64,000 nucleotides of DNA from a virus. Each line of letters starts with the position of its first letter. Position 1 is the first letter of the stretch. Shown here piece by piece: positions 1 through 64,000 of the stretch. The notes below the pieces were generated by a model. That model saw only the letters and a program-made list of their open reading frames with translations, did not search any database and had not been told where the DNA came from. Made by a program: the position numbers and the translations under genes. The stretch is taken from the IMG/VR virus record IMGVR_UViG_3300046542_000335, positions 1 through 64,000 of that record. The stretch is one strand, 5' to 3'.

Positions 1-3000
1 CAGGGCGTTGAGTCCATGAACGAAGATGACGAACTGGTGAAGTCCAATACCAGCCTCGACATCAACGTCTTGAGTCAAGTGGCAGAGACACCTAAGGAAG
101 GTGAGGCTATCCGTAATAAAGCGGATGAACTGGCTGCCAAGGGTATCCTGTCCACGGCTGAGCACCGTCGTCTGTTCCGGGTGAGCGATTCCTTCAAGTC
201 GCTGACCAACCCGTACAACAGTAGTCAGTCGCTCGAAGAAGCGATGTCGATGACTGAAGCGGATGTGATCATTGAGCCGGATGTGTTGACTGACGATGCT
301 GTCGTGGTCGACAAGTCTTTGACCCTGAGTCGTGTTGACGCCATGGAGCGTCAGTACATCCAGAAGGTCATGAAGAAAGACATCCTGCGTGTGGTCATGT
401 CGATGCAGCGTGCGCCGGTGGCAATCACCGACTACCGCATCGAGGAAGAAAAGGACGCGATGAACGACCGTGAGATCCACACGGTGCGTTTCGTTCCTGC
501 GGTGGGGAAACCTTCCACAGTGAAGTTCTCGATCCCTCGTCTGCGTGATGATGGTACGTTCCTTTATAATGGCACCAGCTACCGCATGCGTAAGCAGCGC
601 TCTGACTTGCCATTCCGGAAGATCGGCCCAACCCGTGTTGCGCTGACCAGCTACTACGCCAAGGTCTTCGTGGATCGTTCCGCTCGTAAGCGTTTCGATT
701 ACTCGGCCTGGTTGCTGAACATCATCAAGAACAAGTGTCAGAACCCTGCGGACCCTGACATCAGCAATGCTGTCATCTCCAAGTGTGTGGATTACAAGAT
801 CCAGGTTCCAACGGTCTACACGACGATGGCCACTGAGATCTCGTACTTCGACATCGGACAGAACAAGTTCGGTTTCGATTACAAGCACCGCGTGGAGAAG
901 TTCGGGTTCACGGAATCGGATCTGAAGCTCGAGAAGAAAGGCTGGGTACTGGTTGGCCGTAACCGTAAGGGTGCGCTGATCATGGATCCTGATGAAGTCA
1001 TCTACCAGGTGACTGATGGTCAGGTGGGTGAAGACCTCGGCAAGCTTGAGTTCATGCTGGGTATCGAAGTTGATAAAGCTCCGATCACCATGGCTGAGGT
1101 GAAGATCTACTCGAAGTCGATTCCGATCGGTGTGGCATTGGCGTACATGATGGGCCTTGAAGGTCTGCTGTCGCTGCTGAAGTTGAAGCCTCGTCGTGTG
1201 GGTGCTGGTGAGCGTCTGCAATTGCGTCCGAATGAATACGCGGTTCGTTTCAAGAACGAGTCGTTGATCTTCGATCGTAATGACAAGGTTGCTTCGTTGA
1301 TCATGGGTGGCTTCAGTCTGTACCACGCCCACATCCGCGAGTACAACATCGGCCTGTTCGATGAGAAAGACGTTTACGCTGCTGTCCTGGAACGTGCTGG
1401 CATTGGCCGTCGTTACCTGAACGAGCTCGACATGATGAACACTCTGTTCATTGACCCTATTACAGAAGACATCCTGAAATGGATGAATGAGCCGACGACC
1501 TTCACTGGACTCTTGTTCCGTGCTGTGAGTCTGCTGACGGACGAATACGTCCCTTCCCGTCGTAAGGACAAGGACCAGCAGGTCGAATCGCTTGAGCGCG
1601 TGCGTGGTTACGAGCGTGTGGCTGGTAACATCTACGAAACCCTAAGTCGTTCGGTGCGTGCTTACAGCGCACGGGCCGCTACGGGTAACTCGTCGATTGT
1701 GGTGAACCCTAATGAGATCATGAACGAGATCATCAAGGACCCAACCACAGCGCCAGTGAACAACATCAACCCGATTCACCAACTGCGGGAACGTGAAGTA
1801 ATTACGTTTGGCGGTAAAGGTGGTCGGAGTCGTCGTGCCATGACGGCGAAGGCTCGTCTATTTACTGACGAAGACATGGGCTTCATCTCCGAAGGTTCTG
1901 TGGACTCCGGTGATGTGGGTATCATTACCTACCTCTCCCCTAACTCCAACATCACTTCGGTGCGTGGTACTGTTCGTTTGTTCGACAGGAAGCGCGATGG
2001 TGCAGCCAGCATCATGTCCACCGCAGCACTGTTGTCTCCAGCCGCGGATGGTGACGATCCTAAACGGGTCAACTTCATCACGGTACAACACGGTCACGGT
2101 ATCCAGGCAGTGGGTTATGAAACCCAAGGCATCCGTACCGGCATGGAGCGTGCACTGGTCGCTCGTATGGGTCCAGAGTTTGCTTCGACTGCTTCGGAAG
2201 ATGGCAAGGTCATTGAGCGCAGCGATACTCACATCGCTGTCGAGTACAAGGATAGCGTGGTACGTTACCCAATCGGTCTGGTTCACACCACCGCTGAAGG
2301 TTCCTACTACCCGAACCAACTCGTGTCTCAATTCCAGGAAGGGGATAAGGTCAAGAAGTTTGACGTGATCACCTACAACACTGGTTTCTTCAAGCCAAGC
2401 CCGTTCGATAAGAACCGGGTGGATTACATGGTCGGTTGCCTGGGCCGTATTGCATTACGCGAAGCCACGTACACCGTAGAGGACTCCTCGTCTCTGTCGG
2501 TAGCGTTCGCTGAGCGGATGGGTACGGTCGTGTCCAAGCCGAAATCGATCTCCATTAACTACGAGCAAAACATCAGTGGCTTGCTCAAGGTCGGGGATTC
2601 GGTCGATTTAGACACAATTCTATGCACTATTGAAGACGACCTCGTCGGCGATGAATCGCTGTTCGACGATGACACTCGTGAGACGCTACGCCGTTGGACA
2701 GACAAGTCCCCTCGCGCTGCGGTAGTTGGCACGATCGCCAAGATCGAAGTCTTCTATAACGGTGGCTACGAAGACATGTCGGAAAGCTTGCAGATTATTG
2801 TGAGTGAGTCCGAGAAACGTCGGCGTCGTGAATCGAAGCGTCTTGGCCACACCTACACAACCGGTGAGGTCGATCGCAATGTCCGTATCGACGGGTATAA
2901 CCTGGAGGAGCATCAGGCTCTTATCCGGATTTACATCAGCAACCCGGTTGGCATGGGTGTTGGTGACAAACTCGTTGTGGGCAACCAAGGTAAGTCGACG

Positions 3001-3183
3001 GTCGGGGAAATCCTGTTCGGCGATAACCGGACTGTTGAAGGCGAAGTGATTGACATGATCTTCGGATGCAAGTCTTTCATCGACCGGATCATTACCAGTC
3101 CGTTCATCATTGGTACCACCAACACGACCCTGCGTTATATCGGCGAACTGGCCTACGAGATGTATTTCGGGTCAGACGAGTAA
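1..3183 (+). CDS. Virion RNA polymerase beta-like subunit (phiKZ gp178-like), 5'-truncated by window edge
   Basis: Frame open from base 1; RNAP beta motifs (REATYTVEDS, GDKLVVGNQGKSTVG, SEGSVDSGDVG); syntenic with gp177/176/175-like genes. Confidence 0.9.
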   Translation, partial: QGVESMNEDDELVKSNTSLDINVLSQVAETPKEGEAIRNKADELAAKGILSTAEHRRLFRVSDSFKSLTNPYNSSQSLEEAMSMTEADVIIEPDVLTDDAVVVDKSLTLSRVDAMERQYIQKVMKKDILRVVMSMQRAPVAITDYRIEEEKDAMNDREIHTVRFVPAVGKPSTVKFSIPRLRDDGTFLYNGTSYRMRKQRSDLPFRKIGPTRVALTSYYAKVFVDRSARKRFDYSAWLLNIIKNKCQNPADPDISNAVISKCVDYKIQVPTVYTTMATEISYFDIGQNKFGFDYKHRVEKFGFTESDLKLEKKGWVLVGRNRKGALIMDPDEVIYQVTDGQVGEDLGKLEFMLGIEVDKAPITMAEVKIYSKSIPIGVALAYMMGLEGLLSLLKLKPRRVGAGERLQLRPNEYAVRFKNESLIFDRNDKVASLIMGGFSLYHAHIREYNIGLFDEKDVYAAVLERAGIGRRYLNELDMMNTLFIDPITEDILKWMNEPTTFTGLLFRAVSLLTDEYVPSRRKDKDQQVESLERVRGYERVAGNIYETLSRSVRAYSARAATGNSSIVVNPNEIMNEIIKDPTTAPVNNINPIHQLREREVITFGGKGGRSRRAMTAKARLFTDEDMGFISEGSVDSGDVGIITYLSPNSNITSVRGTVRLFDRKRDGAASIMSTAALLSPAADGDDPKRVNFITVQHGHGIQAVGYETQGIRTGMERALVARMGPEFASTASEDGKVIERSDTHIAVEYKDSVVRYPIGLVHTTAEGSYYPNQLVSQFQEGDKVKKFDVITYNTGFFKPSPFDKNRVDYMVGCLGRIALREATYTVEDSSSLSVAFAERMGTVVSKPKSISINYEQNISGLLKVGDSVDLDTILCTIEDDLVGDESLFDDDTRETLRRWTDKSPRAAVVGTIAKIEVFYNGGYEDMSESLQIIVSESEKRRRRESKRLGHTYTTGEVDRNVRIDGYNLEEHQALIRIYISNPVGMGVGDKLVVGNQGKSTVGEILFGDNRTVEGEVIDMIFGCKSFIDRIITSPFIIGTTNTTLRYIGELAYEMYFGSDE

Positions 3184-3190
3184 CGTAACC

Positions 3191-3222
3191 CCTCCAGCTC
3201 CTTGCGGGGCTGGAGGTATGTT
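3191..3222 (+). terminator. Hairpin followed by TATG
   Basis: CCTCCAGCTCC-TTGC-GGGGCTGGAGG then TATGTT, right after the stop codon. Confidence 0.6.
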
Positions 3223-3238
3223 CATTTACGAGGTAAGT

Positions 3239-3430
3239 ATGTCTCCGAACGAAGCAAAGAATTTGCCGGTATTTGCGAACTCCATTCAACTGATCAGCGA
3301 CATCGCGCTGGAAGTTATTGGTAACGACATTGCCGCCGAAGTTGACGGGGTGAAGATCACTCAGTCGTCCGTCAAACTCCTGTCGGCTGCCAGCCTGACC
3401 AAAGCAATCATGGAGAAGGGCAATGCTTGA
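3239..3430 (+). CDS. Small hypothetical protein (63 aa)
   Basis: GAGG SD before ATG 3239; overlaps start of next gene. Confidence 0.65.
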   Translation: MSPNEAKNLPVFANSIQLISDIALEVIGNDIAAEVDGVKITQSSVKLLSAASLTKAIMEKGNA

Positions 3431-4817
3431 CACTCAATCTGCAAAGACGGCGATTGACCTGACCCTGGAAACTTCTGCCAAAGGGATCATGCTCGCTGCC
3501 GTGCCTGATACCCCACTGGGTTTGCTGTGCCGTCAGACTCCACTGGAACTGACCGACCGTACTTCGGACACTCTCTCGGCTGCTGCTGAAGAGATGGTCT
3601 CGATGACCCGCGGTGAAGAACACGCTGGCGTTCTGGGTGGCGTGGTCAGCATGGCTGCCGAATCCGTGCGTCGTACGCTGGACCTGGCTCGCAACACCAC
3701 CATGCCGCACATCCGTCGCGTCGTGGCACTGTTCGAAGAATACGTAGCGGCTGAAGCCCAAGCGCGTTCTCCGTACAACGTTCTGCCGACCTATCTGCCT
3801 GAAGCCTTCTCGACCGACACCGCCGAACGTCTGTTGAGTGGCTACAACCAGATCCTGCCACAGTCGGTTGATGGCAACCCGTTCTTCGGCAAGTTCTCGC
3901 CGGACGAAATCCGTGAGCTGGTGCGTGTCACCAACGACGGCGAGTTCAACGAACTGATCGATGAACTGCTGATGGCAAACAACGGCCAGGTCCTGGGCGA
4001 AGTCACTGCTGCCCTCGAAGGTCTGTTGAACGTCAAGCGTATCTCGCCTGACGCAGCTCTGCCTCTGCTGATCGTTCTCAAGAACATCGAAGTACCGAAA
4101 GAGGGTGTCTCGACCAACCTCGCCAAGTACAACGCTGATCGTGAGATCTTCGCGGCTAACGTCGGCAAGATCGCTGCTACTCAAGTGGGGCGCGTGACTC
4201 AGTCGGCTCTGACCTCCGCCCTGTACCCAGTGACTGGCGATGACGTAGCGACCAACATCCGTGTAAACGGTGAAGTCTACGCCAAGCTGCTGTCCCGCGG
4301 TCTGTCGGCTGAAGCAGTTATCGGTAACGAGCTGCTGGGTCGTAAGTACCGCGGCGAACTGATGGTGTCGGAAGAAGCCCTCAAAGACATGATGGCTGCG
4401 TACAACCGCGACAAGAACATCCGTCAGCAAGCCCACGAAGTGCGCAAGCAACAGGTCATCCGTAAGGGTGTTCTGGAGTCCCTGCGCTCTGACCACGCCT
4501 ACGTCACTGGCGATGGCAATGGCATGCAAGTGGCTGGCGATGATGCCGGTCGTTCCTGGATCCGCCTGCGTGAATTCGTGGACGGCATCTACAGCGGTTA
4601 CGGTCAGAATGCTGAACCGGCTATCATCATCGCGGCGACTGTCTGCGCTGTGTGGTACGGTCACACTGACGTTGGTCGTGTGATCAACGCCATGATGGCT
4701 GTCGAGAAGGCGAACCCTAACCTCGAACCGCGTGAAGTAGCTACCCTGGCTACCCTGCGCTACATCGCCGACTGGGTTGCCAGTCAAATCGTTGTTGTCC
4801 CTAACATCGACGAATAA
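3423..4817 (+). CDS. Virion structural protein (phiKZ gp177-like by synteny)
   Basis: 464-aa ORF, strong codon bias, between vRNAP and protease genes. Confidence 0.65.
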   Translation: MLDTQSAKTAIDLTLETSAKGIMLAAVPDTPLGLLCRQTPLELTDRTSDTLSAAAEEMVSMTRGEEHAGVLGGVVSMAAESVRRTLDLARNTTMPHIRRVVALFEEYVAAEAQARSPYNVLPTYLPEAFSTDTAERLLSGYNQILPQSVDGNPFFGKFSPDEIRELVRVTNDGEFNELIDELLMANNGQVLGEVTAALEGLLNVKRISPDAALPLLIVLKNIEVPKEGVSTNLAKYNADREIFAANVGKIAATQVGRVTQSALTSALYPVTGDDVATNIRVNGEVYAKLLSRGLSAEAVIGNELLGRKYRGELMVSEEALKDMMAAYNRDKNIRQQAHEVRKQQVIRKGVLESLRSDHAYVTGDGNGMQVAGDDAGRSWIRLREFVDGIYSGYGQNAEPAIIIAATVCAVWYGHTDVGRVINAMMAVEKANPNLEPREVATLATLRYIADWVASQIVVVPNIDE

Positions 4818-4829
4818 AGGTAGGTCCTG

Positions 4830-5552
4830 ATGCAGTCTAAGGAATTTACACGTTCCAAGGCTCGCGTTGATAGCGCTCTAAAGAAGGTGGGTACCAAACT
4901 CATTGCTCAGGAGCCGCTTCGGATTCATATCCCGGAACGGTTCTCTGAGCGTGGTTTGGCTGAGATCGAGGATGTCTCGTACATCCTCGGCTTCATGGCC
5001 ATCATCACGGAGGATAACTACTACGCATCGTCGACCCTGACCGCTATGATCCGGACAGAACCGGACCGTATTGGTAAGGTCGTGGTTGATGATGTGGCGT
5101 ATATCGAGCTTTTCTACGAGAAAGGTTCGGCTGTTATCGCGAGTACCGATGTGGTGGTGAACGACAACCTCCCTCACCGCATCTACACCGAAATGTTGGG
5201 TAAAGGTCGTATCCCTTGGTATTACGGGTACGAAGATATCCCCAAAATGTTTGTCGACACCAAGAAGTATAACGGTGTGACAATCGGTGCTGACTTTGCT
5301 GTCTGGGAGTATATCTCAGCGGCGCTCTGCCGGGATCCTGATGATCCGTCGAAGTACTTCCGGCAAAGGCCCAATGCAAAGAAGGATACCGAGACCCTCA
5401 CCCCGCTATACATTCCACTTCGGAACGTGAGTGTCGGCGCTACCAACGTCACAGCCAAATTAGGCGGCTCGTATACAAACGATGGTATCACTGCTGCTCT
5501 GGTGAACCCGTCGGATCGACCTGAGAAAATTGAGACGTTGCTTCGTCAATAA
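4830..5552 (+). CDS. Conserved jumbo-phage protein (phiKZ gp176-like by synteny)
   Basis: 240-aa ORF immediately upstream of the head protease. Confidence 0.6.
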   Translation: MQSKEFTRSKARVDSALKKVGTKLIAQEPLRIHIPERFSERGLAEIEDVSYILGFMAIITEDNYYASSTLTAMIRTEPDRIGKVVVDDVAYIELFYEKGSAVIASTDVVVNDNLPHRIYTEMLGKGRIPWYYGYEDIPKMFVDTKKYNGVTIGADFAVWEYISAALCRDPDDPSKYFRQRPNAKKDTETLTPLYIPLRNVSVGATNVTAKLGGSYTNDGITAALVNPSDRPEKIETLLRQ

Positions 5553-5563
5553 GGACAACAGCA

Positions 5564-6352
5564 ATGGCTGCCATCGCGACAAATCAGGTTACCAGCTACA
5601 GCAACATTGCTTTGGCGGGTAGCGGCAAGAAAGGTATCCTCAAGAAACTGGATAACGACTACTGCGAAATCATCCTGGGCGCCTTCGGTGCCTTTGGTAA
5701 CGGCGGCTGGTTGTACGACACGGCTACGGCCATGCGGTACATCGAGAACAACCCTGACTTCATCAAGATGATGCAGACCGGGCGTTGCCGGAGCGAGTGG
5801 GGTCACCCACGTCGTACTCCAGGGATGACTGATCAGGAGTGGTTCATCCGGATCAACGAGATCATGGAAAGCAACACCAGCTCTCACATCCGTCGCATCA
5901 GTACGTCCATGGACACTGTGATAGATGAAAAGGGTCGTAAGGTCGTTGCGATCATCGGGGAAGTCCGCGCCTCGGGTCCTAAAGCCGACGAGTTCCGTCG
6001 CCAACTGGAAAACCCGTACGAAGACGTGAACTACTCCATTCGTTGCTTTGCAGCGAAGAACTTCGCCAACATGCGAAAACACATCAACCGGATCATCACC
6101 TGGGACAACGTGTTCGAGCCTGGTATCGGTGTGGCGACCAAGTACAACACACCGAGTATGGAATCCAAATCCGACGTCTGCCGGATGCTGGATTACGCCG
6201 AATTCAACATCGATCGTCTACGCCATGGTATGTCCGAGAGCGTAAACGAGGATAGTTTCGAATCGGTGGCCCCGTTTGTCCAGATTCTGGACAGCTTAGC
6301 TTATGTAGAAAACCCCTCCATTATCGCCGTGCCGAAGAGCTTCGGTTGGTAA
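5564..6352 (+). CDS. Prohead (head maturation) protease, phiKZ gp175/T4 gp21-like
   Basis: Motifs SEWGHP (His), YSIRC (Ser), TWDNVFEPG (Asp); C-terminal SME/SFE putative self-cleavage sites. Confidence 0.88.
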   Translation: MAAIATNQVTSYSNIALAGSGKKGILKKLDNDYCEIILGAFGAFGNGGWLYDTATAMRYIENNPDFIKMMQTGRCRSEWGHPRRTPGMTDQEWFIRINEIMESNTSSHIRRISTSMDTVIDEKGRKVVAIIGEVRASGPKADEFRRQLENPYEDVNYSIRCFAAKNFANMRKHINRIITWDNVFEPGIGVATKYNTPSMESKSDVCRMLDYAEFNIDRLRHGMSESVNEDSFESVAPFVQILDSLAYVENPSIIAVPKSFGW

Positions 6353-6381
6353 ACACTTCACAATTGAATGGATGATACCCC

Positions 6382-7743
6382 ATGTCTGATTTGAACTCCC
6401 TCCTGCGCGACTACGCCATCGAGTCCGGCGAACTGGTTGTACCGGAAGTTATCAGCTCCGGCGACGCACTGGCCGAAGTCATGAACGACGAGCTGGAAAT
6501 CGCTCGCGAGCCTGGCCTGGCTGAAAAGCTGGAACACGCTGACAAAGCCGAAGCCATTGCTGAACAACTCGACGTGCTGGCCGACCGTGCTGAAGAACAA
6601 GCCGCGATGGACCAAACCGAAGTCAGCGCCGCTGTTGCCCAGGTTTCCGCCGAATCCATGCACCGCGAATTCGCCACCATCATGGCGTCCAACGGTCTGG
6701 AACTGAAAGCCGCCTCTTTCGAATCCGCCGCTGATCCACAAGCCCAACTGGCTGGCCTGGGTAAAGATGCCCGCGCAACTGCTGCCGTGGTTCGTAACTT
6801 CGCCAACGACGTGCGTGACATCTCCACCGAAGGCGCTGTAATGCAGTTCCTGCGTCAGGACAAAGCCCGTCTGACCAAAGCACACGGTGCTCTGACTGCC
6901 GCTGGTACCGAGCTGGCCGCCAAGAAAGGTGAGCTGAGCAAAGAAGCCGTTGCCCTGACCCATGACGGTCTGAAGCGTTTCCTGACCGTGAACGGCGCTC
7001 AGGTGACCAACGCCAAGCAGGCTGTCGAACACGACATCCAGTGGCTGAAGAAAGCTGAAGCTGCGGTCAACAAAGCTGCTGCCGAAATCGGTGCCGCTCT
7101 GGCTTCCGCTCACGGCGAAGGCGATCACAGCGCCGCTGTCACCAAGCTGAACGCTATCGCCGCTGGCGCTGCTGCTGGCCTGGAAGCCCACCTGCTGGGT
7201 AACCACGAAATCACCGGCGGTAAGCGCAGTGGTGGTGAGAAGGGTTCGGCTAGCGCTGCGGTGGTTTCCTACATCGTCCAATCGTTCAAACAGGCTCCTG
7301 CCTCGTTTGCCCTGGTCATCGGTGGCGCTGCCGTAGGTGCCGCAGTCGGCGCCGTTGCTGGCGGTGGCGCTGGTGCGTTGGTTGGTGCAGCTGCCGGTTA
7401 CGGCGCTGGTGTTGGTGCTGCTGGTAAGAACCTGGTCAACAAAACGGCTGGCGACTACAAGAAGAAGATGGAACACACCGACCAGAAGTCGTGTGCTGGT
7501 GCCAACGACCTTCAGGCCATCGTGAAAGATATCCTGAGCCTGTCCAGCGCTACCAACTTCTCGATGGACGAGAAAGTGGAAAACGCTGGCGAGAAACTGG
7601 AAGGTGCTTCTGCCGATGCGAAAGCTGCTGGCAAGAAAGCTCTGTCCACCGTTTCGAAGCTGGCTGACACCGTGTACGAGCACGCTGTCTACCTGACCGT
7701 GAAATCGGCTCAGCTGGTTAGCGCTGCTGCAAAATCGGCCTAA
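6382..7743 (+). CDS. Protease-processed internal head/ejection protein with Gly/Ala-rich hydrophobic segment
   Basis: Acidic N-terminal propeptide with AIE-S, SAE-S, SFE-S, STE-G sites (S/A-X-E consensus); directly after protease; very strong codon bias. Confidence 0.65.
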   Translation: MSDLNSLLRDYAIESGELVVPEVISSGDALAEVMNDELEIAREPGLAEKLEHADKAEAIAEQLDVLADRAEEQAAMDQTEVSAAVAQVSAESMHREFATIMASNGLELKAASFESAADPQAQLAGLGKDARATAAVVRNFANDVRDISTEGAVMQFLRQDKARLTKAHGALTAAGTELAAKKGELSKEAVALTHDGLKRFLTVNGAQVTNAKQAVEHDIQWLKKAEAAVNKAAAEIGAALASAHGEGDHSAAVTKLNAIAAGAAAGLEAHLLGNHEITGGKRSGGEKGSASAAVVSYIVQSFKQAPASFALVIGGAAVGAAVGAVAGGGAGALVGAAAGYGAGVGAAGKNLVNKTAGDYKKKMEHTDQKSCAGANDLQAIVKDILSLSSATNFSMDEKVENAGEKLEGASADAKAAGKKALSTVSKLADTVYEHAVYLTVKSAQLVSAAAKSA

Positions 7744-7758
7744 GGCCTAGCGTCACAG

Positions 7759-7795
7759 GACATCACCCGGTTTGCGCCGGGTGATGTCTTTATGC
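7759..7795 (+). terminator. Hairpin + TTTATGC
   Basis: GACATCACCCGG/CCGGGTGATGTC 12-bp stem then TTTATGC. Confidence 0.75.
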
Positions 7796-7815
7796 TGTCA
7801 ACGGAATCTTGGTTA

Positions 7816-7823
7816 TACATTAC
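7816..7823 (+). promoter_or_regulatory. Putative early (vRNAP) promoter core TACATTAC
   Basis: Recurrent intergenic motif, similar to phiKZ early consensus TATATTAC. Confidence 0.55.
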
Positions 7824-7860
7824 CGGCATGAGTCACCCCACCCATAGTTGGAGATGCGAA

Positions 7861-8325
7861 ATGTCGCAAGCAAAGAACTTCTATCCAATCGTCAATATCT
7901 TCAAAGCCCTTAGCGTGTTCGCTGAGCTGAAAGATCTCGGGATGCAAGGCAACGGTAAGCTCGAGACCGATCTCACCTTCCAGGCAGTCCCAGGGACCAC
8001 CGTGTACCACTTGAATGCCGATACGCAGAATGGCGTGAGTGGTTATCGCGTTCTGCTGAACGATCGTCCTCTGGAGCAAACTCCTGACACGGCGACTTCG
8101 GCTGAATCGATCATGAACCACATGGTCAATGAATACGAAGAAGCTCACAAAGGTAAGTTGCCTTTCGTGATGATGGTCAAGGATGCGAATGACGAGGTGC
8201 GACTCTTCCTCGACGGGTCTATCAGGATCAAGTCTGAGCGTGGTGAACAACTGGCTGAGATGGTTGATCGTCATCCGGACATGGTAACCCAGGCTCTTGA
8301 GAATATCCTGACCTCGGTCGTCTAA
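7861..8325 (+). CDS. Hypothetical protein, paralog of downstream gene
   Basis: GGAG SD; shares VKDxxxEVRLFxxG motif with 8448..9269. Confidence 0.7.
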   Translation: MSQAKNFYPIVNIFKALSVFAELKDLGMQGNGKLETDLTFQAVPGTTVYHLNADTQNGVSGYRVLLNDRPLEQTPDTATSAESIMNHMVNEYEEAHKGKLPFVMMVKDANDEVRLFLDGSIRIKSERGEQLAEMVDRHPDMVTQALENILTSVV

Positions 8326-8330
8326 ACGTT

Positions 8331-8350
8331 TTATGTAAAATTTTACATAA
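8331..8350. promoter_or_regulatory. Perfect 20-bp palindrome TTATGTAAAATTTTACATAA (GTAA-N4-TTAC family)
   Basis: Read directly from sequence; related motifs in other intergenic gaps. Confidence 0.55.
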
Positions 8351-8447
8351 CGTCGTAATCTCTTGACTTACCCCGCTTCTAGCGTTAGCTCCTGTGCCAC
8401 GAGCGCAGGAGCGTTCACTCTATATTCCTAGTCCGATGGAGGACAAC

Positions 8448-9269
8448 ATGGCACAAGCATTCACTATCAACAACTGGTTCCCTATCCTGGCTCTTCAAGG
8501 CTACGAGACCGCAATAGCGGCTATCCAGCAGAAAGGTGCTGAGATCTCCGAAGAAGGTGGAGTCGTTACCTTCAAGACGCGGGCAGGTGTCTACGTCATC
8601 ACTCCGTTTGCAAACGACGGACATATGGGCGTGAACCTCACCCTCAATGGTGAGGAGGTCATGAACATGCCGATCCCTCGCATCCTCTATGCTGAAGAGC
8701 GCATCGAGAACATCCTCGCCCTGGAAGAGATTTACGGTGAGCGGGCCGACCGTCTACGTGAAGCGCAGCCTGAAGGCTACAGCAACTTCTATCAGCAGTA
8801 CGATCCACTGACCTGGCTGGAAACCGCTGCCAAGATTCGTGAGTTCGGCGATATCGAGGCGGGCGAGACACTCACCATCCAAACCGCTGGCGACGGTAGC
8901 GATGTCGGTGTCTACACCCTCACCAAAGTCGTCACGGACGATAAGGCTGGTATCAACGTCACGCTAGACGGTGCACCCAAGTTCAACTACCCGCAACCGA
9001 TACTGCGTACGGCTGAGCAGATCGTTTCGGCTATCCTGAACCTGCGACGGAAGTTTGCTTTCGGCAATCAGTTCCAACACAACCCTGAAAACGCCAAGCC
9101 GCTGGTGGCTACCGTGAAAGATGGGCAGAATGAAATCCGACTGTTCAGCAACGGTACTATCACCATCACCGGTCCTGGTGTGATGAAGATCGTCACGATG
9201 GCAGATGCTGATGCAAGCAAAGCCAACGAGTTGATGGAACAGATCCTCGATCTGACCCTGAAGCACTAA
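8448..9269 (+). CDS. Hypothetical protein with internal domain duplication
   Basis: GGAGG SD; two copies of GVY...G(V/I)N(L/V)TLxG...AE.I. Confidence 0.75.
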   Translation: MAQAFTINNWFPILALQGYETAIAAIQQKGAEISEEGGVVTFKTRAGVYVITPFANDGHMGVNLTLNGEEVMNMPIPRILYAEERIENILALEEIYGERADRLREAQPEGYSNFYQQYDPLTWLETAAKIREFGDIEAGETLTIQTAGDGSDVGVYTLTKVVTDDKAGINVTLDGAPKFNYPQPILRTAEQIVSAILNLRRKFAFGNQFQHNPENAKPLVATVKDGQNEIRLFSNGTITITGPGVMKIVTMADADASKANELMEQILDLTLKH

Positions 9270-9271
9270 GC

Positions 9272-9320
9272 GACATAAGCACAGCAGGGGTGGTGGCCCC
9301 TGCTGTGTCTTTCTTTTTTG
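9272..9320 (+). terminator. Intrinsic terminator (TTTCTTTTTT class)
   Basis: CACAGCAGGGG/CCCCTGCTGTG stem + TCTTTCTTTTTT; minus strand reads hairpin+TTATGTC. Confidence 0.85.
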
Positions 9321-9470
9321 TGCTGCAAACCTTACCACCGCATCCCTTCCTCAGATCTCGTATACGCTGCGCTATCTATAAAGGTAAGGAAACGCCCGTA
9401 TGAATGGAGAACGTTCCTTATATAGCCAGCTAGAGCCCTTGTACCGTAAACGTGGCTATAAATACGATCC

Positions 9471-9494
9471 AAAGATTTTACAGTCATACATAGT
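9471..9494 (+). promoter_or_regulatory. Putative early promoter variant (ATTTTACAGTCA-TACATAGT)
   Basis: Matches upstream TTTACAG element plus a near-TACATTAY core. Confidence 0.45.
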
Positions 9495-9530
9495 AGACAT
9501 GAACAATCACACTGATCAAGGAATGCCGCT

Positions 9531-9716
9531 ATGAGCGCACTCAAAATTGTTGCTGGTTCTGTAGCTGTCGCTGGCGTGGCAGTCGTTGGTTACAAAGCAA
9601 TTCAGCGTTACCGCATGAAGCGTGCTGAGAAGAAGATGCACGAAGCGATCGATGCCTTTGCCGACGAGCTGGGTAAGATCTTCGACACGCCTGAATTCCG
9701 CAACGCCTGTAAGTAA
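9531..9716 (+). CDS. Small membrane-anchored protein (61 aa)
   Basis: AAGGA SD; N-terminal hydrophobic IVAGSVAVAGVAVVGY followed by basic residues. Confidence 0.75.
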   Translation: MSALKIVAGSVAVAGVAVVGYKAIQRYRMKRAEKKMHEAIDAFADELGKIFDTPEFRNACK

Positions 9717-9746
9717 CACCAACCCTAGTCCGAGGAGGACATTAAC

Positions 9747-9869
9747 ATGAACATCGTAAACATCATCATCAAGGTCGCCGTAGTTTGCATCGCCGCTGAC
9801 ATCATCTACGAGACCAACCAGAAGCACAACTTGACTGGCAAGATCAAAGCCAAGTTCAGCAAGAAGTAA
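9747..9869 (+). CDS. Small hydrophobic protein (40 aa, below ORF-track cutoff)
   Basis: GAGGAGG SD; MNIVNIIIKVAVVCIAADIIYETNQKHNLTGKIKAKFSKK. Confidence 0.7.
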   Translation: MNIVNIIIKVAVVCIAADIIYETNQKHNLTGKIKAKFSKK

Positions 9870-9939
9870 GTTGCACTGGTAAGTCGTAACACCCAAACCT
9901 CATTCGCAAGACCCAATTTAAAATATCTGGAGAATCACC

Positions 9940-10197
9940 ATGTCCGCAATCGAAATCGTTGGTACCGTAGTTGAAGCTGGTTCCGTAGTAGCTGATGCTG
10001 CTCAAGTCGCTGGTGAAGCTACCAAGCTGGGCGTAGCAACTGCTGCTGTCGCCAAGTACGCACAGACTGGCGCCAACATCGCCAAGTGCCACCCGGTGGC
10101 CGCAGCTGTCGTCGGTGCAGCCGCAGCAGCCGCAGCTGTCTACGGTAGCTACAAGATGTTCAAAGGTTTCACCAACAAGAAAGCGAAAGCTGCATAA
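9940..10197 (+). CDS. Ala/Val-rich small membrane protein (85 aa)
   Basis: GGAG SD; C-terminal PVAAAVVGAAAAAAAVYG hydrophobic helix plus Lys-rich tail. Confidence 0.75.
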   Translation: MSAIEIVGTVVEAGSVVADAAQVAGEATKLGVATAAVAKYAQTGANIAKCHPVAAAVVGAAAAAAAVYGSYKMFKGFTNKKAKAA

Positions 10198-10198
10198 A

Positions 10199-10240
10199 GG
10201 ACTGGGGAGCTTCGGCTCCCCTGCTCCACCTTTTCTTTTG
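10199..10240 (+). terminator. Intrinsic terminator, UUCG loop
   Basis: GGGGAGC-TTCG-GCTCCCC then TTTTCTTTT. Confidence 0.85.
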
Positions 10241-10283
10241 TCTTCATGCGGTGGTAAATCCTCAGGTAAAGGATTTTTAGCCC

Positions 10284-10291
10284 TACATTAT
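10284..10291 (+). promoter_or_regulatory. Putative early promoter core TACATTAT
   Basis: Preceded by ATTTTTAGCCC; recurrent motif. Confidence 0.6.
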
Positions 10292-10323
10292 CGAAGTGAA
10301 CAGTGGGGCTAGATACTTCATCT

Positions 10324-10335
10324 GTAAAATATTAC
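10324..10335 (+). promoter_or_regulatory. GTAAAATATTAC motif (middle-promoter-like or operator)
   Basis: Exact copies at 28521 and 40647. Confidence 0.55.
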
Positions 10336-10401
10336 CAAACCTGGGTATGAAGTGAACAACCACTATTCCGTACCCATCATCATCCTGAAAGGAAATGCAC
10401 C

Positions 10402-10860
10402 ATGAGCAAAGAACTCCCGGACAACATCAAGACTCTGGCCCAAGAACTGGAAGCCATCACCGTCATCGACGCCGCTACCAAAGTCGGCGACATGCCTGGC
10501 TTCGAAGACATCGTTCTGAAGTACCTGCCGCCGAGCCTGAGCGCTGATGGCCTGAAAGATGCCCAAGGCTTCCTGATCGACGTCGCTTCGGCTCAGACCC
10601 TGGCGTTCGGCAACAAGTCGCAAGCGGCCATGGTTGCTGACAAAGAGCTGGATCGCACCACCCTGCGCACCAAGCTCGGCCACAGCGCCATCGACACCAG
10701 CTACAGCCGCCACAAGTCCGGTACTGCTGCCGGTGCTGAATGGAACAAGTACGGCGTGGCCAAGTCCGACGTGATCATCGGTGTCGGCCGTCGCACCAGC
10801 CACTACAAAGGCGTAGTGAGCTACCTGGGCGAAGAAGCCGAGAAAGTGTTCGCCTCTTAA
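10402..10860 (+). CDS. Hypothetical protein (152 aa), probably highly expressed
   Basis: AAGGA SD, strong codon bias. Confidence 0.8.
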   Translation: MSKELPDNIKTLAQELEAITVIDAATKVGDMPGFEDIVLKYLPPSLSADGLKDAQGFLIDVASAQTLAFGNKSQAAMVADKELDRTTLRTKLGHSAIDTSYSRHKSGTAAGAEWNKYGVAKSDVIIGVGRRTSHYKGVVSYLGEEAEKVFAS

Positions 10861-10881
10861 TCGGCGATCAACGCAAGTCAG

Positions 10882-10910
10882 GCCTGGGGTTCTCACCCCA
10901 GGCTTTATGC
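10882..10910 (+). terminator. Hairpin + TTTATGC
   Basis: GCCTGGGG/CCCCAGGC stem then TTTATGC. Confidence 0.7.
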
Positions 10911-10938
10911 CCTCAATTGAATAAGGTTAGTACCAGAT

Positions 10939-11772
10939 ATGCAAATCACTGTTAGCAACCTACTCGCCTCCGAAGCACTCTGGGCCACCATGACCAAGCT
11001 GGCCGATCGGGTCGTAGATGGTTGTATCTGTGCGCAAAACGGCATTGCCCCTTACAGCGTCATCCATTTCAAGAACGACCTCGACGACAGCGTAACCCGC
11101 CGTCAGCGCGATGTTGTTGAACACCTGACAATCAATGCGTCTAACGCAAGCTTCCGTGTATCCCGCATCATCGACGTCGCAGAAGGTACCATCAAGTATA
11201 ACTGCCAGAAAGGCGGCTACGTTGGCCGTGCCATCAGACGGCACCTGGAACTCACTCAACAGAGTTCGGTCGACGCTATCCAATTCTTCGCCGGTCTGAT
11301 CAACTTCATCGACACCTACCGCACCAAAGATGGCGCACAAATCCGCGAGAAGCTGGCCCTGGCTGAAGCCTACAGCGTACTCAAGAACAAAGCACGCAGC
11401 ACCTTCTACAAGCACATCAGCGACAACGCGACCAACGTTCTCAGTCTCCGTTCGTTCTACAGACAGGGTATCGACCTGAGCGACTTGGAACAGATCGCTG
11501 ACTCCGGTCTGCCTAACGTCGGTAGCGGCGTCTACGTTTACCCGTCGCTTGATGGCGGTGGCGTTGCCGATACCCTGGTCATCGTAACGGACACCGGTTC
11601 CGTAGCCGTTATCCATCTGCCGAAGTCTGGCAAGTTCCACCTATACACCACAAGCCGTCAACTCGGCCTTATGGTAGATTTCCTACACGGTGTAGGCGCA
11701 AGTCTCATCGATTCGTTGGTTGACACAAACTCGTTCATCCACGGTCTCCTGAATCAGGTTACTGTCGAGTAA
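10939..11772 (+). CDS. Hypothetical protein (277 aa)
   Basis: Long ORF in + strand gene run. Confidence 0.7.
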   Translation: MQITVSNLLASEALWATMTKLADRVVDGCICAQNGIAPYSVIHFKNDLDDSVTRRQRDVVEHLTINASNASFRVSRIIDVAEGTIKYNCQKGGYVGRAIRRHLELTQQSSVDAIQFFAGLINFIDTYRTKDGAQIREKLALAEAYSVLKNKARSTFYKHISDNATNVLSLRSFYRQGIDLSDLEQIADSGLPNVGSGVYVYPSLDGGGVADTLVIVTDTGSVAVIHLPKSGKFHLYTTSRQLGLMVDFLHGVGASLIDSLVDTNSFIHGLLNQVTVE

Positions 11773-11790
11773 GCGTCATTTCGACATCCA

Positions 11791-11830
11791 CGCTGGGGGC
11801 CGCATCCCCTGGCGTGTCTTTTTCTTTTTG
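11791..11830 (+). terminator. Intrinsic terminator (TTTCTTTTT class)
   Basis: CGCTGGGGG/CCCCTGGCG stem then TCTTTTTCTTTTT. Confidence 0.75.
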
Positions 11831-11845
11831 TATTAGGAACGTCCC

Positions 11846-12277
11846 GTGACCGCAATTGAACTCCGCTTCCTCCGCATCCCAGCCCGCCCTACTGATGGTC
11901 CACAGCCATGGCCGGAAGAACTCGATGGGTTCACGCCAGACTTCACTAATCTGAACACCTACCGCTATGGCCACTACTACGGGGTGAAGAAACCCGGCAG
12001 ACTGGCAGCGGAGAACACGCACCAACTGCGTCCGTTCACCCTCGACCTCAGTAACAGCATCATCAGTTTCACCATCGAAGACGACTACACCCCATTCACG
12101 ATGCAGGGATGTGATCTAATCTTCACCCTGGATCTCGATGCCAGGACCTACGTTGTAACCCTAGGCGACAACCACACCTTCGACGAAGAGGATTACCTCG
12201 AACTAGACGAAGATGATCGGACTGTCGCTATCTTTGGTTTTGAAGGAGCGTTCAAAGATGAGTCAGAAAGAGCTTGA
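11846..12277 (+). CDS. Hypothetical acidic protein (143 aa)
   Basis: AGGA SD, GTG start. Confidence 0.6.
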   Translation: MTAIELRFLRIPARPTDGPQPWPEELDGFTPDFTNLNTYRYGHYYGVKKPGRLAAENTHQLRPFTLDLSNSIISFTIEDDYTPFTMQGCDLIFTLDLDARTYVVTLGDNHTFDEEDYLELDEDDRTVAIFGFEGAFKDESERA

Positions 12278-12992
12278 TGGCGGACTTCTCGCCCTGATGG
12301 AAATACATTGCAAGGACATGCGCAAGCAGTACGGCCATCTGCGAATCGATAAGCTGGCAGAAGACCAGCCTATTCCATTCCCTCATCGCCAGATGCCTAC
12401 GTTCTTTGTGCTACAGATTGCAACCAAGAAAGAACTCAAGATCTGGTTCCAGCTCGAGAAGACTCTGTTCGATCATTACGAGACCCCACTCGACATTCCG
12501 ACCTACATGGGTGTCCGACCACGCCAGATGGGGAAGGCTACTGAAGCTGGGAGACTGAGGACTCTGTTGGGATTAGACCTCGATGCCCACCGTATCCATC
12601 CCGTCCACGACACCCCGATACGTGCCGACTTGACAATAGACTGGACGGCACAATTGTACGCCAGGCGAACCCACCGCCCGTCAGTTGGTCCCGGCGGACA
12701 TGCGGATGATAAAGACATCAACATCATCGGCAAGTCTGGTCTACTCCTCGCCAACTCCGGTCTGTTCTTAGGGCTAGATCCAGGTATGGGTCGTTTCAGC
12801 CGGATGTTTACTGAGGAGCATAAACGCCGCTTCGACCTTTGGCCACGTAAGGTGGAGGAAGATGATCCACCCGAAGTCAAACACAGTACTGATTACAAAC
12901 GCTCGAAAGGGTGGAAGCGAATCCCGCTACAAATCCCCAATCAGGCCAAACCTTCAATCGTACTACTCGCACTACTCAGTCGTTCAGCATAA
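12258..12992 (+). CDS. Hypothetical protein
   Basis: AAGGAG upstream of ATG 12258; overlaps previous gene. Confidence 0.6.
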   Translation: MSQKELDGGLLALMEIHCKDMRKQYGHLRIDKLAEDQPIPFPHRQMPTFFVLQIATKKELKIWFQLEKTLFDHYETPLDIPTYMGVRPRQMGKATEAGRLRTLLGLDLDAHRIHPVHDTPIRADLTIDWTAQLYARRTHRPSVGPGGHADDKDINIIGKSGLLLANSGLFLGLDPGMGRFSRMFTEEHKRRFDLWPRKVEEDDPPEVKHSTDYKRSKGWKRIPLQIPNQAKPSIVLLALLSRSA

Positions 12993-12994
12993 GA

Positions 12995-13046
12995 GCATAG
13001 AGCCAGGGCGTAATGCCCTGGCTCTATGCATGTGTTCTTTTTTTTT
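12995..13046. terminator. Bidirectional terminator between convergent genes
   Basis: GCATAGAGCCAGGGC/GCCCTGGCTCTATGC stem; T-tract on + strand. Confidence 0.8.
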
Positions 13047-13055
13047 GCATCCTTA

Positions 13056-13373
13056 TCAGAACTTGCCTTGAATGGCAACCCCTGCACCGTACGGCAAAAC
13101 CAACTTCCCGACAACAGTCTGAATGTAGACCATCCCTGTCAATTTGATCACGAACACAGCGTGTCCAGTTTCCTGGATCTTGTACTGGTCGAAATCATTG
13201 GCGTACACCGGGATACGGCATTTGAGACCCATCACCGCGCGATAGACTTCCCGAAGCTCGGGAGATAGACTATCTTTGCTCAGTGTGATGAGTGCACTGC
13301 CGTACACCTTATAATTCTTGAGGTCTGCTTCCAGATCTCTTAACGCTGCATGTAACTGCTCGCATGCTGTCAT
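13056..13373 (-). CDS. Hypothetical protein (105 aa)
   Basis: ORF downstream of tail tube gene. Confidence 0.6.
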   Translation of the reverse strand: MTACEQLHAALRDLEADLKNYKVYGSALITLSKDSLSPELREVYRAVMGLKCRIPVYANDFDQYKIQETGHAVFVIKLTGMVYIQTVVGKLVLPYGAGVAIQGKF

Positions 13374-13395
13374 GTTGGCTTACTCGGAGACTTCC

Positions 13396-13430
13396 CTATA
13401 AACCTGGGGGCAGCCCTAGCCACCCCCAAG
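13396..13430 (-). terminator. Hairpin after tail tube gene
   Basis: Minus strand CTTGGGGGTGGC-TAGG-GCTGCCCCCAGG then TTTATAG. Confidence 0.55.
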
Positions 13431-13445
13431 CTCCGGCCTTACTTG

Positions 13446-14306
13446 TTACGGCGAAACCAGCGTGCTCTTCAGCAAGTTGATTTGTTCGCTGTAACCAGTT
13501 TTCACCGCGCCCACGTTCGAGTCGACACCCGATACGAAGGTCGGCTGGTACGAAGGATCGATACCAGTAACGCGCTGTGCGTCCATGAAGGCTTGCGCCA
13601 ACTTGTCCACAGCGTAACCGACTTTCTGGAAGCCAGTCCACGACAGGTTGTACGTCGCGATCTCGCCGTCTTGTTGCAGCTGACGGCTACCAATGTTCTC
13701 ACCGATATCGTTGTACGGGAAGAAGTTGGTTACCAGGAAGGCGTTTTCCACGTAGCGGAAAGTCTTGTCTGGTTCGAACGCGATGATGGTACCGCCGTAG
13801 ATGTCGGCGAGTTGGTCGGTGAACTTGTCGCTCACACCGCTCAGGAGCGCATGACCCACATCCGGATCCATGATCAGGTAGCGGGTGTAGTCTTCCAGGA
13901 AGCGAATCACTGGACGACGATCTTTCTCGACGATGGTCGAGGTGATCTGCGAACGAGCACGGGCCACGCGGGATGGAGTCTGGAAAGACTCGCCCGAGTT
14001 ACCGATCTGGGTTTCGTTTACCGAAACGGCCAGGGTGCGGTTGAAACCAGACCAGGACTGCATCCAGTTCTCGATCAGGTTCTTGTACGCTGCGATGTAA
14101 GCCGCGGCGTTAGGCATGTAGGTCAAGCCCACTGGTGCCTGAAGAACCTTCACGATCAACGGCTTACGGATGTAGTCCGTAGCCGATGGGTAGTAGGCCA
14201 TATCGGTGATATAGCCCTGTTGACCCTGAACGGCGAGGTTCAGTACCTTGGCCTGCGCGGTACCTGCGTAGGCCTTGTCAGTCAACGTTTCGTTATAACG
14301 TGGCAT
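13446..14306 (-). CDS. Tail tube protein (phiKZ gp30-like)
   Basis: 286 aa, directly downstream of sheath; size and synteny match. Confidence 0.8.
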   Translation of the reverse strand: MPRYNETLTDKAYAGTAQAKVLNLAVQGQQGYITDMAYYPSATDYIRKPLIVKVLQAPVGLTYMPNAAAYIAAYKNLIENWMQSWSGFNRTLAVSVNETQIGNSGESFQTPSRVARARSQITSTIVEKDRRPVIRFLEDYTRYLIMDPDVGHALLSGVSDKFTDQLADIYGGTIIAFEPDKTFRYVENAFLVTNFFPYNDIGENIGSRQLQQDGEIATYNLSWTGFQKVGYAVDKLAQAFMDAQRVTGIDPSYQPTFVSGVDSNVGAVKTGYSEQINLLKSTLVSP

Positions 14307-14312
14307 ACGCTA

Positions 14313-16364
14313 TTACTCCTCGTTCCGGCGACGTTGTGCAATAACCGCCAGGTTCTGCACAGTGCGGATGTTATCACCAGCCATGCCGATGTCCAGGTGC
14401 CAGCTGAAGCCCAACGCTTCGTCCAGGGCATTGTAGTAGGCGTTCGGAGTGATGGTCACCCGGCCGTCGTACTTGCCAGTGGTACGCTCGGTAACCTTGT
14501 CGGTCACGGCGTCCAGGAACTCTTCGTCGGTCAGTTGGCTGTCGCCCGACATTTCACGCCACACGATGTGACCGATACGCGTCAGGTTGCAAGCAATCTG
14601 AGTGTTCAGGTAACCGTGCAGTACGGAAGTGTGGGTTTCGTAGATCGACTGGATACCTGCGTAGAACAGGCGAGACATGTCGAACCACTCAGCGTAGTTC
14701 AGGCCGTTGTCCCAATCGTTCTTACGAGCGCCAACCAGCTTGGTGCCGGCGTTGTGGTCGCGGTAACGAGTCACGATGTTCTGCTCACCACGCCCGAAAG
14801 CGAAGTCAGAGTTCATCGAGCCGTCAGCGGCCGACATGTACTCGGCGCCTTTGATCAGCAGCCATTCCAGGAATGGAACCAGACCATCGTAGTTGTCGTT
14901 GATCAGACGACCAGCCGACATTACCACCGCATAGCGGCAGGCCTTGGTGCCGAACTCAGCCGACTCTTGCGATGCACGGAAGTGCGAACGCAGGGTCACG
15001 CCGATGGACGAATCCGCGGCAGCGCTGTTCAGCGGCTTCAGCACGTCCTGGGTGCAGGCGTGGATGTACACGTCTGGACGGATGGCGTGGAAGTTGGCGA
15101 ACTTCAGCTTGGTGTCGACCGGGAAGCCCGAGTCCCACACGGAATCGTACGGCATGCGCGCGATGTCAGCGTAAGGGAACGAAGCATCGTCCAGACCGCC
15201 CAGGATGTTGTCAACCAGGACGTTGAACTCTGCCACACCGATGGTACCGTCGGTACCGCCTTGCAGGAAGTGGTTCGAGGTTTCGGTGAACAGCAGACCG
15301 CCAGCCTGAGGACCTTCAACTACGAAGGTGTTGTATGGTACGCCATGGACGTCCACACCAGTCAGGATGTTGATCAGATGCGCATCAGCGATCTCGTCGC
15401 CAGTGTGCGCTTCTTCCGCGTCCTTCAGCTGAGCCAGGATACCCTCGATGTTGGCATCGTAGATATTCAGCTTTTCGAAGTTGCCGAAACCGGTGAACTG
15501 AGACAGGTCGGTGGTTTCGTACGAACGGATGATGTTCTTGCCGCCGTAGTACTCGATGTCGGTGGACAGGTCCACGGCACCTTTCTTCAGCGAGAAGTCA
15601 ACGAAGTTGCCGCCGTCGAGGTTCGAGACCAGGCGAGCAGTCGACTGAGCGTTGGTACGCTCGATCATCTGGATACGGTACAGGAAGGTACCCAGGTTTT
15701 CGCTCAGATCGGCGTCAGCCGGATCGGTGCTGTTCACGGTCGGAGCGGACAGGCGGAAACCGAGGTTCTTGCCTTTCTCACCGATGTGACGGCCATTGAA
15801 GTCCAGGACCGGAGTCAGGGTGGAGATGTCGCCATCCTTACCCGATACCAGACCGCCATCACCAGCCTGACCAGCGCCGAAGCCGTTAGCCGGGATTTCG
15901 ACAGCTTTCCATTGCAGACGGAAACCTTGAACGGTCTCGCCAGCAACAACGATCTTCGCGCCCGACGTGTCGAGTTTGAAGGTGCCGTCAGCGTTACGCT
16001 CGTAAACAGGCAGCTCATCAGCAACCATGTCCAGCGACAGACGAACAGTCGCACGCTTCGCATCGGCAGGCACGATACGCTGCAAGAGCGCCTTGCCGCC
16101 AGCGGCGAAGTGAGAGCGAATGAACTGGCTCTGGTGAGTGAAGAATTTCGAACGCGGGTTGGTCAACTCTTTGCCGTAAAGCAATTCCTGACCATCGCCA
16201 TCCACGTAACGTGCTTTGTCAGTTTCGCCCCAGGCAGCCAGGGTGAAAAACAGTGGCACGCGGATCGGGAGGCTTTCGCCTGGCATAACCAGGTTGACCG
16301 CCGATTCGTCCTTGATACCACGGAAAACCGTCCGTGGCAAAGAACTGTAAGTACTTACAGACAT
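14313..16364 (-). CDS. Contractile tail sheath protein (phiKZ gp29-like)
   Basis: 683 aa; PRTVFRGIKD start, FLQGGTDG, WDSGFPVDTK motifs of phiKZ-type sheath; divergent from gp28-25 block. Confidence 0.88.
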   Translation of the reverse strand: MSVSTYSSLPRTVFRGIKDESAVNLVMPGESLPIRVPLFFTLAAWGETDKARYVDGDGQELLYGKELTNPRSKFFTHQSQFIRSHFAAGGKALLQRIVPADAKRATVRLSLDMVADELPVYERNADGTFKLDTSGAKIVVAGETVQGFRLQWKAVEIPANGFGAGQAGDGGLVSGKDGDISTLTPVLDFNGRHIGEKGKNLGFRLSAPTVNSTDPADADLSENLGTFLYRIQMIERTNAQSTARLVSNLDGGNFVDFSLKKGAVDLSTDIEYYGGKNIIRSYETTDLSQFTGFGNFEKLNIYDANIEGILAQLKDAEEAHTGDEIADAHLINILTGVDVHGVPYNTFVVEGPQAGGLLFTETSNHFLQGGTDGTIGVAEFNVLVDNILGGLDDASFPYADIARMPYDSVWDSGFPVDTKLKFANFHAIRPDVYIHACTQDVLKPLNSAAADSSIGVTLRSHFRASQESAEFGTKACRYAVVMSAGRLINDNYDGLVPFLEWLLIKGAEYMSAADGSMNSDFAFGRGEQNIVTRYRDHNAGTKLVGARKNDWDNGLNYAEWFDMSRLFYAGIQSIYETHTSVLHGYLNTQIACNLTRIGHIVWREMSGDSQLTDEEFLDAVTDKVTERTTGKYDGRVTITPNAYYNALDEALGFSWHLDIGMAGDNIRTVQNLAVIAQRRRNEE

Positions 16365-16531
16365 GTTTATACTCCCAGGAGTTTAGTTCCGCGCAGAACA
16401 ATCGAGGAATTGTATGGTCGCTACTACATTGGTGGAATACGCCAAATGTCGCAGCGTACGCATACTATTTTAAATCAGCTCCTACAGCAGCTGTTTTAAT
16501 ATTTTACAAACCTTCATGGAGACCGCGAACA

Positions 16532-17425
16532 ATGTTCGATACCCCATACCAAACAACACCGTGTTCGCGTTTCGTGCTGGATAAAATCGCAACCGGAATC
16601 CGCAGACTCGAGATCGATGAAAAACTGGTGAAGGTAGCAGGTGTGGAAGGTATCGCCCTTGTACCGCCAGGAGTCACCGAGTTCCAACCTTTCAACCAGC
16701 CCATCACCAATAAAGAAATTCCTACGCTCGCTAATACCGTCGTACTGGACGGTCGGTCGTTGCTACGTCCCGATGGGACTGCGGTTCGGATCGATGTTTT
16801 CCAACACACCATCCTGACAGCCAAACTGACAAAGCTCTGGGTGGAAGGTGACGTGTCGGCTCGCCATGACTTCTTGAACGTCGGCGACTTTGCACTGAAA
16901 TCGTTCACGGCGTGGGTGAGTTCTGCGCTGGCTTTGCGGTTGAGTCTTGACTTTGGTCAGACCTCGATGTTGCGTGCCTTGACAACCATTTACTTCTTGC
17001 AGTTGCACGAAGCGGTTGACAGTCACACCACACCATTAGAGCAGGACCGTATTATGGTCCGTGCAGCCCGCGCTTTGGTGGGTATGGATCCAGTCACCCT
17101 GCACGCTGCGGTCGGTGATGTTCCTCCTCTGAACAGCGTCTCTGACTTCGTAGCCTGGGTGAAGAAAGTGATGAACAGCCCTCGGGTTGAGCAACTCACT
17201 GTCGGCTTCCTTTACATCGCCCTGGGTGCGTCTTACGGTCCGGCTTACCGTGAAGCAGTGGCCATCGCATTGGAATACCCTCCGATGTTTATCGCCATGG
17301 TGTACTCGGCAGTGAACGATCGCGGTTACTCCAAAACTGGCCTGGGTAAAACCGTTGAGCGCGTGATCAGTCGCGACAACCACAAAGAGTTCATCAAGAA
17401 CGTCAACAACCTCATCAAGGGGTAA
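16532..17425 (+). CDS. Virion structural protein (phiKZ gp28-like)
   Basis: GGAG SD before MFDTPYQTT; synteny. Confidence 0.65.
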   Translation: MFDTPYQTTPCSRFVLDKIATGIRRLEIDEKLVKVAGVEGIALVPPGVTEFQPFNQPITNKEIPTLANTVVLDGRSLLRPDGTAVRIDVFQHTILTAKLTKLWVEGDVSARHDFLNVGDFALKSFTAWVSSALALRLSLDFGQTSMLRALTTIYFLQLHEAVDSHTTPLEQDRIMVRAARALVGMDPVTLHAAVGDVPPLNSVSDFVAWVKKVMNSPRVEQLTVGFLYIALGASYGPAYREAVAIALEYPPMFIAMVYSAVNDRGYSKTGLGKTVERVISRDNHKEFIKNVNNLIKG

Positions 17426-17428
17426 TCC

Positions 17429-20071
17429 ATGAGCAGTTCGACTGATTACTTGGTCGACTATGCCACTCGCAATATCTGGTGTTCTCCAGGAATGGACCGC
17501 CAGCACATCGTCGCCCCAACGCGAGTAACACGGCATTGGGGTGCGTATGCGAACGTGCGTATCGGTCGGCGTGACTACAACCTTCCAACGATCAACACCT
17601 ACTACCATGTCTTCGTGGTCGGTGACCTCCCTCCCTTCTTGGTTGGGATGGATGAGATCCGTAATAAGTGGGTGTCTGCTCGGGCGCATTCTGTCAACAC
17701 GTCGCTGCTGATCGATACCTACACCGCTCCTGGTAAACGCATCCCGTCTCAGAACGTCTACTTCCTGTATACCCGTGACGGGAACATGGTCGTGGCCATC
17801 AAGGACATGCCGATCGTGACTGAGATCGGTACTGAGCAACCTTATATCCGCTGGCGCAGCAATGCCTGGTTCGATAGCAAGGACGCCGTGGCCATTGACC
17901 AGGGTATCGAGATCGAAGGCTACACCTACGTCGACAACAATAGCTTCTACGCCTACCAGCAACTCTGGCGTGCAGCAAAGGCCGCCACCCCTGGCGCGGC
18001 CATGGCGTATGTCAACGGCAAGCGGATCAAGGACATCAACAACGTCACCTGCAAGATGGGCGACATTATTGAGTACGTCCGGGATAAGTCGATCCGTGAA
18101 GTGGTCGAGTACAAGCTCAAGGACTTGAAGTCGTTTGCCAGTACCCTCGATCTCAAGGACAAATACCTGATCGCTCGCAATGGATTGGGTACCTTGATCG
18201 ACTACGTGGACGACATCGACATCTTCCTGCTGCGGTACACCACAGAGTTCGTCTATGACGGCCTGTACTACCACCAGAACCAGGTGGACGGTGTTCGGAT
18301 GGTAACCCACCGGGATTACGCCATCAGTACCGCCTACGTCGCCTCGATGATTGAGGCTGAAGAGTTCTGGCAGAACTACCACGACATCCGAGTGGAAGTC
18401 GTAGTGCGGCATGGTGGGTATCGTCGTCCGTTGGTGTATAACGCTCAGCGTATCCAGGAACTGTTTAAGCTTCCGTACACCAAACGCATTAATGCCATGA
18501 TCGGTCCGGCGTCTAACGTGTCGGTGTGGAAAGCGGCTGCTCTTGAAGCGTCTGCTTATTGCAACGTCATCGGTGCGTTGGACGGTGCTATCACTCGACC
18601 ACTGGCGCGTGACGCCTTGGGTTATCATGCGATCAGTCGCATGGTGGGTGACCTGCCTCAGAAGATGGCTGTTTCCCCTAATGCGCGTTGGTTGCAATTG
18701 CCGTGGCAGTCTGTGAAGAAGGGGACCGTCTTTGAGTATAACGCTTCTGGTCTGCTGTTGGGTTGGTATCCGCATGATTACTCAATGGAATACCTCGTTA
18801 ACAACGCGAACGCGATTTACTTCGAAGCGTTGACGGGCGAAGCCAGTGCGGCGGATTACACGATCTACGACGTTCAGGACTTCGCAGTCCAGGCCGACAC
18901 CGATTACCGCTTCTACGTCTGCACCATCTGGAACAACATCCCTCGCAACGACTGGATCGATGTCACCGGTGATGACGACTACTACGAGATCGTCAATGGT
19001 CTCGTGAAGTGGAAGATCAACCCAACGATGAAGAAGGCGGCGATTCGCTGCGACACTCGGACGTACATCAAGAACTTCGAGCTGTCCTACCGCGACCGTG
19101 CGTTGGCCTTCAGTGTCATCTCTAAAGAAGACATGATCGTTGCGGATGACGAGACTGACCTGGAAGCCATGGTCGAGATCCCGTTTGGTCAGGTCGATGT
19201 GTTCCTCAATGGCCGTACCTTGATCGAGAACCTGGACTACTACGTATCCTGGCCTGAGATCTGTATCGTCAACAAGGAATACCTGCTGGATGACCGTATT
19301 CAGTACGTGACGGTTCGTGGTCGTGGTTTCTGCACCAAGGACTTCAAGCGTGAGACGGCGCGTGACTGGGGCTTCATTGCTCACCGTGCGCTCAGCGAGA
19401 ACTTCCGGTTCAACCTGCATGACGACCAAGTCGCTCGTGTGGTGATCGGTGGTCAGCTGTACTCTCGCAGCGAACTGAAGTGGGCGGAAGACAACGGTCT
19501 GTTGCCAGTCGGTATCCAGAACGGTGCTCCGTACCAGGTGACCAACCCAATCATCCCGATGAAAGGGCTGACCGATATCGACACCTACGAATGGCGTGAC
19601 AAGTCGTGGGCAGTGGATAACGAGATCGAGGACTACATGTCCCTCTATCTACCTCAGAAGCCCCCAGCCACTCCGAACCCGATCCCGGCTTGGTATAGGG
19701 TTTACAGTCCGCTCTGCACCAAGTTGATCTACGACATGCTCGATGGCGTGATCAACATGAACGAGTTCAAAGAGGAGTACAGCCTCGAATGGCTTCGTGA
19801 GCGGATGCGTGGTTACGACTGGCTGCTCAAGTACGATCCTTCGCTGAAGGAGGAAGTTGACCTGCAACACGTCATCATCCACCCTCACCCGGAAGATGGT
19901 GCGATCGGTCTCAACATCTACCAGTACCGCCTGCTGGACCGTGTGATCCAAGTCATGCTCGATGGTCGTGTTTCGATCACCCGTGACCTGGTAGTCGTCG
20001 AAGAAGGCTTTGAGCACGATTCGATCGATCACCCGCATCCACATCAGACCTGGGAGTCTGTGGGTCAATAA
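17429..20071 (+). CDS. Large virion/baseplate structural protein (phiKZ gp27-like)
   Basis: 880 aa, N-terminal NIWCSPGMDRQ motif; synteny. Confidence 0.7.
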   Translation: MSSSTDYLVDYATRNIWCSPGMDRQHIVAPTRVTRHWGAYANVRIGRRDYNLPTINTYYHVFVVGDLPPFLVGMDEIRNKWVSARAHSVNTSLLIDTYTAPGKRIPSQNVYFLYTRDGNMVVAIKDMPIVTEIGTEQPYIRWRSNAWFDSKDAVAIDQGIEIEGYTYVDNNSFYAYQQLWRAAKAATPGAAMAYVNGKRIKDINNVTCKMGDIIEYVRDKSIREVVEYKLKDLKSFASTLDLKDKYLIARNGLGTLIDYVDDIDIFLLRYTTEFVYDGLYYHQNQVDGVRMVTHRDYAISTAYVASMIEAEEFWQNYHDIRVEVVVRHGGYRRPLVYNAQRIQELFKLPYTKRINAMIGPASNVSVWKAAALEASAYCNVIGALDGAITRPLARDALGYHAISRMVGDLPQKMAVSPNARWLQLPWQSVKKGTVFEYNASGLLLGWYPHDYSMEYLVNNANAIYFEALTGEASAADYTIYDVQDFAVQADTDYRFYVCTIWNNIPRNDWIDVTGDDDYYEIVNGLVKWKINPTMKKAAIRCDTRTYIKNFELSYRDRALAFSVISKEDMIVADDETDLEAMVEIPFGQVDVFLNGRTLIENLDYYVSWPEICIVNKEYLLDDRIQYVTVRGRGFCTKDFKRETARDWGFIAHRALSENFRFNLHDDQVARVVIGGQLYSRSELKWAEDNGLLPVGIQNGAPYQVTNPIIPMKGLTDIDTYEWRDKSWAVDNEIEDYMSLYLPQKPPATPNPIPAWYRVYSPLCTKLIYDMLDGVINMNEFKEEYSLEWLRERMRGYDWLLKYDPSLKEEVDLQHVIIHPHPEDGAIGLNIYQYRLLDRVIQVMLDGRVSITRDLVVVEEGFEHDSIDHPHPHQTWESVGQ

Positions 20072-20105
20072 TCACAGGGGAGGGTAACCTCCCCCTCACT
20101 TGGAT

Positions 20106-21827
20106 ATGGAAATGGCTGAAGTCACTATTCCGCTTGGTAACGGCGATTCCGTTATCGTGTTCAAAGACCGCCGGGCCCTGACGTTCAATCTCCAGGACCT
20201 GTACAAATACAAGTTGGTCGATAGCTCGCCCGACATCATCAAAACCGAGAAGGGTGTCCACATCGCCAACGAAGGCGACTTGGTCTACGACTTCTCCATG
20301 GGCTGGTTCCGTGTCAGTCGCGTGGATTACACCACCTACGTGGCCGAGCTGAACATCTGGGAACCCCTCGATACTGGGGAGTCTCTGGCACAGCTGGACA
20401 TCCTGTTGGGTACTGGTCCTGGCTACGCTAGTGAAACCTGGCGCTGCTACCTGGACACTCGTGTGTTCCCTCACCGCCTGCAAGTGGATAACCAACTCCA
20501 CATCCGCGGTTCTGAGGCTCACGAGATCCGCATCTTTAAAGGTGTGAACGTCTCGGTCTCTGGTGAAGTCATCAGTGCGTACTACGTTAACAACGAATAC
20601 GTCAATGATGCCATTCCGCTGGAAGTCTACGCGACGACCAAGTTGGACAACATCGCTGAGAAGATCCCGAAGATGGGCTACACCAGCCGTAAGTTGAATG
20701 ACGGCGAAGTGGTCACAGCGGTGACGTACAACATCCACGGTACGCCGATCGACTACAACAAGCTCCTGATCCACAACACCAACCTGACTCGTGCTCCAAG
20801 CGAAGCTCAGAAGCGTGTGGCTGGCATCAAGCTGATCACCAGTCGTCTGTCCAGTTCCGAACCGAACGTGATCGAGATGCCAATCAACATCACGGTAGCG
20901 TCCCTGGCCATGCGTGCCCAAGTGACCTACACCGACGGCACCAGTTCCATCATGGACGTGGTGGACGAAGACGCCAACGGCAAGTTCCGCATCAATGGTC
21001 TGAAGTACTGGTCTCCAACCGTGGGTGGTCGCGAGCAGAAGCTCGAGTTGACCTACGAGTTGTCGCAGAACGAGGAATACTCGTACACGCAAGGTCAGAC
21101 TGCCAACGGCCGCGTGACCGAACCGTACCTGATCCGTGGCATCGAGTCCGATCCAGCATACAGCCTGAAGCTCTACGCCTACCCAACGTGGAAGGACAGC
21201 GTCAACGGCTACATCCTGGACTACTGGCTGTACGACGCTACCCGTCAGACGGCGCTGCGCGTTCCTCGTAACGCTGTGGAACTCCATCCGGACAGCTCGC
21301 CATTCAACGGCATCGACTTCACCACCATTCAGATCATGAAAGTGGCAGTCAAGATGAAGTTGATCGACGCGGCTTACGGCGACTACCAGCACGTTCAACA
21401 GTTCCAGGTCAGCTTGCTCCGCTCCGGTGGCATGCAGCAGACCAACTGGCGCATGAAGTTCTCCGACAACCAGGTCGACTGGTACGGCGACAACCTGATG
21501 GCCAAGATCACTGCCAACACTGGCGGTCTGTCTTACATCGAGTTGGCGAATGGCTTCACCAAGCAATCCGATTGGCTCAACGCTCTGTACTACGGGATCA
21601 ACCCACTGTACGACAACATGAGCGAAACCATCGCGCCAGCGCCTACCCACGTCATCATCACTACGAACACCCGTACGTTCGAACTGCCGATCAGTCAGTG
21701 GGCTACCAAAACGATCTTCGTCAACGACGTGATCGAGGGTGGCGTCATTTACCTGAAGTGGATCAAGCGTATGATCAACGGCGATCTACAGCTGGGTGTC
21801 AGTGGTGTGGTTTGTCACAACTATTGA
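20106..21827 (+). CDS. Virion structural protein (phiKZ gp26-like)
   Basis: Beta-rich ORF of about 573 aa upstream of terminase. Confidence 0.65.
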   Translation: MEMAEVTIPLGNGDSVIVFKDRRALTFNLQDLYKYKLVDSSPDIIKTEKGVHIANEGDLVYDFSMGWFRVSRVDYTTYVAELNIWEPLDTGESLAQLDILLGTGPGYASETWRCYLDTRVFPHRLQVDNQLHIRGSEAHEIRIFKGVNVSVSGEVISAYYVNNEYVNDAIPLEVYATTKLDNIAEKIPKMGYTSRKLNDGEVVTAVTYNIHGTPIDYNKLLIHNTNLTRAPSEAQKRVAGIKLITSRLSSSEPNVIEMPINITVASLAMRAQVTYTDGTSSIMDVVDEDANGKFRINGLKYWSPTVGGREQKLELTYELSQNEEYSYTQGQTANGRVTEPYLIRGIESDPAYSLKLYAYPTWKDSVNGYILDYWLYDATRQTALRVPRNAVELHPDSSPFNGIDFTTIQIMKVAVKMKLIDAAYGDYQHVQQFQVSLLRSGGMQQTNWRMKFSDNQVDWYGDNLMAKITANTGGLSYIELANGFTKQSDWLNALYYGINPLYDNMSETIAPAPTHVIITTNTRTFELPISQWATKTIFVNDVIEGGVIYLKWIKRMINGDLQLGVSGVVCHNY

Positions 21828-21868
21828 TTAGGAGACGGCTGGGGTAACTCCCAGCCGTACACCAACTT

Positions 21869-24028
21869 ATGGCCATTTTGTACGAAAAGGATTGGGACAA
21901 GTATCCCGACGCGATTGTTCACACGGAATCTCGTAACGAGTCCTGGGTGAGAATGGCGGGCAAATACAAGTTGATGGGAGTCAAGCATTGGTACATGATG
22001 CTGGCATTGATCCAGCCTGAGTTGGCCAAATGGGACCCTTTCGACCCTAACCTGCCTGAACACATTGTCCAGATGATGATGCTGGAATGCGAAGAGAACC
22101 CTTGGTACTTCTTCCGGGAGATCCAACGGGTACCTGCCAAATCTGGTGGTGGTTCTCACCCACTGCGGGCTAACCGCGGTAACATCGCCATGTTCTGGTG
22201 CGTAATGAACTCCTTCATTACCTACGTCCAGCAAATCCGTCAGACCGGTAAGTCGCTGAACACCCGCGCTGTGGTGAACTACTTCCACAACGTGGCAGCT
22301 CGTGATTCCATGCACATTCTGTTTACCAAGGGCGACCTGCGTAAAGAGGAGATCAAGGAATACAAGCTGATGCGGGACCTGCTGCCTAAGTGGATGTGGT
22401 ACTTGCATCCTAAGGACGCGGACAACCAGCATGAGTTCACCACCCTGTCCCGTGGCAACCGCACCAAGTCGTACGTTCCTCAAGGTGACCCTGAGGCAGC
22501 TAACGGCGTGGGTCGTGGTACAACTCCAACCCTGGTAACAGGTGACGAGGTTCCTTTCCTTCCGTACGCAGAGATCTCGATTCCTTCCCTGATCGCTGCA
22601 ACCACAGCCTCTTTCGACGAAGCCCGCGCAAACGGTTCCATGCACGGCATCTTGTACACGACTACGGCCGGTGACTTGTCCACCGATTCCGGTAAGTACG
22701 TGTTCGAGAAGATCAAGTCGATCGCGATGTTCTTCAGTGAGATCCTTTACGATTGCGTTGACCGTAAAGACGCCGTGGCCACTATCCGGGCTAACAGTAA
22801 GTCGGAAGCGCCCTACGTCGACATCTCCTTCAACCACCTGCAACTCGGTTACAGTGACGAGTGGCTGCGTGAGAAGATTGCTACCGTACCAGCGTCCCGA
22901 GACAAGATCCGTCGAGACTACCTGGGACAGTGGACGTTCGGTTCTGCCAGTAACCCGATCAAGGAGAAAGTCCTCAACCGTATCCGGAAGAGTCTCAACC
23001 AAGAGCCGATTACCGACAAGTCGAACGAATCGTACATTATCCGATACCACGTTCCGAAGGAAGAAGCCCTGCGCCGTAAGTCGGTACTGGGTCTCGATAC
23101 TTCCAACGCCGTGGGACGAGACAGCATGTCGGGCATCATGGTGGACATCGAAACCGGTGAGGTGTTGTTGGCCTTCTCGGTCTCTGAGTCCAACTTGATT
23201 CGATTCTCGATGTGGTTCAGTAAGTTTATCCAGGAATTCAAGGAGATGACGGTTATCCCTGAAGCCAAGTCTACTTGGATCACCATCCTGGACTACCTGC
23301 TGATCGATCTACCGGTGAATGGCGTTGACCCTGGCCGTCGCATCTACTCTCGGGTTGTCGATCGTGCAGAGCTCTCTGAGAGCGCTAAGCGGGACTATCG
23401 TGAGTACTCGCATGGCGTTCCTACTGAACGGAAGTTCTTTCCGTACCGTGCGGACTTTGGCTTCCCTACTTCGGGACCACTGCGGGAAGCGTTGTACATC
23501 GACATCATGCCAGTGGCTACTGAAACGACTGCAACCATGATTCGGGATGCCTCACTCATTGAGGAACTCTCGACCCTGGTGGAACGTCGTGGGCGGATTG
23601 ACCACGCCTCCAGCGGACACGATGACCATGTAATCTCATGGCTCATGACTCACTGGTTCATGCGTTCTGCTCGTAACCTGGATCACTACGGTATTGATAC
23701 TCGCCGTATCTTGAGTCGTTTGCGTACTGCGGCCGTTGAATCGCCACAGGAAAACAAACGGATCCTGAAGGAAGAGAAACTCCTGACGGATATCCAGTTG
23801 ATGGAGGAGAAGATCGACAACAGCAAGTCTCACATGGAACGTAAGTACCTGGAGACCAAGTTGAAGGTCATGCGCTCCGAACTGAAGTCGGTCGAAGTGG
23901 TGGACAGTGGTGTGTCTATCGATAAACACTCCGACACGGCCAGGTTTGACAAACAAGCTCGTGCGAAGTCCAAACATCGCGACCAGCTGTTTGGTGGGTT
24001 CAAGAACAACACGTTCCTTCGACGTTAA
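21869..24028 (+). CDS. terL: Terminase large subunit (phiKZ gp25-like)
   Basis: NPWYFFRE, Walker A RQTGKS, GRG motif, Walker B VTGDE, TTTAG, nuclease LGLDTS and HDDHVIS. Confidence 0.92.
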   Translation: MAILYEKDWDKYPDAIVHTESRNESWVRMAGKYKLMGVKHWYMMLALIQPELAKWDPFDPNLPEHIVQMMMLECEENPWYFFREIQRVPAKSGGGSHPLRANRGNIAMFWCVMNSFITYVQQIRQTGKSLNTRAVVNYFHNVAARDSMHILFTKGDLRKEEIKEYKLMRDLLPKWMWYLHPKDADNQHEFTTLSRGNRTKSYVPQGDPEAANGVGRGTTPTLVTGDEVPFLPYAEISIPSLIAATTASFDEARANGSMHGILYTTTAGDLSTDSGKYVFEKIKSIAMFFSEILYDCVDRKDAVATIRANSKSEAPYVDISFNHLQLGYSDEWLREKIATVPASRDKIRRDYLGQWTFGSASNPIKEKVLNRIRKSLNQEPITDKSNESYIIRYHVPKEEALRRKSVLGLDTSNAVGRDSMSGIMVDIETGEVLLAFSVSESNLIRFSMWFSKFIQEFKEMTVIPEAKSTWITILDYLLIDLPVNGVDPGRRIYSRVVDRAELSESAKRDYREYSHGVPTERKFFPYRADFGFPTSGPLREALYIDIMPVATETTATMIRDASLIEELSTLVERRGRIDHASSGHDDHVISWLMTHWFMRSARNLDHYGIDTRRILSRLRTAAVESPQENKRILKEEKLLTDIQLMEEKIDNSKSHMERKYLETKLKVMRSELKSVEVVDSGVSIDKHSDTARFDKQARAKSKHRDQLFGGFKNNTFLRR

Positions 24029-24029
24029 C

Positions 24030-24068
24030 GGCATAGAGGCAGGGGCGGTAAACCCCTGCCTCTATGCT
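24030..24068. terminator. Bidirectional hairpin flanked by GCATA/TATGC
   Basis: GCATAGAGGCAGGGG/CCCCTGCCTCTATGC between convergent genes; no T-tract. Confidence 0.75.
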
Positions 24069-24073
24069 GCGCA

Positions 24074-24403
24074 TTACGCTGAACGACGGTTCAGGTTTTC
24101 GAGCTCAACGCCGATCACCAGCGTGTGGTCTTGGTGTTCCTGACCCCACGTTTCCAGCAAGCCGGTCTGGTAGTCAACCCGGACAACGAACGGACCAATG
24201 TCTGCGGTGTAGCCATTGGCTTCACGTTTGACCGGACCGCCCTTGAAGCCGATGTACGAGCTGTTGGCCTCTTCGCCAGCTGCATCGAGGACGCCCATGA
24301 TCTCGACATGCTTGATGCTGTCGGTGAAGCAAGGGTTGTCACCACCCAACAGGGCAATGAGGTTGGCCTTACCTTGCTTGAACGGAATCTTGTACTGATG
24401 CAT
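24074..24403 (-). CDS. Hypothetical protein (109 aa)
   Basis: TAATG coupling to upstream small ORF. Confidence 0.65.
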   Translation of the reverse strand: MHQYKIPFKQGKANLIALLGGDNPCFTDSIKHVEIMGVLDAAGEEANSSYIGFKGGPVKREANGYTADIGPFVVRVDYQTGLLETWGQEHQDHTLVIGVELENLNRRSA

Positions 24404-24567
24404 TACGCCACCGCCTTACAAACCATGACTGGAACCGGAATACCCAACTCAGCACAACGTTTCTCAAGAGCTTCTTGAGCTGCCTGGAACTGACGCACTT
24501 GTTGGAGGTGCCACTCACGAGGACGTGGCTTGATCTTGCTGCGATCGAGCTGACTAAGCCGGACCAT
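24403..24567 (-). CDS. Small hypothetical protein (54 aa, not in ORF track)
   Basis: MVRLSQLDRSKIKPRPREWHLQQVRQFQAAQEALEKRCAELGIPVPVMVCKAVA; TAATG overlaps at both ends. Confidence 0.65.
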   Translation of the reverse strand: MVRLSQLDRSKIKPRPREWHLQQVRQFQAAQEALEKRCAELGIPVPVMVCKAVA

Positions 24568-24908
24568 TAGACAGCAACCTCGTGTTCGATCTGGCTGAAC
24601 GCATCAACCTTCTTCTGGGTGACGTTCATGTACAGCTTGAGCAGATCACGCTCGATGTCGGCCAAGTCGCCAGGAACGCCTTCCAGAGCATCCAGACGGG
24701 CTTGGAACTCGACCATGTCCGCCAGGATCAGCTGTTGGTCGTAAGTGAACTGACCAACATGACCCAACGCCAGGTGGGATTCGTCGAACGCCTCTTTCGG
24801 AGACCAGGAGATGTGACCGTTGGAGTACTTGACGTTGTACCCAGCTTGACCGTCCTTTTCCTGTTCCCAGGCCATTACGATCTTACGACCTACGTAGTGT
24901 TGAGTCAT
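24567..24908 (-). CDS. Conserved small phage protein (GYxVxY...SWSPK domain plus helical crAss001_48-like domain)
   Basis: YVGRKIVMAW..GYNVKYSNGHISWSPKEAF motif. Confidence 0.6.
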   Translation of the reverse strand: MTQHYVGRKIVMAWEQEKDGQAGYNVKYSNGHISWSPKEAFDESHLALGHVGQFTYDQQLILADMVEFQARLDALEGVPGDLADIERDLLKLYMNVTQKKVDAFSQIEHEVAV

Positions 24909-24920
24909 GTTGCTATTCCC

Positions 24921-26180
24921 TTATTGGCGGTAGTGTTTCATAGTGAATGTGCGGAGGAGGATGTAAAGCAGTACTGCGTTGCGGACAGCTGCGATGAGAA
25001 CACCGTTCTTACTCTTCAGAGTCCGGCGGGCGATCCCTTCAGCCAGTTCGCGCATTTCGATGATCTGCGGATCTGCGGTACGACTGGCTTGATAGAGAGC
25101 ACGCATCTTCTTGAGCAACCCGCCGATGTCACTTTGGTTCTCCATCACGTTAGGATTTCGAGCCAGGTAATTGAAGGCGTGTTGCAATACGACCGTACAA
25201 AGCTGTTGAACGTCTTTGTCGGCACGAGGCGAGGAGTTGGCACTCATGTATTGCAAAGTCGCCTGCAACGAGCTCTTAGGCATCGTAGGGACGGTCTTGG
25301 CAATCACTTCGATGAGTTCAGGCACCATGAAGCTGTTCTTGTCCGGGAGCACTTCCAGGATGTAGCGCATATAGGTAGACACGAGTCGTGTTTTATCACG
25401 CACTTTCAACTCGCCATCCATCTCAATCATGGAGCTACTGGAACGGATCTGCATCTCAGGACTGTTCTTAACGACGGTGAAGACGTCCCGGATGTTCTTC
25501 AGGATATCCTTGATACGACCTTGAGTGTCGTTCACCATATATACAACTTTGTCGTCGTTAAGAAATGACAACAGTTCTTTATAGTGTAGCTCACCTTTAC
25601 CTACGACTGCTGCCGCACGAATGCGTAGCAGGGCACCCCAACTACCAGCCACCTTCAAACCAAAGCGTTTGTTGAGGGCTGCGTAGGTAGCCTGTGCGAT
25701 AATCGGGTCGGCGTTATAACGGAACCAATCGGTGAGGATGGAGGTGATGAACTTGTATTGCACAACCAGGATGGAAGCAAGCGCGCCTTCATAACGCTGC
25801 TGTTCATTCAGCAACGGACTGGTGAGGAAACGGTGAGCCATCCAGAAACAGCTGAGGTTCATTACGTCGCTGGATACATGGCGGTGAGGTAGGATAGCAG
25901 GCAGGGCGTGGAGATCATCCTCCAGCGAGTCCTCATCGGCATCCATGACTTCGTTGAACCAGCGGTTGCGATCCTCGTCCTTAAAGCGGACAGGGTGGAC
26001 GCCCATGAGGTTTCCGCCGAAGAACGCGATGTGTGTGTCGTTCTTGTTTACGAACTGCTGCTCGTAGACTTTTACCTTTGTCAGAAACTTCACGTCAAAA
26101 ATGATGTGAGAACAGTGTTTCTCAAAGGTACTGTTGACGCAAGGCGAATCGGCCTTTACAGACGGCAAGACGTTGCTCAT
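24921..26180 (-). CDS. Conserved jumbo-phage protein (phiKZ gp32-like)
   Basis: 419 aa, FFGGNLMGV motif and LLYILLR C-terminus; synteny with terminase block. Confidence 0.6.
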   Translation of the reverse strand: MSNVLPSVKADSPCVNSTFEKHCSHIIFDVKFLTKVKVYEQQFVNKNDTHIAFFGGNLMGVHPVRFKDEDRNRWFNEVMDADEDSLEDDLHALPAILPHRHVSSDVMNLSCFWMAHRFLTSPLLNEQQRYEGALASILVVQYKFITSILTDWFRYNADPIIAQATYAALNKRFGLKVAGSWGALLRIRAAAVVGKGELHYKELLSFLNDDKVVYMVNDTQGRIKDILKNIRDVFTVVKNSPEMQIRSSSSMIEMDGELKVRDKTRLVSTYMRYILEVLPDKNSFMVPELIEVIAKTVPTMPKSSLQATLQYMSANSSPRADKDVQQLCTVVLQHAFNYLARNPNVMENQSDIGGLLKKMRALYQASRTADPQIIEMRELAEGIARRTLKSKNGVLIAAVRNAVLLYILLRTFTMKHYRQ

Positions 26181-26218
26181 GAGTACCTCAATAAATCGAT
26201 TGAAATTAATTATGACAG

Positions 26219-26226
26219 TACATTAC
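26219..26226 (+). promoter_or_regulatory. Putative early promoter core TACATTAC
   Basis: AT-rich upstream, divergent intergenic region. Confidence 0.55.
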
Positions 26227-26248
26227 TGCCATGATCAGGAGAAGAAAG

Positions 26249-26434
26249 ATGTCGATCAAAACTGAAAGCATTAGCACTGGCCAAGGTATCGAATGTGAAG
26301 ACTGCTGCTCGTTCGCGAGCATGCGCGTTGTCACTCCGAAGGAGACGTTCCATCTCTGTGGCCGACATTACAATGACCGCCGTGACGACTTTGACGTCTC
26401 AACCCCGGCAAAAGAAACCACATCATTAGGCTGA
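26249..26434 (+). CDS. Small putative zinc-binding protein
   Basis: AGGAG SD; CEDC...CGRH. Confidence 0.6.
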   Translation: MSIKTESISTGQGIECEDCCSFASMRVVTPKETFHLCGRHYNDRRDDFDVSTPAKETTSLG

Positions 26435-26452
26435 TTTACCGTGGAGGTAACC

Positions 26453-26920
26453 ATGCATCAGACTCAAGTAGCCCAACGAAGCGCGTTCGCTCACGTCCTT
26501 GAACACCACACTCTGGATTATCTCATGTGCGATAACGAACTGAGCCAGCGACTGGTCTCAATGAACGAAGAAGTTGAAGTCCCGCGCACTGTCGTTGGGA
26601 TGTCCTACCCACCGACCAAACGTTGGTCGTCTACCGAGACTTGCCTGGAGTATCTCCGCATTCTCGCCTACGTTCCAGATCACCACTACGAACTGGAAAT
26701 GGAAAGCGCCACCTTCCCACTCATGATGCTCCAGGTTCATGAGAACTATCGTCCTGAGCTCTCCCTGGATGAGTTCCACGACGAAGTATCGACCAAGGCT
26801 GGCGTCATCAAGCTGTTGGTCTTCCTGACCGGTGAAGAGTATCCTGCGAAGCCGTTCTCCTGGGAAGGGTTGTTCTGGGATATCCAGCCAATCGATCAGT
26901 TCCAAGCCATCCAACAATGA
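26453..26920 (+). CDS. Hypothetical protein
   Basis: GGAGG SD. Confidence 0.7.
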   Translation: MHQTQVAQRSAFAHVLEHHTLDYLMCDNELSQRLVSMNEEVEVPRTVVGMSYPPTKRWSSTETCLEYLRILAYVPDHHYELEMESATFPLMMLQVHENYRPELSLDEFHDEVSTKAGVIKLLVFLTGEEYPAKPFSWEGLFWDIQPIDQFQAIQQ

Positions 26921-26956
26921 CATAAAGGCGGGGGTGAAAGCTCCTGCCTTTATGCT
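26919..26956. terminator. Hairpin flanked by GACATAAA/TTTATGC
   Basis: CATAAAGGCGGGGG-TGAAAG-CTCCTGCCTTTATG. Confidence 0.65.
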
Positions 26957-27112
26957 GCGTCCTCTTCGGCTCAGTTCGCTGGGCGTGGTCGAAGTAAACC
27001 ATCACCATGCCTGACGGCAAGGGAGCGTGTAATGAAACGTCAATTCCATGGCCACCCGCAACGGCCTAACAATCAGCAACAAACCCCACAGTCCACTCAA
27101 GAGAAACCCGCC

Positions 27113-27529
27113 ATGACTTTCGAAGTTAACGAACACGAAAACGAAAAAGGTAATGGTCACCAAGGCGACCAGTCCCGCCAACCAGTAGCCGGTAGCACTG
27201 ACACCGCCGTTACCCACGGCGATGTTCACCTGGCCCTGCGTTGCCGTCAAGCGGCCCTGGACGTCGTTCTGGATGGCGTGCCGTTGATGCGTGCCCAATC
27301 CCGCCTGATGAGCATCGTGGACAGCCAGTGGTGGCAGCAAGCCTTCGAGCTGACCAATCAGGAAGTCCTGCGCCACCGCGACATGCTGGCCGAAGGCGCA
27401 ACCTTCCAAGAGATCGTTCTCTCCGCCGAAGACAACGGTGAAGACATGATCTCCCTGGCCAAGCGTCTCAACGTCAGCTTTGAATCCATCGCTGACGCCC
27501 TCGACAACCGCGACACTGTGAAGATCTAA
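27113..27529 (+). CDS. Hypothetical protein
   Basis: ORF with phage codon bias; start uncertain (27032 or 27113). Confidence 0.65.
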   Translation: MTFEVNEHENEKGNGHQGDQSRQPVAGSTDTAVTHGDVHLALRCRQAALDVVLDGVPLMRAQSRLMSIVDSQWWQQAFELTNQEVLRHRDMLAEGATFQEIVLSAEDNGEDMISLAKRLNVSFESIADALDNRDTVKI

Positions 27530-27538
27530 GGAGCCGAC

Positions 27539-28252
27539 ATGGCTGGCAAGACTACTGCTAAAGCACCATCTGGTACCGCTGCGGACAAACCGCAAACCCG
27601 TGCTAAGCCAGGCCCTAAGCCTGGTGCTGCGAAAGCGGCTACCAAACCCGCTGCCGCTAAACCGGCGGACCCTAAACCGGAAGCACCTACCAGCCCGGAG
27701 CAACTGGCGATGAAGGTCGACCACACCAAGGAAAACAGCGATACCTTCATGACGATCGTCGAAGTGGGTACCGCGAAGAAGGTGTTCTTGGAGAACATGG
27801 CTCATGCCCTGATCTTCGACATCTTCCAAATGCACCAGGTGCTCCACGCGCTCCGCAGCATCACCGACGTAGAAGCCAGTTACTTCTTGGACTTCTACGC
27901 CTCCCGTCTGCGTCCGCTGTTGGTCGAAGACATCCTGAACGGCGACATCGGCGGTCTGCTGGACCTCGGTGTCTGGTACGCACTGGACGGTCAGGAAGAG
28001 ATCCTCACGGAAGGTCTGATCACTCGCCTCGGCGATGACATCCAGGCTACCCCTGAGCAAACTCGCAAGCTGGCCATCGAAGCCGTCTACGGCGACAACC
28101 GCAACGAGACTCCTTCCAGGGGTGAACGTTGGATGCCTGCCCTACACCGCAACAGCTCCCGTGAGGACCTGGAACGTGTAGCGCCAGGTCATGGCGGCCG
28201 GTCGGCCTCGGATGCGCGTGAGAGCACTTATACCTCGCGCCGCAACCGTTAA
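27539..28252 (+). CDS. Hypothetical protein with Lys/Ala/Pro-rich N-terminus and Arg-rich C-terminus
   Basis: AAGGAG SD; 237 aa. Confidence 0.75.
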   Translation: MAGKTTAKAPSGTAADKPQTRAKPGPKPGAAKAATKPAAAKPADPKPEAPTSPEQLAMKVDHTKENSDTFMTIVEVGTAKKVFLENMAHALIFDIFQMHQVLHALRSITDVEASYFLDFYASRLRPLLVEDILNGDIGGLLDLGVWYALDGQEEILTEGLITRLGDDIQATPEQTRKLAIEAVYGDNRNETPSRGERWMPALHRNSSREDLERVAPGHGGRSASDARESTYTSRRNR

Positions 28253-28261
28253 CGATTAAGA

Positions 28262-28307
28262 AGGATGGGAGGGGAGGGCCAACCCCTCTCCTGTCTTTCT
28301 TTTTTTG
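28262..28307 (+). terminator. Intrinsic terminator (TTTCTTTTTT class)
   Basis: G-rich/C-rich stem then TCTTTCTTTTTTT. Confidence 0.75.
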
Positions 28308-28380
28308 TGTAAATAATGACACCGTTGGCTAGATAGTATGTTTCACCTCTTTTCATGCTGGAGAAGGCGAGGAAGGGGGT

Positions 28381-28591
28381 GGTATAGACTCGAGCGAAGC
28401 GATGAGGATATACCGGGGGATGGAGTGGATGAGGCATAACTCAATCTAGTCTGACCAGTGAGTGTAACGAACGCCGTTAGACTAGATTATCTATATAGCG
28501 CCGCAGGCGCTAATAGGGTTGTAAAATATTACAGAATAGCTAAATCCTATTTAGATCTAAAGAGAGTCTGGGTCTACTGCCCAGACTCTCT
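28381..28591. other. Non-coding cluster of four hairpins, three with GNA-triloop motifs, plus GTAAAATATTAC
   Basis: Inverted repeats at 28381-28414, 28443-28488, 28496-28512, 28561-28591. Confidence 0.6.
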
Positions 28592-28669
28592 GCTCTTAAT
28601 AGACCGAATAAGATGAGTGCGGTTTACCACCGCACGAAATCATTACTCCAACAACCAAGGGTCTTTTCG

Positions 28670-29215
28670 ATGTCCTACTATGCTGAACTACTCAAGGGGA
28701 GTTTTGAATCCCTGAAATCCGCTACTGAGCCAGGCATGCGTTCCAGTGGTGGTTCCATGATTGACGTCAAGGTCAGTGAGAACCCTGTGCTGGACAAAGT
28801 CGTTCCAGTGAAGGAAGAGGTCCGTAAGGCCCTGCAAGTCTCCGGTTACCTGATCAAGGGCGACGGTACGCTGGATGCTGGTGAAGAAGATGGTCCTACC
28901 CCTGCTGTCAAACCTAGCCTGGAATCCTCGGGTCACGATCCGGTAGCCTTGGCTGCGATGGTAAGTCAGGGTCAAGTGCCTAAAGAGACCAACCTGGTGG
29001 TCAATGGCGTACACCTGGCGGAAAGCATCGATCCGAATGCTACCCAGACCCAGACGGTCACCATCATGACCCCGAACGATGTGGTCGATCCTGAAGCCGA
29101 CGTATTGTTCCTCACCGGGGATGATGAATACGGCAGCGCCAAAGAGTACCTCTCCACTGAGGGCTACAAGGTAGCGACTACCACGGATGAGCTGATCACT
29201 CTCCTGCGCTCGTAA
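28670..29215 (+). CDS. Probable head protein with protease sites
   Basis: SFE-S and SLE-S motifs; acidic. Confidence 0.55.
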   Translation: MSYYAELLKGSFESLKSATEPGMRSSGGSMIDVKVSENPVLDKVVPVKEEVRKALQVSGYLIKGDGTLDAGEEDGPTPAVKPSLESSGHDPVALAAMVSQGQVPKETNLVVNGVHLAESIDPNATQTQTVTIMTPNDVVDPEADVLFLTGDDEYGSAKEYLSTEGYKVATTTDELITLLRS

Positions 29216-29268
29216 AAACTTACACGGCAGAGGTATCTGTTGAACAACCCTCTGCCGTTGGAGTGACC

Positions 29269-29880
29269 ATGGCTAAAGAAGTCGTACCAAATCCAGAGCT
29301 GCGCAAGATCGGCTTGGAGTTCTACAAAGGTCCTTTCCGATTCGACCATCTCGGTGGTTACATCTGGGCTAAGGGCGATCCATCCACCCACGGCAGCCAG
29401 ATGTTTGCCGACCTTGATCAGGCTGGTGAGCGTTGTGCTCGTATCCGTGGCTGGGGTGCTCTCCAGTACCTGAAAGGCGTGGACTGCGGTGCACTGCAAG
29501 ATGAAATCGGCGTGATGTTCGCTGAAGCCATCACTGAGTACTGGGATCGGGCAAAGAACACACTGGTCGTCGTACTGCCTGCTCCTGGCACAAAGACGCC
29601 TGAACTCCTACAACTACTCACCTACCTCGACCAGCACCACCAGAACGAGTACAACATCGACGTAGAGGGTGAGATGAAGGGCGGTTGGGAAAACAACACA
29701 CCGACCACGTTCGCTCCAGATATTGACGTTGCCGTACCACGCTGCCATGTCCAACGCTACTGGAAGTTCTGGCTGCATTCGCAGGGCATAGAAGCCTCCC
29801 TGCGAGAAGGTGATATAATCACCCTCCAGCAAGGTCGCTTCTTGATCACCCGTGCAGGCACTCCGGTACAGCAAAACTAA
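29269..29880 (+). CDS. Hypothetical protein
   Basis: GGAG SD; PFRF..GYIW..RIRGWG motif seen in phage accessory proteins. Confidence 0.65.
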   Translation: MAKEVVPNPELRKIGLEFYKGPFRFDHLGGYIWAKGDPSTHGSQMFADLDQAGERCARIRGWGALQYLKGVDCGALQDEIGVMFAEAITEYWDRAKNTLVVVLPAPGTKTPELLQLLTYLDQHHQNEYNIDVEGEMKGGWENNTPTTFAPDIDVAVPRCHVQRYWKFWLHSQGIEASLREGDIITLQQGRFLITRAGTPVQQN

Positions 29881-29888
29881 TACAGCCA

Positions 29889-29896
29889 TACATTAT
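29889..29896 (+). promoter_or_regulatory. Putative early promoter core TACATTAT pointing antisense into 29928..30767
   Basis: AATACAGCCA-TACATTAT matches full consensus. Confidence 0.5.
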
Positions 29897-29927
29897 CAAG
29901 GTGTAAGCTATTGATAATGCGGAGGTA

Positions 29928-30767
29928 TTAGAACTTCGGTCGAGCTCCCAAGGCTAGCTTCATCACCTTGCGGTAAGCTTCGGTATCATTCATCAACCCG
30001 ATCCGCTGCCACTTGGTGTTCAGGTATTCCTTGTACATCTGGTTCGCATCTGCGTATTGGTCAACAATCTCGCGGATACGGCCAAGGGATGCACCGCCTT
30101 TGATAGCGCCCTCATCGAGGTCGATTACCAGGGTGTTGTAGATGTAGGCCTTAGTAGCCAACGTCACCAGTTCACCAAACGCGTGGTAGTACACCGGCTT
30201 GATGTCGTTGAAGTTGAGTTCGTGAGACAACCTGCAACGCAAACCACCATAAGCGATCATCTGGTTAACGTCATTCACCAATACGGTGTTCTGACCTACC
30301 AGCTGACAGTAAGAGGTGGAGGCGGTGTTTACGCCAACAGAGGCGTTGAGGATGTCCCGCGCATTCTTCAGGAGAACGCTACTACGTTGCATGGTCAAGC
30401 CAGACACGTTGTTGCCGTTCAAACCTTGAGTAATGCCGTAGAGTACCTCGTAGACCGCGGTGATACGACGGCCGTTGGTGACATCGCTACCAAACCGGTA
30501 GATGACGTTCCAAGGGTCGATGTGTTCCACTTCAGCGGCCTGGAGGGGTAGCACCATCTCGGTACCAGACAGCAAGTTGACATCGATAGCCACCCGACCT
30601 TCAACTACGACGGAGCGGATGAGTTCATCGATGGATGCTGCGAAGACGTTGTCCTGGTAACGAACACGTCGTGTGGGGTCATAACGCTTGGGCATGAACG
30701 CTTGCGTCAGCACCGCGCGTGGGACCTCGTTCTTGACATTATTGATGGCGACCGTAACACAGTCCAT
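29928..30767 (-). CDS. Conserved probable virion protein, divergent from phuZ
   Basis: GAGG SD before MDCVTVA; ATKAYIYN motif; synteny. Confidence 0.65.
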   Translation of the reverse strand: MDCVTVAINNVKNEVPRAVLTQAFMPKRYDPTRRVRYQDNVFAASIDELIRSVVVEGRVAIDVNLLSGTEMVLPLQAAEVEHIDPWNVIYRFGSDVTNGRRITAVYEVLYGITQGLNGNNVSGLTMQRSSVLLKNARDILNASVGVNTASTSYCQLVGQNTVLVNDVNQMIAYGGLRCRLSHELNFNDIKPVYYHAFGELVTLATKAYIYNTLVIDLDEGAIKGGASLGRIREIVDQYADANQMYKEYLNTKWQRIGLMNDTEAYRKVMKLALGARPKF

Positions 30768-30828
30768 AATCAAAACCTCTTTCTTGGGATCGACATACGA
30801 TTCCCTCAATTAAATAGTGGAGCTCTAC

Positions 30829-31845
30829 ATGAACGCAGTAAACGAAAGCATCAACGCCGATCTGATCAAGCCTAAAACCCGTTCGATCATGTTCTACGCC
30901 TGCGGCGGCACCGGTATCAACCTGCTGCGCAGCCATCGTGAAGACCTGGTCCTGAACCCTGAAGACCAGAACGCCAACGAGCACTTCGCTTACATCGACA
31001 CCTCGTTCGCCAACCTGCACAACGTCCAGGCCAAAGACACCTTCACTCTGAAGGGTCTGGATGGTTCCGGTTCCAACCGTCCGAAGAACGCCGAAGCGAT
31101 CATGGGCGTCCTGCCACAAATCCTGCTGGCTCACGAGCCGAAGGACATGAACGTGGTTCTGTTCTCCGCATCCGGTGGTTCGGGTTCCGTTGCCGGTCCT
31201 CTGATCATGGAAGAACTGCTGAAGCAGGGCAAGATGGCTGTGGCGATCATCATCGGTTCCCACGAAACCCTGAAGCGTACCACCAACACCATCGGTACCC
31301 TGACTGGCCTGGAACAAGCCGTAGCTCGCGTTGGTCGTCCGGTTGTCATGTTCTACGCCGAAAACAACCCGACCAAATCGATCCTGGACAACAACCTGGT
31401 GCCGAAGTTCGTCCTGGGTTCGCTGGGCATGTTGGGTTCGGGCCGTAACAAGGCTCTGGACAGCGCTGACATCCAGAACATGTTCGACTTCCACCTGGTG
31501 TCGCACAACAAGCCAGGTCTGGCCATGCTGGACGTCTTCACCAAATCCGAAGACCTGGCAAAATCCTCGGCCCGTCCGATTGCCTACATCTCGCTGTTGA
31601 CCGGTGAAGATCAGGTTGGTCCTCAGGTCGATGCCGACTACGACAAGACTGGCTACCTGCCGGGTGATGCCGGCAGCAAGAACAATTTCTTCTACACCGT
31701 TTCGGTGGATCACTTGTCCGGCCTGTTCGAGCGCCTGAACAAGCTGAAGAGCACCATTGCCTTGCAGAAGCAAAACCAGCAGGCCACCACCAAGCTGAGC
31801 GACGCTAGCACCGTCACCCACGCCACCGGTCTGGTCTTCGAGTGA
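30829..31845 (+). CDS. phuZ: Phage tubulin PhuZ/TubZ
   Basis: ACGGTGINL, YIDTS, GSGSNR, tubulin signature GGSGSVAG; C-terminal GLVFE tail. Confidence 0.93.
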   Translation: MNAVNESINADLIKPKTRSIMFYACGGTGINLLRSHREDLVLNPEDQNANEHFAYIDTSFANLHNVQAKDTFTLKGLDGSGSNRPKNAEAIMGVLPQILLAHEPKDMNVVLFSASGGSGSVAGPLIMEELLKQGKMAVAIIIGSHETLKRTTNTIGTLTGLEQAVARVGRPVVMFYAENNPTKSILDNNLVPKFVLGSLGMLGSGRNKALDSADIQNMFDFHLVSHNKPGLAMLDVFTKSEDLAKSSARPIAYISLLTGEDQVGPQVDADYDKTGYLPGDAGSKNNFFYTVSVDHLSGLFERLNKLKSTIALQKQNQQATTKLSDASTVTHATGLVFE

Positions 31846-31857
31846 TCTAAACACATC

Positions 31858-31890
31858 GGTACCTGGTAACCCCAGGTACCTTTGTGCCGT
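31858..31890 (+). terminator. Hairpin + TTTGTGCC
   Basis: GGTACCTGG/CCAGGTACC stem. Confidence 0.55.
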
Positions 31891-31914
31891 TAACACTAAT
31901 AAAGGAACAACTCC

Positions 31915-32136
31915 ATGTCTTACGGCGTCTCCATGTTCGTTTGCGAAAGCTGCAACACCATCGACTCTCTCCAACTGACTCCGTCCAATGGCGACGGCTT
32001 CAAATGCCACCAGTGCCGTCACGGCGGTTGGCATGGCGCATTCTCGCAAGAACAGTACGATCCGTTGAAACACCGCGGCCTGCTGAACAAGTCTGATCCC
32101 TCCTTCGAAGACCTGGGCGATCCCTCCTTCTCGTAA
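31915..32136 (+). CDS. Small zinc-ribbon protein
   Basis: AAGGA SD; CESC...CHQC. Confidence 0.7.
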   Translation: MSYGVSMFVCESCNTIDSLQLTPSNGDGFKCHQCRHGGWHGAFSQEQYDPLKHRGLLNKSDPSFEDLGDPSFS

Positions 32137-32281
32137 GCAGATTACCCCCTCCGGCTAGCGTTCGGTCTAAAACCCATATCGCGCTAGCCGAGTGTAACGA
32201 TCGCAGCGTAGAGAAGCTCTCAGGCACCTTCCTGTGTATTTAGTTACAGAATCTACTTATCTAATGTATAAAGGGGGATCT

Positions 32282-32635
32282 ATGGCTTACATCATCACTG
32301 ACATATCTGAGCTCATCAGGATGGTCGACCCCGAACGCACATTGCACCCATCCGTTCTTGAGGACTGGCTGGTCAGGGAGTACACCCACTCCTACGGCAT
32401 CCCATGTACTCAAATGACGCCGTGGCCACAAAGGTCTATCGACGAAGACACAATAAGACTGGATAGAGCAATACAGCGGTTTGCGCTGGACGCGACTACC
32501 TTCTTACCTGTTACTGTCGGAGGACGACTTTGCGATGAAGAACTCTGGTTCCTGGTCAACCGCAATACCTTGATCATTGGAGATTTCCGTGACGTCAGAC
32601 AGTGTTACAGGCTCATTCGTACTAGACTTCGGTGA
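32282..32635 (+). CDS. Hypothetical protein, paralog array member 1
   Basis: GGGGG SD; AYIITDISEL N-terminal strand. Confidence 0.65.
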   Translation: MAYIITDISELIRMVDPERTLHPSVLEDWLVREYTHSYGIPCTQMTPWPQRSIDEDTIRLDRAIQRFALDATTFLPVTVGGRLCDEELWFLVNRNTLIIGDFRDVRQCYRLIRTRLR

Positions 32636-33119
32636 GCTTGCCAATCAAATCTACCAATCAGCCCTTCGCTACGAGGAGAAAGGATCGCGGCACTTGCAGA
32701 ATGATGCGTCAGATTTGGTTTACGACATGATTGACGACTTCATTACCGAGCAGCTGTACTGGGCTCGTCCTCTGCAACGCCGTCCATCGGCAGACGCGAG
32801 GGATCTGTTGCGTCATGAACGCGTCGACAGACGTAGGAACCGTCGGGATGAGTTTTACCCGCAACAGCCCTACGAAGGCACCAATCTGCGCGTGAAGTAC
32901 AAACACCTGTTGAGGAACATCCCCAATCCTGGAGAACTCCTTGACCGTATATCCGATCGAATGGCAGAAATGGTCTACGATCATATCGACCTCCCGACCT
33001 GGCGCATCGTTCACCTCACTCGTCACCGCAATGGCGTACTGGTGGAGATCGGTGAAGATTATCGGGTTGAGCAGTGGATGAAAGAGCATGGCCACGAATA
33101 CGGCTTCAGAGTCGACTAA
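32589..33119 (+). CDS. Paralog array member 2 (phiKZ gp42-like)
   Basis: GGAG + GTG start; PTWRI...GEDYRVEQW. Confidence 0.65.
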   Translation: MTSDSVTGSFVLDFGELANQIYQSALRYEEKGSRHLQNDASDLVYDMIDDFITEQLYWARPLQRRPSADARDLLRHERVDRRRNRRDEFYPQQPYEGTNLRVKYKHLLRNIPNPGELLDRISDRMAEMVYDHIDLPTWRIVHLTRHRNGVLVEIGEDYRVEQWMKEHGHEYGFRVD

Positions 33120-33630
33120 GGTTGTTCGTTACTGCCGAATAGGCTGTAGTGAATTTATCCGACAAATGCGTAATGTGTTGGAATCCTCCCGCATGGACCT
33201 GTTTAAGGTTCAAAAGGCAGCAGAGGATATCCTGGTGGAAACCTTTATCCGGTGCTTCAGCGGACAGGGGAGTACCATCCTGGACATCCTGGAAGACTTA
33301 CGGCCTCACCGCGTTGACCGCAGGGATATGATCAACGTCCTCATTGAGTTTGAGGACTTCGTTTATAAGGACAAGACCCTGAGTGACATGCGGCGTTTCA
33401 CCGTAGTGGATGCGAAGTTCATCTACGACACGCCGTTATTGGAAGTCGAGTATCATGAAACAGTACCTAAGGAGGAGACACAGTCGTTTAGTCGATTTAT
33501 CCGACAAAGGCGACAGGCTGGAGACCTCATCCACCCCGCGATCGAGAAGGCACTCGAGGAATTCAATCGAGAGCTGGACCATAGTTCCACCGTACACCGG
33601 CAAGGCCGAATATCGCCACGTCGTCGTTGA
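33088..33630 (+). CDS. Paralog array member 3
   Basis: Overlapping 180-aa ORF. Confidence 0.65.
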   Translation: MATNTASESTKVVRYCRIGCSEFIRQMRNVLESSRMDLFKVQKAAEDILVETFIRCFSGQGSTILDILEDLRPHRVDRRDMINVLIEFEDFVYKDKTLSDMRRFTVVDAKFIYDTPLLEVEYHETVPKEETQSFSRFIRQRRQAGDLIHPAIEKALEEFNRELDHSSTVHRQGRISPRRR

Positions 33631-33949
33631 CCTGGAAGATATAGAGTTCCAATCCCTGGAGCAGGATCTGTGTGCTGAGGCTGATGTTATCCTCAAAGCG
33701 TTTATCCACTATATCTGCTACGATGACGATTTCTTTCTAGCCCGTCTGACGGATGAGTTCTTACCGCCTGACGATATAGGGAGAGCGGCCATGGCGATAG
33801 ATGTTTGGTTTTCCATACACCTGGATAAGTTCCGGGACGTCTTTGCTGTTGTGAAGCGGTTTGCCCCAATGAGGGTGAATAATGTCGAAATCAAACAAAG
33901 GTCGGTACTCCTCGAGCTTACTTACGAGGACTTCATCGATGCCACCTAG
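33455..33949 (+). CDS. Paralog array member 4 (start uncertain)
   Basis: HVVVDLEDI; canonical starts lie far upstream, inside the previous gene. Confidence 0.55.
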   Translation: MKQYLRRRHSRLVDLSDKGDRLETSSTPRSRRHSRNSIESWTIVPPYTGKAEYRHVVVDLEDIEFQSLEQDLCAEADVILKAFIHYICYDDDFFLARLTDEFLPPDDIGRAAMAIDVWFSIHLDKFRDVFAVVKRFAPMRVNNVEIKQRSVLLELTYEDFIDAT

Positions 33950-34343
33950 CGTAGATTTGTACCCAGGATTCGTCCTGACGTTGGATCCTGATCTGTCAGG
34001 GGCTCTCAATGCCTTGGGAGAACAGGTGGACTACGACAATGGGAAGGAGCTGCCATGCGTCCTGCTGTCGATCATGCTGTTTGGGTTGGTAGCACCGCAC
34101 GATGAGGTGATGCGTGCTTTCGAAAGATTGTCCGTACATTACAAGAATCCCCAGAGTGAAGACTACTCAGAGTTCTGGGGCGGGTTCCAAGCAACGTTCT
34201 ATGTGTTCAAGCGTCGGTACATACACGACGAAGATCTCAAGAACATGATTCATGACGTCCTTCCGCGTGACTGCGATTATTGCGAGGAGGGTTTACTCCG
34301 CGTCAAGTCCAGTCGGTCAGGGAGACATTTCTTTATAAGCTGA
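33939..34343 (+). CDS. Paralog array member 5
   Basis: GAGG SD, overlapping start. Confidence 0.6.
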   Translation: MPPSVDLYPGFVLTLDPDLSGALNALGEQVDYDNGKELPCVLLSIMLFGLVAPHDEVMRAFERLSVHYKNPQSEDYSEFWGGFQATFYVFKRRYIHDEDLKNMIHDVLPRDCDYCEEGLLRVKSSRSGRHFFIS

Positions 34344-34351
34344 GGCCAGCT

Positions 34352-34690
34352 ATGCAAGTAGAACGTTACGTACTTGAGTTGCCAGAGTTTCCGGTCATGA
34401 AGCGAGACGCTGCTGAGCGTATCGTGAAAGAGGTCATCACCATGACGGCTGAAGCCAACGTGGGACTGGACCGTGAGGTATTGGGGAGTATCAGTCGGGA
34501 ACACGAGGTGACGCTGCACGATGTGGAGTTGTACATCAACCGTCTACTGACGATCCTGTACAACACCAAGATCTTCAGCTCCGTCTTGAATGTGAGTCAT
34601 CCATTGTCGAACGTCGACGTAGAGGTTGCTCACCGCCAAGCTTTTGTGGAGATCGCATGGAATGACAGGGCTAACAAGAACCACCCGTGA
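34352..34690 (+). CDS. Paralog array member 6
   Basis: GAGG SD; RYVLELPE. Confidence 0.65.
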   Translation: MQVERYVLELPEFPVMKRDAAERIVKEVITMTAEANVGLDREVLGSISREHEVTLHDVELYINRLLTILYNTKIFSSVLNVSHPLSNVDVEVAHRQAFVEIAWNDRANKNHP

Positions 34691-35036
34691 GTTGGTGTTG
34701 ATCCATGATTACGGCCTGAGGGATTTCGTATCCCTTCAGGATGTCCAGCACACGCTGGGTAAGTTGAGCGTCATGTTCCAGAAGGATATAGAAGGAGACG
34801 TATCGGACAAGCCCTACTCGCTGGGGCTTTATCTGGGGTGGGATAACCTGGATCTCCTGTCCGTGCACCTCGGTCCGTATTCCCAGGAACAGAAGTTGTT
34901 TCGTATCCTGTGCGATCACTTATATGGCGTTTACTCACTTGGTTCAATTTACACGCTCCAGGCGACCCAGTTCAAGCGAGCGGGGCCATTTCTATTACTG
35001 TCAGTTGATACGAGGTGGAAAATTGGCCACTGGTGA
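34662..35036 (+). CDS. Paralog array member 7
   Basis: GGAG SD; overlapping ORF. Confidence 0.55.
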   Translation: MTGLTRTTRELVLIHDYGLRDFVSLQDVQHTLGKLSVMFQKDIEGDVSDKPYSLGLYLGWDNLDLLSVHLGPYSQEQKLFRILCDHLYGVYSLGSIYTLQATQFKRAGPFLLLSVDTRWKIGHW

Positions 35037-35400
35037 CATTGACTTCTGTGTAGTCGATATCACTGAGCCGACCCGAGCACTCATTCGGTATCTGGATGGG
35101 AGGTTAGACGAGTTGAACTATCGTCCTGACCTGGTCATCCAGAAACAAGCCGTCTGGGGACGGCGAATGTCCAATGGTGCTAACCGCGAGAAACTCGCTC
35201 GGGAACTGCGAAGTGATGAGGTGTTTAAATCATTGGGAGCTGCTGAAGTAGCCGCCGATTACTTATTGGATGAGTACTACCCTGCGCTCGAGAGTATCTT
35301 CAGACACGTTGGTCTGCATGCAGCCGCCGTACATCTTGTGCGATTAACCATTTCCAATTCACGTCAAATCCATGCCAGAGTTTTGGTGGCCTGTATCTGA
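35023..35400 (+). CDS. Paralog array member 8
   Basis: GAGGTGG SD + TTG; FCVVDITEP. Confidence 0.55.
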   Translation: MATGDIDFCVVDITEPTRALIRYLDGRLDELNYRPDLVIQKQAVWGRRMSNGANREKLARELRSDEVFKSLGAAEVAADYLLDEYYPALESIFRHVGLHAAAVHLVRLTISNSRQIHARVLVACI

Positions 35401-35420
35401 CGTACCCCTGGACCACTGCC

Positions 35421-35780
35421 ATGAGCTACTACATACTGGGACATTCCCCGAAACTAGGATCGATGTTAACCACGCTGGTCTGGGACCTCGTGCGGAATGA
35501 CCCTGTTCTCGGGGAGGTTCCGCGGAGACTCTCCAAGAAATCAGTAGCTTTCAAGGAGTGCTGGGATTTCGTTCTCGAAAGCCTGGTCCAAGGTGAAGGT
35601 TATCTTGACAGCCTGGGTATTGACCTGGATCCACTCTGGGACAACATCGACCACGACGAGTTGGAATCAGTCCTGTCCGTAGGACTGGTACACAAACTCG
35701 AGATGGTTGAACACGGTTACTTCAGCGCCCTGTTAATGGAGACACCTTTAAATGCAGTTGAATTCCGATGCACTCAATAA
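35421..35780 (+). CDS. Paralog array member 9 (tentative)
   Basis: 119-aa ORF. Confidence 0.55.
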   Translation: MSYYILGHSPKLGSMLTTLVWDLVRNDPVLGEVPRRLSKKSVAFKECWDFVLESLVQGEGYLDSLGIDLDPLWDNIDHDELESVLSVGLVHKLEMVEHGYFSALLMETPLNAVEFRCTQ

Positions 35781-36144
35781 GACGATTACCTTCGACACGT
35801 ACGAAGGTGTTCGTTACAAGAACTTGCGCTTCGTGGCCATCCTGGATGCCGCCACTGTAACAGCCCTGGGCTTCGATGCTCCGGCGAAGCACATGCAGAA
35901 CTACCCTTACCTCCCACCAGGGGTATCGGACTCGTACACGGGCTACAGCTACGCCAAGCTGATCAATGCCAATAACGAGACCATCTACATGGGCGTTCCT
36001 TGGGTCAAGCCTTCCTCCATCACGGAGAATGCCAACCCGGTGCGACTGATCACCCTCCGCAACTCTGACGATAATACGTTGGCGTCCCTGCGGTCGATGA
36101 TGATCGCCCATGGCATTGAAGACTTCACCATCGAAACAAAGTGA
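35752..36144 (+). CDS. Conserved chimallivirus protein (phiKZ gp49-like)
   Basis: HMQNYPYLP..GVPWVK motifs; directly upstream of DNA polymerase. Confidence 0.65.
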   Translation: MQLNSDALNKTITFDTYEGVRYKNLRFVAILDAATVTALGFDAPAKHMQNYPYLPPGVSDSYTGYSYAKLINANNETIYMGVPWVKPSSITENANPVRLITLRNSDDNTLASLRSMMIAHGIEDFTIETK

Positions 36145-36195
36145 CATATAGCCCACCTGCCTGACGGCGGGTGGGTTTGTGCCCTTTCTTTTTTT
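36143..36195 (+). terminator. Intrinsic terminator (TTTCTTTTTT class)
   Basis: GCCCACCTGCC-TGAC-GGCGGGTGGGT then CTTTCTTTTTTT. Confidence 0.8.
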
Positions 36196-36243
36196 ACTAG
36201 GCGTACTTACGTAATGTAGAGCAATGTACCCCTGGAGCAATAG

Positions 36244-38364
36244 ATGAACCCATTTCTTCTTCCCCTCGACGAATATAACCGCAATCTGGATGTCCGTCAG
36301 GGCTACATCGAACAAACTGCCAAGTACATCTCGTTGCAATTAAAGAAGCCGCTGTCCGAGTGTCTCGACTACGTCAAGAAAGAGACCCGTCGCGGTGGTA
36401 AGTTCGAGTTCAAAGATCCACAAATGCTACAACTGGTCCGTAAAGGTCCGGGTCACCGTGAACCGGAAGAGACCACCTTCCTGGGTTACGTGAACGAGGT
36501 GATCGATACCAACCGTATCCTTTCCCCGTCCATGGTGATCTACGAGCGTCCTGAGGTTGAGAAGTCCGTAACCGCCGAATGGCAGGACGACAACATCGCC
36601 GCTCGTAAGCGCTCCAAGAAGCGCATGTTCGTCTTGAAGCAAGAAGGGGACGTACTGGGCAGTCAACTGGCCGACTATGACCAAAACGCCCGTAAGATCC
36701 GAATCAACTCCGTGTCCGGTATGCGTGGCTTTGAGGGTAACCCTCTGTTCATCGCCACTGGCCACTCCAGCCTGACATCTCTGTGCCGTGCAGCAGCAGG
36801 TTACGGTAACGCTACGGTAGAGCGTTTCCTGGCTGGTTCCCGTCATTACCACACGCCAGAGATCGCCAAGGCCAACATCGTGGCAGTCTGCACCATCGAG
36901 AAGCGCGCAGCGTTTGCTGACGTGATCGATAAGTACGGGATCAACTACCCAACCGTAGACCAAGTCTGCAAGATGATCTCCCGTTCGACTGACCTCTACT
37001 GGAGCGACGTCACCGAAGATGCCATCATCCGTTCGGCGGTAGAAGGCATGACCGCTCTGGAACGTGCGATCTTCTGTTACTCCGGCGACATGTACCACTT
37101 GGCTCAGTACAACGACCAAGTGATCCGTGACATGCTGACCACTCTGATCGCAATCGACATCAGCGACGTTCCTGACGTTGTAACTGACGACGTGATCAAA
37201 GGCATGGATCCTACTGACCTGGCCTATGTGAACGCCCTGTGCGCTACAGTGCTGCGTGGGTCGACTTACGACCGGGTTAAGGCAAACGATCCAGTGGGTT
37301 GGCAAACGATCGGTAAGGTGGCGTGGAAGGTCCAGCAGGGTCTGAATCACTACGCTGACTTCATCACTATGTTCTTTGCGACTTCCCACCTCCCACCAAC
37401 CGTAGCCTCGTTGAAATCCATTCAGCGCCGGGTATGTTTGGCAGCGGATACCGACTCCTCCATCTTTACCTGCGAAGGTTGGGTTGAATGGTACTCGGGT
37501 AACCTGATGCGTGGGGAAGAACAGGACCGTATCTGGTACCTGGCTACTTACATGGTCTGCCAGTGCATCGCTCACTCGTTGGCTAAGCTGTCCACCAACA
37601 TTGGCGTTGAGAAGTCCCAGACCTTCCGTCTGGCAATGAAGAACGAGTACGCGTTCCCTCAGTTCGCATTGACGAATCTGGCGAAGCACTACTACTCCAC
37701 CATGTCCATGCGGGAAGGTAACGTCTATAAAGAGCTGGAGATGGAGACCAAGGGCGTGGAGCTGCGTGGTTCGACTTCGCAGAAGCACATCCTGAAAGCC
37801 ACTGCGGACTTGATGGAATCGACCCTCCATGCGGTGAACGAAGGCAAGAAGCTCAATGCCGGCGATACACTGAAACTGGTGGCGAACTCTGAGCTGGAAT
37901 GCGTCCGGTCTATCCTGCGGGGTGAGTACACCTTCCTGAAGTCGGACAACATCAAGCCAGACAGTAAGAAGATGCCTTACCATGAACTGTGGCAAGACGT
38001 GTTCGGTCCGAAGTACGGCAAGATGACTGAGCCTCCGTACGCTTGCGTGAAGCTGTCCCTCGACCTGAGCAACCAAACAGCCCTCAAGGCTTGGCTGGCT
38101 GACCTGGAAGACCGGGAGTTCGCTGAACGGATGGCGCTGTGGTGCTCCCGTTACAACCGCAAAGACCTGAACACCATCCTGTTGCCGACTCAGGCGATCC
38201 GTAGCTGTGGTCTGCCGATTGAGATCCAACAGGCAGCCAACATCCGCAAACTGGCCTACCAGATCAACTCCGGCTTCTACCGGATCCTGGAATCCATGGG
38301 CCTGTTCATTGTGGACAGAAACAACCTGCGTCTGGTGTACGACTTCTTGGGGCTTGAGCCATGA
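36244..38364 (+). CDS. Family B DNA polymerase, polymerase-domain subunit (phiKZ gp50-like)
   Basis: QNARKIRINSVSG (motif B), AADTDS (motif C), KHYY, KGVELRGS. Confidence 0.88.
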   Translation: MNPFLLPLDEYNRNLDVRQGYIEQTAKYISLQLKKPLSECLDYVKKETRRGGKFEFKDPQMLQLVRKGPGHREPEETTFLGYVNEVIDTNRILSPSMVIYERPEVEKSVTAEWQDDNIAARKRSKKRMFVLKQEGDVLGSQLADYDQNARKIRINSVSGMRGFEGNPLFIATGHSSLTSLCRAAAGYGNATVERFLAGSRHYHTPEIAKANIVAVCTIEKRAAFADVIDKYGINYPTVDQVCKMISRSTDLYWSDVTEDAIIRSAVEGMTALERAIFCYSGDMYHLAQYNDQVIRDMLTTLIAIDISDVPDVVTDDVIKGMDPTDLAYVNALCATVLRGSTYDRVKANDPVGWQTIGKVAWKVQQGLNHYADFITMFFATSHLPPTVASLKSIQRRVCLAADTDSSIFTCEGWVEWYSGNLMRGEEQDRIWYLATYMVCQCIAHSLAKLSTNIGVEKSQTFRLAMKNEYAFPQFALTNLAKHYYSTMSMREGNVYKELEMETKGVELRGSTSQKHILKATADLMESTLHAVNEGKKLNAGDTLKLVANSELECVRSILRGEYTFLKSDNIKPDSKKMPYHELWQDVFGPKYGKMTEPPYACVKLSLDLSNQTALKAWLADLEDREFAERMALWCSRYNRKDLNTILLPTQAIRSCGLPIEIQQAANIRKLAYQINSGFYRILESMGLFIVDRNNLRLVYDFLGLEP

Positions 38365-39071
38365 GCGAAGATGACGAATATACTGACTACCTGAATGCGC
38401 TCGGCAAATTGGAGGCGTGTCCGGCAGGGCGGTACTTGATCGACCTGAACCAGCGCATTAGTACAGATTTCTTCAAGTGCCGCTGCGGTGCTGCTGAGAC
38501 AAGGGCGCTGGGTGAGCTTGAAGCTTTCTGCACAGTGAAGGACTACAAGGTCGTCGAGGGTCTCCGTAAGAAGGATATCCCGTGCGAGTGCACACCGGGT
38601 GCCTTCGCCAGGAGACTTGCTGCCGAAAGGGTCCCAATGGTGGTCTTGCCTCAGAGTGAACCTCACCCGGATGAGAGGAAGTACCGTCGTCGAGAAGAAC
38701 GGGAGTACGGTGGCGTCAAGTACTACTGTTACTTCTACGGTGACGATTGGCTCACGAGGAAGATCCAGGAAGTCAGGGAAAACCCGGTAAAGGACTTCTT
38801 GGCCGATTGGACCAACCCTGATCCGCTGTCCTTCGGCATCCATCATCACGTCCCAGAGTTCCCATCCTTCCTCGATATCGCTAAGAATGGCGTACGAATG
38901 AAAGATCGACCTATCGCGAGGCCTAGTCCGGAGGCTGTCGCCGCCATTACCGATGCGCATACAGGCGTAACCCAAAGCCTCAACGATGCGCTGAAAGAGG
39001 TGCGGCATAAAGGGGAGAGTTTCCCCTCCCCATTTTTAACCCATGTCTACACGGTGAATCCGGATGAGTGA
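38361..39071 (+). CDS. Hypothetical Cys-containing protein
   Basis: ATGA overlap with polymerase stop. Confidence 0.55.
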   Translation: MSEDDEYTDYLNALGKLEACPAGRYLIDLNQRISTDFFKCRCGAAETRALGELEAFCTVKDYKVVEGLRKKDIPCECTPGAFARRLAAERVPMVVLPQSEPHPDERKYRRREEREYGGVKYYCYFYGDDWLTRKIQEVRENPVKDFLADWTNPDPLSFGIHHHVPEFPSFLDIAKNGVRMKDRPIARPSPEAVAAITDAHTGVTQSLNDALKEVRHKGESFPSPFLTHVYTVNPDE

Positions 39072-39570
39072 AGTGTACCGATACAACGAAGGTGAGGCGG
39101 AGAAGTCGAAAGACATGATGGCCTTGCTGATCGAAGGCCTCAGAGCCTCCTGCTACGCCAGAAGTAAACCGACCGCCCTTGGGCCAACATCCCTAGCAAG
39201 GGCTGCGCGCTTCAACTTCGGTGGTGACTGGGATTTCGTAATGGAACCCGGTATCGCCGTGACCCGTAAACTCAGTGTCGAGCTGGATCCTAACGACCCA
39301 GATCCGTTGGGTACCTGCCTACTCCTCAAGAAGGCGAGCGATGATGCCATCCGCAAGCGCACCATTGAGGAGCTCATCCTACCGGACCTGCAAGCCATGT
39401 ACGCCCCAGACCTGGATTGGCACAAGGCGCTCCAGAAGCAGATCGCCGAAGCCATGGGTCTACCGGCACACTTCCTGGAACCAGTCAAGAAGATAGCCGG
39501 TATGGGACGCTACTACAGCGAATCCATCGGAACGCCTTGGCCAGGGTACTACAGCTTCGAAGAGACGTAA
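39064..39570 (+). CDS. Hypothetical protein
   Basis: Overlapping ORF, converges on next gene. Confidence 0.55.
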   Translation: MSEVYRYNEGEAEKSKDMMALLIEGLRASCYARSKPTALGPTSLARAARFNFGGDWDFVMEPGIAVTRKLSVELDPNDPDPLGTCLLLKKASDDAIRKRTIEELILPDLQAMYAPDLDWHKALQKQIAEAMGLPAHFLEPVKKIAGMGRYYSESIGTPWPGYYSFEET

Positions 39571-40625
39571 CGGACGAAGCGGTCTTCCAAGAAGGCTGCG
39601 TTGTCTGCTGTCTGTCCGGCACTGAAGTACTTGTCCTGCTCAGCCCGGATAACCGTCCGGCGGAGTTTGATCATGGTAGGTAGCATCTTGTCCTCACCCA
39701 CCTTGTCGGCCCAGTAAATGGCCAATGCAGCACGGGATTCCTTTTGGGTCAGAATAGCCCAGAGGATCTGGTGGGTAGGGACTGTGGATGGGAATGCCCC
39801 AGCCTCCAATGCATCCTGACTATAAAGAGTGGGAATGCTTGCCAGGATCTGATTGGCCGTCATACGGCGCGATGCGATCTTGTTGTAGGCATCCTCAATG
39901 ATTTCGTCGGCATGCGTGTCTGTAGGCGTCTGGGCGAACAGGAGGTTGGACTTGACGGAGCATTCCTTACGGAGTCCGCACTTGACCAGCATCTTGTTGA
40001 ACATCACCTGATCCAGGTGGGACTTCATCATCCCTGGGAGTAGCACAGAGGTAATGAAGGTTTCGTTGTTCTCGAATGGGTTGGCTGCTTTCCACATCCG
40101 CCACTGACAGGCCAATAGAGGGATGTCGATGTTTACCACCGCAAGTCCCCGCTTCGAGGTACGGGCTTCGTTCATGACGCCCAACTCGTAGACGGTCAGT
40201 TCGGTGACCGGATGTTCCAGCACTTCAATGGCGGATACTGAGCGCCAGTCTTTCCAGAGGTCCATCCAGTTCCAGTTCTCGGACCGGACAAAGGTGATGA
40301 TCTCTGGGCAGTTATCGTAGAAGTGACCTTCCTTATGGATGCGGCCACGACTATAGGGGGAGGTGATCCCGAGCGTTCCACAGATGCGTTCACAGTCAGT
40401 CGTGACTTGATCGATGTAACCCAGCATGTCCCCGCGGAAAGGTGTCGTGAGGGTGGACAGGAGTTTCATGAGGAGATGGGAGGAAGCCAAACGACCTGAG
40501 ACGGTCTGGCGGAGATCCGTGTACTTCTTGAGGTTCTCAGCCACCCGACCCTGGAGGTAGGTCATTCGGGCGTACTGAAACGGACTGTCATCGAATCCGT
40601 TGGTGCGGTGGAAACTCGTGTTCAT
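39549..40625 (-). CDS. Conserved protein divergent from chmA (phiKZ gp52-like)
   Basis: About 358 aa from MNTSFH; synteny. Confidence 0.65.
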   Translation of the reverse strand: MNTSFHRTNGFDDSPFQYARMTYLQGRVAENLKKYTDLRQTVSGRLASSHLLMKLLSTLTTPFRGDMLGYIDQVTTDCERICGTLGITSPYSRGRIHKEGHFYDNCPEIITFVRSENWNWMDLWKDWRSVSAIEVLEHPVTELTVYELGVMNEARTSKRGLAVVNIDIPLLACQWRMWKAANPFENNETFITSVLLPGMMKSHLDQVMFNKMLVKCGLRKECSVKSNLLFAQTPTDTHADEIIEDAYNKIASRRMTANQILASIPTLYSQDALEAGAFPSTVPTHQILWAILTQKESRAALAIYWADKVGEDKMLPTMIKLRRTVIRAEQDKYFSAGQTADNAAFLEDRFVRYVSSKL

Positions 40626-40778
40626 TTCAGTAATCCATTGAATGTTGTAAAATATTACATACCTGTATGTATAGTATGTAAAATAACTCGCCTGGTGTAA
40701 CAACCGGGCAAGCACCCATGCCGCGTCTATTGCGGTTTGGCTGGAATGGTAGGATCTCGTTGTAAAAATTCACAGACC

Positions 40779-40786
40779 TACATTAT
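40779..40786 (+). promoter_or_regulatory. Putative early promoter of chmA (TACATTAT)
   Basis: AAAATTCACAGACC-TACATTAT. Confidence 0.6.
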
Positions 40787-40974
40787 TCTAGTGACACAGA
40801 CCGCAACTGTTGTTAACCCGCAGTCCGCTAGTACAACGGATGAGTAGGCCCAGTGTCTACGACGGTAGAAATCCCACTGGGAACCTTCAATAGCGATACG
40901 AAGGAATCGTACTGAATTCTGGGAATAGGTCCCACTCGCTGAATAAAACGTGTATACACATCTGGAGATGCAAC

Positions 40975-42954
40975 ATGAGCGATACTTTTGTAACTGACGC
41001 ACCTGCTTCCGAGCCACGTCGTGAAGATACCCGTTCCGAGCTGCGCGAAGATACCCGCCGCGACGAACGTGATTCCCGCGATGGTGACCGTGGCAGCCGT
41101 GGTCGTCGCGATGAGAATCGTGATACCCAGGTGACCTTCGCTGACATGTCGCGTCTGCAAGCCCGTCCTTCCATGGGCGGCCTCAGCGACGCGGTACTGG
41201 CCACGCTGGTCAACACCTTCGAGAACGCCAAGTCGTACGACAAGCCGGGCGTTCCTGCTGAAACCAAGCGCAACCTGTTCAAGGTCATCCCGATGGATGG
41301 CTCGCTGGCACGTTCTTCGCAATCCAGCCTGCTGGTGGTTCTGCCTGCTGTAATCGGTGCCGAGCGTTTCGCACTGACCTACATCCTGCTGATCGAACAA
41401 TCCGGCGATGTACAAACCCGTCCGTTGATCGAACGCGGCGAAACGTTTGATGCTCTGGTTCTGCCAGAAGATCACCTGACCGAAACGTACATCAACATCG
41501 TACGTGATCAGGCAGCTGCTGCCGTTGGCGGCGTGGCTCGTGTTGTTGGCAATCAGGTTATCCTGGCTGACACCTTCACGCACCGCACCGAGAAAGAGAT
41601 GGAGCAGATCATTGCTCACATCTACGATAATGCCTTCGAGGCGATCTGCGGGTTCCGCGAGAACATGATCGACGCCAAGTCGGGCGTTCGTTCCTCGCAG
41701 TTCCGTGTTAGCCCGGACAAGATGGGTAAAGGCTCCCGCCTGGAAGTTTCGTTCGACTACACCGGTAAGCAAGTGGTTGATACCTCTGGCCTGCCGATCC
41801 GTAGCGACGTGACCACCAACCTGTACTACTCCGAGCCGAACGGCGACGACAACCTGTTCTCCCGTACCAAAATGGGCGACATTCGCTGCGGCCTGGACCT
41901 GTTCGTCTCCTACGACGAGAAGGGCGAAAGCGAGCAACGTCGTTTCGGCGGTCGTCGCCGTCGTGGTCGTGATCTGGAATCTCCGTTCTGGCAAGCAGTG
42001 TTGAACATCAACTCTGTTGGCTCGGGCGACTTCCCGTACTCGCTGGAACTGGCGCAACTGCTGATCGCTCAGTCGGTGCAACAGTCCAACGATTACCGTT
42101 GGGCCACCATGCTGCGTCCGCGTAGCACCATGGCAGAAGGTCTGAAGCCTCTGATGTCGCTGGGCCATCTGTTCCTGATGAACCCGGACGAAGAAGCTGC
42201 ATGCGTTGCCAAGGACATCGGTCCGAACATCAACGACAACGACCTGGCCGATTACCTCGACCTGACCGTCAAGCCGGACATCGCCTTCGGCATGACCGTT
42301 CCATCCTCGGGCGAGAAGTCCTGGGTACTGTCGATCTACGAGCGCATTGCGATCGCAGAGCCTGGCAGCGAGCTGGACGATCTGATCGACCTGCTGCACG
42401 CCTCGGCTGACGTGCTGACCGGCAACCGCTTCAGCGCGGCGCTGGAGAAGCGTAACCTGGGTAACGACTACCGTCCGGTGTACACCACCGGTAGCCGTGC
42501 TCTGCTGGGCACCTGGTTGGACGAGAACCAGAACCGTCGTGACGTCCGTGAATGGAACGTCCCTGCGTTGCTGGCTCGTGTTGGCGAGAAGAACCTGGAT
42601 CTGGTATCGGACTTCCAGGCTACTTTCGAAGACACCCGTCGTTCGATCGAGTTCAACCTGGCTGAGCGTTACGCGATCCTGCGTAAAGTGGTTCCTGGTC
42701 TGCACGTTACCGGCACTGCCGAGCAACTGGCGTTCGACCTGGACTACCTGATCGCTCTGCAAGACGCGCTGGATGGTGCGAAGATGTCTCCGCACGTTTC
42801 GTCCAACGATGGTCTGTCGACTCGTCGCTCGATCGGTCACGATGGCTACAGCCGCTACGCTACCAGCGAAATCGGTCGTACCCGTCGCAACCGTAACGAC
42901 GACAACGTCGACCGTCGCGGTCGTCGTCCGTACAACGGTGGCAACTACTACTAA
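40975..42954 (+). CDS. chmA: Chimallin, major phage nuclear shell protein (phiKZ gp54-like)
   Basis: 659 aa, very strong codon bias, between gp52-like gene and nvRNAP beta'; disordered N and C tails. Confidence 0.85.
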   Translation: MSDTFVTDAPASEPRREDTRSELREDTRRDERDSRDGDRGSRGRRDENRDTQVTFADMSRLQARPSMGGLSDAVLATLVNTFENAKSYDKPGVPAETKRNLFKVIPMDGSLARSSQSSLLVVLPAVIGAERFALTYILLIEQSGDVQTRPLIERGETFDALVLPEDHLTETYINIVRDQAAAAVGGVARVVGNQVILADTFTHRTEKEMEQIIAHIYDNAFEAICGFRENMIDAKSGVRSSQFRVSPDKMGKGSRLEVSFDYTGKQVVDTSGLPIRSDVTTNLYYSEPNGDDNLFSRTKMGDIRCGLDLFVSYDEKGESEQRRFGGRRRRGRDLESPFWQAVLNINSVGSGDFPYSLELAQLLIAQSVQQSNDYRWATMLRPRSTMAEGLKPLMSLGHLFLMNPDEEAACVAKDIGPNINDNDLADYLDLTVKPDIAFGMTVPSSGEKSWVLSIYERIAIAEPGSELDDLIDLLHASADVLTGNRFSAALEKRNLGNDYRPVYTTGSRALLGTWLDENQNRRDVREWNVPALLARVGEKNLDLVSDFQATFEDTRRSIEFNLAERYAILRKVVPGLHVTGTAEQLAFDLDYLIALQDALDGAKMSPHVSSNDGLSTRRSIGHDGYSRYATSEIGRTRRNRNDDNVDRRGRRPYNGGNYY

Positions 42955-42978
42955 GCAACACTAGTAGTAGGTTAATCT

Positions 42979-43022
42979 GAGCGGAGGGGGCAACCCCTCC
43001 GTCTCTATTTTTTATTTATGTC
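42979..43022 (+). terminator. Hairpin after chmA
   Basis: CGGAGGGG-GCAA-CCCCTCCG then TATTTTTTATTTATG. Confidence 0.7.
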
Positions 43023-43037
43023 CCACCGGAGAGAAGT

Positions 43038-44528
43038 ATGGAACTCATTACAGGCGATATTACAGAGCCCCGCTTCCGGTACATTGGACGTAAGGGGATC
43101 TATCCGGTCATCGTGGATTACGACGATCTGTTTCGCCGTTTGGGTACCGAGCCAGTGTTGGCAAACGACATTGACCTGTCGACGGAGGAAGGTCGAGTCC
43201 GGTTTAACCGTCTTGTGTACAGTAGTTACGATGGTGACGTGTTCTCTAACGTTCCCTCCTGCCCCTGCCGTGAGACAAAAGGTGGTCACCTGGTTCATCG
43301 CCGGTGTCCGAACTGTGGTTTTGAATGCCTACCCGTTACTGAACAGAGTATTGAACCTCTGGTCTGGGTGCGCGTACCGGAAGGAATCCCTGGGTTCCTC
43401 AACCTCACCGTTTATACGCAGCTGCGCAAGAAGCTGTTAAAGAATGGATTCTCTGCACTGGATTGGTTCTTGGACCCGTCTTATCAGGCCTTGAAAGAGG
43501 ACTGTCCCGTTGAAGCTGTCGTTACCCGCATGGGTTTCAAACGTGGTCTAACCTCGTTCCATGACAACTTTGACGACATCGTTACTGCTTTATGCCGCAC
43601 ACGGACTTTCTTTGCCGATAAAGAAGGTAAGGAAATGCTGCGGTTTATCGAGTTTATCCGCAACAAAGTGTTCTGCCAATACCTGCCATTCCCGAGTAAG
43701 ATCGGGTTCATTCTGGAAACCGTAGGGGAACGAATCTACGCAGACCCGAAGATGGCGCCTGCGTTAAACGCATTGCTGTCCATTGCGAACACTGAACGTG
43801 CCCGCAAACGTTCCATGGCCCAAGTAGAGTCCCGCGTGGCTCGATCTCTGGCTAACCTGACGATGTACTATCAGGAGAACGAAAAGAACAAGATCTTCCC
43901 GAAGAAGGGGATCTTCCGCAAACTGGCCTACGGGGTGGATCCGCACTGGACTTTCCGGACGGTGATCACTTCCAAACACACGCCGCATAACCACGAAGAA
44001 CTCGACATTCCTTGGGGCACTGCGGTCTTAACGTTAAAACTTCACATTGCGAACAAATTACGTAGAGAAGGTTATACTCCCAACGAGATCTTCACCCTCA
44101 TCTACGATAACGTTCTACGAACTCACCACAAGCTGGAGCGAATCTTCGATCAGCTGATCGCGGAAACACCTGGCGGCAAAGGGATACCGTGTACATTCAC
44201 GCGATTCCCATCCCTGAAGCGTGGCTCTACTCAACGCTTCTACATCAGGACCATCAAGCGTGATCCTAACCAACTGAGTACCAGTATCTCGGTACTCTGC
44301 CTCAAGGCACCAAACGCCGACTTTGACGGCGACTACATGTCTGGTCAACTGGCGCTGGATAACTTCACAGCCCGCGCTTTCGATCGGATGGCACCTAGCA
44401 CTGGTATCATGGACTTGGACGTACCGTTCCAGGTGAGCGACCATGCGATGATCCCGGCTCCGGTATTGTCAACCATCAATGCTAGACTCGAGGAAGGGGA
44501 AGATCATTCTGTTGAATTGGAGGGCTAA
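43038..44528 (+). CDS. Non-virion RNAP beta'-like subunit, catalytic N-terminal part (phiKZ gp55-like)
   Basis: Zn finger CPC..CPNC; RTVIT; RFPSL; NADFDGD. Confidence 0.93.
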   Translation: MELITGDITEPRFRYIGRKGIYPVIVDYDDLFRRLGTEPVLANDIDLSTEEGRVRFNRLVYSSYDGDVFSNVPSCPCRETKGGHLVHRRCPNCGFECLPVTEQSIEPLVWVRVPEGIPGFLNLTVYTQLRKKLLKNGFSALDWFLDPSYQALKEDCPVEAVVTRMGFKRGLTSFHDNFDDIVTALCRTRTFFADKEGKEMLRFIEFIRNKVFCQYLPFPSKIGFILETVGERIYADPKMAPALNALLSIANTERARKRSMAQVESRVARSLANLTMYYQENEKNKIFPKKGIFRKLAYGVDPHWTFRTVITSKHTPHNHEELDIPWGTAVLTLKLHIANKLRREGYTPNEIFTLIYDNVLRTHHKLERIFDQLIAETPGGKGIPCTFTRFPSLKRGSTQRFYIRTIKRDPNQLSTSISVLCLKAPNADFDGDYMSGQLALDNFTARAFDRMAPSTGIMDLDVPFQVSDHAMIPAPVLSTINARLEEGEDHSVELEG

Positions 44529-44533
44529 CAATC

Positions 44534-45157
44534 ATGGCGTACATTGTATCAGACGGTGACGCCGATGTGATACACGCATCGACACACGGGATGATGTCTC
44601 GCGCCGACCTGGAGTTCTTCCGGGATCGAGTGGACAGAGTCGCGCGTTCGGCGGGTAACTTTGCTTCACGTTACTTGACCCGAGCGAAAGAGGCGTTGGA
44701 CAACTTCGACTTCAGCTCCATCCGCGATCGTGTGGAAGGTATGCGGGATCGATTCGGGAGACGCTGGGATGAAGACCGCATTCTTCCCCTGGTAAACCTG
44801 GCCGATTTCCAGAACGCCAAACCACGCAACCGAGCGGTCGTCATGTCGAACCCACGCTACCGAGCCTTGTGGTATAAAGGTCAGGCAGATGGGTACGATG
44901 GTCTGTACGAAGACGACGAACGCGACAGTATCGGTCGTGAGCACGACATGTACCGTGAAATCATGAACGGTGCACACGTCGAAGGGGAAGAGGGCGAAGA
45001 TACTTTCGTCACCTACCTCGGAGTTGTGGACGAACACGGCGACGCCAAGTTCAACCAGAACGAGAAAGATACAGCTCGAGACATCTACAGAACTCTCGAA
45101 GAGATTCTGGACCGGGGCAAGCAAGACCCTGGCAGTCTCGTTCGCAAGACGTTGTAA
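44534..45157 (+). CDS. Conserved chimallivirus protein (phiKZ gp59-like by synteny)
   Basis: 207 aa directly after nvRNAP beta'. Confidence 0.6.
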   Translation: MAYIVSDGDADVIHASTHGMMSRADLEFFRDRVDRVARSAGNFASRYLTRAKEALDNFDFSSIRDRVEGMRDRFGRRWDEDRILPLVNLADFQNAKPRNRAVVMSNPRYRALWYKGQADGYDGLYEDDERDSIGREHDMYREIMNGAHVEGEEGEDTFVTYLGVVDEHGDAKFNQNEKDTARDIYRTLEEILDRGKQDPGSLVRKTL

Positions 45158-45158
45158 T

Positions 45159-45200
45159 GGACTGGGGAGCTTCGGCTCCCCTGACCCCTTTCTTTTTTTG
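45159..45200 (+). terminator. Intrinsic terminator, 25-bp identical to 10199..10223
   Basis: GGACTGGGGAGCTTCGGCTCCCCTG then CTTTCTTTTTTT. Confidence 0.85.
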
Positions 45201-45238
45201 TCATAATAGGATGTATTCAACGACTGAGGTAGATTCCT

Positions 45239-45664
45239 ATGTCTACGAGCATCCTAGGTCTGGGCAAGGAAGGAGTCATCTCTGATATTGACATCAAGAT
45301 CGACTACCTGATGTGCACTTTCTTCTTCGCAAAACACAGCCAATCGACCCTGTACCGTAACAGCATCACTTCCCTGGCCAAGATCATCCAACTCTACGGA
45401 GACGATGACCTGACCATTCCGGGAGAGATCCAAACGGAACTACAGAAGTTCCTGGCCAAATTCTTCTCCTCCGCTCAAGTGACAGTCGACGTCGAGAACG
45501 ATGGCGATGATCCAGGCATCAACCTGAAAATTGAAGCGGTGGTGACAGATAGCACGCCTTCGGGTACCGTTAGCACAAGCATCGGTTACTCGTTGACGAC
45601 TCGAGACTCCGCACTCAAGTCGATCGTGAACGTTAGTAATGGCACCATTGTATACACCTCGTAA
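45239..45664 (+). CDS. Conserved protein, possible gp25/GpW-like baseplate fold
   Basis: GAGG SD; helix followed by VTVDV..INLKIEAVV strands. Confidence 0.5.
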   Translation: MSTSILGLGKEGVISDIDIKIDYLMCTFFFAKHSQSTLYRNSITSLAKIIQLYGDDDLTIPGEIQTELQKFLAKFFSSAQVTVDVENDGDDPGINLKIEAVVTDSTPSGTVSTSIGYSLTTRDSALKSIVNVSNGTIVYTS

Positions 45665-45693
45665 CCCAAAACCCCGCCTATTAAGGAAGTAAC

Positions 45694-46290
45694 ATGTCTC
45701 AAGTAGAAACCGCAGCACCGATCGCCTTCCCATCGACCACCGAAGAACTGCGTGCCTTCGTTGCCGGGACCATGACCGAAGTGCTGAACATCCCTGAAAA
45801 CAAGGCCATCCAGGCTGAATCCCTGCTGGGCTTCCTGCTGGGCCTGGTTCAGGAACGTCGTGCCAAAGACGACCGTGCCCAGTTCCGTCCGGTGGTTGTA
45901 TCCACCTACTACCGCGGCGCTGCTCGTGCCACCTGCGGCGTGAAGGAAGGCGAGTTCTTCGTCCAGTTCGAAGAAGAAGCCAAGGACGCCGATGGCAAGC
46001 TGGTTCTGGAAGCGCACGACGTCAATGGCGTGTCGATGACCCGTCCGGTCTGGAAAGCCATGCCGCTGGAAGCCGGTCCCCTGGAAATGCTGACCAAGCT
46101 GGTTCTGTCCCAGCCAGTACAGCCAGGCCAGGTCTTCTACGTTACCACCGCAGCTGGCATCGAAGCGCACATGGAAGCCATGACCGACATGTTCCAGGCT
46201 ACCGACGCCACGCGCACCAAGCTGGACGGCGCCAGCAAAGAAGAACTGTTGGCCTCGGGTGAAGCGCAAGCCTTCGCCGAAGCTCAGTAA
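45694..46290 (+). CDS. Hypothetical protein (198 aa)
   Basis: AAGGA SD; strong codon bias. Confidence 0.75.
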   Translation: MSQVETAAPIAFPSTTEELRAFVAGTMTEVLNIPENKAIQAESLLGFLLGLVQERRAKDDRAQFRPVVVSTYYRGAARATCGVKEGEFFVQFEEEAKDADGKLVLEAHDVNGVSMTRPVWKAMPLEAGPLEMLTKLVLSQPVQPGQVFYVTTAAGIEAHMEAMTDMFQATDATRTKLDGASKEELLASGEAQAFAEAQ

Positions 46291-46350
46291 TTCGGCCGTA
46301 ACAATCACAGCTGGAGGGTGAAAACCCTCCAGCTTGACAAGGATTTTTTT

Positions 46351-46995
46351 ATGACGCCTCAAGATCAAGCCAACCACACCTACCATGAAATCGTACGTCG
46401 GGGCCTGGAAGGCTTCGACAGTGCGGTAGAAGCCATCAACGCCGGTAGCTCTGCTCGTGTGCGTAACGTGCGGGAGAAGTACTTCCAGGCTGTCATACTG
46501 CCTATTCTCCGCAAGCGTGTGCGTAACGAAGTCTGCGAAGACCTGGGCGTCTGGTTGAACACGGCTGATGGCCTGCACAACCCGATGAACATCGTGGACG
46601 ATTCCGGCGCCCTGCTGTTTGTCTGCCCACCTGCCTTCATCGACCAGCAGCTTAACACAAAGCCGCCTGAGGGCCGTTTCACTACAACCCACCACGTAGT
46701 GCAGCAGCAAGCCGATATGATCGCCAACGGCGACATGCGCGGTATCATGGCTATCGAGGAAGGTATCTTTGAGGCCCACAAACCTCAGACCGAAATGCAT
46801 CATCGCGCTGATGCGATTATGTTGTTGGTAGATATTTACAAGTTCTACCAGATACCTATGGAAGAACTGCTCGGACCTCAAGCCAACGAGATCCTGGCAT
46901 TGGCCAACAAGCGCGATTCCACGAAAGTCGCTTTGCCCACCCCGCAACAAGAAGAGATCCATGACGAACCCTCAGACGATGACCTCATCTACTGA
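46351..46995 (+). CDS. Conserved hypothetical protein
   Basis: AAGGA SD; IVDDSGALLFVCPP motif; acidic tail. Confidence 0.7.
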   Translation: MTPQDQANHTYHEIVRRGLEGFDSAVEAINAGSSARVRNVREKYFQAVILPILRKRVRNEVCEDLGVWLNTADGLHNPMNIVDDSGALLFVCPPAFIDQQLNTKPPEGRFTTTHHVVQQQADMIANGDMRGIMAIEEGIFEAHKPQTEMHHRADAIMLLVDIYKFYQIPMEELLGPQANEILALANKRDSTKVALPTPQQEEIHDEPSDDDLIY

Positions 46996-48148
46996 GACTC
47001 GCATCCTCCGCGTTAAGCTCAACGGTATAACCGCCGCCATCCGTCAAATAGATGAAGGTTATACCGTGGCACTTATCAGCGACGTCCATTTGGGACATGG
47101 ACGAGTCCACGCCACTAAAGTGATCAAAACCCTCAACACAATGTTCCCAGAGTCTCGGTTAGCCGGGATTGACATGGTGATGATCACAGGCGACCTGTTT
47201 GATAAACGATTGACCTACGACAGTGACGATGCGTTGCTGATCACCCGGTGGATCGAGATCTTCCTCCGCCTCTGCGCCAGACACAATGTCGCTGTGCGGA
47301 TTCTGGAAGGTACGCCTAGCCACGACAACAAACAGTCGCGTTGGCTGCCATTGATTAACGAAGTGTCGAACATCAACCTCGACATCAAGTATTACGGCAC
47401 GCTGGCGATTGATGAGTTGTACGAAGGAGGGCCTCTGGCGCTGTACGTGCCGGACGAAGTAAACCACGACGCCAGTGTTACCTGGATGCAGGTAAACGAG
47501 CTCCTGCGTCAACGTGGAGTCTCTCAGGTGCATTACGCGTTCATGCACGGCATGTTCACGTACCAAGAGCCAATCCGAACCGTAGTCAGCCATAACGTCG
47601 ACAACTATCACTCGATCGTGACCGAGCGGATCTACATCGGACACCACCACACCCACACCACCTGTGGGCGCATTACCGTACCGGGCTCCCCTGAGCGTTT
47701 GCGGCATAACGAGGAGGAGGACAAAGGCCACCTCCAGTTTACCATCGCAAAAGATTGGACCTGCCACAACGAACTCTTCATTATTAACGAAGATGCGACG
47801 ATCTTCTCGACCTTTGACCTTAAAGGCGTGCAGATCAAGGCAGCGTACAAGTTCCTTGAAAGTCACGAGCATCTCCCGCAGGGTAGCCATATCCGCCTGG
47901 AGATCAGTCGTGAAGATCCTGCGTATGCAGCCTTGGCTGAGATCAAAGCCAGGTTCCCTCAGTTCAACATCACGACCAAAGTGGTGGAAGCTGATGCCTA
48001 TACGCCAGACACCACTGATCTGATCGAACGGCCAGTCATCACGGCTATCCGTCCGGACACGATCAACGACCTCCTGTGGTCGCGTGTGAAAGATGTAGAG
48101 AAACCTGTCCTTGATTGTATCCAACGAATCCTTGCGGAGGCTGCATGA
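46961..48148 (+). CDS. sbcD: SbcD/Mre11-like metallophosphoesterase nuclease
   Basis: SDVHLG, GDLFD, GTPSHD, MHG, GHHH motifs. Confidence 0.88.
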   Translation: MTNPQTMTSSTETRILRVKLNGITAAIRQIDEGYTVALISDVHLGHGRVHATKVIKTLNTMFPESRLAGIDMVMITGDLFDKRLTYDSDDALLITRWIEIFLRLCARHNVAVRILEGTPSHDNKQSRWLPLINEVSNINLDIKYYGTLAIDELYEGGPLALYVPDEVNHDASVTWMQVNELLRQRGVSQVHYAFMHGMFTYQEPIRTVVSHNVDNYHSIVTERIYIGHHHTHTTCGRITVPGSPERLRHNEEEDKGHLQFTIAKDWTCHNELFIINEDATIFSTFDLKGVQIKAAYKFLESHEHLPQGSHIRLEISREDPAYAALAEIKARFPQFNITTKVVEADAYTPDTTDLIERPVITAIRPDTINDLLWSRVKDVEKPVLDCIQRILAEAA

Positions 48149-48345
48149 AGAATATCCCACGTCTGTATACCCTCAGACAACTGATCGCTACCACGGCGGG
48201 TGAGGAAGGCACTCGTGTCCTCATCAACAACCAGTGGGTCCCAGCCCGCCCTATGGGGTACGGTGGGATCGTTCGTCGCTTCAAGCTAGCCTGGAAGGTC
48301 TTCACGGGCAAAGCTGACGCGGTCACCTGGCCGGGTAACCAATGA
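48145..48345 (+). CDS. Small conserved phage protein (66 aa)
   Basis: GGAGG SD, ATGA overlap; WVPARP..LAWKVFTGKADAVTW. Confidence 0.7.
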   Translation: MKNIPRLYTLRQLIATTAGEEGTRVLINNQWVPARPMGYGGIVRRFKLAWKVFTGKADAVTWPGNQ

Positions 48346-48364
48346 TCGCTCCTGGAGTGACATC

Positions 48365-49222
48365 ATGTCCTTAGAATCCGTCTCACGGGACCTCTTGACC
48401 AATCGAGCGGTTGGTCAGTTTCCCCTCTCCATCGCTACCTCCCTGGCCATTGAATCGCTGATCGGTATCTTCCCAGACGCCCCCAGCGAACATCCGCCTA
48501 TTCGGGACCACGATTCCCTCTGGGTTAATATGCGGACACTGATCCGTAACCTGTTGGGATCGCTCAAAACCGAGGACCGCAAACACCTGACCGAGCATAC
48601 CGTTGCCGAATACATCGTCAATGAGATGCGTACCATCGAGACGGTTTGCGTGGAGCATGGCGATGGACGGTTTGAAGTTGCCTTCTATAAGTGCAGCTAC
48701 ACAGACCTGTCCTACAGCTACAACAAGTCCATCCTCAAGGTTCCGTCCACCCCAGGTCAGAAGTTGTCCTGGGCATTTGAGGAGAACGTCCTCAAGGTAA
48801 TCGACGAAGAATACCAGGGCCATATCCCGTACTTGACCTTGACCCGGAAGTTTCCAGAAGTCCATTCAAGGGTGCTGTTGATTTCCCACTATCCTGTGGA
48901 TCTCCTACAGCGGTACAAGTTCGACAACCTCGCCTTGCTGGAAACCCACACAGGCGCCGTTAAGCCGCCGAACATGTGGAACACCAAGCTGAAGGACGGT
49001 CGAGAGCTGGAGCGCATCCCGTTTGATCGTATGACGTTACAGATGTTCGGTGACGGCATCACCTTCTCCCCGATGAATCTCAAGGTTCGTCAGAAGCTGG
49101 TGGAAATCGCCGAGAAGAACAAATGGACTCCGTTAACAACCAAGGAGTTCGTCATCTATTGTGTGGAACAGAACCGAGATCCGGCGCTTGAATCGCTGGT
49201 CAAAGATCTTTACCGCATTTAA
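48365..49222 (+). CDS. Conserved protein, possible 5'-3' exonuclease/PIN-like (phiKZ gp66-like)
   Basis: SIATSLAIE, WVNMRTLIRN, SHYPVDLL, LLETHTG, FGD motifs; synteny. Confidence 0.6.
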   Translation: MSLESVSRDLLTNRAVGQFPLSIATSLAIESLIGIFPDAPSEHPPIRDHDSLWVNMRTLIRNLLGSLKTEDRKHLTEHTVAEYIVNEMRTIETVCVEHGDGRFEVAFYKCSYTDLSYSYNKSILKVPSTPGQKLSWAFEENVLKVIDEEYQGHIPYLTLTRKFPEVHSRVLLISHYPVDLLQRYKFDNLALLETHTGAVKPPNMWNTKLKDGRELERIPFDRMTLQMFGDGITFSPMNLKVRQKLVEIAEKNKWTPLTTKEFVIYCVEQNRDPALESLVKDLYRI

Positions 49223-49281
49223 TTTTACTGTCCGTACAAATCAGTTGCACGTACGACCCTCCACTTTACAGAGAAGTATCA

Positions 49282-50073
49282 ATGTCCAACGGAAATGAGA
49301 AAGCCCGCCGCGATCCGATGTGCCTGGATGATAGCAAACTGCGCCTGTACGGTACCCCTATCCAGGACGGTGCCTACCCTCCAAGCCTTCGCATCAAGCT
49401 GATTGAAAACAATCCTTGTCTGGAAGTCGACCTCGGCATGAAAACCGAGAAAGGCTACCCGATGAAGATCGAGGGCCCGATGGATCCGCAGCAGTTCAAC
49501 ACCCTGTTGATCCTGCTCGAGAAAGTGGCGGCTTACCCGAACGCGATTTCGTTCGAAATGGAAAACTGGGGTCACCCGTTCATCTGGGACCGCGACCAGG
49601 GCAAATCCATTCGCTCCAAAGACCGCGTCATCATTTCGAAGACCCAGGTCCAGAAGCGCGAAGATGGCGTTGTTACCATCGCACTGGCAGCCAAGAAGAT
49701 GCAACTCGTCGAGTTCGTATTCCAGCCTGGCGAATTCCACCCGATCACTCAAGGCGGCCAGCCGGCTCCTCTGAAGATCACCTCGCCTGTTGCAGCGGCC
49801 GGTTGGGCCAAAGCGATCAGCGACATCTACAACACCAACTTCGCCATCAACTGGAAAGAACCTGAGTTCCAGAAGAAGAAACGTCTTGAGCGCATGCAGA
49901 ATGCTCAGAACGGTGGCGGGCAGCGTCAAGGTGGTGGCGGTAACAACTACAACCGTAACGGCAATGGGGGCGGCGGTGGTAACAACTACAACGGCGGTCA
50001 ACAGCAGCAACAACGTCCAGCTCCAGCTCCGGCGCCAGCGTCCGACAGCTTCGACGACGACATTCCGTTCTAA
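49282..50073 (+). CDS. chmC: ChmC-like nucleic-acid-binding protein with G/N/Q-rich tail and SSB-type C-terminus
   Basis: Immediately upstream of gp68-like subunit; low-complexity tail ending DSFDDDIPF. Confidence 0.65.
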   Translation: MSNGNEKARRDPMCLDDSKLRLYGTPIQDGAYPPSLRIKLIENNPCLEVDLGMKTEKGYPMKIEGPMDPQQFNTLLILLEKVAAYPNAISFEMENWGHPFIWDRDQGKSIRSKDRVIISKTQVQKREDGVVTIALAAKKMQLVEFVFQPGEFHPITQGGQPAPLKITSPVAAAGWAKAISDIYNTNFAINWKEPEFQKKKRLERMQNAQNGGGQRQGGGGNNYNRNGNGGGGGNNYNGGQQQQQRPAPAPAPASDSFDDDIPF

Positions 50074-50174
50074 CGGATATAGCCAGTAAACCAAGGTATC
50101 TCGGACTAAGGTACAGGTCCCTCTGGGGCCTGTATCGAGGAATTTATGCCGTTCATGATAAAACTTTACAATGC

Positions 50175-50182
50175 TACATTAT
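50175..50182 (+). promoter_or_regulatory. Putative early promoter core TACATTAT
   Basis: AAAACTTTACAATGC-TACATTAT. Confidence 0.6.
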
Positions 50183-50211
50183 ACTAGTGACCACTCACCT
50201 AGGAGTCCGTG

Positions 50212-51786
50212 ATGGAATTTAAAATCTCTACCTACACCGAACGAAGTTTCTCCGCAGTCTCCCTGACTCGGGAACCCGGTACGGAAGGCGAGCTGTTCTT
50301 CCCAACCGGAGGATACTCTACTGCCCGTCCAAACGCTTCCGTTCGTGAAGATGATGAGATTGGGAGCCATCTGGACATGTTCGCGGAGATCAACCAGTTT
50401 CTCCAGAAGTACTTGTCCGAAGATCAGAAGGACCAGCTGTTCGCACACTACGAGAAGCTGGAAGGTATCTTTACTCAGTCCAACCCGAAAGACTGCAACA
50501 TCGACGACTTGACGCGAGCCATCATGCGGGAAGTCAACGGTATCTACAATATCGTGAAGTTCGATCAGTTGCGTGAATTCATCGTCACCAATCCGAAGAT
50601 CCGCTTGCCGCAAGAGCTGTCTGACGATTACGTGACTGAAGACAAGATCACCCCAACCTACAAGTCCCTGACCTACCGCCTCCAGGAATACATCGATCTG
50701 GTAGCCGGTGCGTTGGGACTCCGACTGATGATCCCAATCTGGGGTTTCTATCTGCCGATAGCAGGCAAAGAGTCAAACATCAACATGAAGGAGTTCACCT
50801 CCTACCAGTTGATCATGAACAGCAAGTTCTACAAGTCCACAGTGTTCTCTCGCTTGGATGTGTACGTACGGGCTAATCTCAAAGAAACCACCTACGACAT
50901 CACTGCGGCACTGAACTTCATGTCGTCGGAAGAAATCCCGACGTACCTGTTGGCATTGGCCGTAATCCGTAAACTGTCGATTGCTCCACTCTCTATTGAG
51001 CGTGAGCGCGATCACCTGATGAAGATCTTGTACAACTATATCGATGGCCGGTTTGACCGCATGGCTACCGAGTTCAAACAGCAAGTCGCCGAGAAGAAGA
51101 GCGGTGCTGGGCCAGTTGAGGATAACTCCTCTGTCTGGTCGATGTACAAGATGAAGGAAGCGATCACAGCCGGTGAGCTTACGCTGATCCAGCTGTACGT
51201 GAACGAGTATCACACTTGCGCGGCCGCAATCGATCCGAACTACATGCCGGACCGCTTGGCAGCTTCCATTGCGCACATCGCCACCATTGAAGACTTCAAC
51301 CCAACACGAGCCCAGAAAGGCTTGGCTGCTTGGATCATGTCTACTGTTATCGCCGGTGTGGTGATTGACATGTTCGACATGGAAACCTTGAAGAACAACA
51401 TGGCTATCGCGCAGACGATTCTCTGGGAATGGGGATTCCTGGATCTGGCCATCATGCTGACTGCCCGAAAGGACGTATCAGCGATCACCACTGAACTCAG
51501 CAAGGCTAAGGTTAGCCAAAGTCATCGTGACGTGTTGGACGTAATCAACCCGTACATGATGCCTGACCCAAAACGTGATGACCAACTCTTCATTGCCAAC
51601 TCGGCAGTGCGTGGTATCGAAGAGATCATCAAGGAGTTCATGCGATCCGATTGGTTCATCGACTGCCCGAAACAGCTGGCTGTAGAATACAACCGCGCTG
51701 ATCTTTCCGAATATCTGGACATCTCGCCTAGCGTCCGCAATCGCCTGGCAGAAATCCTGATTCGTCTGAATGATCACGTTCGCTAA
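50212..51786 (+). CDS. nvRNAP promoter-specificity (sigma-like) subunit (phiKZ gp68-like)
   Basis: About 524 aa; synteny; RLMIPIWG, YKMKE motifs. Confidence 0.72.
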   Translation: MEFKISTYTERSFSAVSLTREPGTEGELFFPTGGYSTARPNASVREDDEIGSHLDMFAEINQFLQKYLSEDQKDQLFAHYEKLEGIFTQSNPKDCNIDDLTRAIMREVNGIYNIVKFDQLREFIVTNPKIRLPQELSDDYVTEDKITPTYKSLTYRLQEYIDLVAGALGLRLMIPIWGFYLPIAGKESNINMKEFTSYQLIMNSKFYKSTVFSRLDVYVRANLKETTYDITAALNFMSSEEIPTYLLALAVIRKLSIAPLSIERERDHLMKILYNYIDGRFDRMATEFKQQVAEKKSGAGPVEDNSSVWSMYKMKEAITAGELTLIQLYVNEYHTCAAAIDPNYMPDRLAASIAHIATIEDFNPTRAQKGLAAWIMSTVIAGVVIDMFDMETLKNNMAIAQTILWEWGFLDLAIMLTARKDVSAITTELSKAKVSQSHRDVLDVINPYMMPDPKRDDQLFIANSAVRGIEEIIKEFMRSDWFIDCPKQLAVEYNRADLSEYLDISPSVRNRLAEILIRLNDHVR

Positions 51787-51810
51787 TTAAGTAAGGAGTG
51801 GGAAAATATC

Positions 51811-53370
51811 ATGACAATGCGTCTATTGAAGTTGAGTGTGGTGGAAACAGACGGCGCCGTTCAAGGCGTGATCCGTCCGTTCGACACCGACATCAAACAA
51901 TCAGACATCGACCGCGTTGTGAACTTGACCGATGATGGTCAGAGCCTCAGTGCGGACCGTCTGGCCAGAGCGATCTCCAGCGGCGACGGGATGATCGTTC
52001 CGTCTATTGATTTCAAGATCGACTCGAAGATCGAGAACGGTTGGGGCGAACGTCGCCTGATGTTTGCAATGGTGGTAGAGATTGCCACCAGCCGTACCTC
52101 CAGCCACTACGAGTACATCGTAGGTTACACTGACCATTCCGGTTACAGTAACCTCGGTGGCCGGGCGAAGTTTGACCCGGACATGAAAATGTTCTTCAAC
52201 TCGATCACTCGAGTCCACATGACGGCAGCCACTTACCGTGGAGGTAGTCAGATCTGGCAGCCGTCTATCAAGGCGCACGATCAGATCCTTAACCGGTCAG
52301 CAATCAATGGCGAACGTCGCCGTACAGACCTGACTCCAGTAACCCTGCGTCCTACCGACTTGTTCAACCGCAAAGGTTCCGAATCCGCATTCGGTGCCCA
52401 CCTGCGTTCGAGCGGTTCCGTCGGTATGAACACCACCGGTTCCTTCAGCTCCCAGCTGCGGGCATCGACCCGTGAGAACAACGACCCATCCCGTTTCCTG
52501 TCCCGAGCGTTGACTGCACACTCCCGAGCAACTGCCGCTCATGGCCGTGGTGATCTGGATGGTGACGACGACGATCTGGTAATGGCAAACGCCTCCGACG
52601 CGGCAGCTGAGACCTGTCTGGACGTGGATCCGTACCTGGAAGAATTGCGTCGTGTCAGCGGTATCATGGATTCCGGCTACATCACCTTCGGTGAGCTCAT
52701 GGAGTTGAATCCTGAGTTTGACGAAGACGAGCAGCTGCCATTCACGCCGTATGAAATGCGCAAAACGTCCATCAATCTGTCCGAAGCCCGTTCCTGGAAC
52801 TCGGACTCCCCTGAATGCCTGGCAGCCACCATTGTTGCCCAGAGCCTTCCGGTGGTGATGATCAACGCCATGTACTCGAAGGTTGATAACCTCATCCTGA
52901 ACACTCGTGCCCGCATGGGCGAGCCTCGTGTACTGGCCGGTCGTTGTACCCCGTTCGTTCCTGGATTGGAAGCGACCTCCACGCTGGAGTATTTCGAATC
53001 CACAGTGGAATCGGTGATCCTCCAAGCCATCAGTCATGGTGGCATGATGGACATCGACTGCACCATCAACGCCAACATTGACCAGGATATCGAAATCTGG
53101 ATCAGTCTTGACGGTGGTGAGGAACACTACTTCCCATTCTTCAGTGCCGCGGACAGTCTGACTGCCCCGACCCTGAGTGACTCTATCCAAACAGTTGATC
53201 TGTTGTCCGAGGACATCGTGAGACTGGCCGAAGGTGTCCGCCATAATCGGGATGGCCGTCGTCCTACTCACGTTACCGAGAATCGTGGCATCAGCCTCAG
53301 CACTGACTTGTCGGACGCCCGCGATGACCGCGATCGTTCCCGCAGCCGTAATGGCCGTCCGGCCTGGTAA
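51811..53370 (+). CDS. picA: Phage nucleus protein-import factor PicA/Imp1 (phiKZ gp69-like)
   Basis: Synteny after gp68-like; IENGWGERRLMF, GYTDH, DPDMKMFFNS motifs. Confidence 0.72.
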   Translation: MTMRLLKLSVVETDGAVQGVIRPFDTDIKQSDIDRVVNLTDDGQSLSADRLARAISSGDGMIVPSIDFKIDSKIENGWGERRLMFAMVVEIATSRTSSHYEYIVGYTDHSGYSNLGGRAKFDPDMKMFFNSITRVHMTAATYRGGSQIWQPSIKAHDQILNRSAINGERRRTDLTPVTLRPTDLFNRKGSESAFGAHLRSSGSVGMNTTGSFSSQLRASTRENNDPSRFLSRALTAHSRATAAHGRGDLDGDDDDLVMANASDAAAETCLDVDPYLEELRRVSGIMDSGYITFGELMELNPEFDEDEQLPFTPYEMRKTSINLSEARSWNSDSPECLAATIVAQSLPVVMINAMYSKVDNLILNTRARMGEPRVLAGRCTPFVPGLEATSTLEYFESTVESVILQAISHGGMMDIDCTINANIDQDIEIWISLDGGEEHYFPFFSAADSLTAPTLSDSIQTVDLLSEDIVRLAEGVRHNRDGRRPTHVTENRGISLSTDLSDARDDRDRSRSRNGRPAW

Positions 53371-53383
53371 CTAGGAGTAAACC

Positions 53384-54670
53384 ATGTCAAAGCAAGAAGC
53401 GGTACTGGAGTTTAGCGCAAACGTTCTAAAGGACGTCGGCGTATTCGACGCCAGCGGTGAAGGGTTCCTGTCGTATCTGGCAGGTGATCTCCCGAAGCCA
53501 GTCACCATTGGCCCTAAACGTCTCTGCCTGCCAGTCCGCGCCATTCTGGATGACGGACAGTGGGATCAGCGCATCGCGTTTGCTCCCTTGGCTGAGCAGA
53601 TCAGTCAGGGTCCAAGCCCTGTACTGAATGCGTTCAAGGAATTCGTTCAGCTGCGTCTGAAAGAAACCTTCAAGGCGGTGATCCTGTCCTTGATGGAATT
53701 GGCCATTGACCAGAAACGTCACAAAGGCCTCAAGGCTGATGCGGCGAAGTTCCTGCAACTGCTGGTCGAAGCTGACCAGAAGACCATGGACACACTGGTT
53801 CGTGTTCTGAACGCGGTCGGCACGGCGCCTGAGAAACGCCTGGTCTCGCTGTTCCTCAAGAATGGCGGTGAAGGTGGTGCACTTCGCAGCTGCGTGGTTT
53901 CCTTCCCAATCATGGAAGACGCCCCAGCTGAAGACACCACCACCTTCTTCGGCGTGAAGATGGCCCGCAAGACCAAAGACAAGCACCTGATCGTCAACCT
54001 GCTGGAATACGTCCTGGGTAACGAAGAAGAGCGTAAGGCATTCACCAAGTCGTCTAACGATGGCGAGGCGCCTTACTTCCATTCGCTGCTCCTGTCCTTC
54101 CACGCAATGGCCACTCACCTGAACAAACTGATTGATCGTCACAAGGCGGGCTGCTCCCACCTCGACGGTCTGCGGTTTGAACTGGCGTGGACTGAGCAGC
54201 TGGTCGATTTCACCAACTTCGCCCACACCCACGGTCGTGTCATTCCGGTACTACCGGGTAACCGTGGCAAAGAGCGTGAAGAAGCGATCAAGAAAGAAGC
54301 GCTGGAACTCAGTGCTGATGACCTGGGTCTGGCTGAAGAAGATCGGCCACGTCGTAACAGCGACGAGCGCGATCGTGAACGCAACCGTCGTGACGAACCT
54401 GAGCGCGAGCGTAGCTGGCGTGATAGCCGTCGTGAAGAACCGGAAGATCGTGGCAGTCGCCGGGATCGGGACTACGACCGTGAAGAACCTCGGGTAGAAA
54501 TTAGCCGGGATGATAGCGGTGGTCGTTCTCTGAGTGACATCCTGGGTCGTGCAGGGCGTGGGCGTGACGACGATCGTGAAGAACGTGGTCGCAGTCGTGA
54601 CCGAGATGGCGGACGTGACGGTGGCCGTAATAGCCGTTACACCAGCCGTCGTGGCGGCCGTGCCTGGTAA
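53384..54670 (+). CDS. Conserved chimallivirus protein (phiKZ gp70-like) with R/D/E-rich tail
   Basis: KRLCLP, FAPLAE..GPSPV, APYFHSLL motifs; synteny. Confidence 0.7.
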   Translation: MSKQEAVLEFSANVLKDVGVFDASGEGFLSYLAGDLPKPVTIGPKRLCLPVRAILDDGQWDQRIAFAPLAEQISQGPSPVLNAFKEFVQLRLKETFKAVILSLMELAIDQKRHKGLKADAAKFLQLLVEADQKTMDTLVRVLNAVGTAPEKRLVSLFLKNGGEGGALRSCVVSFPIMEDAPAEDTTTFFGVKMARKTKDKHLIVNLLEYVLGNEEERKAFTKSSNDGEAPYFHSLLLSFHAMATHLNKLIDRHKAGCSHLDGLRFELAWTEQLVDFTNFAHTHGRVIPVLPGNRGKEREEAIKKEALELSADDLGLAEEDRPRRNSDERDRERNRRDEPERERSWRDSRREEPEDRGSRRDRDYDREEPRVEISRDDSGGRSLSDILGRAGRGRDDDREERGRSRDRDGGRDGGRNSRYTSRRGGRAW

Positions 54671-54680
54671 TCAGGTAGCG

Positions 54681-54728
54681 GCATAAATAGAGGAGGGGTC
54701 AAACCCTCCTCTATCCTTTTCTTTTTTG
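54681..54728. terminator. Bidirectional terminator: TTTTCTTTTTT on +, TTTATGCC on -
   Basis: ATAGAGGAGGG/CCCTCCTCTAT stem between convergent genes. Confidence 0.85.
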
Positions 54729-54730
54729 TA

Positions 54731-55066
54731 CTAGATACGGGTGCGATAGACTTGTTTGAGCTGACCGAGAAACTGCTGATCTGGGATCAATAGTTTGGTG
54801 GTGTGTTCGTCGAAGTCCTGCGGACCGTTGAGGTCATTGAGACGAATAATGACCAAGTGGTCCTCAATGGCTACTTTTTGATCGAGTAAGAACGATGTCA
54901 GGTCGTAACGGAACAGGTATCCCGTTTCCACTGGTATCGTCAAGAGGGTTGTGGACCGGTCATTCCTGATCGATGGAATGATGGACTCTACGAACGCTTT
55001 GTATTCGTCCGAGAGCACAAAGGCTGCCGGGACTGAGATCATTGCGTTATCTAGACTACTGGCCAT
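54731..55066 (-). CDS. Small protein, T4 gp53/LysM-like baseplate wedge candidate
   Basis: AAGGAG SD; FRYDL..L...VIIRLNDL..P.......LLIP pattern. Confidence 0.55.
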   Translation of the reverse strand: MASSLDNAMISVPAAFVLSDEYKAFVESIIPSIRNDRSTTLLTIPVETGYLFRYDLTSFLLDQKVAIEDHLVIIRLNDLNGPQDFDEHTTKLLIPDQQFLGQLKQVYRTRI

Positions 55067-55090
55067 GAATACTCCTTTAAATTGCAGACA

Positions 55091-55098
55091 TACATTAT
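55091..55098 (+). promoter_or_regulatory. Putative early promoter core TACATTAT
   Basis: AAATTGCAGACA-TACATTAT. Confidence 0.6.
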
Positions 55099-55135
55099 CA
55101 GATTGAACCTCATTCACTGAAAGCAGTAGGAGCTA

Positions 55136-57313
55136 GTGATGGATTTGCCACCAGAGTTGCCGCATAACGAAATCCCGATCGAAATGGTCCCCGTGAGCGG
55201 CTCTAACCCCTACTTCCCCTACGTGTCCGCAGCACGACAGGTGATGTACACCGGTAACCGCACTCAAGAATTGTCCGTGGTAGGACGCACGCGTAAACGC
55301 CAACGGTCTGCGCTTGAGAAAGAACTGGCCAAAGCCACCTTCCGCCATCAGTTCGATGTGGATGCGACGGTATTGGCTGTAATCCCACGATTTAAGAACG
55401 ACGGTATCCACGGCGATTTCAAGATCAATCCGCTGGATGTCGTAATCTTCGAGAACTACGAGAGTGGTCAGCTGGATGTACTTGAGCTGTCCAAATTTCA
55501 TGTAATGCACCAGCACTACGGTTTCCGCTTTGCGGAGAACGAAGACGCGATGGATAAGTTGCGCAACACCAATAAGCCAAACTTCGAGGCTGGTACGGTG
55601 TTGATGCGCAGTCCTAACGTCACCGACGACGGCGACTACATGCCTGGGCTGGAAACCAACGTGATCCTGATCACCGATCCGGCGGTAACGGAGGATGCGC
55701 TGGTATATAGCGAATCCTACGCCCAGCGTATCCGGACGACTGGTTACGAAAGTCGGACGTTTGGCTTTGGTCGGACTCATTATCCGATCAACTCCTACGG
55801 CACCACCACGGAATGCAAGATCTTGCCAGATGTAGGCGATAAGATCCATTCCAACGGTCTGCTGTGCGCCATGCGTCCATACGATCCGATTCTGGATGCC
55901 GTATACATGTCGGCGAAGAAGTTGCTGAAACCCGTTTACGGGATGGATACGCCGGTGTATGGCGTACCTGATGCGGTGGTAGTTGACATCCGTGTGGTGC
56001 GTAACGAATCGGTACGTGATCGCCGACTGCCAGAAGAGTTGGTGAAACAGCTCGACCGGTACTACCAGGCTGACAAGCGGTATTACAAGGAAATCATCAA
56101 GACTGCACTGAAACGTTCGGGCAAATACATGACCGCCCGTCCGAATCTGTCGATGCGTTTGAATGCGCTGCTGTACGAAGCTTTCGCATTCGTGGGCAAA
56201 GACCTGCTGGACGATGACCTGTGGCCGTACGACAACTCCGCTGCCCTGGAAGTGAATCGCCGCTACCGTGGTGAAACACTCGACGAGTATCGGGTTGAAG
56301 TTACGTACGAATACCTGGCTCAGGTAAAGGAAGGCTCCAAAGGTACCGGCATGCACGGTAACAAAGGGGTATCCGGTGAAGTACGTCCTGATGCTGACAT
56401 GCCAATCGATGAGAACGGCAACCGCGCTGAAGTCATGGCGCTGTGTACCTCTGTCGGTAACCGGATGAACCCTGGGTTGATCCATGAGCAGTATGTGGGT
56501 GCCGCCGGGCGGGACGTGATCAAACGTATCCGTCGAGCATTCGGCATGCCAGACATGGGCGTCATTCGCATGGATGACATCAACGACGCGGTGTTCGATG
56601 ATCGCAACGCAGCCTTGGCTGACGAGCAGTTCGAGTACCTGATGGGTTGGTACAAGATCGTAGCGCCGAACGAGAACTTCAAGGCGTTGAGCAAACCACA
56701 CGTCAGGAGCACTGACCGTTGGTTGCGTCACTTGGCCCAAGTCATCAAAGATGGCGACGAGCCATGGGGCACTTACTTCAACCTGCCATCCACTTCCGGC
56801 GTCCGTATGGACAAGGTGCTGGAACAGCTGGAAACTGGTCCATACGCTCCAGAGATCACTCGGGTTACTTACCGGGATCACGGCGGCAACATGGTCACCA
56901 CCAAAGAACCTATCCTGATCGGGCCGAACTACTACCTGATCCTGGAAAAGACTGCGACCGACTGGTCGGGTGTAAGTTCCTCCAAGACCAGCCACTTCGG
57001 TACCACTGCCCGTCTCACCAACGCGGACAAGTACTCGTCGCCTGGCCGTCAGACCGTAACCCGGTCTATGGACGAATCGACCGTACGGAACATGGCTCAT
57101 GCAATGGGGGCGGAAATCATCGCCGACATCATGGACCTGAACAACAACCCAACCGCACACAAAGAGGTTTGCTACAACATCCTCACGGCTGAACAGCCAA
57201 CGAACATCGAACGCGTCATCGATCGAGAGAAGTTCAAGCTCGGTGGTCACCGCCCATTGGCGTTTGCGATCCACCAGTTGATCGTTTCCGGCAAGAACAT
57301 CTCCCGCGACTAA
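55136..57313 (+). CDS. nvRNAP beta-like subunit (phiKZ gp71-73-like), uninterrupted
   Basis: SAARQVM, TEDA, GSKGTGMHGNKG, NRMNPG, DESTVR motifs. Confidence 0.92.
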   Translation: MMDLPPELPHNEIPIEMVPVSGSNPYFPYVSAARQVMYTGNRTQELSVVGRTRKRQRSALEKELAKATFRHQFDVDATVLAVIPRFKNDGIHGDFKINPLDVVIFENYESGQLDVLELSKFHVMHQHYGFRFAENEDAMDKLRNTNKPNFEAGTVLMRSPNVTDDGDYMPGLETNVILITDPAVTEDALVYSESYAQRIRTTGYESRTFGFGRTHYPINSYGTTTECKILPDVGDKIHSNGLLCAMRPYDPILDAVYMSAKKLLKPVYGMDTPVYGVPDAVVVDIRVVRNESVRDRRLPEELVKQLDRYYQADKRYYKEIIKTALKRSGKYMTARPNLSMRLNALLYEAFAFVGKDLLDDDLWPYDNSAALEVNRRYRGETLDEYRVEVTYEYLAQVKEGSKGTGMHGNKGVSGEVRPDADMPIDENGNRAEVMALCTSVGNRMNPGLIHEQYVGAAGRDVIKRIRRAFGMPDMGVIRMDDINDAVFDDRNAALADEQFEYLMGWYKIVAPNENFKALSKPHVRSTDRWLRHLAQVIKDGDEPWGTYFNLPSTSGVRMDKVLEQLETGPYAPEITRVTYRDHGGNMVTTKEPILIGPNYYLILEKTATDWSGVSSSKTSHFGTTARLTNADKYSSPGRQTVTRSMDESTVRNMAHAMGAEIIADIMDLNNNPTAHKEVCYNILTAEQPTNIERVIDREKFKLGGHRPLAFAIHQLIVSGKNISRD

Positions 57314-57344
57314 GCGGGAGTACCATTCACCAAGGAGTTATCGA

Positions 57345-59312
57345 ATGCGTCAGTTCCATGTACGTCATTTCTTCGAGACACCACGCTCGCAGTGGAAATG
57401 CGAATACAACGAACGTTTCATGCTGGAGTTCGATGATGGTACCAACGAGGTTGTAACGACTGCTCGGATGGAGGTCAGTAAAATGCTCTGGCTTCCGCAC
57501 GAGCAGTACACCCAACTTCCGCTACTCAGTCGCCACGTTATCCCGAAAGGATCTCTCCCTAACAAGAAGATCCAGGATCTCCTGTCAGCGGTTGCCCGCG
57601 ACATGCAGGAAATCTACGGTACGGGTAACTACAACCGTGAAGAGCTTTGGTACTGGATCTACAAGGCTGAAGAACGTTTGTTCAACACCGCGATCGTGGA
57701 CTATTCCGAATACGTTCGGAGTGTGAACTCCATCCACTATCTGCGGCTCTACAACCACCCACCGATCAAAGAGGCGCGTGAGGGCATCAAGAAGAACGAT
57801 GCTTCCATTGCGAAAGGTCAGAAGTTGCTGGAGGAAATCCTCCTCAACGACATGTCGATCAGTCGGAACCCGGTAGTCAGTGACTTGCGCTGCGGGATCA
57901 TGAAGATGGAGCAGTTGCTCCAGATCATCGGCGTACGGGGTGCAAACACCGACATCGATGACTTCATCTATAAGACGCCTATCATGGGCAACTACTTTGC
58001 GGGTATCCATGACCCAGCAGAAGCCATGATGGAATCGACGCTGGCCGGTAAGTCCATCATCTTTACGGGCGCTCCGTTGGAACAGACGGAATACGCCAAC
58101 CGTAAGTTGCAGTTCACCTCGCAGCGGGTGGATCTGTTGGTGATGGGCGACTGTGGCAGTACGTACCTGTCGGAGATCGAAGTCACGAACGAGCGGTTCA
58201 AGTCCATGTTGGGCTTGTACTTCCGTGACCCGATGCATGGCCGCATGCGACCGCTACAACAGTCCGACAAGAAGTTGATCGACCAGAAGCTGGAATTCCG
58301 GATCGCATTCAACTGCCGTCATCGTCACATGAGCTGCGTTTGCTCGGTGTGTTATGGCGACCTGGCGTACAACGTTCCTTACGGGGCCAACATCGGTCAC
58401 ATCGCGTCCACCAAGACGCAGTCCGAGGTATCCCAACGGGTACTGAAGGTTAAGCACTCGGAATCCTCCACGGTATCCGAAGCGATCACCATCAACGCTG
58501 ATGAGCGGGAATTCATCCTTCCCGGTAAAGAACTCAATCAGATCACCCTCAACCCACGTCTGAAGGAGAAGGGAATCAAGATGCTCCTGCGTAGCACGCC
58601 AAAGAATCGTGCAGCGAACGCATCGAAACTCCCGATCCTCAAGAAGGCGGATGTCCAAGAAGGCATGTCGGCGGCGAAGCATTCCCAATTCCGGGATGTC
58701 ACCTTCGAGGTTCCTTCCACTACCAAGCGTCCAATGCGTTTCCACGTATCGGTCAGCCGTGGTGCACGGATGTCCTACCTGACCAATGAATTCCTGCGTT
58801 GGTTCTTGAAGAAAGGGTTCAGTATCCAGGACGATGCGATGTATCACATCGACTTGAGTGACTGGGACTTCACCAAGCCGGTCTTTGAACTGCCGAACAA
58901 ACACGTCAGCATGAAGGACTTCGCAGCCGAAGTTGAAGTGTTTATCCGGTCCACCCACGATGACTCATCCCGCCACTTGGGACAACTCCGTCAGCTCCGG
59001 CAGTACACGGACCCAGTGGAAGCGCTCCTGGATCTGCATTCGTTGATTCAGCCAAAGGTACATGTTCACTTTACACATTTGGCAGTTGTTATGTTGGCGC
59101 TTATGGTGCCTGCCGTCGGTACTGGGCATTACAAAATCCCAGAGGTAGGTCAGCCTATCCGCTTCGCTAAATACGACGAGGTCATCAACGGTGGCTCTCT
59201 GGGTGCGTTGTTTGCATACCAGGGTGGTGCTGAACAGCTGACCAAAGTTGGACAGTACTTGAACACTGATCGGCCTCAGCATCTGCTCGATCCACTGATT
59301 CTGCCGCTGTAG
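57345..59312 (+). CDS. nvRNAP beta'-like subunit, C-terminal part (phiKZ gp74-like)
   Basis: EYANRKLQ, GDCGS, C..VCSVCYG Zn site, SQRVLKVKH trigger-loop-like motif. Confidence 0.9.
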   Translation: MRQFHVRHFFETPRSQWKCEYNERFMLEFDDGTNEVVTTARMEVSKMLWLPHEQYTQLPLLSRHVIPKGSLPNKKIQDLLSAVARDMQEIYGTGNYNREELWYWIYKAEERLFNTAIVDYSEYVRSVNSIHYLRLYNHPPIKEAREGIKKNDASIAKGQKLLEEILLNDMSISRNPVVSDLRCGIMKMEQLLQIIGVRGANTDIDDFIYKTPIMGNYFAGIHDPAEAMMESTLAGKSIIFTGAPLEQTEYANRKLQFTSQRVDLLVMGDCGSTYLSEIEVTNERFKSMLGLYFRDPMHGRMRPLQQSDKKLIDQKLEFRIAFNCRHRHMSCVCSVCYGDLAYNVPYGANIGHIASTKTQSEVSQRVLKVKHSESSTVSEAITINADEREFILPGKELNQITLNPRLKEKGIKMLLRSTPKNRAANASKLPILKKADVQEGMSAAKHSQFRDVTFEVPSTTKRPMRFHVSVSRGARMSYLTNEFLRWFLKKGFSIQDDAMYHIDLSDWDFTKPVFELPNKHVSMKDFAAEVEVFIRSTHDDSSRHLGQLRQLRQYTDPVEALLDLHSLIQPKVHVHFTHLAVVMLALMVPAVGTGHYKIPEVGQPIRFAKYDEVINGGSLGALFAYQGGAEQLTKVGQYLNTDRPQHLLDPLILPL

Positions 59313-59392
59313 GTAGTAGGGCGGGGAAACCCGCCTTCTCCCTCTGGCAGCGTCAGGGGGAACTACAGGTGCCCAGGTGAAAGGGATGATAG

Positions 59393-60913
59393 ATGAAGAT
59401 CGATGTATATAGTCATTGCTTCATGATCACAGAGCCGAGCTTTCTCCACAAGAAGGTGATTGATTCCTTCTGCCGGGGACTGGTTCAGTTCGAGATGGTG
59501 ATTACCGAAGGAGTGAAGTCCTACCGGGCGGCTAAAGTATTTGCTTCGGCGGACATCGGCCGGAACTACTATCGCTTACACATTAACGCACTTCAACCGT
59601 TCTTGGACCACGTCTCGTACAATCAGATCAGAGAATCTGAATACGTGATCCACAGACACTCGTTCGCCGTGGAAGAGCGGCATCGGGTAAAGTTCAAAGT
59701 AAAGGATCTTCCTGACCCAAGGGATCCACAACCCAAGATCATCGACCACATTCTGGCCGACGGCCCGAACAAGATCGTTACACTCCAGACCGGTAAAGGG
59801 AAGACCTTCTTAACGAAGTACTCCATGAACCAACTGGGGCTGCGGTCTTGCTTCTTCATGAAGGGTGGGTTTATCGATCGCTGGGTACCTGACATGGAAG
59901 AGTCTTTCCATTTCAAGGGCGGTGAGCTGTTGGTCGTACGCGGTGGTAAATCGCTGTCGGCTGTCATGCACATGGCTATCGATGGAGAGCTTGGTCCTGC
60001 CAAGTGTATCTTCATCTCCATCAACACGTATTCGGCGTACATCAAGGACTTCGAAGAGCACGGCGTGACGGAAACCTATCCGATTGCACCTGGCGAATTC
60101 TTCAGTCGTCTGAACATCGGGATGGCAGCACTCGATGAGGGTCACCAAAACCCCCATCAGGTAATGAAGCTGTTTTGCTACACCCATATCCCAAAATTCG
60201 TCACCCTGTCGGCAACCCTGGATACCATGGATGCCTTCATGACGAAGATGTACGAACTGATGTATCCCCGCAATGAGCGCTTTAACGGCGACTATTACGA
60301 CGTGTACATCAAGGTGTGCGCTATCAAGTACCAACTGAACAGGCCTAAGAACCTGCGATGGAAGGGATTTGGTGGAGCTTACAACCACACCGCGTACGAA
60401 GCCTCCATGATGACTGCCAAGAATCGGGTGGAACTAAAGAACTACCTGGATCTCATCACTTGGTGCGTGGACGACAAGTTTGTCAAGATCATGGAGAAAG
60501 GTCAGAAGATGTTGGTCTTCTGTGGTACGGTTAAGTTCTGTACGTTGGTGCAGAAGTACCTCCAGAAGAAGTTCCCGAACCTCGTGATCGGGCGCTACGT
60601 CTCTGGCGACAAGATGTCCGTGTTTGATGACTCCGATATCGTGGTTAGTACTGTACTCTCCGCAGGTACTGCGGTAGACATCAAGAACCTACGCGTCGGT
60701 CTGATGACCACGGCGATCAACTCCCAGCAGTCGAACGAACAAACCCTGGGCCGTACACGTCGACTGAAAGGTTGGCCGGACGTTACCCCAGAGTTCCTAT
60801 ACTTCGTCTGCACTTCGATCGATAAACACGTCAGATACCATGACGCAAAGATCGAAGCATTCAAATCCAAGGTCTTGTACCACGGTGTGGAGCAAGCACC
60901 GATTAGTGTGTAA
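59393..60913 (+). CDS. SF2 DEAD/H-like helicase (phiKZ gp75-like)
   Basis: LQTGKGKT, DEGH, LSAT, QTLGRTRR. Confidence 0.9.
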   Translation: MKIDVYSHCFMITEPSFLHKKVIDSFCRGLVQFEMVITEGVKSYRAAKVFASADIGRNYYRLHINALQPFLDHVSYNQIRESEYVIHRHSFAVEERHRVKFKVKDLPDPRDPQPKIIDHILADGPNKIVTLQTGKGKTFLTKYSMNQLGLRSCFFMKGGFIDRWVPDMEESFHFKGGELLVVRGGKSLSAVMHMAIDGELGPAKCIFISINTYSAYIKDFEEHGVTETYPIAPGEFFSRLNIGMAALDEGHQNPHQVMKLFCYTHIPKFVTLSATLDTMDAFMTKMYELMYPRNERFNGDYYDVYIKVCAIKYQLNRPKNLRWKGFGGAYNHTAYEASMMTAKNRVELKNYLDLITWCVDDKFVKIMEKGQKMLVFCGTVKFCTLVQKYLQKKFPNLVIGRYVSGDKMSVFDDSDIVVSTVLSAGTAVDIKNLRVGLMTTAINSQQSNEQTLGRTRRLKGWPDVTPEFLYFVCTSIDKHVRYHDAKIEAFKSKVLYHGVEQAPISV

Positions 60914-60920
60914 CGCAAGG

Positions 60921-60950
60921 GCCGGAGGTGATTCTCCGGCTTTATGCCCC
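60921..60950 (+). terminator. Hairpin + TTTATGC
   Basis: GCCGGAG/CTCCGGC stem then TTTATGCC. Confidence 0.65.
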
Positions 60951-60972
60951 ATCCTGCAAAAGGAATCAATAC

Positions 60973-61350
60973 ATGACTAACTTAATCCTGCGTCTTTATA
61001 AAGAAATCCCTAACGTCGACGAACCTGCTGAAGAGCGGGTGGAAGTCAACCTCCAAGGAGGTAGCCAAGAGATCGGTAAAGGTCTTGGGTATCTGGTCGG
61101 CTATGCCGAGGGTATGCTGACCTTCCTGACCGAACCCGGTGATTACGTTCCGATCGAGGTCGAGAACTATGACGCCCTCGACGAGTACGAGAAAATGCGT
61201 GCCCGTGAACTGATCGTACTGATGAAGAACTTCTACACCGGTCCGGATGTTGAGAAGCTCTCTCCGTTGAATATCCACATGAAACTTGAACTAGACGGAT
61301 CTCCACCACGGGTGTTGATCTACGCTATCCAAGACAGCAATAAGGACTAA
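60973..61350 (+). CDS. Hypothetical protein
   Basis: AAGGA SD. Confidence 0.7.
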   Translation: MTNLILRLYKEIPNVDEPAEERVEVNLQGGSQEIGKGLGYLVGYAEGMLTFLTEPGDYVPIEVENYDALDEYEKMRARELIVLMKNFYTGPDVEKLSPLNIHMKLELDGSPPRVLIYAIQDSNKD

Positions 61351-61354
61351 CGTC

Positions 61355-61963
61355 ATGTCCACTGAACCAGTACGCGATATGGCACTTGAGAAGTACCTGA
61401 ACAAGTGTGACCTCACCTTGACCGGATACATCCATCAATTCCGTCGCGACGCAGTTGAGTTCTCAGACCAACGGCAATACCTTGAGATGGCAGCTTGGGC
61501 GCTGAATCTCTTCCAGTCTTCAACCGATCTAGAGAAGCGTGCGCTACTCAACGTCACTAAAACGACTGGCGGTCTGGTGAGTTTACGTTCCACCTACCGC
61601 TTTACAGACACAGAGGTGAGCGAACCCTTCGCTACCCTGGAGTTTGATCCACGTCCTACCACGATGGTACGCACCTTTAGCGATATGGGGCGCCCACACG
61701 CTCTCTCAGACGCGTTGATTGATCGCAGTCATCTGAGCCTGACTTACCTACTACGACCCGTACGTAACCTCGTAAGAGGTCTGCGTGGTAAAGGTTGGAA
61801 AGTCTACGCGGACGCAATAGCCGGTGACAAGGTTATCACTGGCCTAACTGACGGTAGTGTTGCTCTGTACGTCATCGTCGATCTAGCACAACTCGAAGCC
61901 GATACCGCTGCCATCAAGGAATTCCACGCCAACAAGGAAACCTCCGATGAGCGAAGTGATTGA
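61355..61963 (+). CDS. Hypothetical protein (202 aa)
   Basis: AAGGA SD. Confidence 0.7.
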   Translation: MSTEPVRDMALEKYLNKCDLTLTGYIHQFRRDAVEFSDQRQYLEMAAWALNLFQSSTDLEKRALLNVTKTTGGLVSLRSTYRFTDTEVSEPFATLEFDPRPTTMVRTFSDMGRPHALSDALIDRSHLSLTYLLRPVRNLVRGLRGKGWKVYADAIAGDKVITGLTDGSVALYVIVDLAQLEADTAAIKEFHANKETSDERSD

Positions 61964-62273
61964 TTCCGATGGATTCATCATCGTCAATCTAGAAGAAGGG
62001 GAGAGTTTCGAAGTACTCATCGAAGTAGCCAAGAAACACCCCAACCGTCAAGTGGCCGTCTCCATCGGCAAGCGGATCACCGCTGAAACGCTGATGAAGG
62101 CGGCTGCTGAACACATGCCTCCACGCACAGAGGACTTGAACGACCTCCTGATGTTTCAGACGTCCAGCCGAGTCAAAGCTACTAACGACTTCTGGATTCG
62201 TGGCGAAAGTCGCGATCCTACCCGCACCACCTCAGGCCTCCCATATCGGAGAGGCAAAGGTAGATCCCGTTAA
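61947..62273 (+). CDS. Hypothetical protein (108 aa)
   Basis: AAGGA SD, overlaps previous gene. Confidence 0.65.
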   Translation: MSEVIDSDGFIIVNLEEGESFEVLIEVAKKHPNRQVAVSIGKRITAETLMKAAAEHMPPRTEDLNDLLMFQTSSRVKATNDFWIRGESRDPTRTTSGLPYRRGKGRSR

Positions 62274-62296
62274 TCATTCCGTCTAAGGAACGCATC

Positions 62297-62896
62297 ATGG
62301 CCCGTGAAGTATTACAACGCATTGTCGTTAACGATCGTCCAACTGTATTTCGACTAGCCGCCGCTGACATCTATCGTCCTGAGCGCAATAAGAAGCGTCT
62401 CGCCGGACGCGTCGACCCAACTCAAGTGGCGGTCACCCGGTTCCACTACCTGTTCGCCAAGTATGGACCTGTGGTAGTTGCCAAGAATCACCTCGGCGTC
62501 GATCTAAGGATCACTACCATTGAGGACCTGGAAGCAAATCCTCAATGGCTTGAAAACAATGCACACTTTCGCAGTGCGAGAGTGAAACCACAGACCCTAA
62601 AAACCAAAGGTGGTTACGTCGGCAGTAACATCGTCCTACTGGTCAATAAAGACGGTCCTATATTCATGGGAGCGGCCGCTGACTACATGACCGACTTCAT
62701 GGGGGCGTTCTTCTACGTCCACGACCACTTCCCAGGTGCGACAGAGGCCAATCTTCGCGATCCTAACATGTGGGCTATGTGGTTGGGTATGTTTACAGTA
62801 GGTTTCGCGAAAACTGGTCCAACCCTGGTGTTTGAGATGCGTGACCATATCCAGAGTCTTGATAAGACCATGGCTTCTTGGTACCCACGACGTTAA
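62297..62896 (+). CDS. Protein resembling an internal segment of nvRNAP beta subunit (phiKZ gp123-like fragment)
   Basis: HYLFAKYG, GAFFYVHDHFP, W..WLG, HIQSLD motifs in order; similarity recalled, not searched. Confidence 0.5.
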   Translation: MAREVLQRIVVNDRPTVFRLAAADIYRPERNKKRLAGRVDPTQVAVTRFHYLFAKYGPVVVAKNHLGVDLRITTIEDLEANPQWLENNAHFRSARVKPQTLKTKGGYVGSNIVLLVNKDGPIFMGAAADYMTDFMGAFFYVHDHFPGATEANLRDPNMWAMWLGMFTVGFAKTGPTLVFEMRDHIQSLDKTMASWYPRR

Positions 62897-62898
62897 CA

Positions 62899-62947
62899 GC
62901 ATACAGCCAGGGCTTCCATGCCCTGGCTGTATGCCTTTCTTTTTTTT
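62899..62947. terminator. Bidirectional terminator
   Basis: GCATACAGCCAGGGC/GCCCTGGCTGTATGC then CTTTCTTTTTTTT. Confidence 0.85.
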
Positions 62948-62948
62948 G

Positions 62949-63998
62949 TTACTGGCCGTTGCTGTAGTAGAGGAAGAAGTTCTGGCGCTCGTTCTCGTTC
63001 GGCAGGTGACGCAGAACGATTTCGAGGTTGTGGCTCAGCTTCGCAGCACGGTTGCCCGGCTCACGAGTAGAGATGACCACGGTCAGCAGGTCTTCGAACA
63101 GTTGCAGCTGGGATTTGCCCAGTGCGATCTGCGACCAGCCACGACGCGCTTTGTACGGGTCGAACAGGGTGGAGTAGTTTTCGTTCACGAAGTCGAGGAT
63201 GATGTTCCAACCTTCGACGAATTCGTTGAACTCGCGCTTGGTGACGTCGCGGATCGCTTTGTAGAGCATGGTCTGGCAAGCGCCGGCAGTTTCTTCGGTC
63301 TGCGTGCCTGGGTTCTTGGTGATCCCAGTTTTGTATTCGTCAAGCTTGGCGCGGAGGATAGAGTTATCCATGGAAACCTCATCGGGTTGATCTGGCATCT
63401 CCTGAAGGAGACGTTCTTCGCTGTAAGACTCGCTGATGCCCAAGCGATTGCGGTACTGGGACATCAGTTGTTCGCAACTGAACTGGGTTTCGATGTGGCC
63501 CAGCAGTGCAGCACGGATTTCGCGGAAGGTCAGGTGACCCACTTGTTTCTGGTCCCGCTGCCGATCCTTGACCAACACGCCGGCTACGGTACATTCAGGA
63601 ACAGATCCGTTACATACATATTCGCGGAACGCTTCGATGGTCCAGCTGACCGGAACCTTGTAGCGAGCGTAGGCTTCTTCCCAAACGACGGAGAGGTCCG
63701 TGTGTGGTTCGAGAACCAGACGATCCTCGATGAAGTCGAGGATTTCGCTAGCCTTCCAGGCCTTGACACGCTGGCCACGACGCGAGTCGTAGATCCAGTT
63801 GCCACGGGCAGTCTTGCCTGGGTACGCGCCCTTGATGAGGTACAGGAGCATCTCTTCACGGGACCAGGCTTCGGACGGCTCTTTGCCAACCATGCCGAGC
63901 AGCTGAGCGCGCAGCTGAGCGGTGCTGAGGGTGGTGACGTCCACATCGGCAGGTGCTACTTCTTCAGCAACTGGTTCGACTACAGGCGCAGGAGCTTC
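62949..63998 (-). CDS. Conserved jumbo-phage protein, 5'-truncated by window edge
   Basis: Frame stays open to the window end (…EAPAPVVEPVAEEVAPADVDV…). Confidence 0.7.
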   Translation of the reverse strand, partial: EAPAPVVEPVAEEVAPADVDVTTLSTAQLRAQLLGMVGKEPSEAWSREEMLLYLIKGAYPGKTARGNWIYDSRRGQRVKAWKASEILDFIEDRLVLEPHTDLSVVWEEAYARYKVPVSWTIEAFREYVCNGSVPECTVAGVLVKDRQRDQKQVGHLTFREIRAALLGHIETQFSCEQLMSQYRNRLGISESYSEERLLQEMPDQPDEVSMDNSILRAKLDEYKTGITKNPGTQTEETAGACQTMLYKAIRDVTKREFNEFVEGWNIILDFVNENYSTLFDPYKARRGWSQIALGKSQLQLFEDLLTVVISTREPGNRAAKLSHNLEIVLRHLPNENERQNFFLYYSNGQ

Positions 63999-64000
63999 AA

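Follow-up and report, generated by a model that had tools for sequence, protein, structure and literature searches.

Two kinds of intergenic hairpin as possible polymerase-specific stop signals in a phiKZ-like jumbo phage

Intergenic hairpins in the viral DNA studied here, a 64-kb window of IMGVR_UViG_3300046542_000335, end in one of two ways, with a T-tract (class A) or with a TATG box (class B), and the question raised by this arrangement is whether the two classes are addressed to two different phage RNA polymerases, the virion (vRNAP) and the non-virion (nvRNAP) enzyme. The gene content of the window places it in a jumbo phage of the Chimalliviridae (phiKZ-like, nucleus-forming), as it contains genes for chimallin (recognised via phrog_4795) and for split multisubunit vRNAP and nvRNAP, the polymerase subunits being recognised via phrog_3148, 2987, 3295 and 3015 and matched by tblastn to phiKZ gp178 (vRNAP), gp55 and gp71-74 (nvRNAP). 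Two genomes, a complete 267-kb close relative (G001) and G003, were used for comparison. All hairpin, tail and promoter sites cited in a first-pass annotation of this DNA were located, to within a few bases.

The eight early-type promoter sites of the window constitute a strong 40-nt family found on the plus strand only, with PWM matches (plus:minus) of 8:0 in the window, 27:0 in G001 and 25:0 in G003. They lie at 7796..7834 (core TACATTA at 7816; PWM 31.3), 9467..9505 (core at 9487; ortholog present in G001), 10264..10302 (core at 10284), 26199..26237 (core at 26219), 29869..29907 (core at 29889; antisense to a real minus-strand gene, 29928-30767), 40759..40797 (core at 40779), 50155..50193 (core at 50175) and 55071..55109 (core at 55091), the sixth having chimallin downstream and the eighth the nvRNAP gp71-74 homologs. 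The family displays the attributes of phiKZ-like early (vRNAP) promoters, i.e. a long conserved AT-rich motif, a single orientation and a position 5' of early genes, and in phiKZ the early genes have been described as running in one direction (PMC8244752). The TACATTA-type sites are predicted to be vRNAP early promoters.

Class A sites comprise a GC hairpin and then YTTC-T7-8-GT. Nine plus-strand hairpins of this class (dG -14 to -32) are present in the window, with tails of the form T(1-4)C-T(4-9) that mostly end in GT; for all C-T(6 or more) sites the preceding fold is about -14 to -38 kcal/mol and the gap between stem and tract is mostly 0-6 nt. A stable GC hairpin with a U-rich tract within a few nucleotides is the signature of a canonical intrinsic (Rho-independent) terminator, and a consensus terminator scan also picks up these sites, but class A differs from the canonical type in its fixed YTTC, its exactly 7-8 T followed by GT, its frequent offset of 4-6 nt from the stem and its restriction to one strand. 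Class A hairpins lie on the plus strand at 11789..11832 (tail 11817-11831), 28267..28308 (tail 28296-28308) and 45164..45201 (tail 45189-45201). At 9266..9321 (hairpin 9279-9308, plus tail 9310-9321) the minus strand reads TTATG, and at 10192..10241 (hairpin 10204-10221, plus tail 10231-10241) it reads TTTATGC (10198-10192). A palindromic GCATA...TATGC hairpin at 12983..13046 (hairpin 12995-13029, plus tail 13035-13046), at the convergent junction with minus-strand gene 13056-13232, reads as class A in the plus direction and as class B in the minus direction. The bidirectional site at 54681..54729 (hairpin 54687-54714, plus tail 54717-54729), convergent with minus-strand gene 54731-55066, is indeed, as previously described, a single stem with tail A on the early strand and TTTATGC on the opposite strand. 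Composite arrangements are found at 36144..36195 on the plus strand (hairpin 36150-36177, TTTGTGC, then class A tail 36185-36195) and, at a further convergent junction, at 62888..62949, a palindromic hairpin (62899-62934; tail 62936-62949) whose plus strand carries TATGC ahead of a class A tail and whose minus strand is class B.

The first-pass annotation had stated that each of the eight early-type promoters is followed by a class A site before the next promoter, and this alternation holds in the window (p = 0.002) and also in G001, where a T-tract hairpin always intervenes between successive early promoters (0/200,000 permutations) and where about 9 of 32 T-tract hairpins are not directly behind a recognised early promoter. 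Both the alternation and the limitation of class A to the early-promoter strand are observed in the window, in the complete close relative and in a 62%-terminase relative. A genome-wide tally of motifs 3' of intergenic hairpins, of the kind suggested earlier, again yielded two classes with class A strand-biased: T-tract tails number 32 on the plus and 0 on the minus strand of G001, with B-only sites at 34 and 29 (Fisher 6e-7), and the corresponding values for G003 are 27 and 3, and 35 and 35 (p = 1e-4). Simple motif counts (plus:minus) run in the same direction, TCTTTTTT giving 22:0 in G001, 20:0 in G003 and 7:0 in the window contig, and T7 giving 29:0, 42:0 and 11:0, respectively. A PWM scan found no early promoters on minus-strand units; of the seven such units on the contig, five have class B at their end, none has class A, and four have TATG, a putative late-type promoter, 27-36 nt before the start codon.

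These strand counts bear directly on a reading in which class A is a strong universal stop that insulates early units and class B a weaker, leaky stop for any polymerase. An established point in its favour is that a hairpin with a U-tract terminates all multisubunit RNAPs studied; a T-tract hairpin occurs within an early unit, ahead of an nvRNAP gene; B-only hairpins within early units are about threefold rarer per gene, although not rarer per kb (9/34 in 29% of the genome); and terminators of the class B kind in 201phi2-1 also stop the host RNAP in vivo (PMC11512511). A universal strong stop would nevertheless be expected on the minus strand too, above all at convergent junctions, yet on the minus strand it is seen in 0/29 cases in G001; T7 is absent from that strand in all three genomes; and deeply diverged relatives share the A/B asymmetry at an orthologous site. 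We consider an explanation in terms of strength unlikely.

Class B sites comprise a GC hairpin, 2 nt and TATG-CYGT, with no U-tract, and 34 of 81 sites show this spacing of GC run, 2 nt and TATG. Hairpin-linked TATGs have T at -2 in 74%, C at +4 in 70% and Y at +5 in 86%, followed by G/C, T and T. In the window, 8 of 10 TTTCTTTT and 17 of 31 TATGC[CT] occurrences are preceded by a fold at least as stable as -14 kcal/mol, against 12.7% of random 46-mers. On the plus strand class B boxes are located at 3217 (3191..3225, TATGT after the hairpin), 7789 (7757..7797, hairpin then TTTATGCTGT), 10904 (10877..10913), 24063 (24029..24069, palindromic and class B on both strands, at a convergent junction), 26950 (26918..26957, class B on both strands, the G001 ortholog reading TTGTGC), 50143 (50110..50150, hairpin, 6-nt spacer and TTTATGCC, adjoining early promoter 7 on its upstream side) and 60941 (60918..60950), and on the minus strand at about 9277, 12999/12991, 24035, 54687 and 62903. 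As had been proposed, some lie inside early units, namely 10877..10913 (unit 10284->11820), 26918..26957 (26219->28295) and 60918..60950 (55091->62936). The earlier claim that class B ends late genes is borne out for the vRNAP gp178 homolog (3' site 3191..3225) and terminase (3' site 24029..24069) in the window and for the capsid gene in phiKZ, with the qualification that at palindromic sites TATG(C) pairs with GCATA to form the stem base, leaving no free tail. The earlier site list, whose entries all exist, had lacked the TGTG variants (TTTGTGC) at 31881 (31858..31888, plus strand, hairpin then TTTGTGCC, the same variant being present in G001) and 36176, as well as a T-tract hairpin at 42981-43020 inside unit 40779->45190.

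That class B is a terminator is already known from phiKZ, in which ONT-cappable-seq mapped 3' ends to 61 hairpins with a YTTATKYYGT box behind them (Putzeys et al. 2024, PMC10914365). The class B sequence, hairpin-TTATGCYGT, conforms to that motif and shares its location, at gene 3' ends and bidirectionally between convergent genes; the phiKZ motif (PMC10914365) and motif A/B of 201phi2-1 (PMC11512511) both consist of a pyrimidine/purine GC hairpin and TTAT(G/T)YYGT at gene ends, and are sometimes bidirectional between convergent genes. Unlike in those phages, the genome here is 54% GC, so that the box stands out from the background. Published work on the motif pooled time points and treated it as one family of intrinsic terminators, without relating it to either polymerase; none of the papers found describes a two-class split along early and late transcription.

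The same four bases make up the late promoter of the phiKZ nvRNAP, in which the G is position +1 (Yakunina et al. 2015, PMC4666361), and class B could accordingly be an ordinary hairpin terminator joined to a late promoter, whose TATG restarts nvRNAP for the next gene and has no role in termination. Besides the identity of the core, the position of class B TATGs at tandem junctions, 14-88 nt before the next start codon, would suit this account, and 5 of 29 lie within the promoter-typical window of 25-36 nt. The sharp spacing of 28-34 nt to start codons is, however, a property of hairpin-less TATGs, which are promoter-like here, and not of hairpin-linked ones (16/44 vs 5/29 in the 25-36 nt window). 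Class B further differs from the late promoter in its constant 2-nt distance from a hairpin and in carrying an additional CYGT, a consensus not found 3' of hairpin-less TATGs, whilst no hairpin accompanies the model late promoter P119L. Convergent junctions, moreover, offer no gene to promote, yet the minus-strand tail is class B at 19 of 21 such junctions in G001 (compared with 10 of 69 tandem plus junctions), and CATA/TATG is invariant on both flanks of the terminase-downstream hairpin in 26/26 sequences, both of which uphold the earlier argument that TATG at convergent junctions signifies termination. TGTG variants also persist at orthologous sites. A purely promoter role for these TATGs thus appears improbable.

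About 30 relatives retain both classes at orthologous positions. Some 8.7 kb upstream of terminase, 30 distinct relatives show a plus-strand T-tract and, on the minus strand, mostly TATGCCG, and the ortholog of 12983..13046 keeps its A-plus/B-minus asymmetry in about 30 relatives. In the terminase-downstream hairpin the inner stem covaries: 56 cells are doubly changed, where shuffles give 27.5 +/- 3.7 (26 relatives). Such conservation is pertinent to the view that the hairpins serve to stabilise or process RNA 3' ends and that their tails are incidental: 3' ends from ONT-cappable-seq alone cannot show whether transcription terminated or the RNA was trimmed to a stable hairpin, but trimming would remove the conserved boxes, which are situated 3' of the hairpin, and these boxes are strand-specific and keep their sequence where the stems covary, making this explanation very improbable indeed.

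We therefore regard it as probable, if only slightly so, that the hairpins are transcription stop signals of two functional kinds, one for each phage polymerase; the early/late layout is consistent with polymerase-specific stop signals, without proving them. Class A would close the early units that the virion polymerase initiates at TACATTA-type promoters, and class B would end the units of the non-virion polymerase, i.e. late and structural genes and every minus-strand unit. A more specific proposal, plausible but in our estimation short of probable, is that nvRNAP reuses its promoter-reading TATG pocket as a pause and termination sensor, with vRNAP blind to the box and obeying the U-tract only, as a code common to the family. 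The beta-like subunit of nvRNAP (gp123 in phiKZ) binds TATG on the promoter non-template strand (PMC12809450), and this pocket might likewise read the TATG that would enter the transcription bubble about 6 nt past the GC stem, causing nvRNAP to pause, whereupon the hairpin and a weak UUAU hybrid would bring about RNA release. Lacking this read-out, vRNAP would need a U-tract and mostly pass class B sites inside early units, and composite sites (TATGC then T-tract) would stop both enzymes.

Several observations temper this scheme. The T-tract-type hairpin at 42981..43020 (plus strand, tail T6-ATT-TATG, conserved in G001) lies between chimallin and the nvRNAP gp55 homolog (43038-44528), which has no early promoter of its own, so vRNAP must pass this hairpin, and not every T-tract hairpin can be an absolute vRNAP stop. 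Similarly, the rarity of B-only hairpins per gene in early units suggests that class B is perhaps not transparent to vRNAP, and TATG depletion is equal among early, other plus-strand and minus-strand genes and hence does not discriminate between the two enzymes.

Stop signals read by only one machinery or at one stage exist elsewhere, as in the poxvirus early termination signal TTTTTNT and the T7 class I/II terminators, although the enzymes and factors involved are unrelated to the phiKZ-like ones, and the poxvirus signal has no hairpin and is read in RNA by a capping-enzyme factor. The rule proposed here, with U-tract hairpins only at early-unit ends and TATG-box hairpins elsewhere throughout the family, is directly testable with existing reagents (purified nvRNAP, the P119L template, and phiKZ RNA-seq and ONT data), links to the recently solved gp123 TATG pocket, and bears on how the non-canonical phiKZ polymerases terminate, the published motif having no U-tract. 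If correct, the same DNA would be punctuated differently for two polymerases, with composite sites stopping both, and early and late programmes could share one strand without cross-talk; the rule would also guide the annotation of early units in jumbo phages not yet in culture and furnish synthetic circuits based on these polymerases with orthogonal terminators.

A comparable layout is seen in phiKZ, where the corresponding tally gives T-rich tails at 31 plus and 6 minus sites, and class B at 41 plus and 52 minus sites (p = 9e-6), with the minus share of T-rich tails (6/37) matching the minus share of genes, so that strand exclusion is not evident there by counts alone. The early gp121-125 unit of phiKZ ends in TATG followed by T9.

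The 74.7-kb source contig of the window is viral, with 54% GC, and in the window codes for the nuclear-shell protein chimallin (40975-42954), DNA polymerase, terminase, virion proteins and four split RNA-polymerase subunits. Because tblastn matched these subunits to phiKZ gp178 of the virion RNA polymerase (vRNAP; 16-3183), and to gp55 (43038-44528) and gp71-74 (55139-59312) of the non-virion enzyme (nvRNAP), we assign the phage to the Chimalliviridae, as a jumbo phage with both polymerases. It is only distantly related to cultured phages, and megablast of 13 kb of the window against a phage collection gave no match. An Rfam search found no family. A 199-aa protein (62297-62896) matches phrog_2943, the gp123-type 'polymerase' profile, over its middle part only (positions 158-332 of 535, E 8e-17) and is a predicted stand-alone fragment of the TATG-reading subunit. 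A terminase search returned 54 related loci, one of which is a complete 267-kb genome (G001), syntenic with the window at ~86% DNA identity; a second complete genome (G003; 51% GC) has 62% terminase identity.

The first-pass annotation had described eight early-type promoters and two classes of intergenic hairpin distinguished by their 3' tails, each of which could be located within a few bases of the position cited. The eight promoter sites form a single 40-nt family, AAA-N-TT-N-ACAG-N-C-N-TACATTA-N5-RTGA, and all lie on the plus strand. Class A comprises nine plus-strand hairpins (dG -14 to -32), each with a 3' T-tract that is interrupted by a single C and in most cases closes with GT; the tail has the form two T, C, a run of exactly 7-8 T and GT, placed 0-6 nt 3' of the stem, and run lengths are bimodal (5 vs 7-8). 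Class B, (TT)TATG(C/T), follows seven plus-strand and five minus-strand hairpin sides. An upstream fold of -14 kcal/mol or better accompanies 8 of 10 occurrences of TTTCTTTT and 17 of 31 of TATGC[CT], compared with 12.7% of random 46-mers. At palindromic sites TATGC belongs to the stem itself, forming its base by pairing with GCATA (GCATA...TATGC).

Orthologous sites retain both classes. Across an alignment of 26 relatives with 35-96% terminase identity, the only invariant columns of the hairpin 3' of terminase are C, CATA and TATG, whilst its inner stem varies with compensation (paired cells 94% vs 79% in shuffles; doubly changed 56 vs 27.5). At the junction ~8.7 kb upstream of terminase (window 12995-13046), 30 distinct relatives carry a T-tract on the plus side and mostly TATGCCG, never a T-tract, on the minus side. 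The most distant group has class A as TTC-T6-7-CTTT, and the internal C is therefore kept. Variants with TGTG are present in the window at 31881 and 36176. Between close relatives the class B box turns over with the hairpin retained, TATG exchanging with TGTG or TCTG or being absent (window 26950 against G001 159179, 28561-28591 against 160782, and 8388-8412 against 139954), and some class B sites are therefore dispensable or tolerant of TGTG.

The genome-wide tally of tails proposed at first pass shows a strand difference between the classes. Class A lies only on the strand that carries early promoters and alternates with them there; class B is found on either strand, and no other type occurs on the strand without early promoters. 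Early-promoter matrix matches in G001 number 27 on one strand and 0 on the other, and the strong intergenic hairpins of this genome carry T-tract tails in a ratio of 32:0 (promoter strand to other), as against 34 and 29 for tails with TATG and no T-tract (B-only; Fisher 6e-7); strong hairpins inside genes have neither tail on 68 of 68 sides. For TCTTTTTT the strand counts are 22:0 (G001), 20:0 (G003) and 7:0 (window contig), and those for T7, in the same order, are 29:0, 42:0 and 11:0. G003 agrees, with promoters at 25:0, T-tract tails at 27:3 and B-only tails at 35:35 (p = 1e-4). The suggested alternation likewise extends to the whole of G001, in which a T-tract hairpin lies between every promoter and the next (0 of 200,000 permutations as good); about nine T-tract hairpins there have no recognised promoter upstream. 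A role for class A as an upstream element of promoters was ruled out, since the next early promoter is 60 nt away or less for only ~5 of 25 class A sites.

In G001, class B forms the minus-strand tail at 19 of 21 convergent junctions, vs only 10 of 69 tandem plus-strand ones; the junction table is somewhat noisy, as a crude gene caller mis-assigned some strands and these were corrected in the window alone. Among seven minus-strand units of the window contig, class B stands at the end of five and class A of none; TATG lies 27-36 nt upstream of the start codon in four, and an early promoter in none. Plus-strand class B sites end the gp178 homolog and terminase. Measured per kb, B-only hairpins are not excluded from early units of G001, which hold 9 of the 34 on 29% of the genome; per gene they are ~3-fold rarer there. 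Hairpin-linked TATGs show a fixed order of GC run, 2 nt and TATG in 34 of 81 sites, with an additional CYGT(T) consensus downstream and no favoured distance to the next start codon, whereas intergenic TATGs lacking a hairpin cluster tightly 28-34 nt before start codons and are without flanking consensus; the phage therefore carries TATG promoters proper and, separate from them, a hairpin-TATG element. The model late promoter of phiKZ, P119L, has no hairpin. Three other explanations become less likely in view of the tails at convergent junctions, the constant spacing and the complete lack of minus-strand class A sites, namely that class B is a composite of terminator and promoter, that the two terminator classes differ in strength only, and that the hairpins are RNA stabilisers.

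Class B itself is a known element. ONT-cappable-seq of phiKZ mapped 133 termination regions, 61 of which have a common hairpin followed by YTTATKYYGT (PMC10914365), and 201phi2-1 has a matching motif together with a second motif lengthening the stem (PMC11512511); class B is the same element. Time points were pooled in both long-read studies (PMC10914365, PMC11512511). The nvRNAP late promoter is TATG with G as +1 (PMC4666361), and phiKZ early genes are unidirectional (PMC8244752). An assignment of terminator types to the two polymerases was not found in the phiKZ and 201phi2-1 terminator, late-promoter and early-gene papers, a review, an AR9 study or the further literature searched. The two-class observation is confirmed and extends across a whole clade, and the division between an early-unit type of terminator and a TATG type would be a new, testable form of polymerase-specific termination.

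The assignment of the two classes to the two enzymes is a plausible proposal. Class A would end vRNAP transcripts through ordinary hairpin/U-tract termination and class B those of nvRNAP; TATG would come into the transcription bubble 6 nt past the GC stem and be caught by the pocket of gp123, the beta-like nvRNAP subunit, pausing the enzyme over a weak UUAU hybrid whilst the hairpin forms. vRNAP would pass class B, on the argument that class A still closes units in which a class B site occurs internally, and that this second signal would serve no purpose unless a U-tract-dependent enzyme reached it. In G001, 9 of 24 class A sites are composites of TATGC and a T-tract, and such sites would stop both enzymes. 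The first-pass terminator list for the unit from the promoter core at 40779 to class A at 45190 holds with one addition, a T-tract hairpin at 42981-43020 that had been missed. This hairpin has the tail T6-ATT-TATG, is conserved in G001 and separates chimallin from the gp55-homolog gene. Since the latter gene lies downstream and lacks a dedicated early promoter, T-tract hairpins must in some cases leak, and this one may be an attenuator setting the chimallin-to-polymerase ratio.

In the phiKZ genome the same analysis counted 31 T-rich tails on the early strand against 6 on the opposite one, and 41 against 52 for class B (p = 9e-6); the signal is less clean because of the AT-rich background, and the six minus-strand tails match the proportion of genes on that strand. 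The phiKZ major capsid gene ends in hairpin-TTTATGTTGT with an early promoter directly after. The phiKZ early unit gp121-gp125, which includes gp123, has a class B site inside and ends at a convergent junction where the plus-side tail is TATG with T9 and the minus-side tail TTTATGCC, mirroring window unit 55091->60941->62936 (promoter core, class B, class A). As a test of read-through, we also looked for a phiKZ nvRNAP gene with a B-only hairpin between it and its early promoter; gp71 proved to have a variant promoter of its own, so there is no such case. This variant (NC_004629, ~63040-63075) has core TATATCAT instead of TATATTAC, lies upstream of a small gene before gp71 and is missed by exact-core scans.

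Substitution phase against G001 distinguished real minus-strand ORFs of the window (13056-13232, 24074-26180, 29928-30767, 39549-40625, 54731-55066 and 62949 onward) from shadows at 27002-28060(-) and 45586-46962(-), where the substituted sites are third codon positions of plus-strand ORFs 27032-27529, 27539-28252, 45239-45664, 45694-46290 and 46318-46995. ORF 9516-9896(-), with ambiguous phase, is likely a shadow, the region being covered by small plus-strand ORFs (9531-9716, 9747-9869, 9940-10197). Predicted early promoter 5 (29869-30767 region) reads antisense through the real gene 29928-30767 (phrog_3179; substitution phase 23/9/81), which has its own TATG 30 nt upstream. In L042, an IMG/VR contig with 35% terminase identity, a class A-type T-tract tail (3162-3191) lies on the minus strand relative to terminase, and the one-strand rule may follow the early genes rather than a fixed strand.

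In the whole contig, G001 and G003, TATG/CATA ranks second among the depleted tetranucleotides, at observed/expected 0.55. Within genes it falls ~2.2-fold below codon-shuffled expectation in both orientations, with no difference between early units and other genes (observed/expected 0.42-0.46 in the early, other-plus and minus sets) that would point to the enzyme reading it, and it is ~4-fold denser in intergenic DNA; the depletion fits selection against stray nvRNAP signals.

Follow-up and report, generated by a model that had tools for sequence, protein, structure and literature searches.

The gene described here raises the question of why a phage protein should end exactly as a bacterial SSB does. 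It lies in the window, the whole 64,000-nucleotide stretch analysed, which comes from a 74.7-kb IMG/VR fragment estimated to be ~30% complete, and its translated product closes with ...PAPAPAPASDSFDDDIPF* (also cited as ...QQQQQRPAPAPAPASDSFDDDIPF-stop). An initial annotation had placed the protein with ChmC/gp67 and had proposed that it mimics host SSB in order to recruit or sequester host DNA-metabolism enzymes at the phage nucleus. The identity of the gene, the nature of its folded domain and the distribution of its tail each bear on that proposal.

In an uncultured nucleus-forming jumbo phage of the Chimalliviridae, this gene is the orthologue of ChmC/Imp6. The product matches phrog_3284 (E 1.6e-36) and, by tblastn, Goslar gp176 (31.8% identity, E 2e-14), and its family profile aligns to phiKZ gp67 over 240 columns (hhalign probability 100%, E 8e-41). 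Goslar gp176, PhiPA3 gp61 and phiKZ gp67 were designated ChmC by Enustun et al. 2024 (PMC11077065), and the ChmC (Chimallin C)/Imp6 family of Chimalliviridae also includes 201phi2-1 gp123 (PMC11077065; 10.1101/2024.03.27.586873). The assignment made in the initial annotation is thus borne out both by sequence and by position, as the gene precedes a gp68-like nvRNAP subunit gene and PicA (Table 1); the order gp66-like, ChmC, gp68-like nvRNAP, PicA/Imp1-like is common to phiKZ, PhiPA3, 201phi2-1, DT01, RSF1, and Noxifer. The window contains a chimallin gene and is therefore from a chimallivirus, and its core block also holds a virion RNAP beta-like gene, a terminase, nvRNAP subunits, an SbcD-like nuclease, and a DnaB-type helicase. 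A close ChmC homologue was found in a compost metagenome. As a gene it is simply one more member of the known ChmC family; what is new is the link between its tail and SSB.

Table 1. Positions of the ChmC gene, its parts and selected neighbours in the window
Feature	Position	Strand	Basis
phiKZ-type DNA polymerase	36244–38364		assigned in the core block
Chimallin (ChmA) nuclear shell protein	40975..42954	+	phrog_4795 'nuclear shell protein', E 2.3e-38
phiKZ gp66-like upstream neighbour	48365..49222	+	phrog_3229, E 6.6e-80
ChmC/Imp6 orthologue, 263 aa	49282..50073, stop included	+	ATG-start ORF; phrog_3284, Goslar gp176 and phiKZ gp67 homology
Whirly-type folded domain (modelled), residues 13–211	49318..49914	+	AF2 pLDDT >90, VIA-align, Foldseek
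Disordered G/N/Q/P-rich linker, residues 212–254	49915..50043	+	pLDDT 36–51; composition; clade identity 0.21
Acidic tip DSFDDDIPF, residues 255–263	50044..50070	+	same 9-mer as at the C-terminus of Pseudomonas and Cellvibrionaceae SSBs
12-bp GC-rich hairpin, possible terminator or stabiliser	50110..50136	+	-25.7 kcal/mol, z -1.9 (modest)
nvRNAP subunit, phiKZ gp68-like	50209..51786	+	phrog_3209, E 1.8e-85; tblastn to PHIKZ068, PhiPA3 062
PicA/Imp1-like nuclear import factor, phiKZ gp69 position	51811..53370	+	phrog_3141, E 2.6e-60; synteny

Reading the gene on the correct strand requires some care in this DNA. When both strands were surveyed over the whole window, many long antisense ORFs were seen to oppose real genes, among them 49279–50094 facing ChmC and 40828–42840 facing chimallin; these shadow ORFs arise because the DNA is 54% GC with high GC3, and a naive longest-ORF caller chooses the wrong strand here. 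We rejected 49279–50094 as the gene, as the PHROG, Goslar, and phiKZ homologies all belong to the plus-strand product. The GC-rich hairpin downstream starts 37 nt past the ChmC stop and may act as a phage-type terminator or stabilise the mRNA of this highly expressed gene. A scan for consensus promoters and terminators around the ChmC gene gave nothing above shuffled sequences, the hairpin being missed because it has no T run. In phage Moabite a terminator is annotated directly 3' of ChmC. The motif ACTTTACA, which precedes both ChmC and the gene after it, has three matches against 1.2 expected, which is not significant. Directly 3' of the nvRNAP genes, at 59393–60913 (+), lies a DnaB-type helicase of 506 aa (phrog_16, E 5e-30) that probably serves chimalliviruses as their divergent replicative helicase; it ends in ...EQAPISV, without an acidic tip.

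In an AF2 model built on a 64-sequence alignment, residues 13–211 fold at pLDDT >90 and residues 212–263 are disordered. The stretch 206–255 is rich in glycine and amide residues (G15, N10, Q9, A5, P4), and linker length varies among members of the ChmC clade. Translation, model and composition together confirm the layout first described for this protein, a folded domain followed by a G/N/Q/P-rich linker and DSFDDDIPF-stop. The four best VIA-align matches of the model all belong to the Whirly superfamily: StWhy2 (Z 9.1, rmsd 3.5 Å over 131 residues), PBF-2 (Z 8.2), MRP1 (Z 7.2), and Pur-alpha (Z 6.8). Foldseek against the PDB also ranks MRP1/2 and PBF-2 first, at a weak E of ~0.01, with nothing at E ≤ 0.001. 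Pfam assigns the protein no family at E ≤ 0.1, and hence no PF00436 OB-fold domain. The ChmC domain is therefore modelled as a Whirly fold and not an OB fold, in agreement with the initial annotation; a simple OB-fold SSB is not what we found.

The nearest structures, namely plant Whirly proteins (StWhy2, PBF-2/p24), trypanosome MRP1/MRP2 and Pur-alpha, are all binders of single-stranded DNA or RNA, and the Whirly proteins and MRP1/2 are tetramers like PhiPA3 ChmC, although their sequence similarity to ChmC is undetectable. We know of no Whirly, MRP or Pur-alpha protein that carries an SSB-type linker and tip. The likeness to bacterial SSB (PF00436) is of another kind: PhiPA3 ChmC is likewise a tetrameric single-strand binder, and the protein described here shares with SSB a disordered linker rich in G, Q and P, and the same acidic tip. 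In bacterial SSB the tip contacts its partners in a hydrophobic pocket rimmed by basic residues. The bacterial SSB linker drives condensate formation, as reported for the ChmC linker. Bacterial SSB differs, however, in having an OB fold, and its sequence homology to ChmC is confined to the low-complexity tail. Searches of PDB sequences with the protein and with its family profile returned no solved ChmC and only an SSB tail, the sole significant match of the profile being the linker and tip of a bacterial SSB (7f2n_A, E 1.6e-4).

The tail is not special to this protein: an acidic SSB-like ending is the consensus of the ChmC family. Among 62 homologues collected by a word-indexed search, 65% end in D-[DE]-[DE]-[ILVMF]-P-hydrophobic and 15 in exactly DDDIPF. 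An exhaustive search yielded 145 representatives at 50% identity, in which the counts at positions -6 to -1 are D83, D103, D107, I70/L28, P110, and F77/M22/W17/L13; the last residue is hydrophobic in 94%, and the consensus reads D-D-D-[IL]-P-[FMWL]. Within the 46-member clade around this protein, mean pairwise identity is 0.69 for the last eight residues, compared with 0.46 for the fold, and falls to 0.21 in the linker. No other segment of ChmC is as constrained in this clade as the tip, which is under purifying selection. Its SSB-like character is also far beyond chance: in each of two complete relatives, G001 (264 kb) and G002 (267 kb), the DNA pattern for DDDIPF-stop has a single match, which lies in ChmC, and the same pattern reversed as a control is absent from both.

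Such regularity bears on a reading close to that of Enustun et al. 2024, in which the acidic end has no specific partner, serves solubility and damps non-specific nucleic-acid binding, and resembles the SSB tip only in composition. The tails of bacterial SSB, T4 gp32, and T7 gp2.5 likewise act in cis, and some ChmC tips are degenerate (201phi2-1 ELASFDW, pVa-21 DDYLP). The ChmC paper calls the last ~15 residues S/D/E-rich, cites electronegative clusters, and nowhere mentions SSB (PMC11077065); the degenerate tips of the model phages may explain why it describes the end only as an 'electronegative cluster'. Pure electrostatics, however, gives no reason for a set order, D-D-D-[IL]-P-[aromatic or hydrophobic], right at the C-terminus, and proline at -2 in 110 of the 145 representatives, the hydrophobic end and a tip more conserved than the fold all speak against it. 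We regard this reading as distinctly unlikely.

Two further observations concern protein ends elsewhere in the window. A second acidic-aromatic tip, ...SDDDLIY, closes a protein of ~214 aa encoded at 46318–46995 (+), whose real start is probably the Met at ~46351 and whose gene adjoins, upstream, and overlaps that of the SbcD-like nuclease; the protein belongs to phrog_5171, to which PHROG assigns no function. The tip is kept in 17 of 17 homologues (59–97% identity), while the linker before it varies, and among the 1134 ORFs of G001 only this protein and ChmC have an acidic-end tip of the kind. By tblastn the protein has no cultured-phage homologue. Genes syntenic with it nevertheless have acidic ends (DT01 ...ADDDIEPL, Goslar ...NLEEF, phiKZ ...GDEYED). 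Folded in a search for a hidden OB-fold SSB, the 214-aa protein gave a model too poor to read (pLDDT 46). By analogy with the tails of T7 gp2.5 and gp4, the ChmC and ...SDDDLIY tips may share one receptor. Tails of the opposite charge occur in the PicA/Imp1-like protein (51811–53370) and its gp70-like neighbour (53384–54670), both on the plus strand, which carry basic, Arg/Gly/Ser/Asp-rich disordered tails ending in ...RNGRPAW and ...RRGGRAW, respectively; shell-associated proteins may therefore have complementary tails.

The exact form of the tip invites a comparison with host SSBs. A back-translated scan of bacterial contigs for DSFDDDIPF-stop matched at least 120 contigs, and in 119 of the 120 matches listed this exact ending closes an ORF of SSB length. 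Of the 80 titled matches listed, ~50 are from Pseudomonas, Stutzerimonas, and other Pseudomonadaceae and ~15 from Cellvibrionaceae and allies, so that the initial annotation is right, among these matches, that Pseudomonas SSB ends in DSFDDDIPF. Further, 29 SSBs drawn from an even sample of 151 Pseudomonadota genomes show how fixed the host end is: 28 of 29 end in [IL]PF and 22 in DDDIPF, with F at -1 in 28 and I at -3 in 27. DDDIPF is pan-proteobacterial by this sample, and the ChmC tips of the 145 representatives vary more than these host tips do. The Pseudomonas-like host proposed earlier is accordingly upheld only in part: the 9-mer is that of SSBs from Pseudomonas and Cellvibrionaceae, which makes a Pseudomonadales host plausible, but the hint is weak because DDDIPF is so widespread, because the ChmC tips of cultured phages do not track their hosts, and because the taxonomic picture is that of the matches listed.

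A shared 9-mer could in principle reflect recent recombination, in which the clade took up the 3' end of a host ssb and the tail is a passenger. The nine residues are identical, and the RPAP/Q-rich stretch before the tip resembles that of Pseudomonas SSBs. At the DNA level, though, identity to Pseudomonas ssb is limited to the 29–31 nt that encode the tip, of which 17 positions were fixed by the search pattern. Identity thus ends at the tip and there is no sign of recent capture; moreover, the motif aligns across the whole ChmC family, distant cultured phages included. Capture of an ssb 3' end was rejected on the DNA-level search, and we consider a passenger tail highly improbable.

Mimicry of the host, as first proposed, deserves fuller weighing. 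On this account the tip copies the host SSB tip, so that the abundant ChmC recruits or sequesters host enzymes such as ExoI, RecQ, PriA, RNase HI, and DnaG, whether at the phage nucleus or away from it, and may hand some of them on to the importer. The 9-mer is the SSB end in at least 119 bacterial contigs, mostly of Pseudomonas, Stutzerimonas, and Cellvibrionaceae, and exact DSFDDDIPF is kept in clade members down to ~45% identity. Chimalliviruses have no identified primase or clamp, and E. coli DnaG binds the SSB tip (PMC5872125). The importer Imp1 is a binding partner of ChmC/Imp6, and TopA is one host protein that does get imported (10.1101/2024.03.27.586873). There is also a precedent in prophage DUF669 SSB-like proteins with DDDIPF, for which mimicry of the bacterial SSB tip has been suggested (PMC13687109).

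The cultured phages argue against extending this account to the family. Their tips include GFDDEIPNF in PhiPA3 and AFDEDMPSF in phiKZ, both phages of P. aeruginosa that insert one residue between Pro and Phe, AFDGLAF in Goslar on E. coli, FDDDVPL in DT01, FDNDIPW in Moabite, and DFDDISF in RSF1. None of the ten cultured chimalliviruses examined carries canonical DDDIPF, compared with [IL]PF in nearly all the Pseudomonadota SSBs, and M, W or L is a frequent last residue in the family. Furthermore, most host proteins are kept out of the phage nucleus, and the DNA bears no mark of recent capture. As a family-wide role mimicry is unlikely, because none of the ten has the canonical tip; for the present clade, whose tip is a letter-perfect SSB tip, cross-binding to host SSB partners is also possible, judging by sequence. 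Taken as an explanation of the tip as a whole, we think mimicry rather unlikely. The greater variability of ChmC tips relative to host tips, together with the lack of DDDIPF in the ten cultured phages, suggests a phage-encoded receptor that co-evolves with the tip, and fits a receptor set narrower than that of SSB.

Published work on ChmC constrains what the tip could do. The studied ChmC/Imp6 proteins are homologous over their full length and share the gene position, the Whirly fold, an N/G-rich disordered C-terminal region and an acidic end with our protein, but are only ~21–32% identical to it, with tips that are degenerate there and canonical DDDIPF here. Tetramer formation, ssRNA and ssDNA binding, condensates, nuclear-shell localisation and PicA/Imp1 binding are known, between them, from the PhiPA3, Goslar, and phiKZ proteins (PMC11077065; 10.1101/2024.03.27.586873). 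PhiPA3 ChmC is a homotetramer that binds ssRNA with a Kd of 58 nM and ssDNA with a Kd of 184 nM (PMC11077065), an approximately threefold preference for RNA that sets it apart from bacterial SSB. Of the six basic residues changed in the PhiPA3 RNA-binding mutants, four are not conserved and only R37 and K62 are, and we therefore infer rather than observe nucleic-acid binding by this orthologue. Without residues 204–251, PhiPA3 ChmC no longer formed condensates or localised to the nuclear shell, yet it still bound RNA and remained a tetramer (PMC11077065); the deletion took linker and tip together, so these phenotypes may stem from the linker alone.

As to partners, phiKZ gp67 was identified as Imp6, a direct binder of the importer Imp1/PicA, and it still bound Imp1 with an apparent C-terminal FLAG tag (10.1101/2024.03.27.586873); this binding therefore probably needs no free C-terminus. 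It gives the import-adaptor idea of the initial annotation a footing in the literature, for the protein rather than for its tip. Complex prediction of the ChmC tail (residues 206–263) with the PicA/Imp1 homologue of the window scored 0.00 in two runs without controls, which is evidence neither way. Goslar ChmC co-purifies with Rhc, nvRNAP, and DNA polymerase, and gp67 was passed over by an all-against-Rhc AF2 screen in phiKZ (PMC13648698).

Other phages offer parallels for a single-strand binder with a docking tail. T7 gp2.5 and T4 gp32 bind single strands and have an acidic tail, Phe-ended in T7, that docks replisome partners and acts in cis. These proteins and those with DUF669 have the OB fold, whereas ChmC does not, sits at or in the phage nucleus, and has a documented role with mRNA. 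We looked for another phage SSB with three Pfam models (PF00436, gp32-type, and gp2.5-type), which a divergent SSB could escape. PF00436 has no match at E ≤ 1 in the 74.7-kb record, in the 100%-complete G001 and G002 (whose ChmC proteins are 88% and 84% identical to this one), or in Goslar, phiKZ, PhiPA3, 201phi2-1, and DT01; the gp32- and gp2.5-type models gave no match either. Iyer et al. 2021 assign a classic OB SSB to jumbo phages of group 2 but list none for the phiKZ group (PMC7824862). The replisome components named in two 2026 preprints on chimalliviruses are DNAP-N, DNAP-C, Rhc, and a DnaB-like helicase; these preprints note that primase and clamp are lacking and mention no SSB, and a link between SSB and ChmC or chimalliviruses is likewise absent from the searchable literature.

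It is tempting to see in ChmC the missing replicative SSB of nucleus-forming phages, a Whirly protein convergent with bacterial SSB in its whole design (a tetramer with a condensate-forming linker and a DDDIPF-type tip). Such a protein would coat nascent mRNA and lagging-strand ssDNA in the phage nucleus, and its tip would organise the replisome (the split DNA polymerase, Rhc, and the DnaB-like helicase) or a borrowed host primase. We put this forward tentatively, as a possibility that we would not yet call probable.

ChmC is essential, and few early proteins of nucleus-forming phages are more abundant. The reading that we favour, with modest confidence, takes ChmC for an analogue of bacterial SSB built on a Whirly fold, and its tip for a docking or autoregulatory peptide. 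The Whirly domain, a tetramer in PhiPA3, would bind single-stranded nucleic acid, and the G/N/Q-rich linker would drive condensation as it does in PhiPA3. In free ChmC the tip may fold back onto the basic nucleic-acid surface; when, in or at the phage nucleus, ChmC covers phage mRNA and probably also ssDNA, the tip would become exposed and could recruit one or a few partner proteins, working like the SSB tip. Both protein binding by the tip and the identity of its partners we infer; across the family the likeliest partners would be factors of the nucleus or its shell, encoded by the phage and co-evolving with the tip.

The tip is a precise and cheap handle with which condensate formation can be separated from partner docking. 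It could reveal a receptor in the phage nucleus, and whether ChmC doubles as the phage SSB. The value of the finding lies in a previously unreported link between the ChmC tail and SSB, in a family of phages for which no SSB has been named.

Follow-up and report, generated by a model that had tools for sequence, protein, structure and literature searches.

The gene at positions 62297-62896 of the window (the whole stretch of 64,000 nucleotides that was analysed, from IMG/VR record IMGVR_UViG_3300046542_000335) encodes a free-standing, folded and selected paralog of the β2 lobe of nvRNAP β-N, which is restricted to a narrow clade of phages and displays rapid turnover of its alleles. The phage is of the nucleus-forming type, carrying a chimallin gene at 40975-42954 (phrog_4795, E 2e-38). 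A structure published in January 2026 revealed that it is the β-N lobe of phiKZ, and not the sigma-like subunit, that reads the four-base late-promoter motif (PMC12809450), while the polymerase switch between the middle and late programmes of jumbo phages is still an open question (PMC7598289). An excised, fast-diversifying copy of the lobe provides a handle on what this domain binds alone, and on whether copies of polymerase domains serve phages in regulation or as weapons. The gene would also be a clear example of how one duplicated domain of a core transcription enzyme becomes an accessory gene; if the lobe is merely a reused scaffold, the interest is modest. Literature searches returned no stand-alone lobe or RNAP-domain paralog in jumbo phages, and nowhere in the literature searched was a domain of the gp123 family described that forms an accessory gene of its own. 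The only name given by the sources to homologs of the paralog is 'hypothetical protein'.

A stand-alone copy of the gp123 β2 lobe

The features of the gene and its immediate surroundings are as follows.

62285-62289, + strand: Shine-Dalgarno-like AAGGA, 7 nt 5′ of the ATG of the lobe paralog, read from the sequence
62297-62896, + strand: stand-alone β2-lobe paralog of gp123-type nvRNAP β-N, 199 aa, from sequence, profile and fold
62390-62410, + strand: codons of the basic loop K32-K33-R-L-A-G-R38, aligned with the 189-198 region of gp123
62444-62467, + strand: HYLFAKYG motif, aa 50-57 (consensus in full-length β-N, HYLFxKYG)
62723-62734, + strand: DHFP motif, aa 143-146; D143 is the invariant Asp of full-length β-N
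62846-62848, + strand: invariant His184, aligned with gp123 His331
62899-62934, + strand: intrinsic terminator with a 15-bp stem (10 G-C pairs) and a T-run, closing the transcription unit

The ORF is intact, starts with ATG and encodes 199 amino acids. An earlier note on this DNA described a gene with its own Shine-Dalgarno sequence and terminator, and both signals are evident, the AAGGA at 62285-62289 and the hairpin at 62899-62934, which lies directly 3′ of the stop codon. The five motifs quoted in that note are likewise all present, comprising HYLFAKYG (aa 50-57), SARVKP (93-98), GAFFYVHDHFP (136-146), WAMWLG (159-164) and HIQSLD (184-189). A long + strand frame at 62832-63998, which mirrors a − strand gene (62949-64592; 547 aa; phrog_18270, virion structural protein), is likely a spurious antisense ORF.

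Several independent searches related the protein to a single family. The sole match in PHROGs was to phrog_2943, a 'polymerase' profile of 535 positions, and covered profile positions 158-332 with an E value of 8e-17 (this match was also scored at E 4e-18). A profile built from 10 homologs of the paralog matched only one sequence in the PDB, PHIKZ123 (543 aa), at residues 185-336 (E 1.6e-6), consistent with the earlier view that the motif series represents the middle of gp123. Similarity to gp123 homologs was significant, as hhalign aligned the paralog family with columns 155-337 of 40 full-length β-N proteins at a probability of 99.9% (E 7.8e-34). When 50,697 phage records were searched by tblastn, the lobe paralog matched only the ~540-aa β-N genes of nucleus-forming jumbo phages, with 25-29% identity and at one place per record. 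Pfam contained no family for the protein, and megablast against phages gave no match for the region.

The predicted fold leads to the same family. The AF2 model of the lobe paralog (pLDDT 83, pTM 0.85) superimposed in VIA on phiKZ gp123 (9rjs_E, chain range 149-363) with a Z score of 16.4 and an rmsd of 2.2 Å over 142 residues. Foldseek returned gp123 and the AR9 nvRNAP β-N chain as the top matches, at a probability of 1.0; for the AR9 protein (7S00 chain c) the Foldseek E value was 1e-4 and the VIA Z score 12.2 over 157 residues. Beyond these two proteins the next VIA match had a Z score of 4.4, to region 168-391 of a 1269-residue chain in a transcription-complex entry. The ESM Atlas contained no usable match, its own model of the protein being poor (pTM 0.26).

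Residues 146-336 of gp123 constitute a 'middle domain' equivalent to the bacterial β2 lobe, which caps the downstream DNA and contacts it via the basic loop 192-TKRDLGN-198 (PMC7618050). In the 2026 phiKZ promoter complex the lobe lines one side of the pocket in which the TATG start-site motif is read; among the pocket residues are H185, N186, K190, S330, H331 and S334 of gp123, with His331 stacking on the non-template-strand promoter bases T-3/A-2 (PMC12809450). The sequence and structural comparisons confirm that the product of 62297-62896 is a domain-level copy of the β2 lobe, corresponding to about residues 146-340 of gp123. It has in common with the phiKZ lobe its sequence, its fold, the motifs HYLFxKYG, FFYxxDHFP, WxxxLG and HxxSLD, and, at the DNA-contact site, a His331 equivalent and a basic loop. 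In contrast to gp123 (PDB 7OGP/8QUE/9RJS chain E), the paralog is the lobe alone, encoded by a separate gene, more basic and hypervariable, and it exists alongside a normal gp123 homolog, as an addition to it. The full three-part architecture of β-N (~520-590 aa, consisting of an N-terminal core, the β2 lobe and a C-terminal core) is absent. As the protein spans only positions 158-332 of the 535-position profile, and has its own start and terminator, it counts as a paralog of one domain and not as a subunit belonging to the family. The lobe fold is also common to the paralog and the β-N chain of the AR9 nvRNAP core, the differences being those listed for gp123; promoter recognition in AR9 is mainly mediated by the sigma-like subunit (PMC12809450).

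The gene is under constraint. All ten homolog clusters are intact, at 191-199 aa, and are 55-65% identical to the window protein, with 56 invariant columns. Conservation of the lobe body was assessed at those positions of aa 50-189 where full-length β-N is conserved to 70% or more, a residue being counted as kept when present in at least 90% of paralogs. By this measure 18 of the 22 strongly conserved positions are kept; at two of the exceptions, 139 and 187, the consensus residue occurs in 70-80% of paralogs, while 62 and 115 are substituted. G57, D143 and H184, which are invariant in both the paralog and full-length families, are all three such residues in the lobe body. Conversely, the conserved positions where the lobe joins the polymerase core at its N and C termini (2, 4, 191 and beyond) all differ in the paralogs, a pattern that fits a release from the core. 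The KKRLAGR loop aligns with the DNA-contacting loop of gp123, and every member of the family has K32, K33, A36 and R38, while the position of gp123 H185 is occupied by Y26 or, depending on the aligner, H27. The pI of the paralogs is 7.9-9.7, compared with 6.2-7.9 for the lobes of their own clade.

Copy number, distribution and origin

The absence of a full-length β-N gene from the window, pointed out in the earlier note, extends to the whole 74.7-kb record, which is ~30% complete and in which the lobe paralog is the only match to phrog_2943. Two relatives, G001 (263,994 bp) and G002 (267,467 bp), both estimated to be 100% complete, encode a full-length β-N of 547 aa that covers profile positions 1-532 of 535, lobe included, and in addition the short gene (191 and 198 aa, respectively). 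The latter is located far from the β-N gene, in the same local gene order as in the window. Judged from the gene content of these relatives, the short gene is an additional copy rather than a split subunit, in agreement with the duplicated lobe domain that the earlier note had proposed. Searches of G001 by tblastn with phiKZ proteins identified homologs of gp55, 68, 69, 70, 71+73, 74, 75, 80 and 123, and further of gp149, 176, 178 and 180; those homologs that are expected on a partial contig are present in the genome of the window. As the nvRNAP and vRNAP subunit genes of G001 were all found, neither polymerase is without a piece.

An arrangement in which the lobe is encoded apart from a main β-N gene that lacks it is therefore barely credible. 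The record of the window, being without a full-length β-N, would be compatible with such a split, although it is only ~30% complete; against this, the β-N of both G001 and G002 includes the lobe, and the adjoining ORF_B and ORF_C are unrelated to β-N. Both ORFs were considered as the missing parts of β-N and were rejected (hhalign probability <1%). An origin of the fragment as a piece of the gp178-type vRNAP β-N was also dismissed, as the gp178 homolog of G001 covers residues 8-1445 of 1451 and the fragment matches the nvRNAP-type family only. Split RNAP subunits, such as the β/β′ of jumbo phages and those of cyanobacteria and archaea, resemble the present case in that part of a large subunit is a gene of its own, but they consist of complementary pieces with no intact copy, whereas here a full-length gene coexists with the fragment. 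Actinomycete genomes with full-length rpoB paralogs (for example Nonomuraea) likewise contain a second copy of RNAP β (PMC5431353); these, however, are duplicates of the whole subunit that build an alternative enzyme, while the gene described here encodes a single domain from which no β subunit is possible.

The distribution of the paralog is narrow. An HMM search of 1.84 billion representatives yielded 310 matches, among which the paralog family (one cluster at 50% identity) was the only complete short cluster. The other matches were mostly full-length subunits of 520-590 aa, matched at ~155-345, together with nine shorter proteins of 108-467 aa, which are probably cut genes. No second copy of the lobe was found by tblastn in cultured phages among the 50,697 phage records. 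Of the cultured relatives, Pseudomonas phage pPa_SNUABM_DT01 has the nearest β-N, at 38% identity. In 13 IMG/VR loci containing the β′-C/helicase pair the paralog was present in only two, both with at least 91% β′-C identity, while the remaining 11 have other small ORFs in the same island. The short gene was found in none of five more distant relatives that are 95-100% complete; four of these five have full-length β-N only and one gave no match at the threshold used.

The lobe paralog is 32-34% identical to the lobe of its own clade and 21-23% identical to phiKZ gp123. Identity to the lobe of the sister lineage G007 is 33-40%, which exceeds the own-clade value in four out of five alleles. The ten paralogs group together in a focused tree with 100/100 support and on a stem of 2.06 substitutions per site, in a clade located within the full-length lobes of this uncultured group (94/98 support) and unresolved inside it; across trees the stem branch measures 2.06-2.5 substitutions per site. 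An 82-row tree could not place the clade, displaying a long stem and a polytomy. As the paralogs fall among the full-length lobes of the group, the phylogeny places their origin there: the paralog is, on this evidence, a product of duplication or of transfer from a sister lineage inside this uncultured phage group, and subsequently changed fast.

A probable RNAP operon with a hypervariable cassette

Upstream of the lobe paralog lie the following features.

55091-55097, + strand: TACATTA promoter-like motif, ~45 nt upstream of β-C and conserved in the same location at three other loci
55136-57313, + strand: nvRNAP β-C, 725 aa, equivalent to phiKZ gp71+gp73, by homology
57345-59312, + strand: nvRNAP β′-C, 655 aa, equivalent to gp74, by homology
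59393-60913, + strand: gp75-like helicase, 506 aa, by homology
60973-61350, + strand: ORF_A, 125-140 aa, first gene of the variable island, a hypervariable cassette
61355-61963, + strand: ORF_B, 202 aa, unrelated to β-N by hhalign
61947-62273, + strand: ORF_C, 108 aa, with a basic C-terminal tail, unrelated to β-N by hhalign

The β-C subunit is encoded by one unsplit gene that covers both gp71 and gp73, the gp72 that intervenes in phiKZ being absent. The window contains 11 copies of TACATTA where 2.8 would be expected, and none of 100 shuffles reached 11. The sites are at 7816, 10284, 23033, 26219, 29889, 34135, 40779, 50175 and 55091 on the + strand, and at 32268 and 36218 on the − strand, and most are shortly upstream of predicted genes (for example those of chimallin, a gp68-like protein and β-C). 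The motif agrees with the AT-rich early-promoter motifs of RNAP-encoding jumbo phages (PMC7598289) and is probably the core of the early (virion RNAP) promoter of this phage. There is no TACATTA on the + strand between β-C and the paralog, and the next strong + strand terminator is the one at 62899-62934, after the paralog. As the site at 55091 is conserved, none lies inside the unit and the terminator follows the paralog, the latter appears to be the last gene of a β-C/β′-C/helicase operon and to be co-transcribed early.

At the same position phiKZ has four small unrelated ORFs, gp76 to gp76.3. In loci L029-L038 and L040 (52-62% β′-C identity) the island between the helicase and the convergent virion block contains 0-3 small ORFs of 81-366 aa and is situated about 2-7 kb downstream of β′-C; several of these loci have an extra ORF of 139-284 aa between β′-C and the helicase. 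With respect to the neighbours of the paralog, the ORF_A region (60951-61350) is a second hypervariable cassette, in which a compost contig swaps 371 nt for 358 other letters. The AF2 model of ORF_B (pLDDT 77) displayed weak and unconvincing fold matches, which are leads only: one to a phiKZ neck chain with a Z score of 7.6 but an rmsd of 7.0 Å, and a second to phiKZ gp37 Dip, a degradosome inhibitor, with a Z score of 5.0. The alleles of ORF_B are mosaic, that of the window being 96% identical to the L023 allele and 37-39% identical to others. ORF_C overlaps the end of ORF_B by 17 nt and belongs to no family that was found; it has a conserved N-terminal half, NLEEGE...PNRQ.AVS.G, and the basic C-terminal tail GLPYRRGKGRSR.

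The paralog evolves very differently from the apparent operon in which it is located. In a comparison of four loci, with β-C, β′-C and the helicase serving as the flanking core genes, amino-acid identity was 55-73% for the paralog and 87-96% for the core genes; dN was 0.17-0.38 versus 0.02-0.08, and dS 1.3-2.2 versus 0.23-0.78. The resulting ω of the paralog, 0.13-0.27, is well below 1, compared with 0.07-0.12 for the core genes. Similarly, G001 and G002 share 95% identity in full-length β-N but 58% in the paralog. The boundaries of the diverged segment are sharp. Between the window and L023, nucleotide identity is 65-71% exactly across 62301-62900, versus 91-97% through β′-C and the helicase and 89-95% from 62901 onwards; it is 55-64% in ORF_A and 86-96% in ORF_B and ORF_C. 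A contig from a freshwater-sediment metagenome bridges the locus with ~93% identity on both sides and a diverged sequence of the same length over 62418-62890, and a compost metagenome contig aligns on both sides of the paralog, leaving some of the gene body unaligned at a threshold of 80%. The high dS and the boundaries at the gene edges imply that alleles are replaced by recombination from a deep allele pool. These comparisons of sequence indicate that turnover of the paralog reflects recombinational allele replacement and not merely relaxed constraint.

Possible roles of the free lobe

Taken as a whole, a role for the paralog as a trans-acting, lobe-derived factor that, by binding DNA or a transcription complex, modulates initiation or competes with it is possible and is the reading that we tentatively prefer. 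Of the functions put forward in the earlier note, those of a competitor for RNAP-binding factors or of a regulator of the transcription switch are possible. The paralog persists as an intact, basic protein of 191-199 aa that is predicted to fold autonomously, and it would be non-stoichiometric to either polymerase. Its DNA-facing side, comprising the KKRLAGR loop and the Tyr26/His184 half of the start-site pocket, would act in trans, and the protein would bind DNA or the transcription complex where the polymerase lobe normally sits. The multisubunit RNAP whose initiation it would then modulate, or compete with, would be that of the phage itself or of a co-infecting relative. Its hypervariability as a cassette suggests that the partner, as in a conflict, changes fast. 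We consider it unlikely that the free lobe is a trans-acting competitor in start-site or promoter recognition, a transcription factor of β-lobe descent which blocks or re-programs initiation at the phage's own late promoters, or by the RNAP of a rival co-infecting phage, with allele turnover driven by conflict between phages or between phage and host.

Several observations weigh on the trans-acting mechanism. The conserved residues that the paralog retains may be purely structural. As the gp123 pocket residues F151, K158, N398, Y399, S402, Y406 and Q466, half of the pocket, are outside the fragment, the paralog alone cannot form a complete pocket, and we know of no isolated RNAP lobe that binds DNA alone. 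The fast divergence of the gene, next to a polymerase that is highly conserved, speaks against a close fit to the surfaces of its own RNAP, and phiKZ and all cultured relatives do without the gene. Complex prediction with the β′-C and paralog alignments, run without controls, gave a score of 0.00, which weighs neither for nor against an association.

The main rival, although we regard it as doubtful, is that the lobe is a reused scaffold with no function in transcription, but binds a variable protein of the host or of a competitor, as part of early host takeover or of anti-defence, its conserved residues serving the fold only. The location of the gene in an accessory island of variable content, bordered by the helicase and the convergent virion genes, where 11 more distant relatives hold other small ORFs, is consistent with such a role, as is the very long stem that follows the duplication (2.06-2.5 substitutions per site). 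Conflict genes typically have alleles that are replaced as cassettes and a high dS, and the paralog displays both. Nearly all the family-wide lobe residues are kept, however, among them the pocket His and a basic loop that has been strengthened, a retention that exceeds the needs of fold upkeep alone, and no likeness to any defence or anti-defence family was found: PADLOC gave one weak match for the paralog, to RmrA (E 0.0025, 15 bits), which was taken as chance, and none for the neighbouring genes. The fold and motifs of a real lobe, the apparent early expression with the nvRNAP genes and the hypervariability would all also suit a decoy, as proposed in the earlier note, in which the free lobe titrates a host defence sensor or inhibitor that recognizes the β-N lobe of the nvRNAP. 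A decoy should track the surface it imitates, yet the paralog diverges independently: it is only 32-40% identical to the real lobes of its own phage group, and is uncoupled from them in G001 and G002, where the paralogs have diverged to 58% identity beside β-N proteins that are 95% identical. As no lobe-sensing defence was found in the literature searched either, we view the decoy as improbable.

It is similarly improbable that the paralog is a dissociable extra or alternative module, docking as a free lobe on the nvRNAP (or vRNAP) and changing its promoter or start-site specificity. Such a module would be in keeping with the reading of the TATG start-site motif by the phiKZ lobe (PMC12809450), with the alternative form of nvRNAP that has been proposed for middle promoters (PMC7598289), and with the apparent operon that the paralog has in common with β-C and β′-C. 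The resident β-N already has a covalently attached lobe, however, phiKZ and other phages do without the paralog, and its alleles differ greatly between phages with nearly identical polymerases. A functionless, slowly decaying duplicate, finally, could account for the high divergence and narrow distribution, and for an ω (0.13-0.27) somewhat above that of the core genes (0.07-0.12). This is very unlikely, as ω is nevertheless well below 1, each of the 10 clusters encodes an intact protein of 191-199 aa, 56 columns being invariant, the autonomous fold is confidently predicted, and the start, the Shine-Dalgarno sequence and the terminator are conserved.
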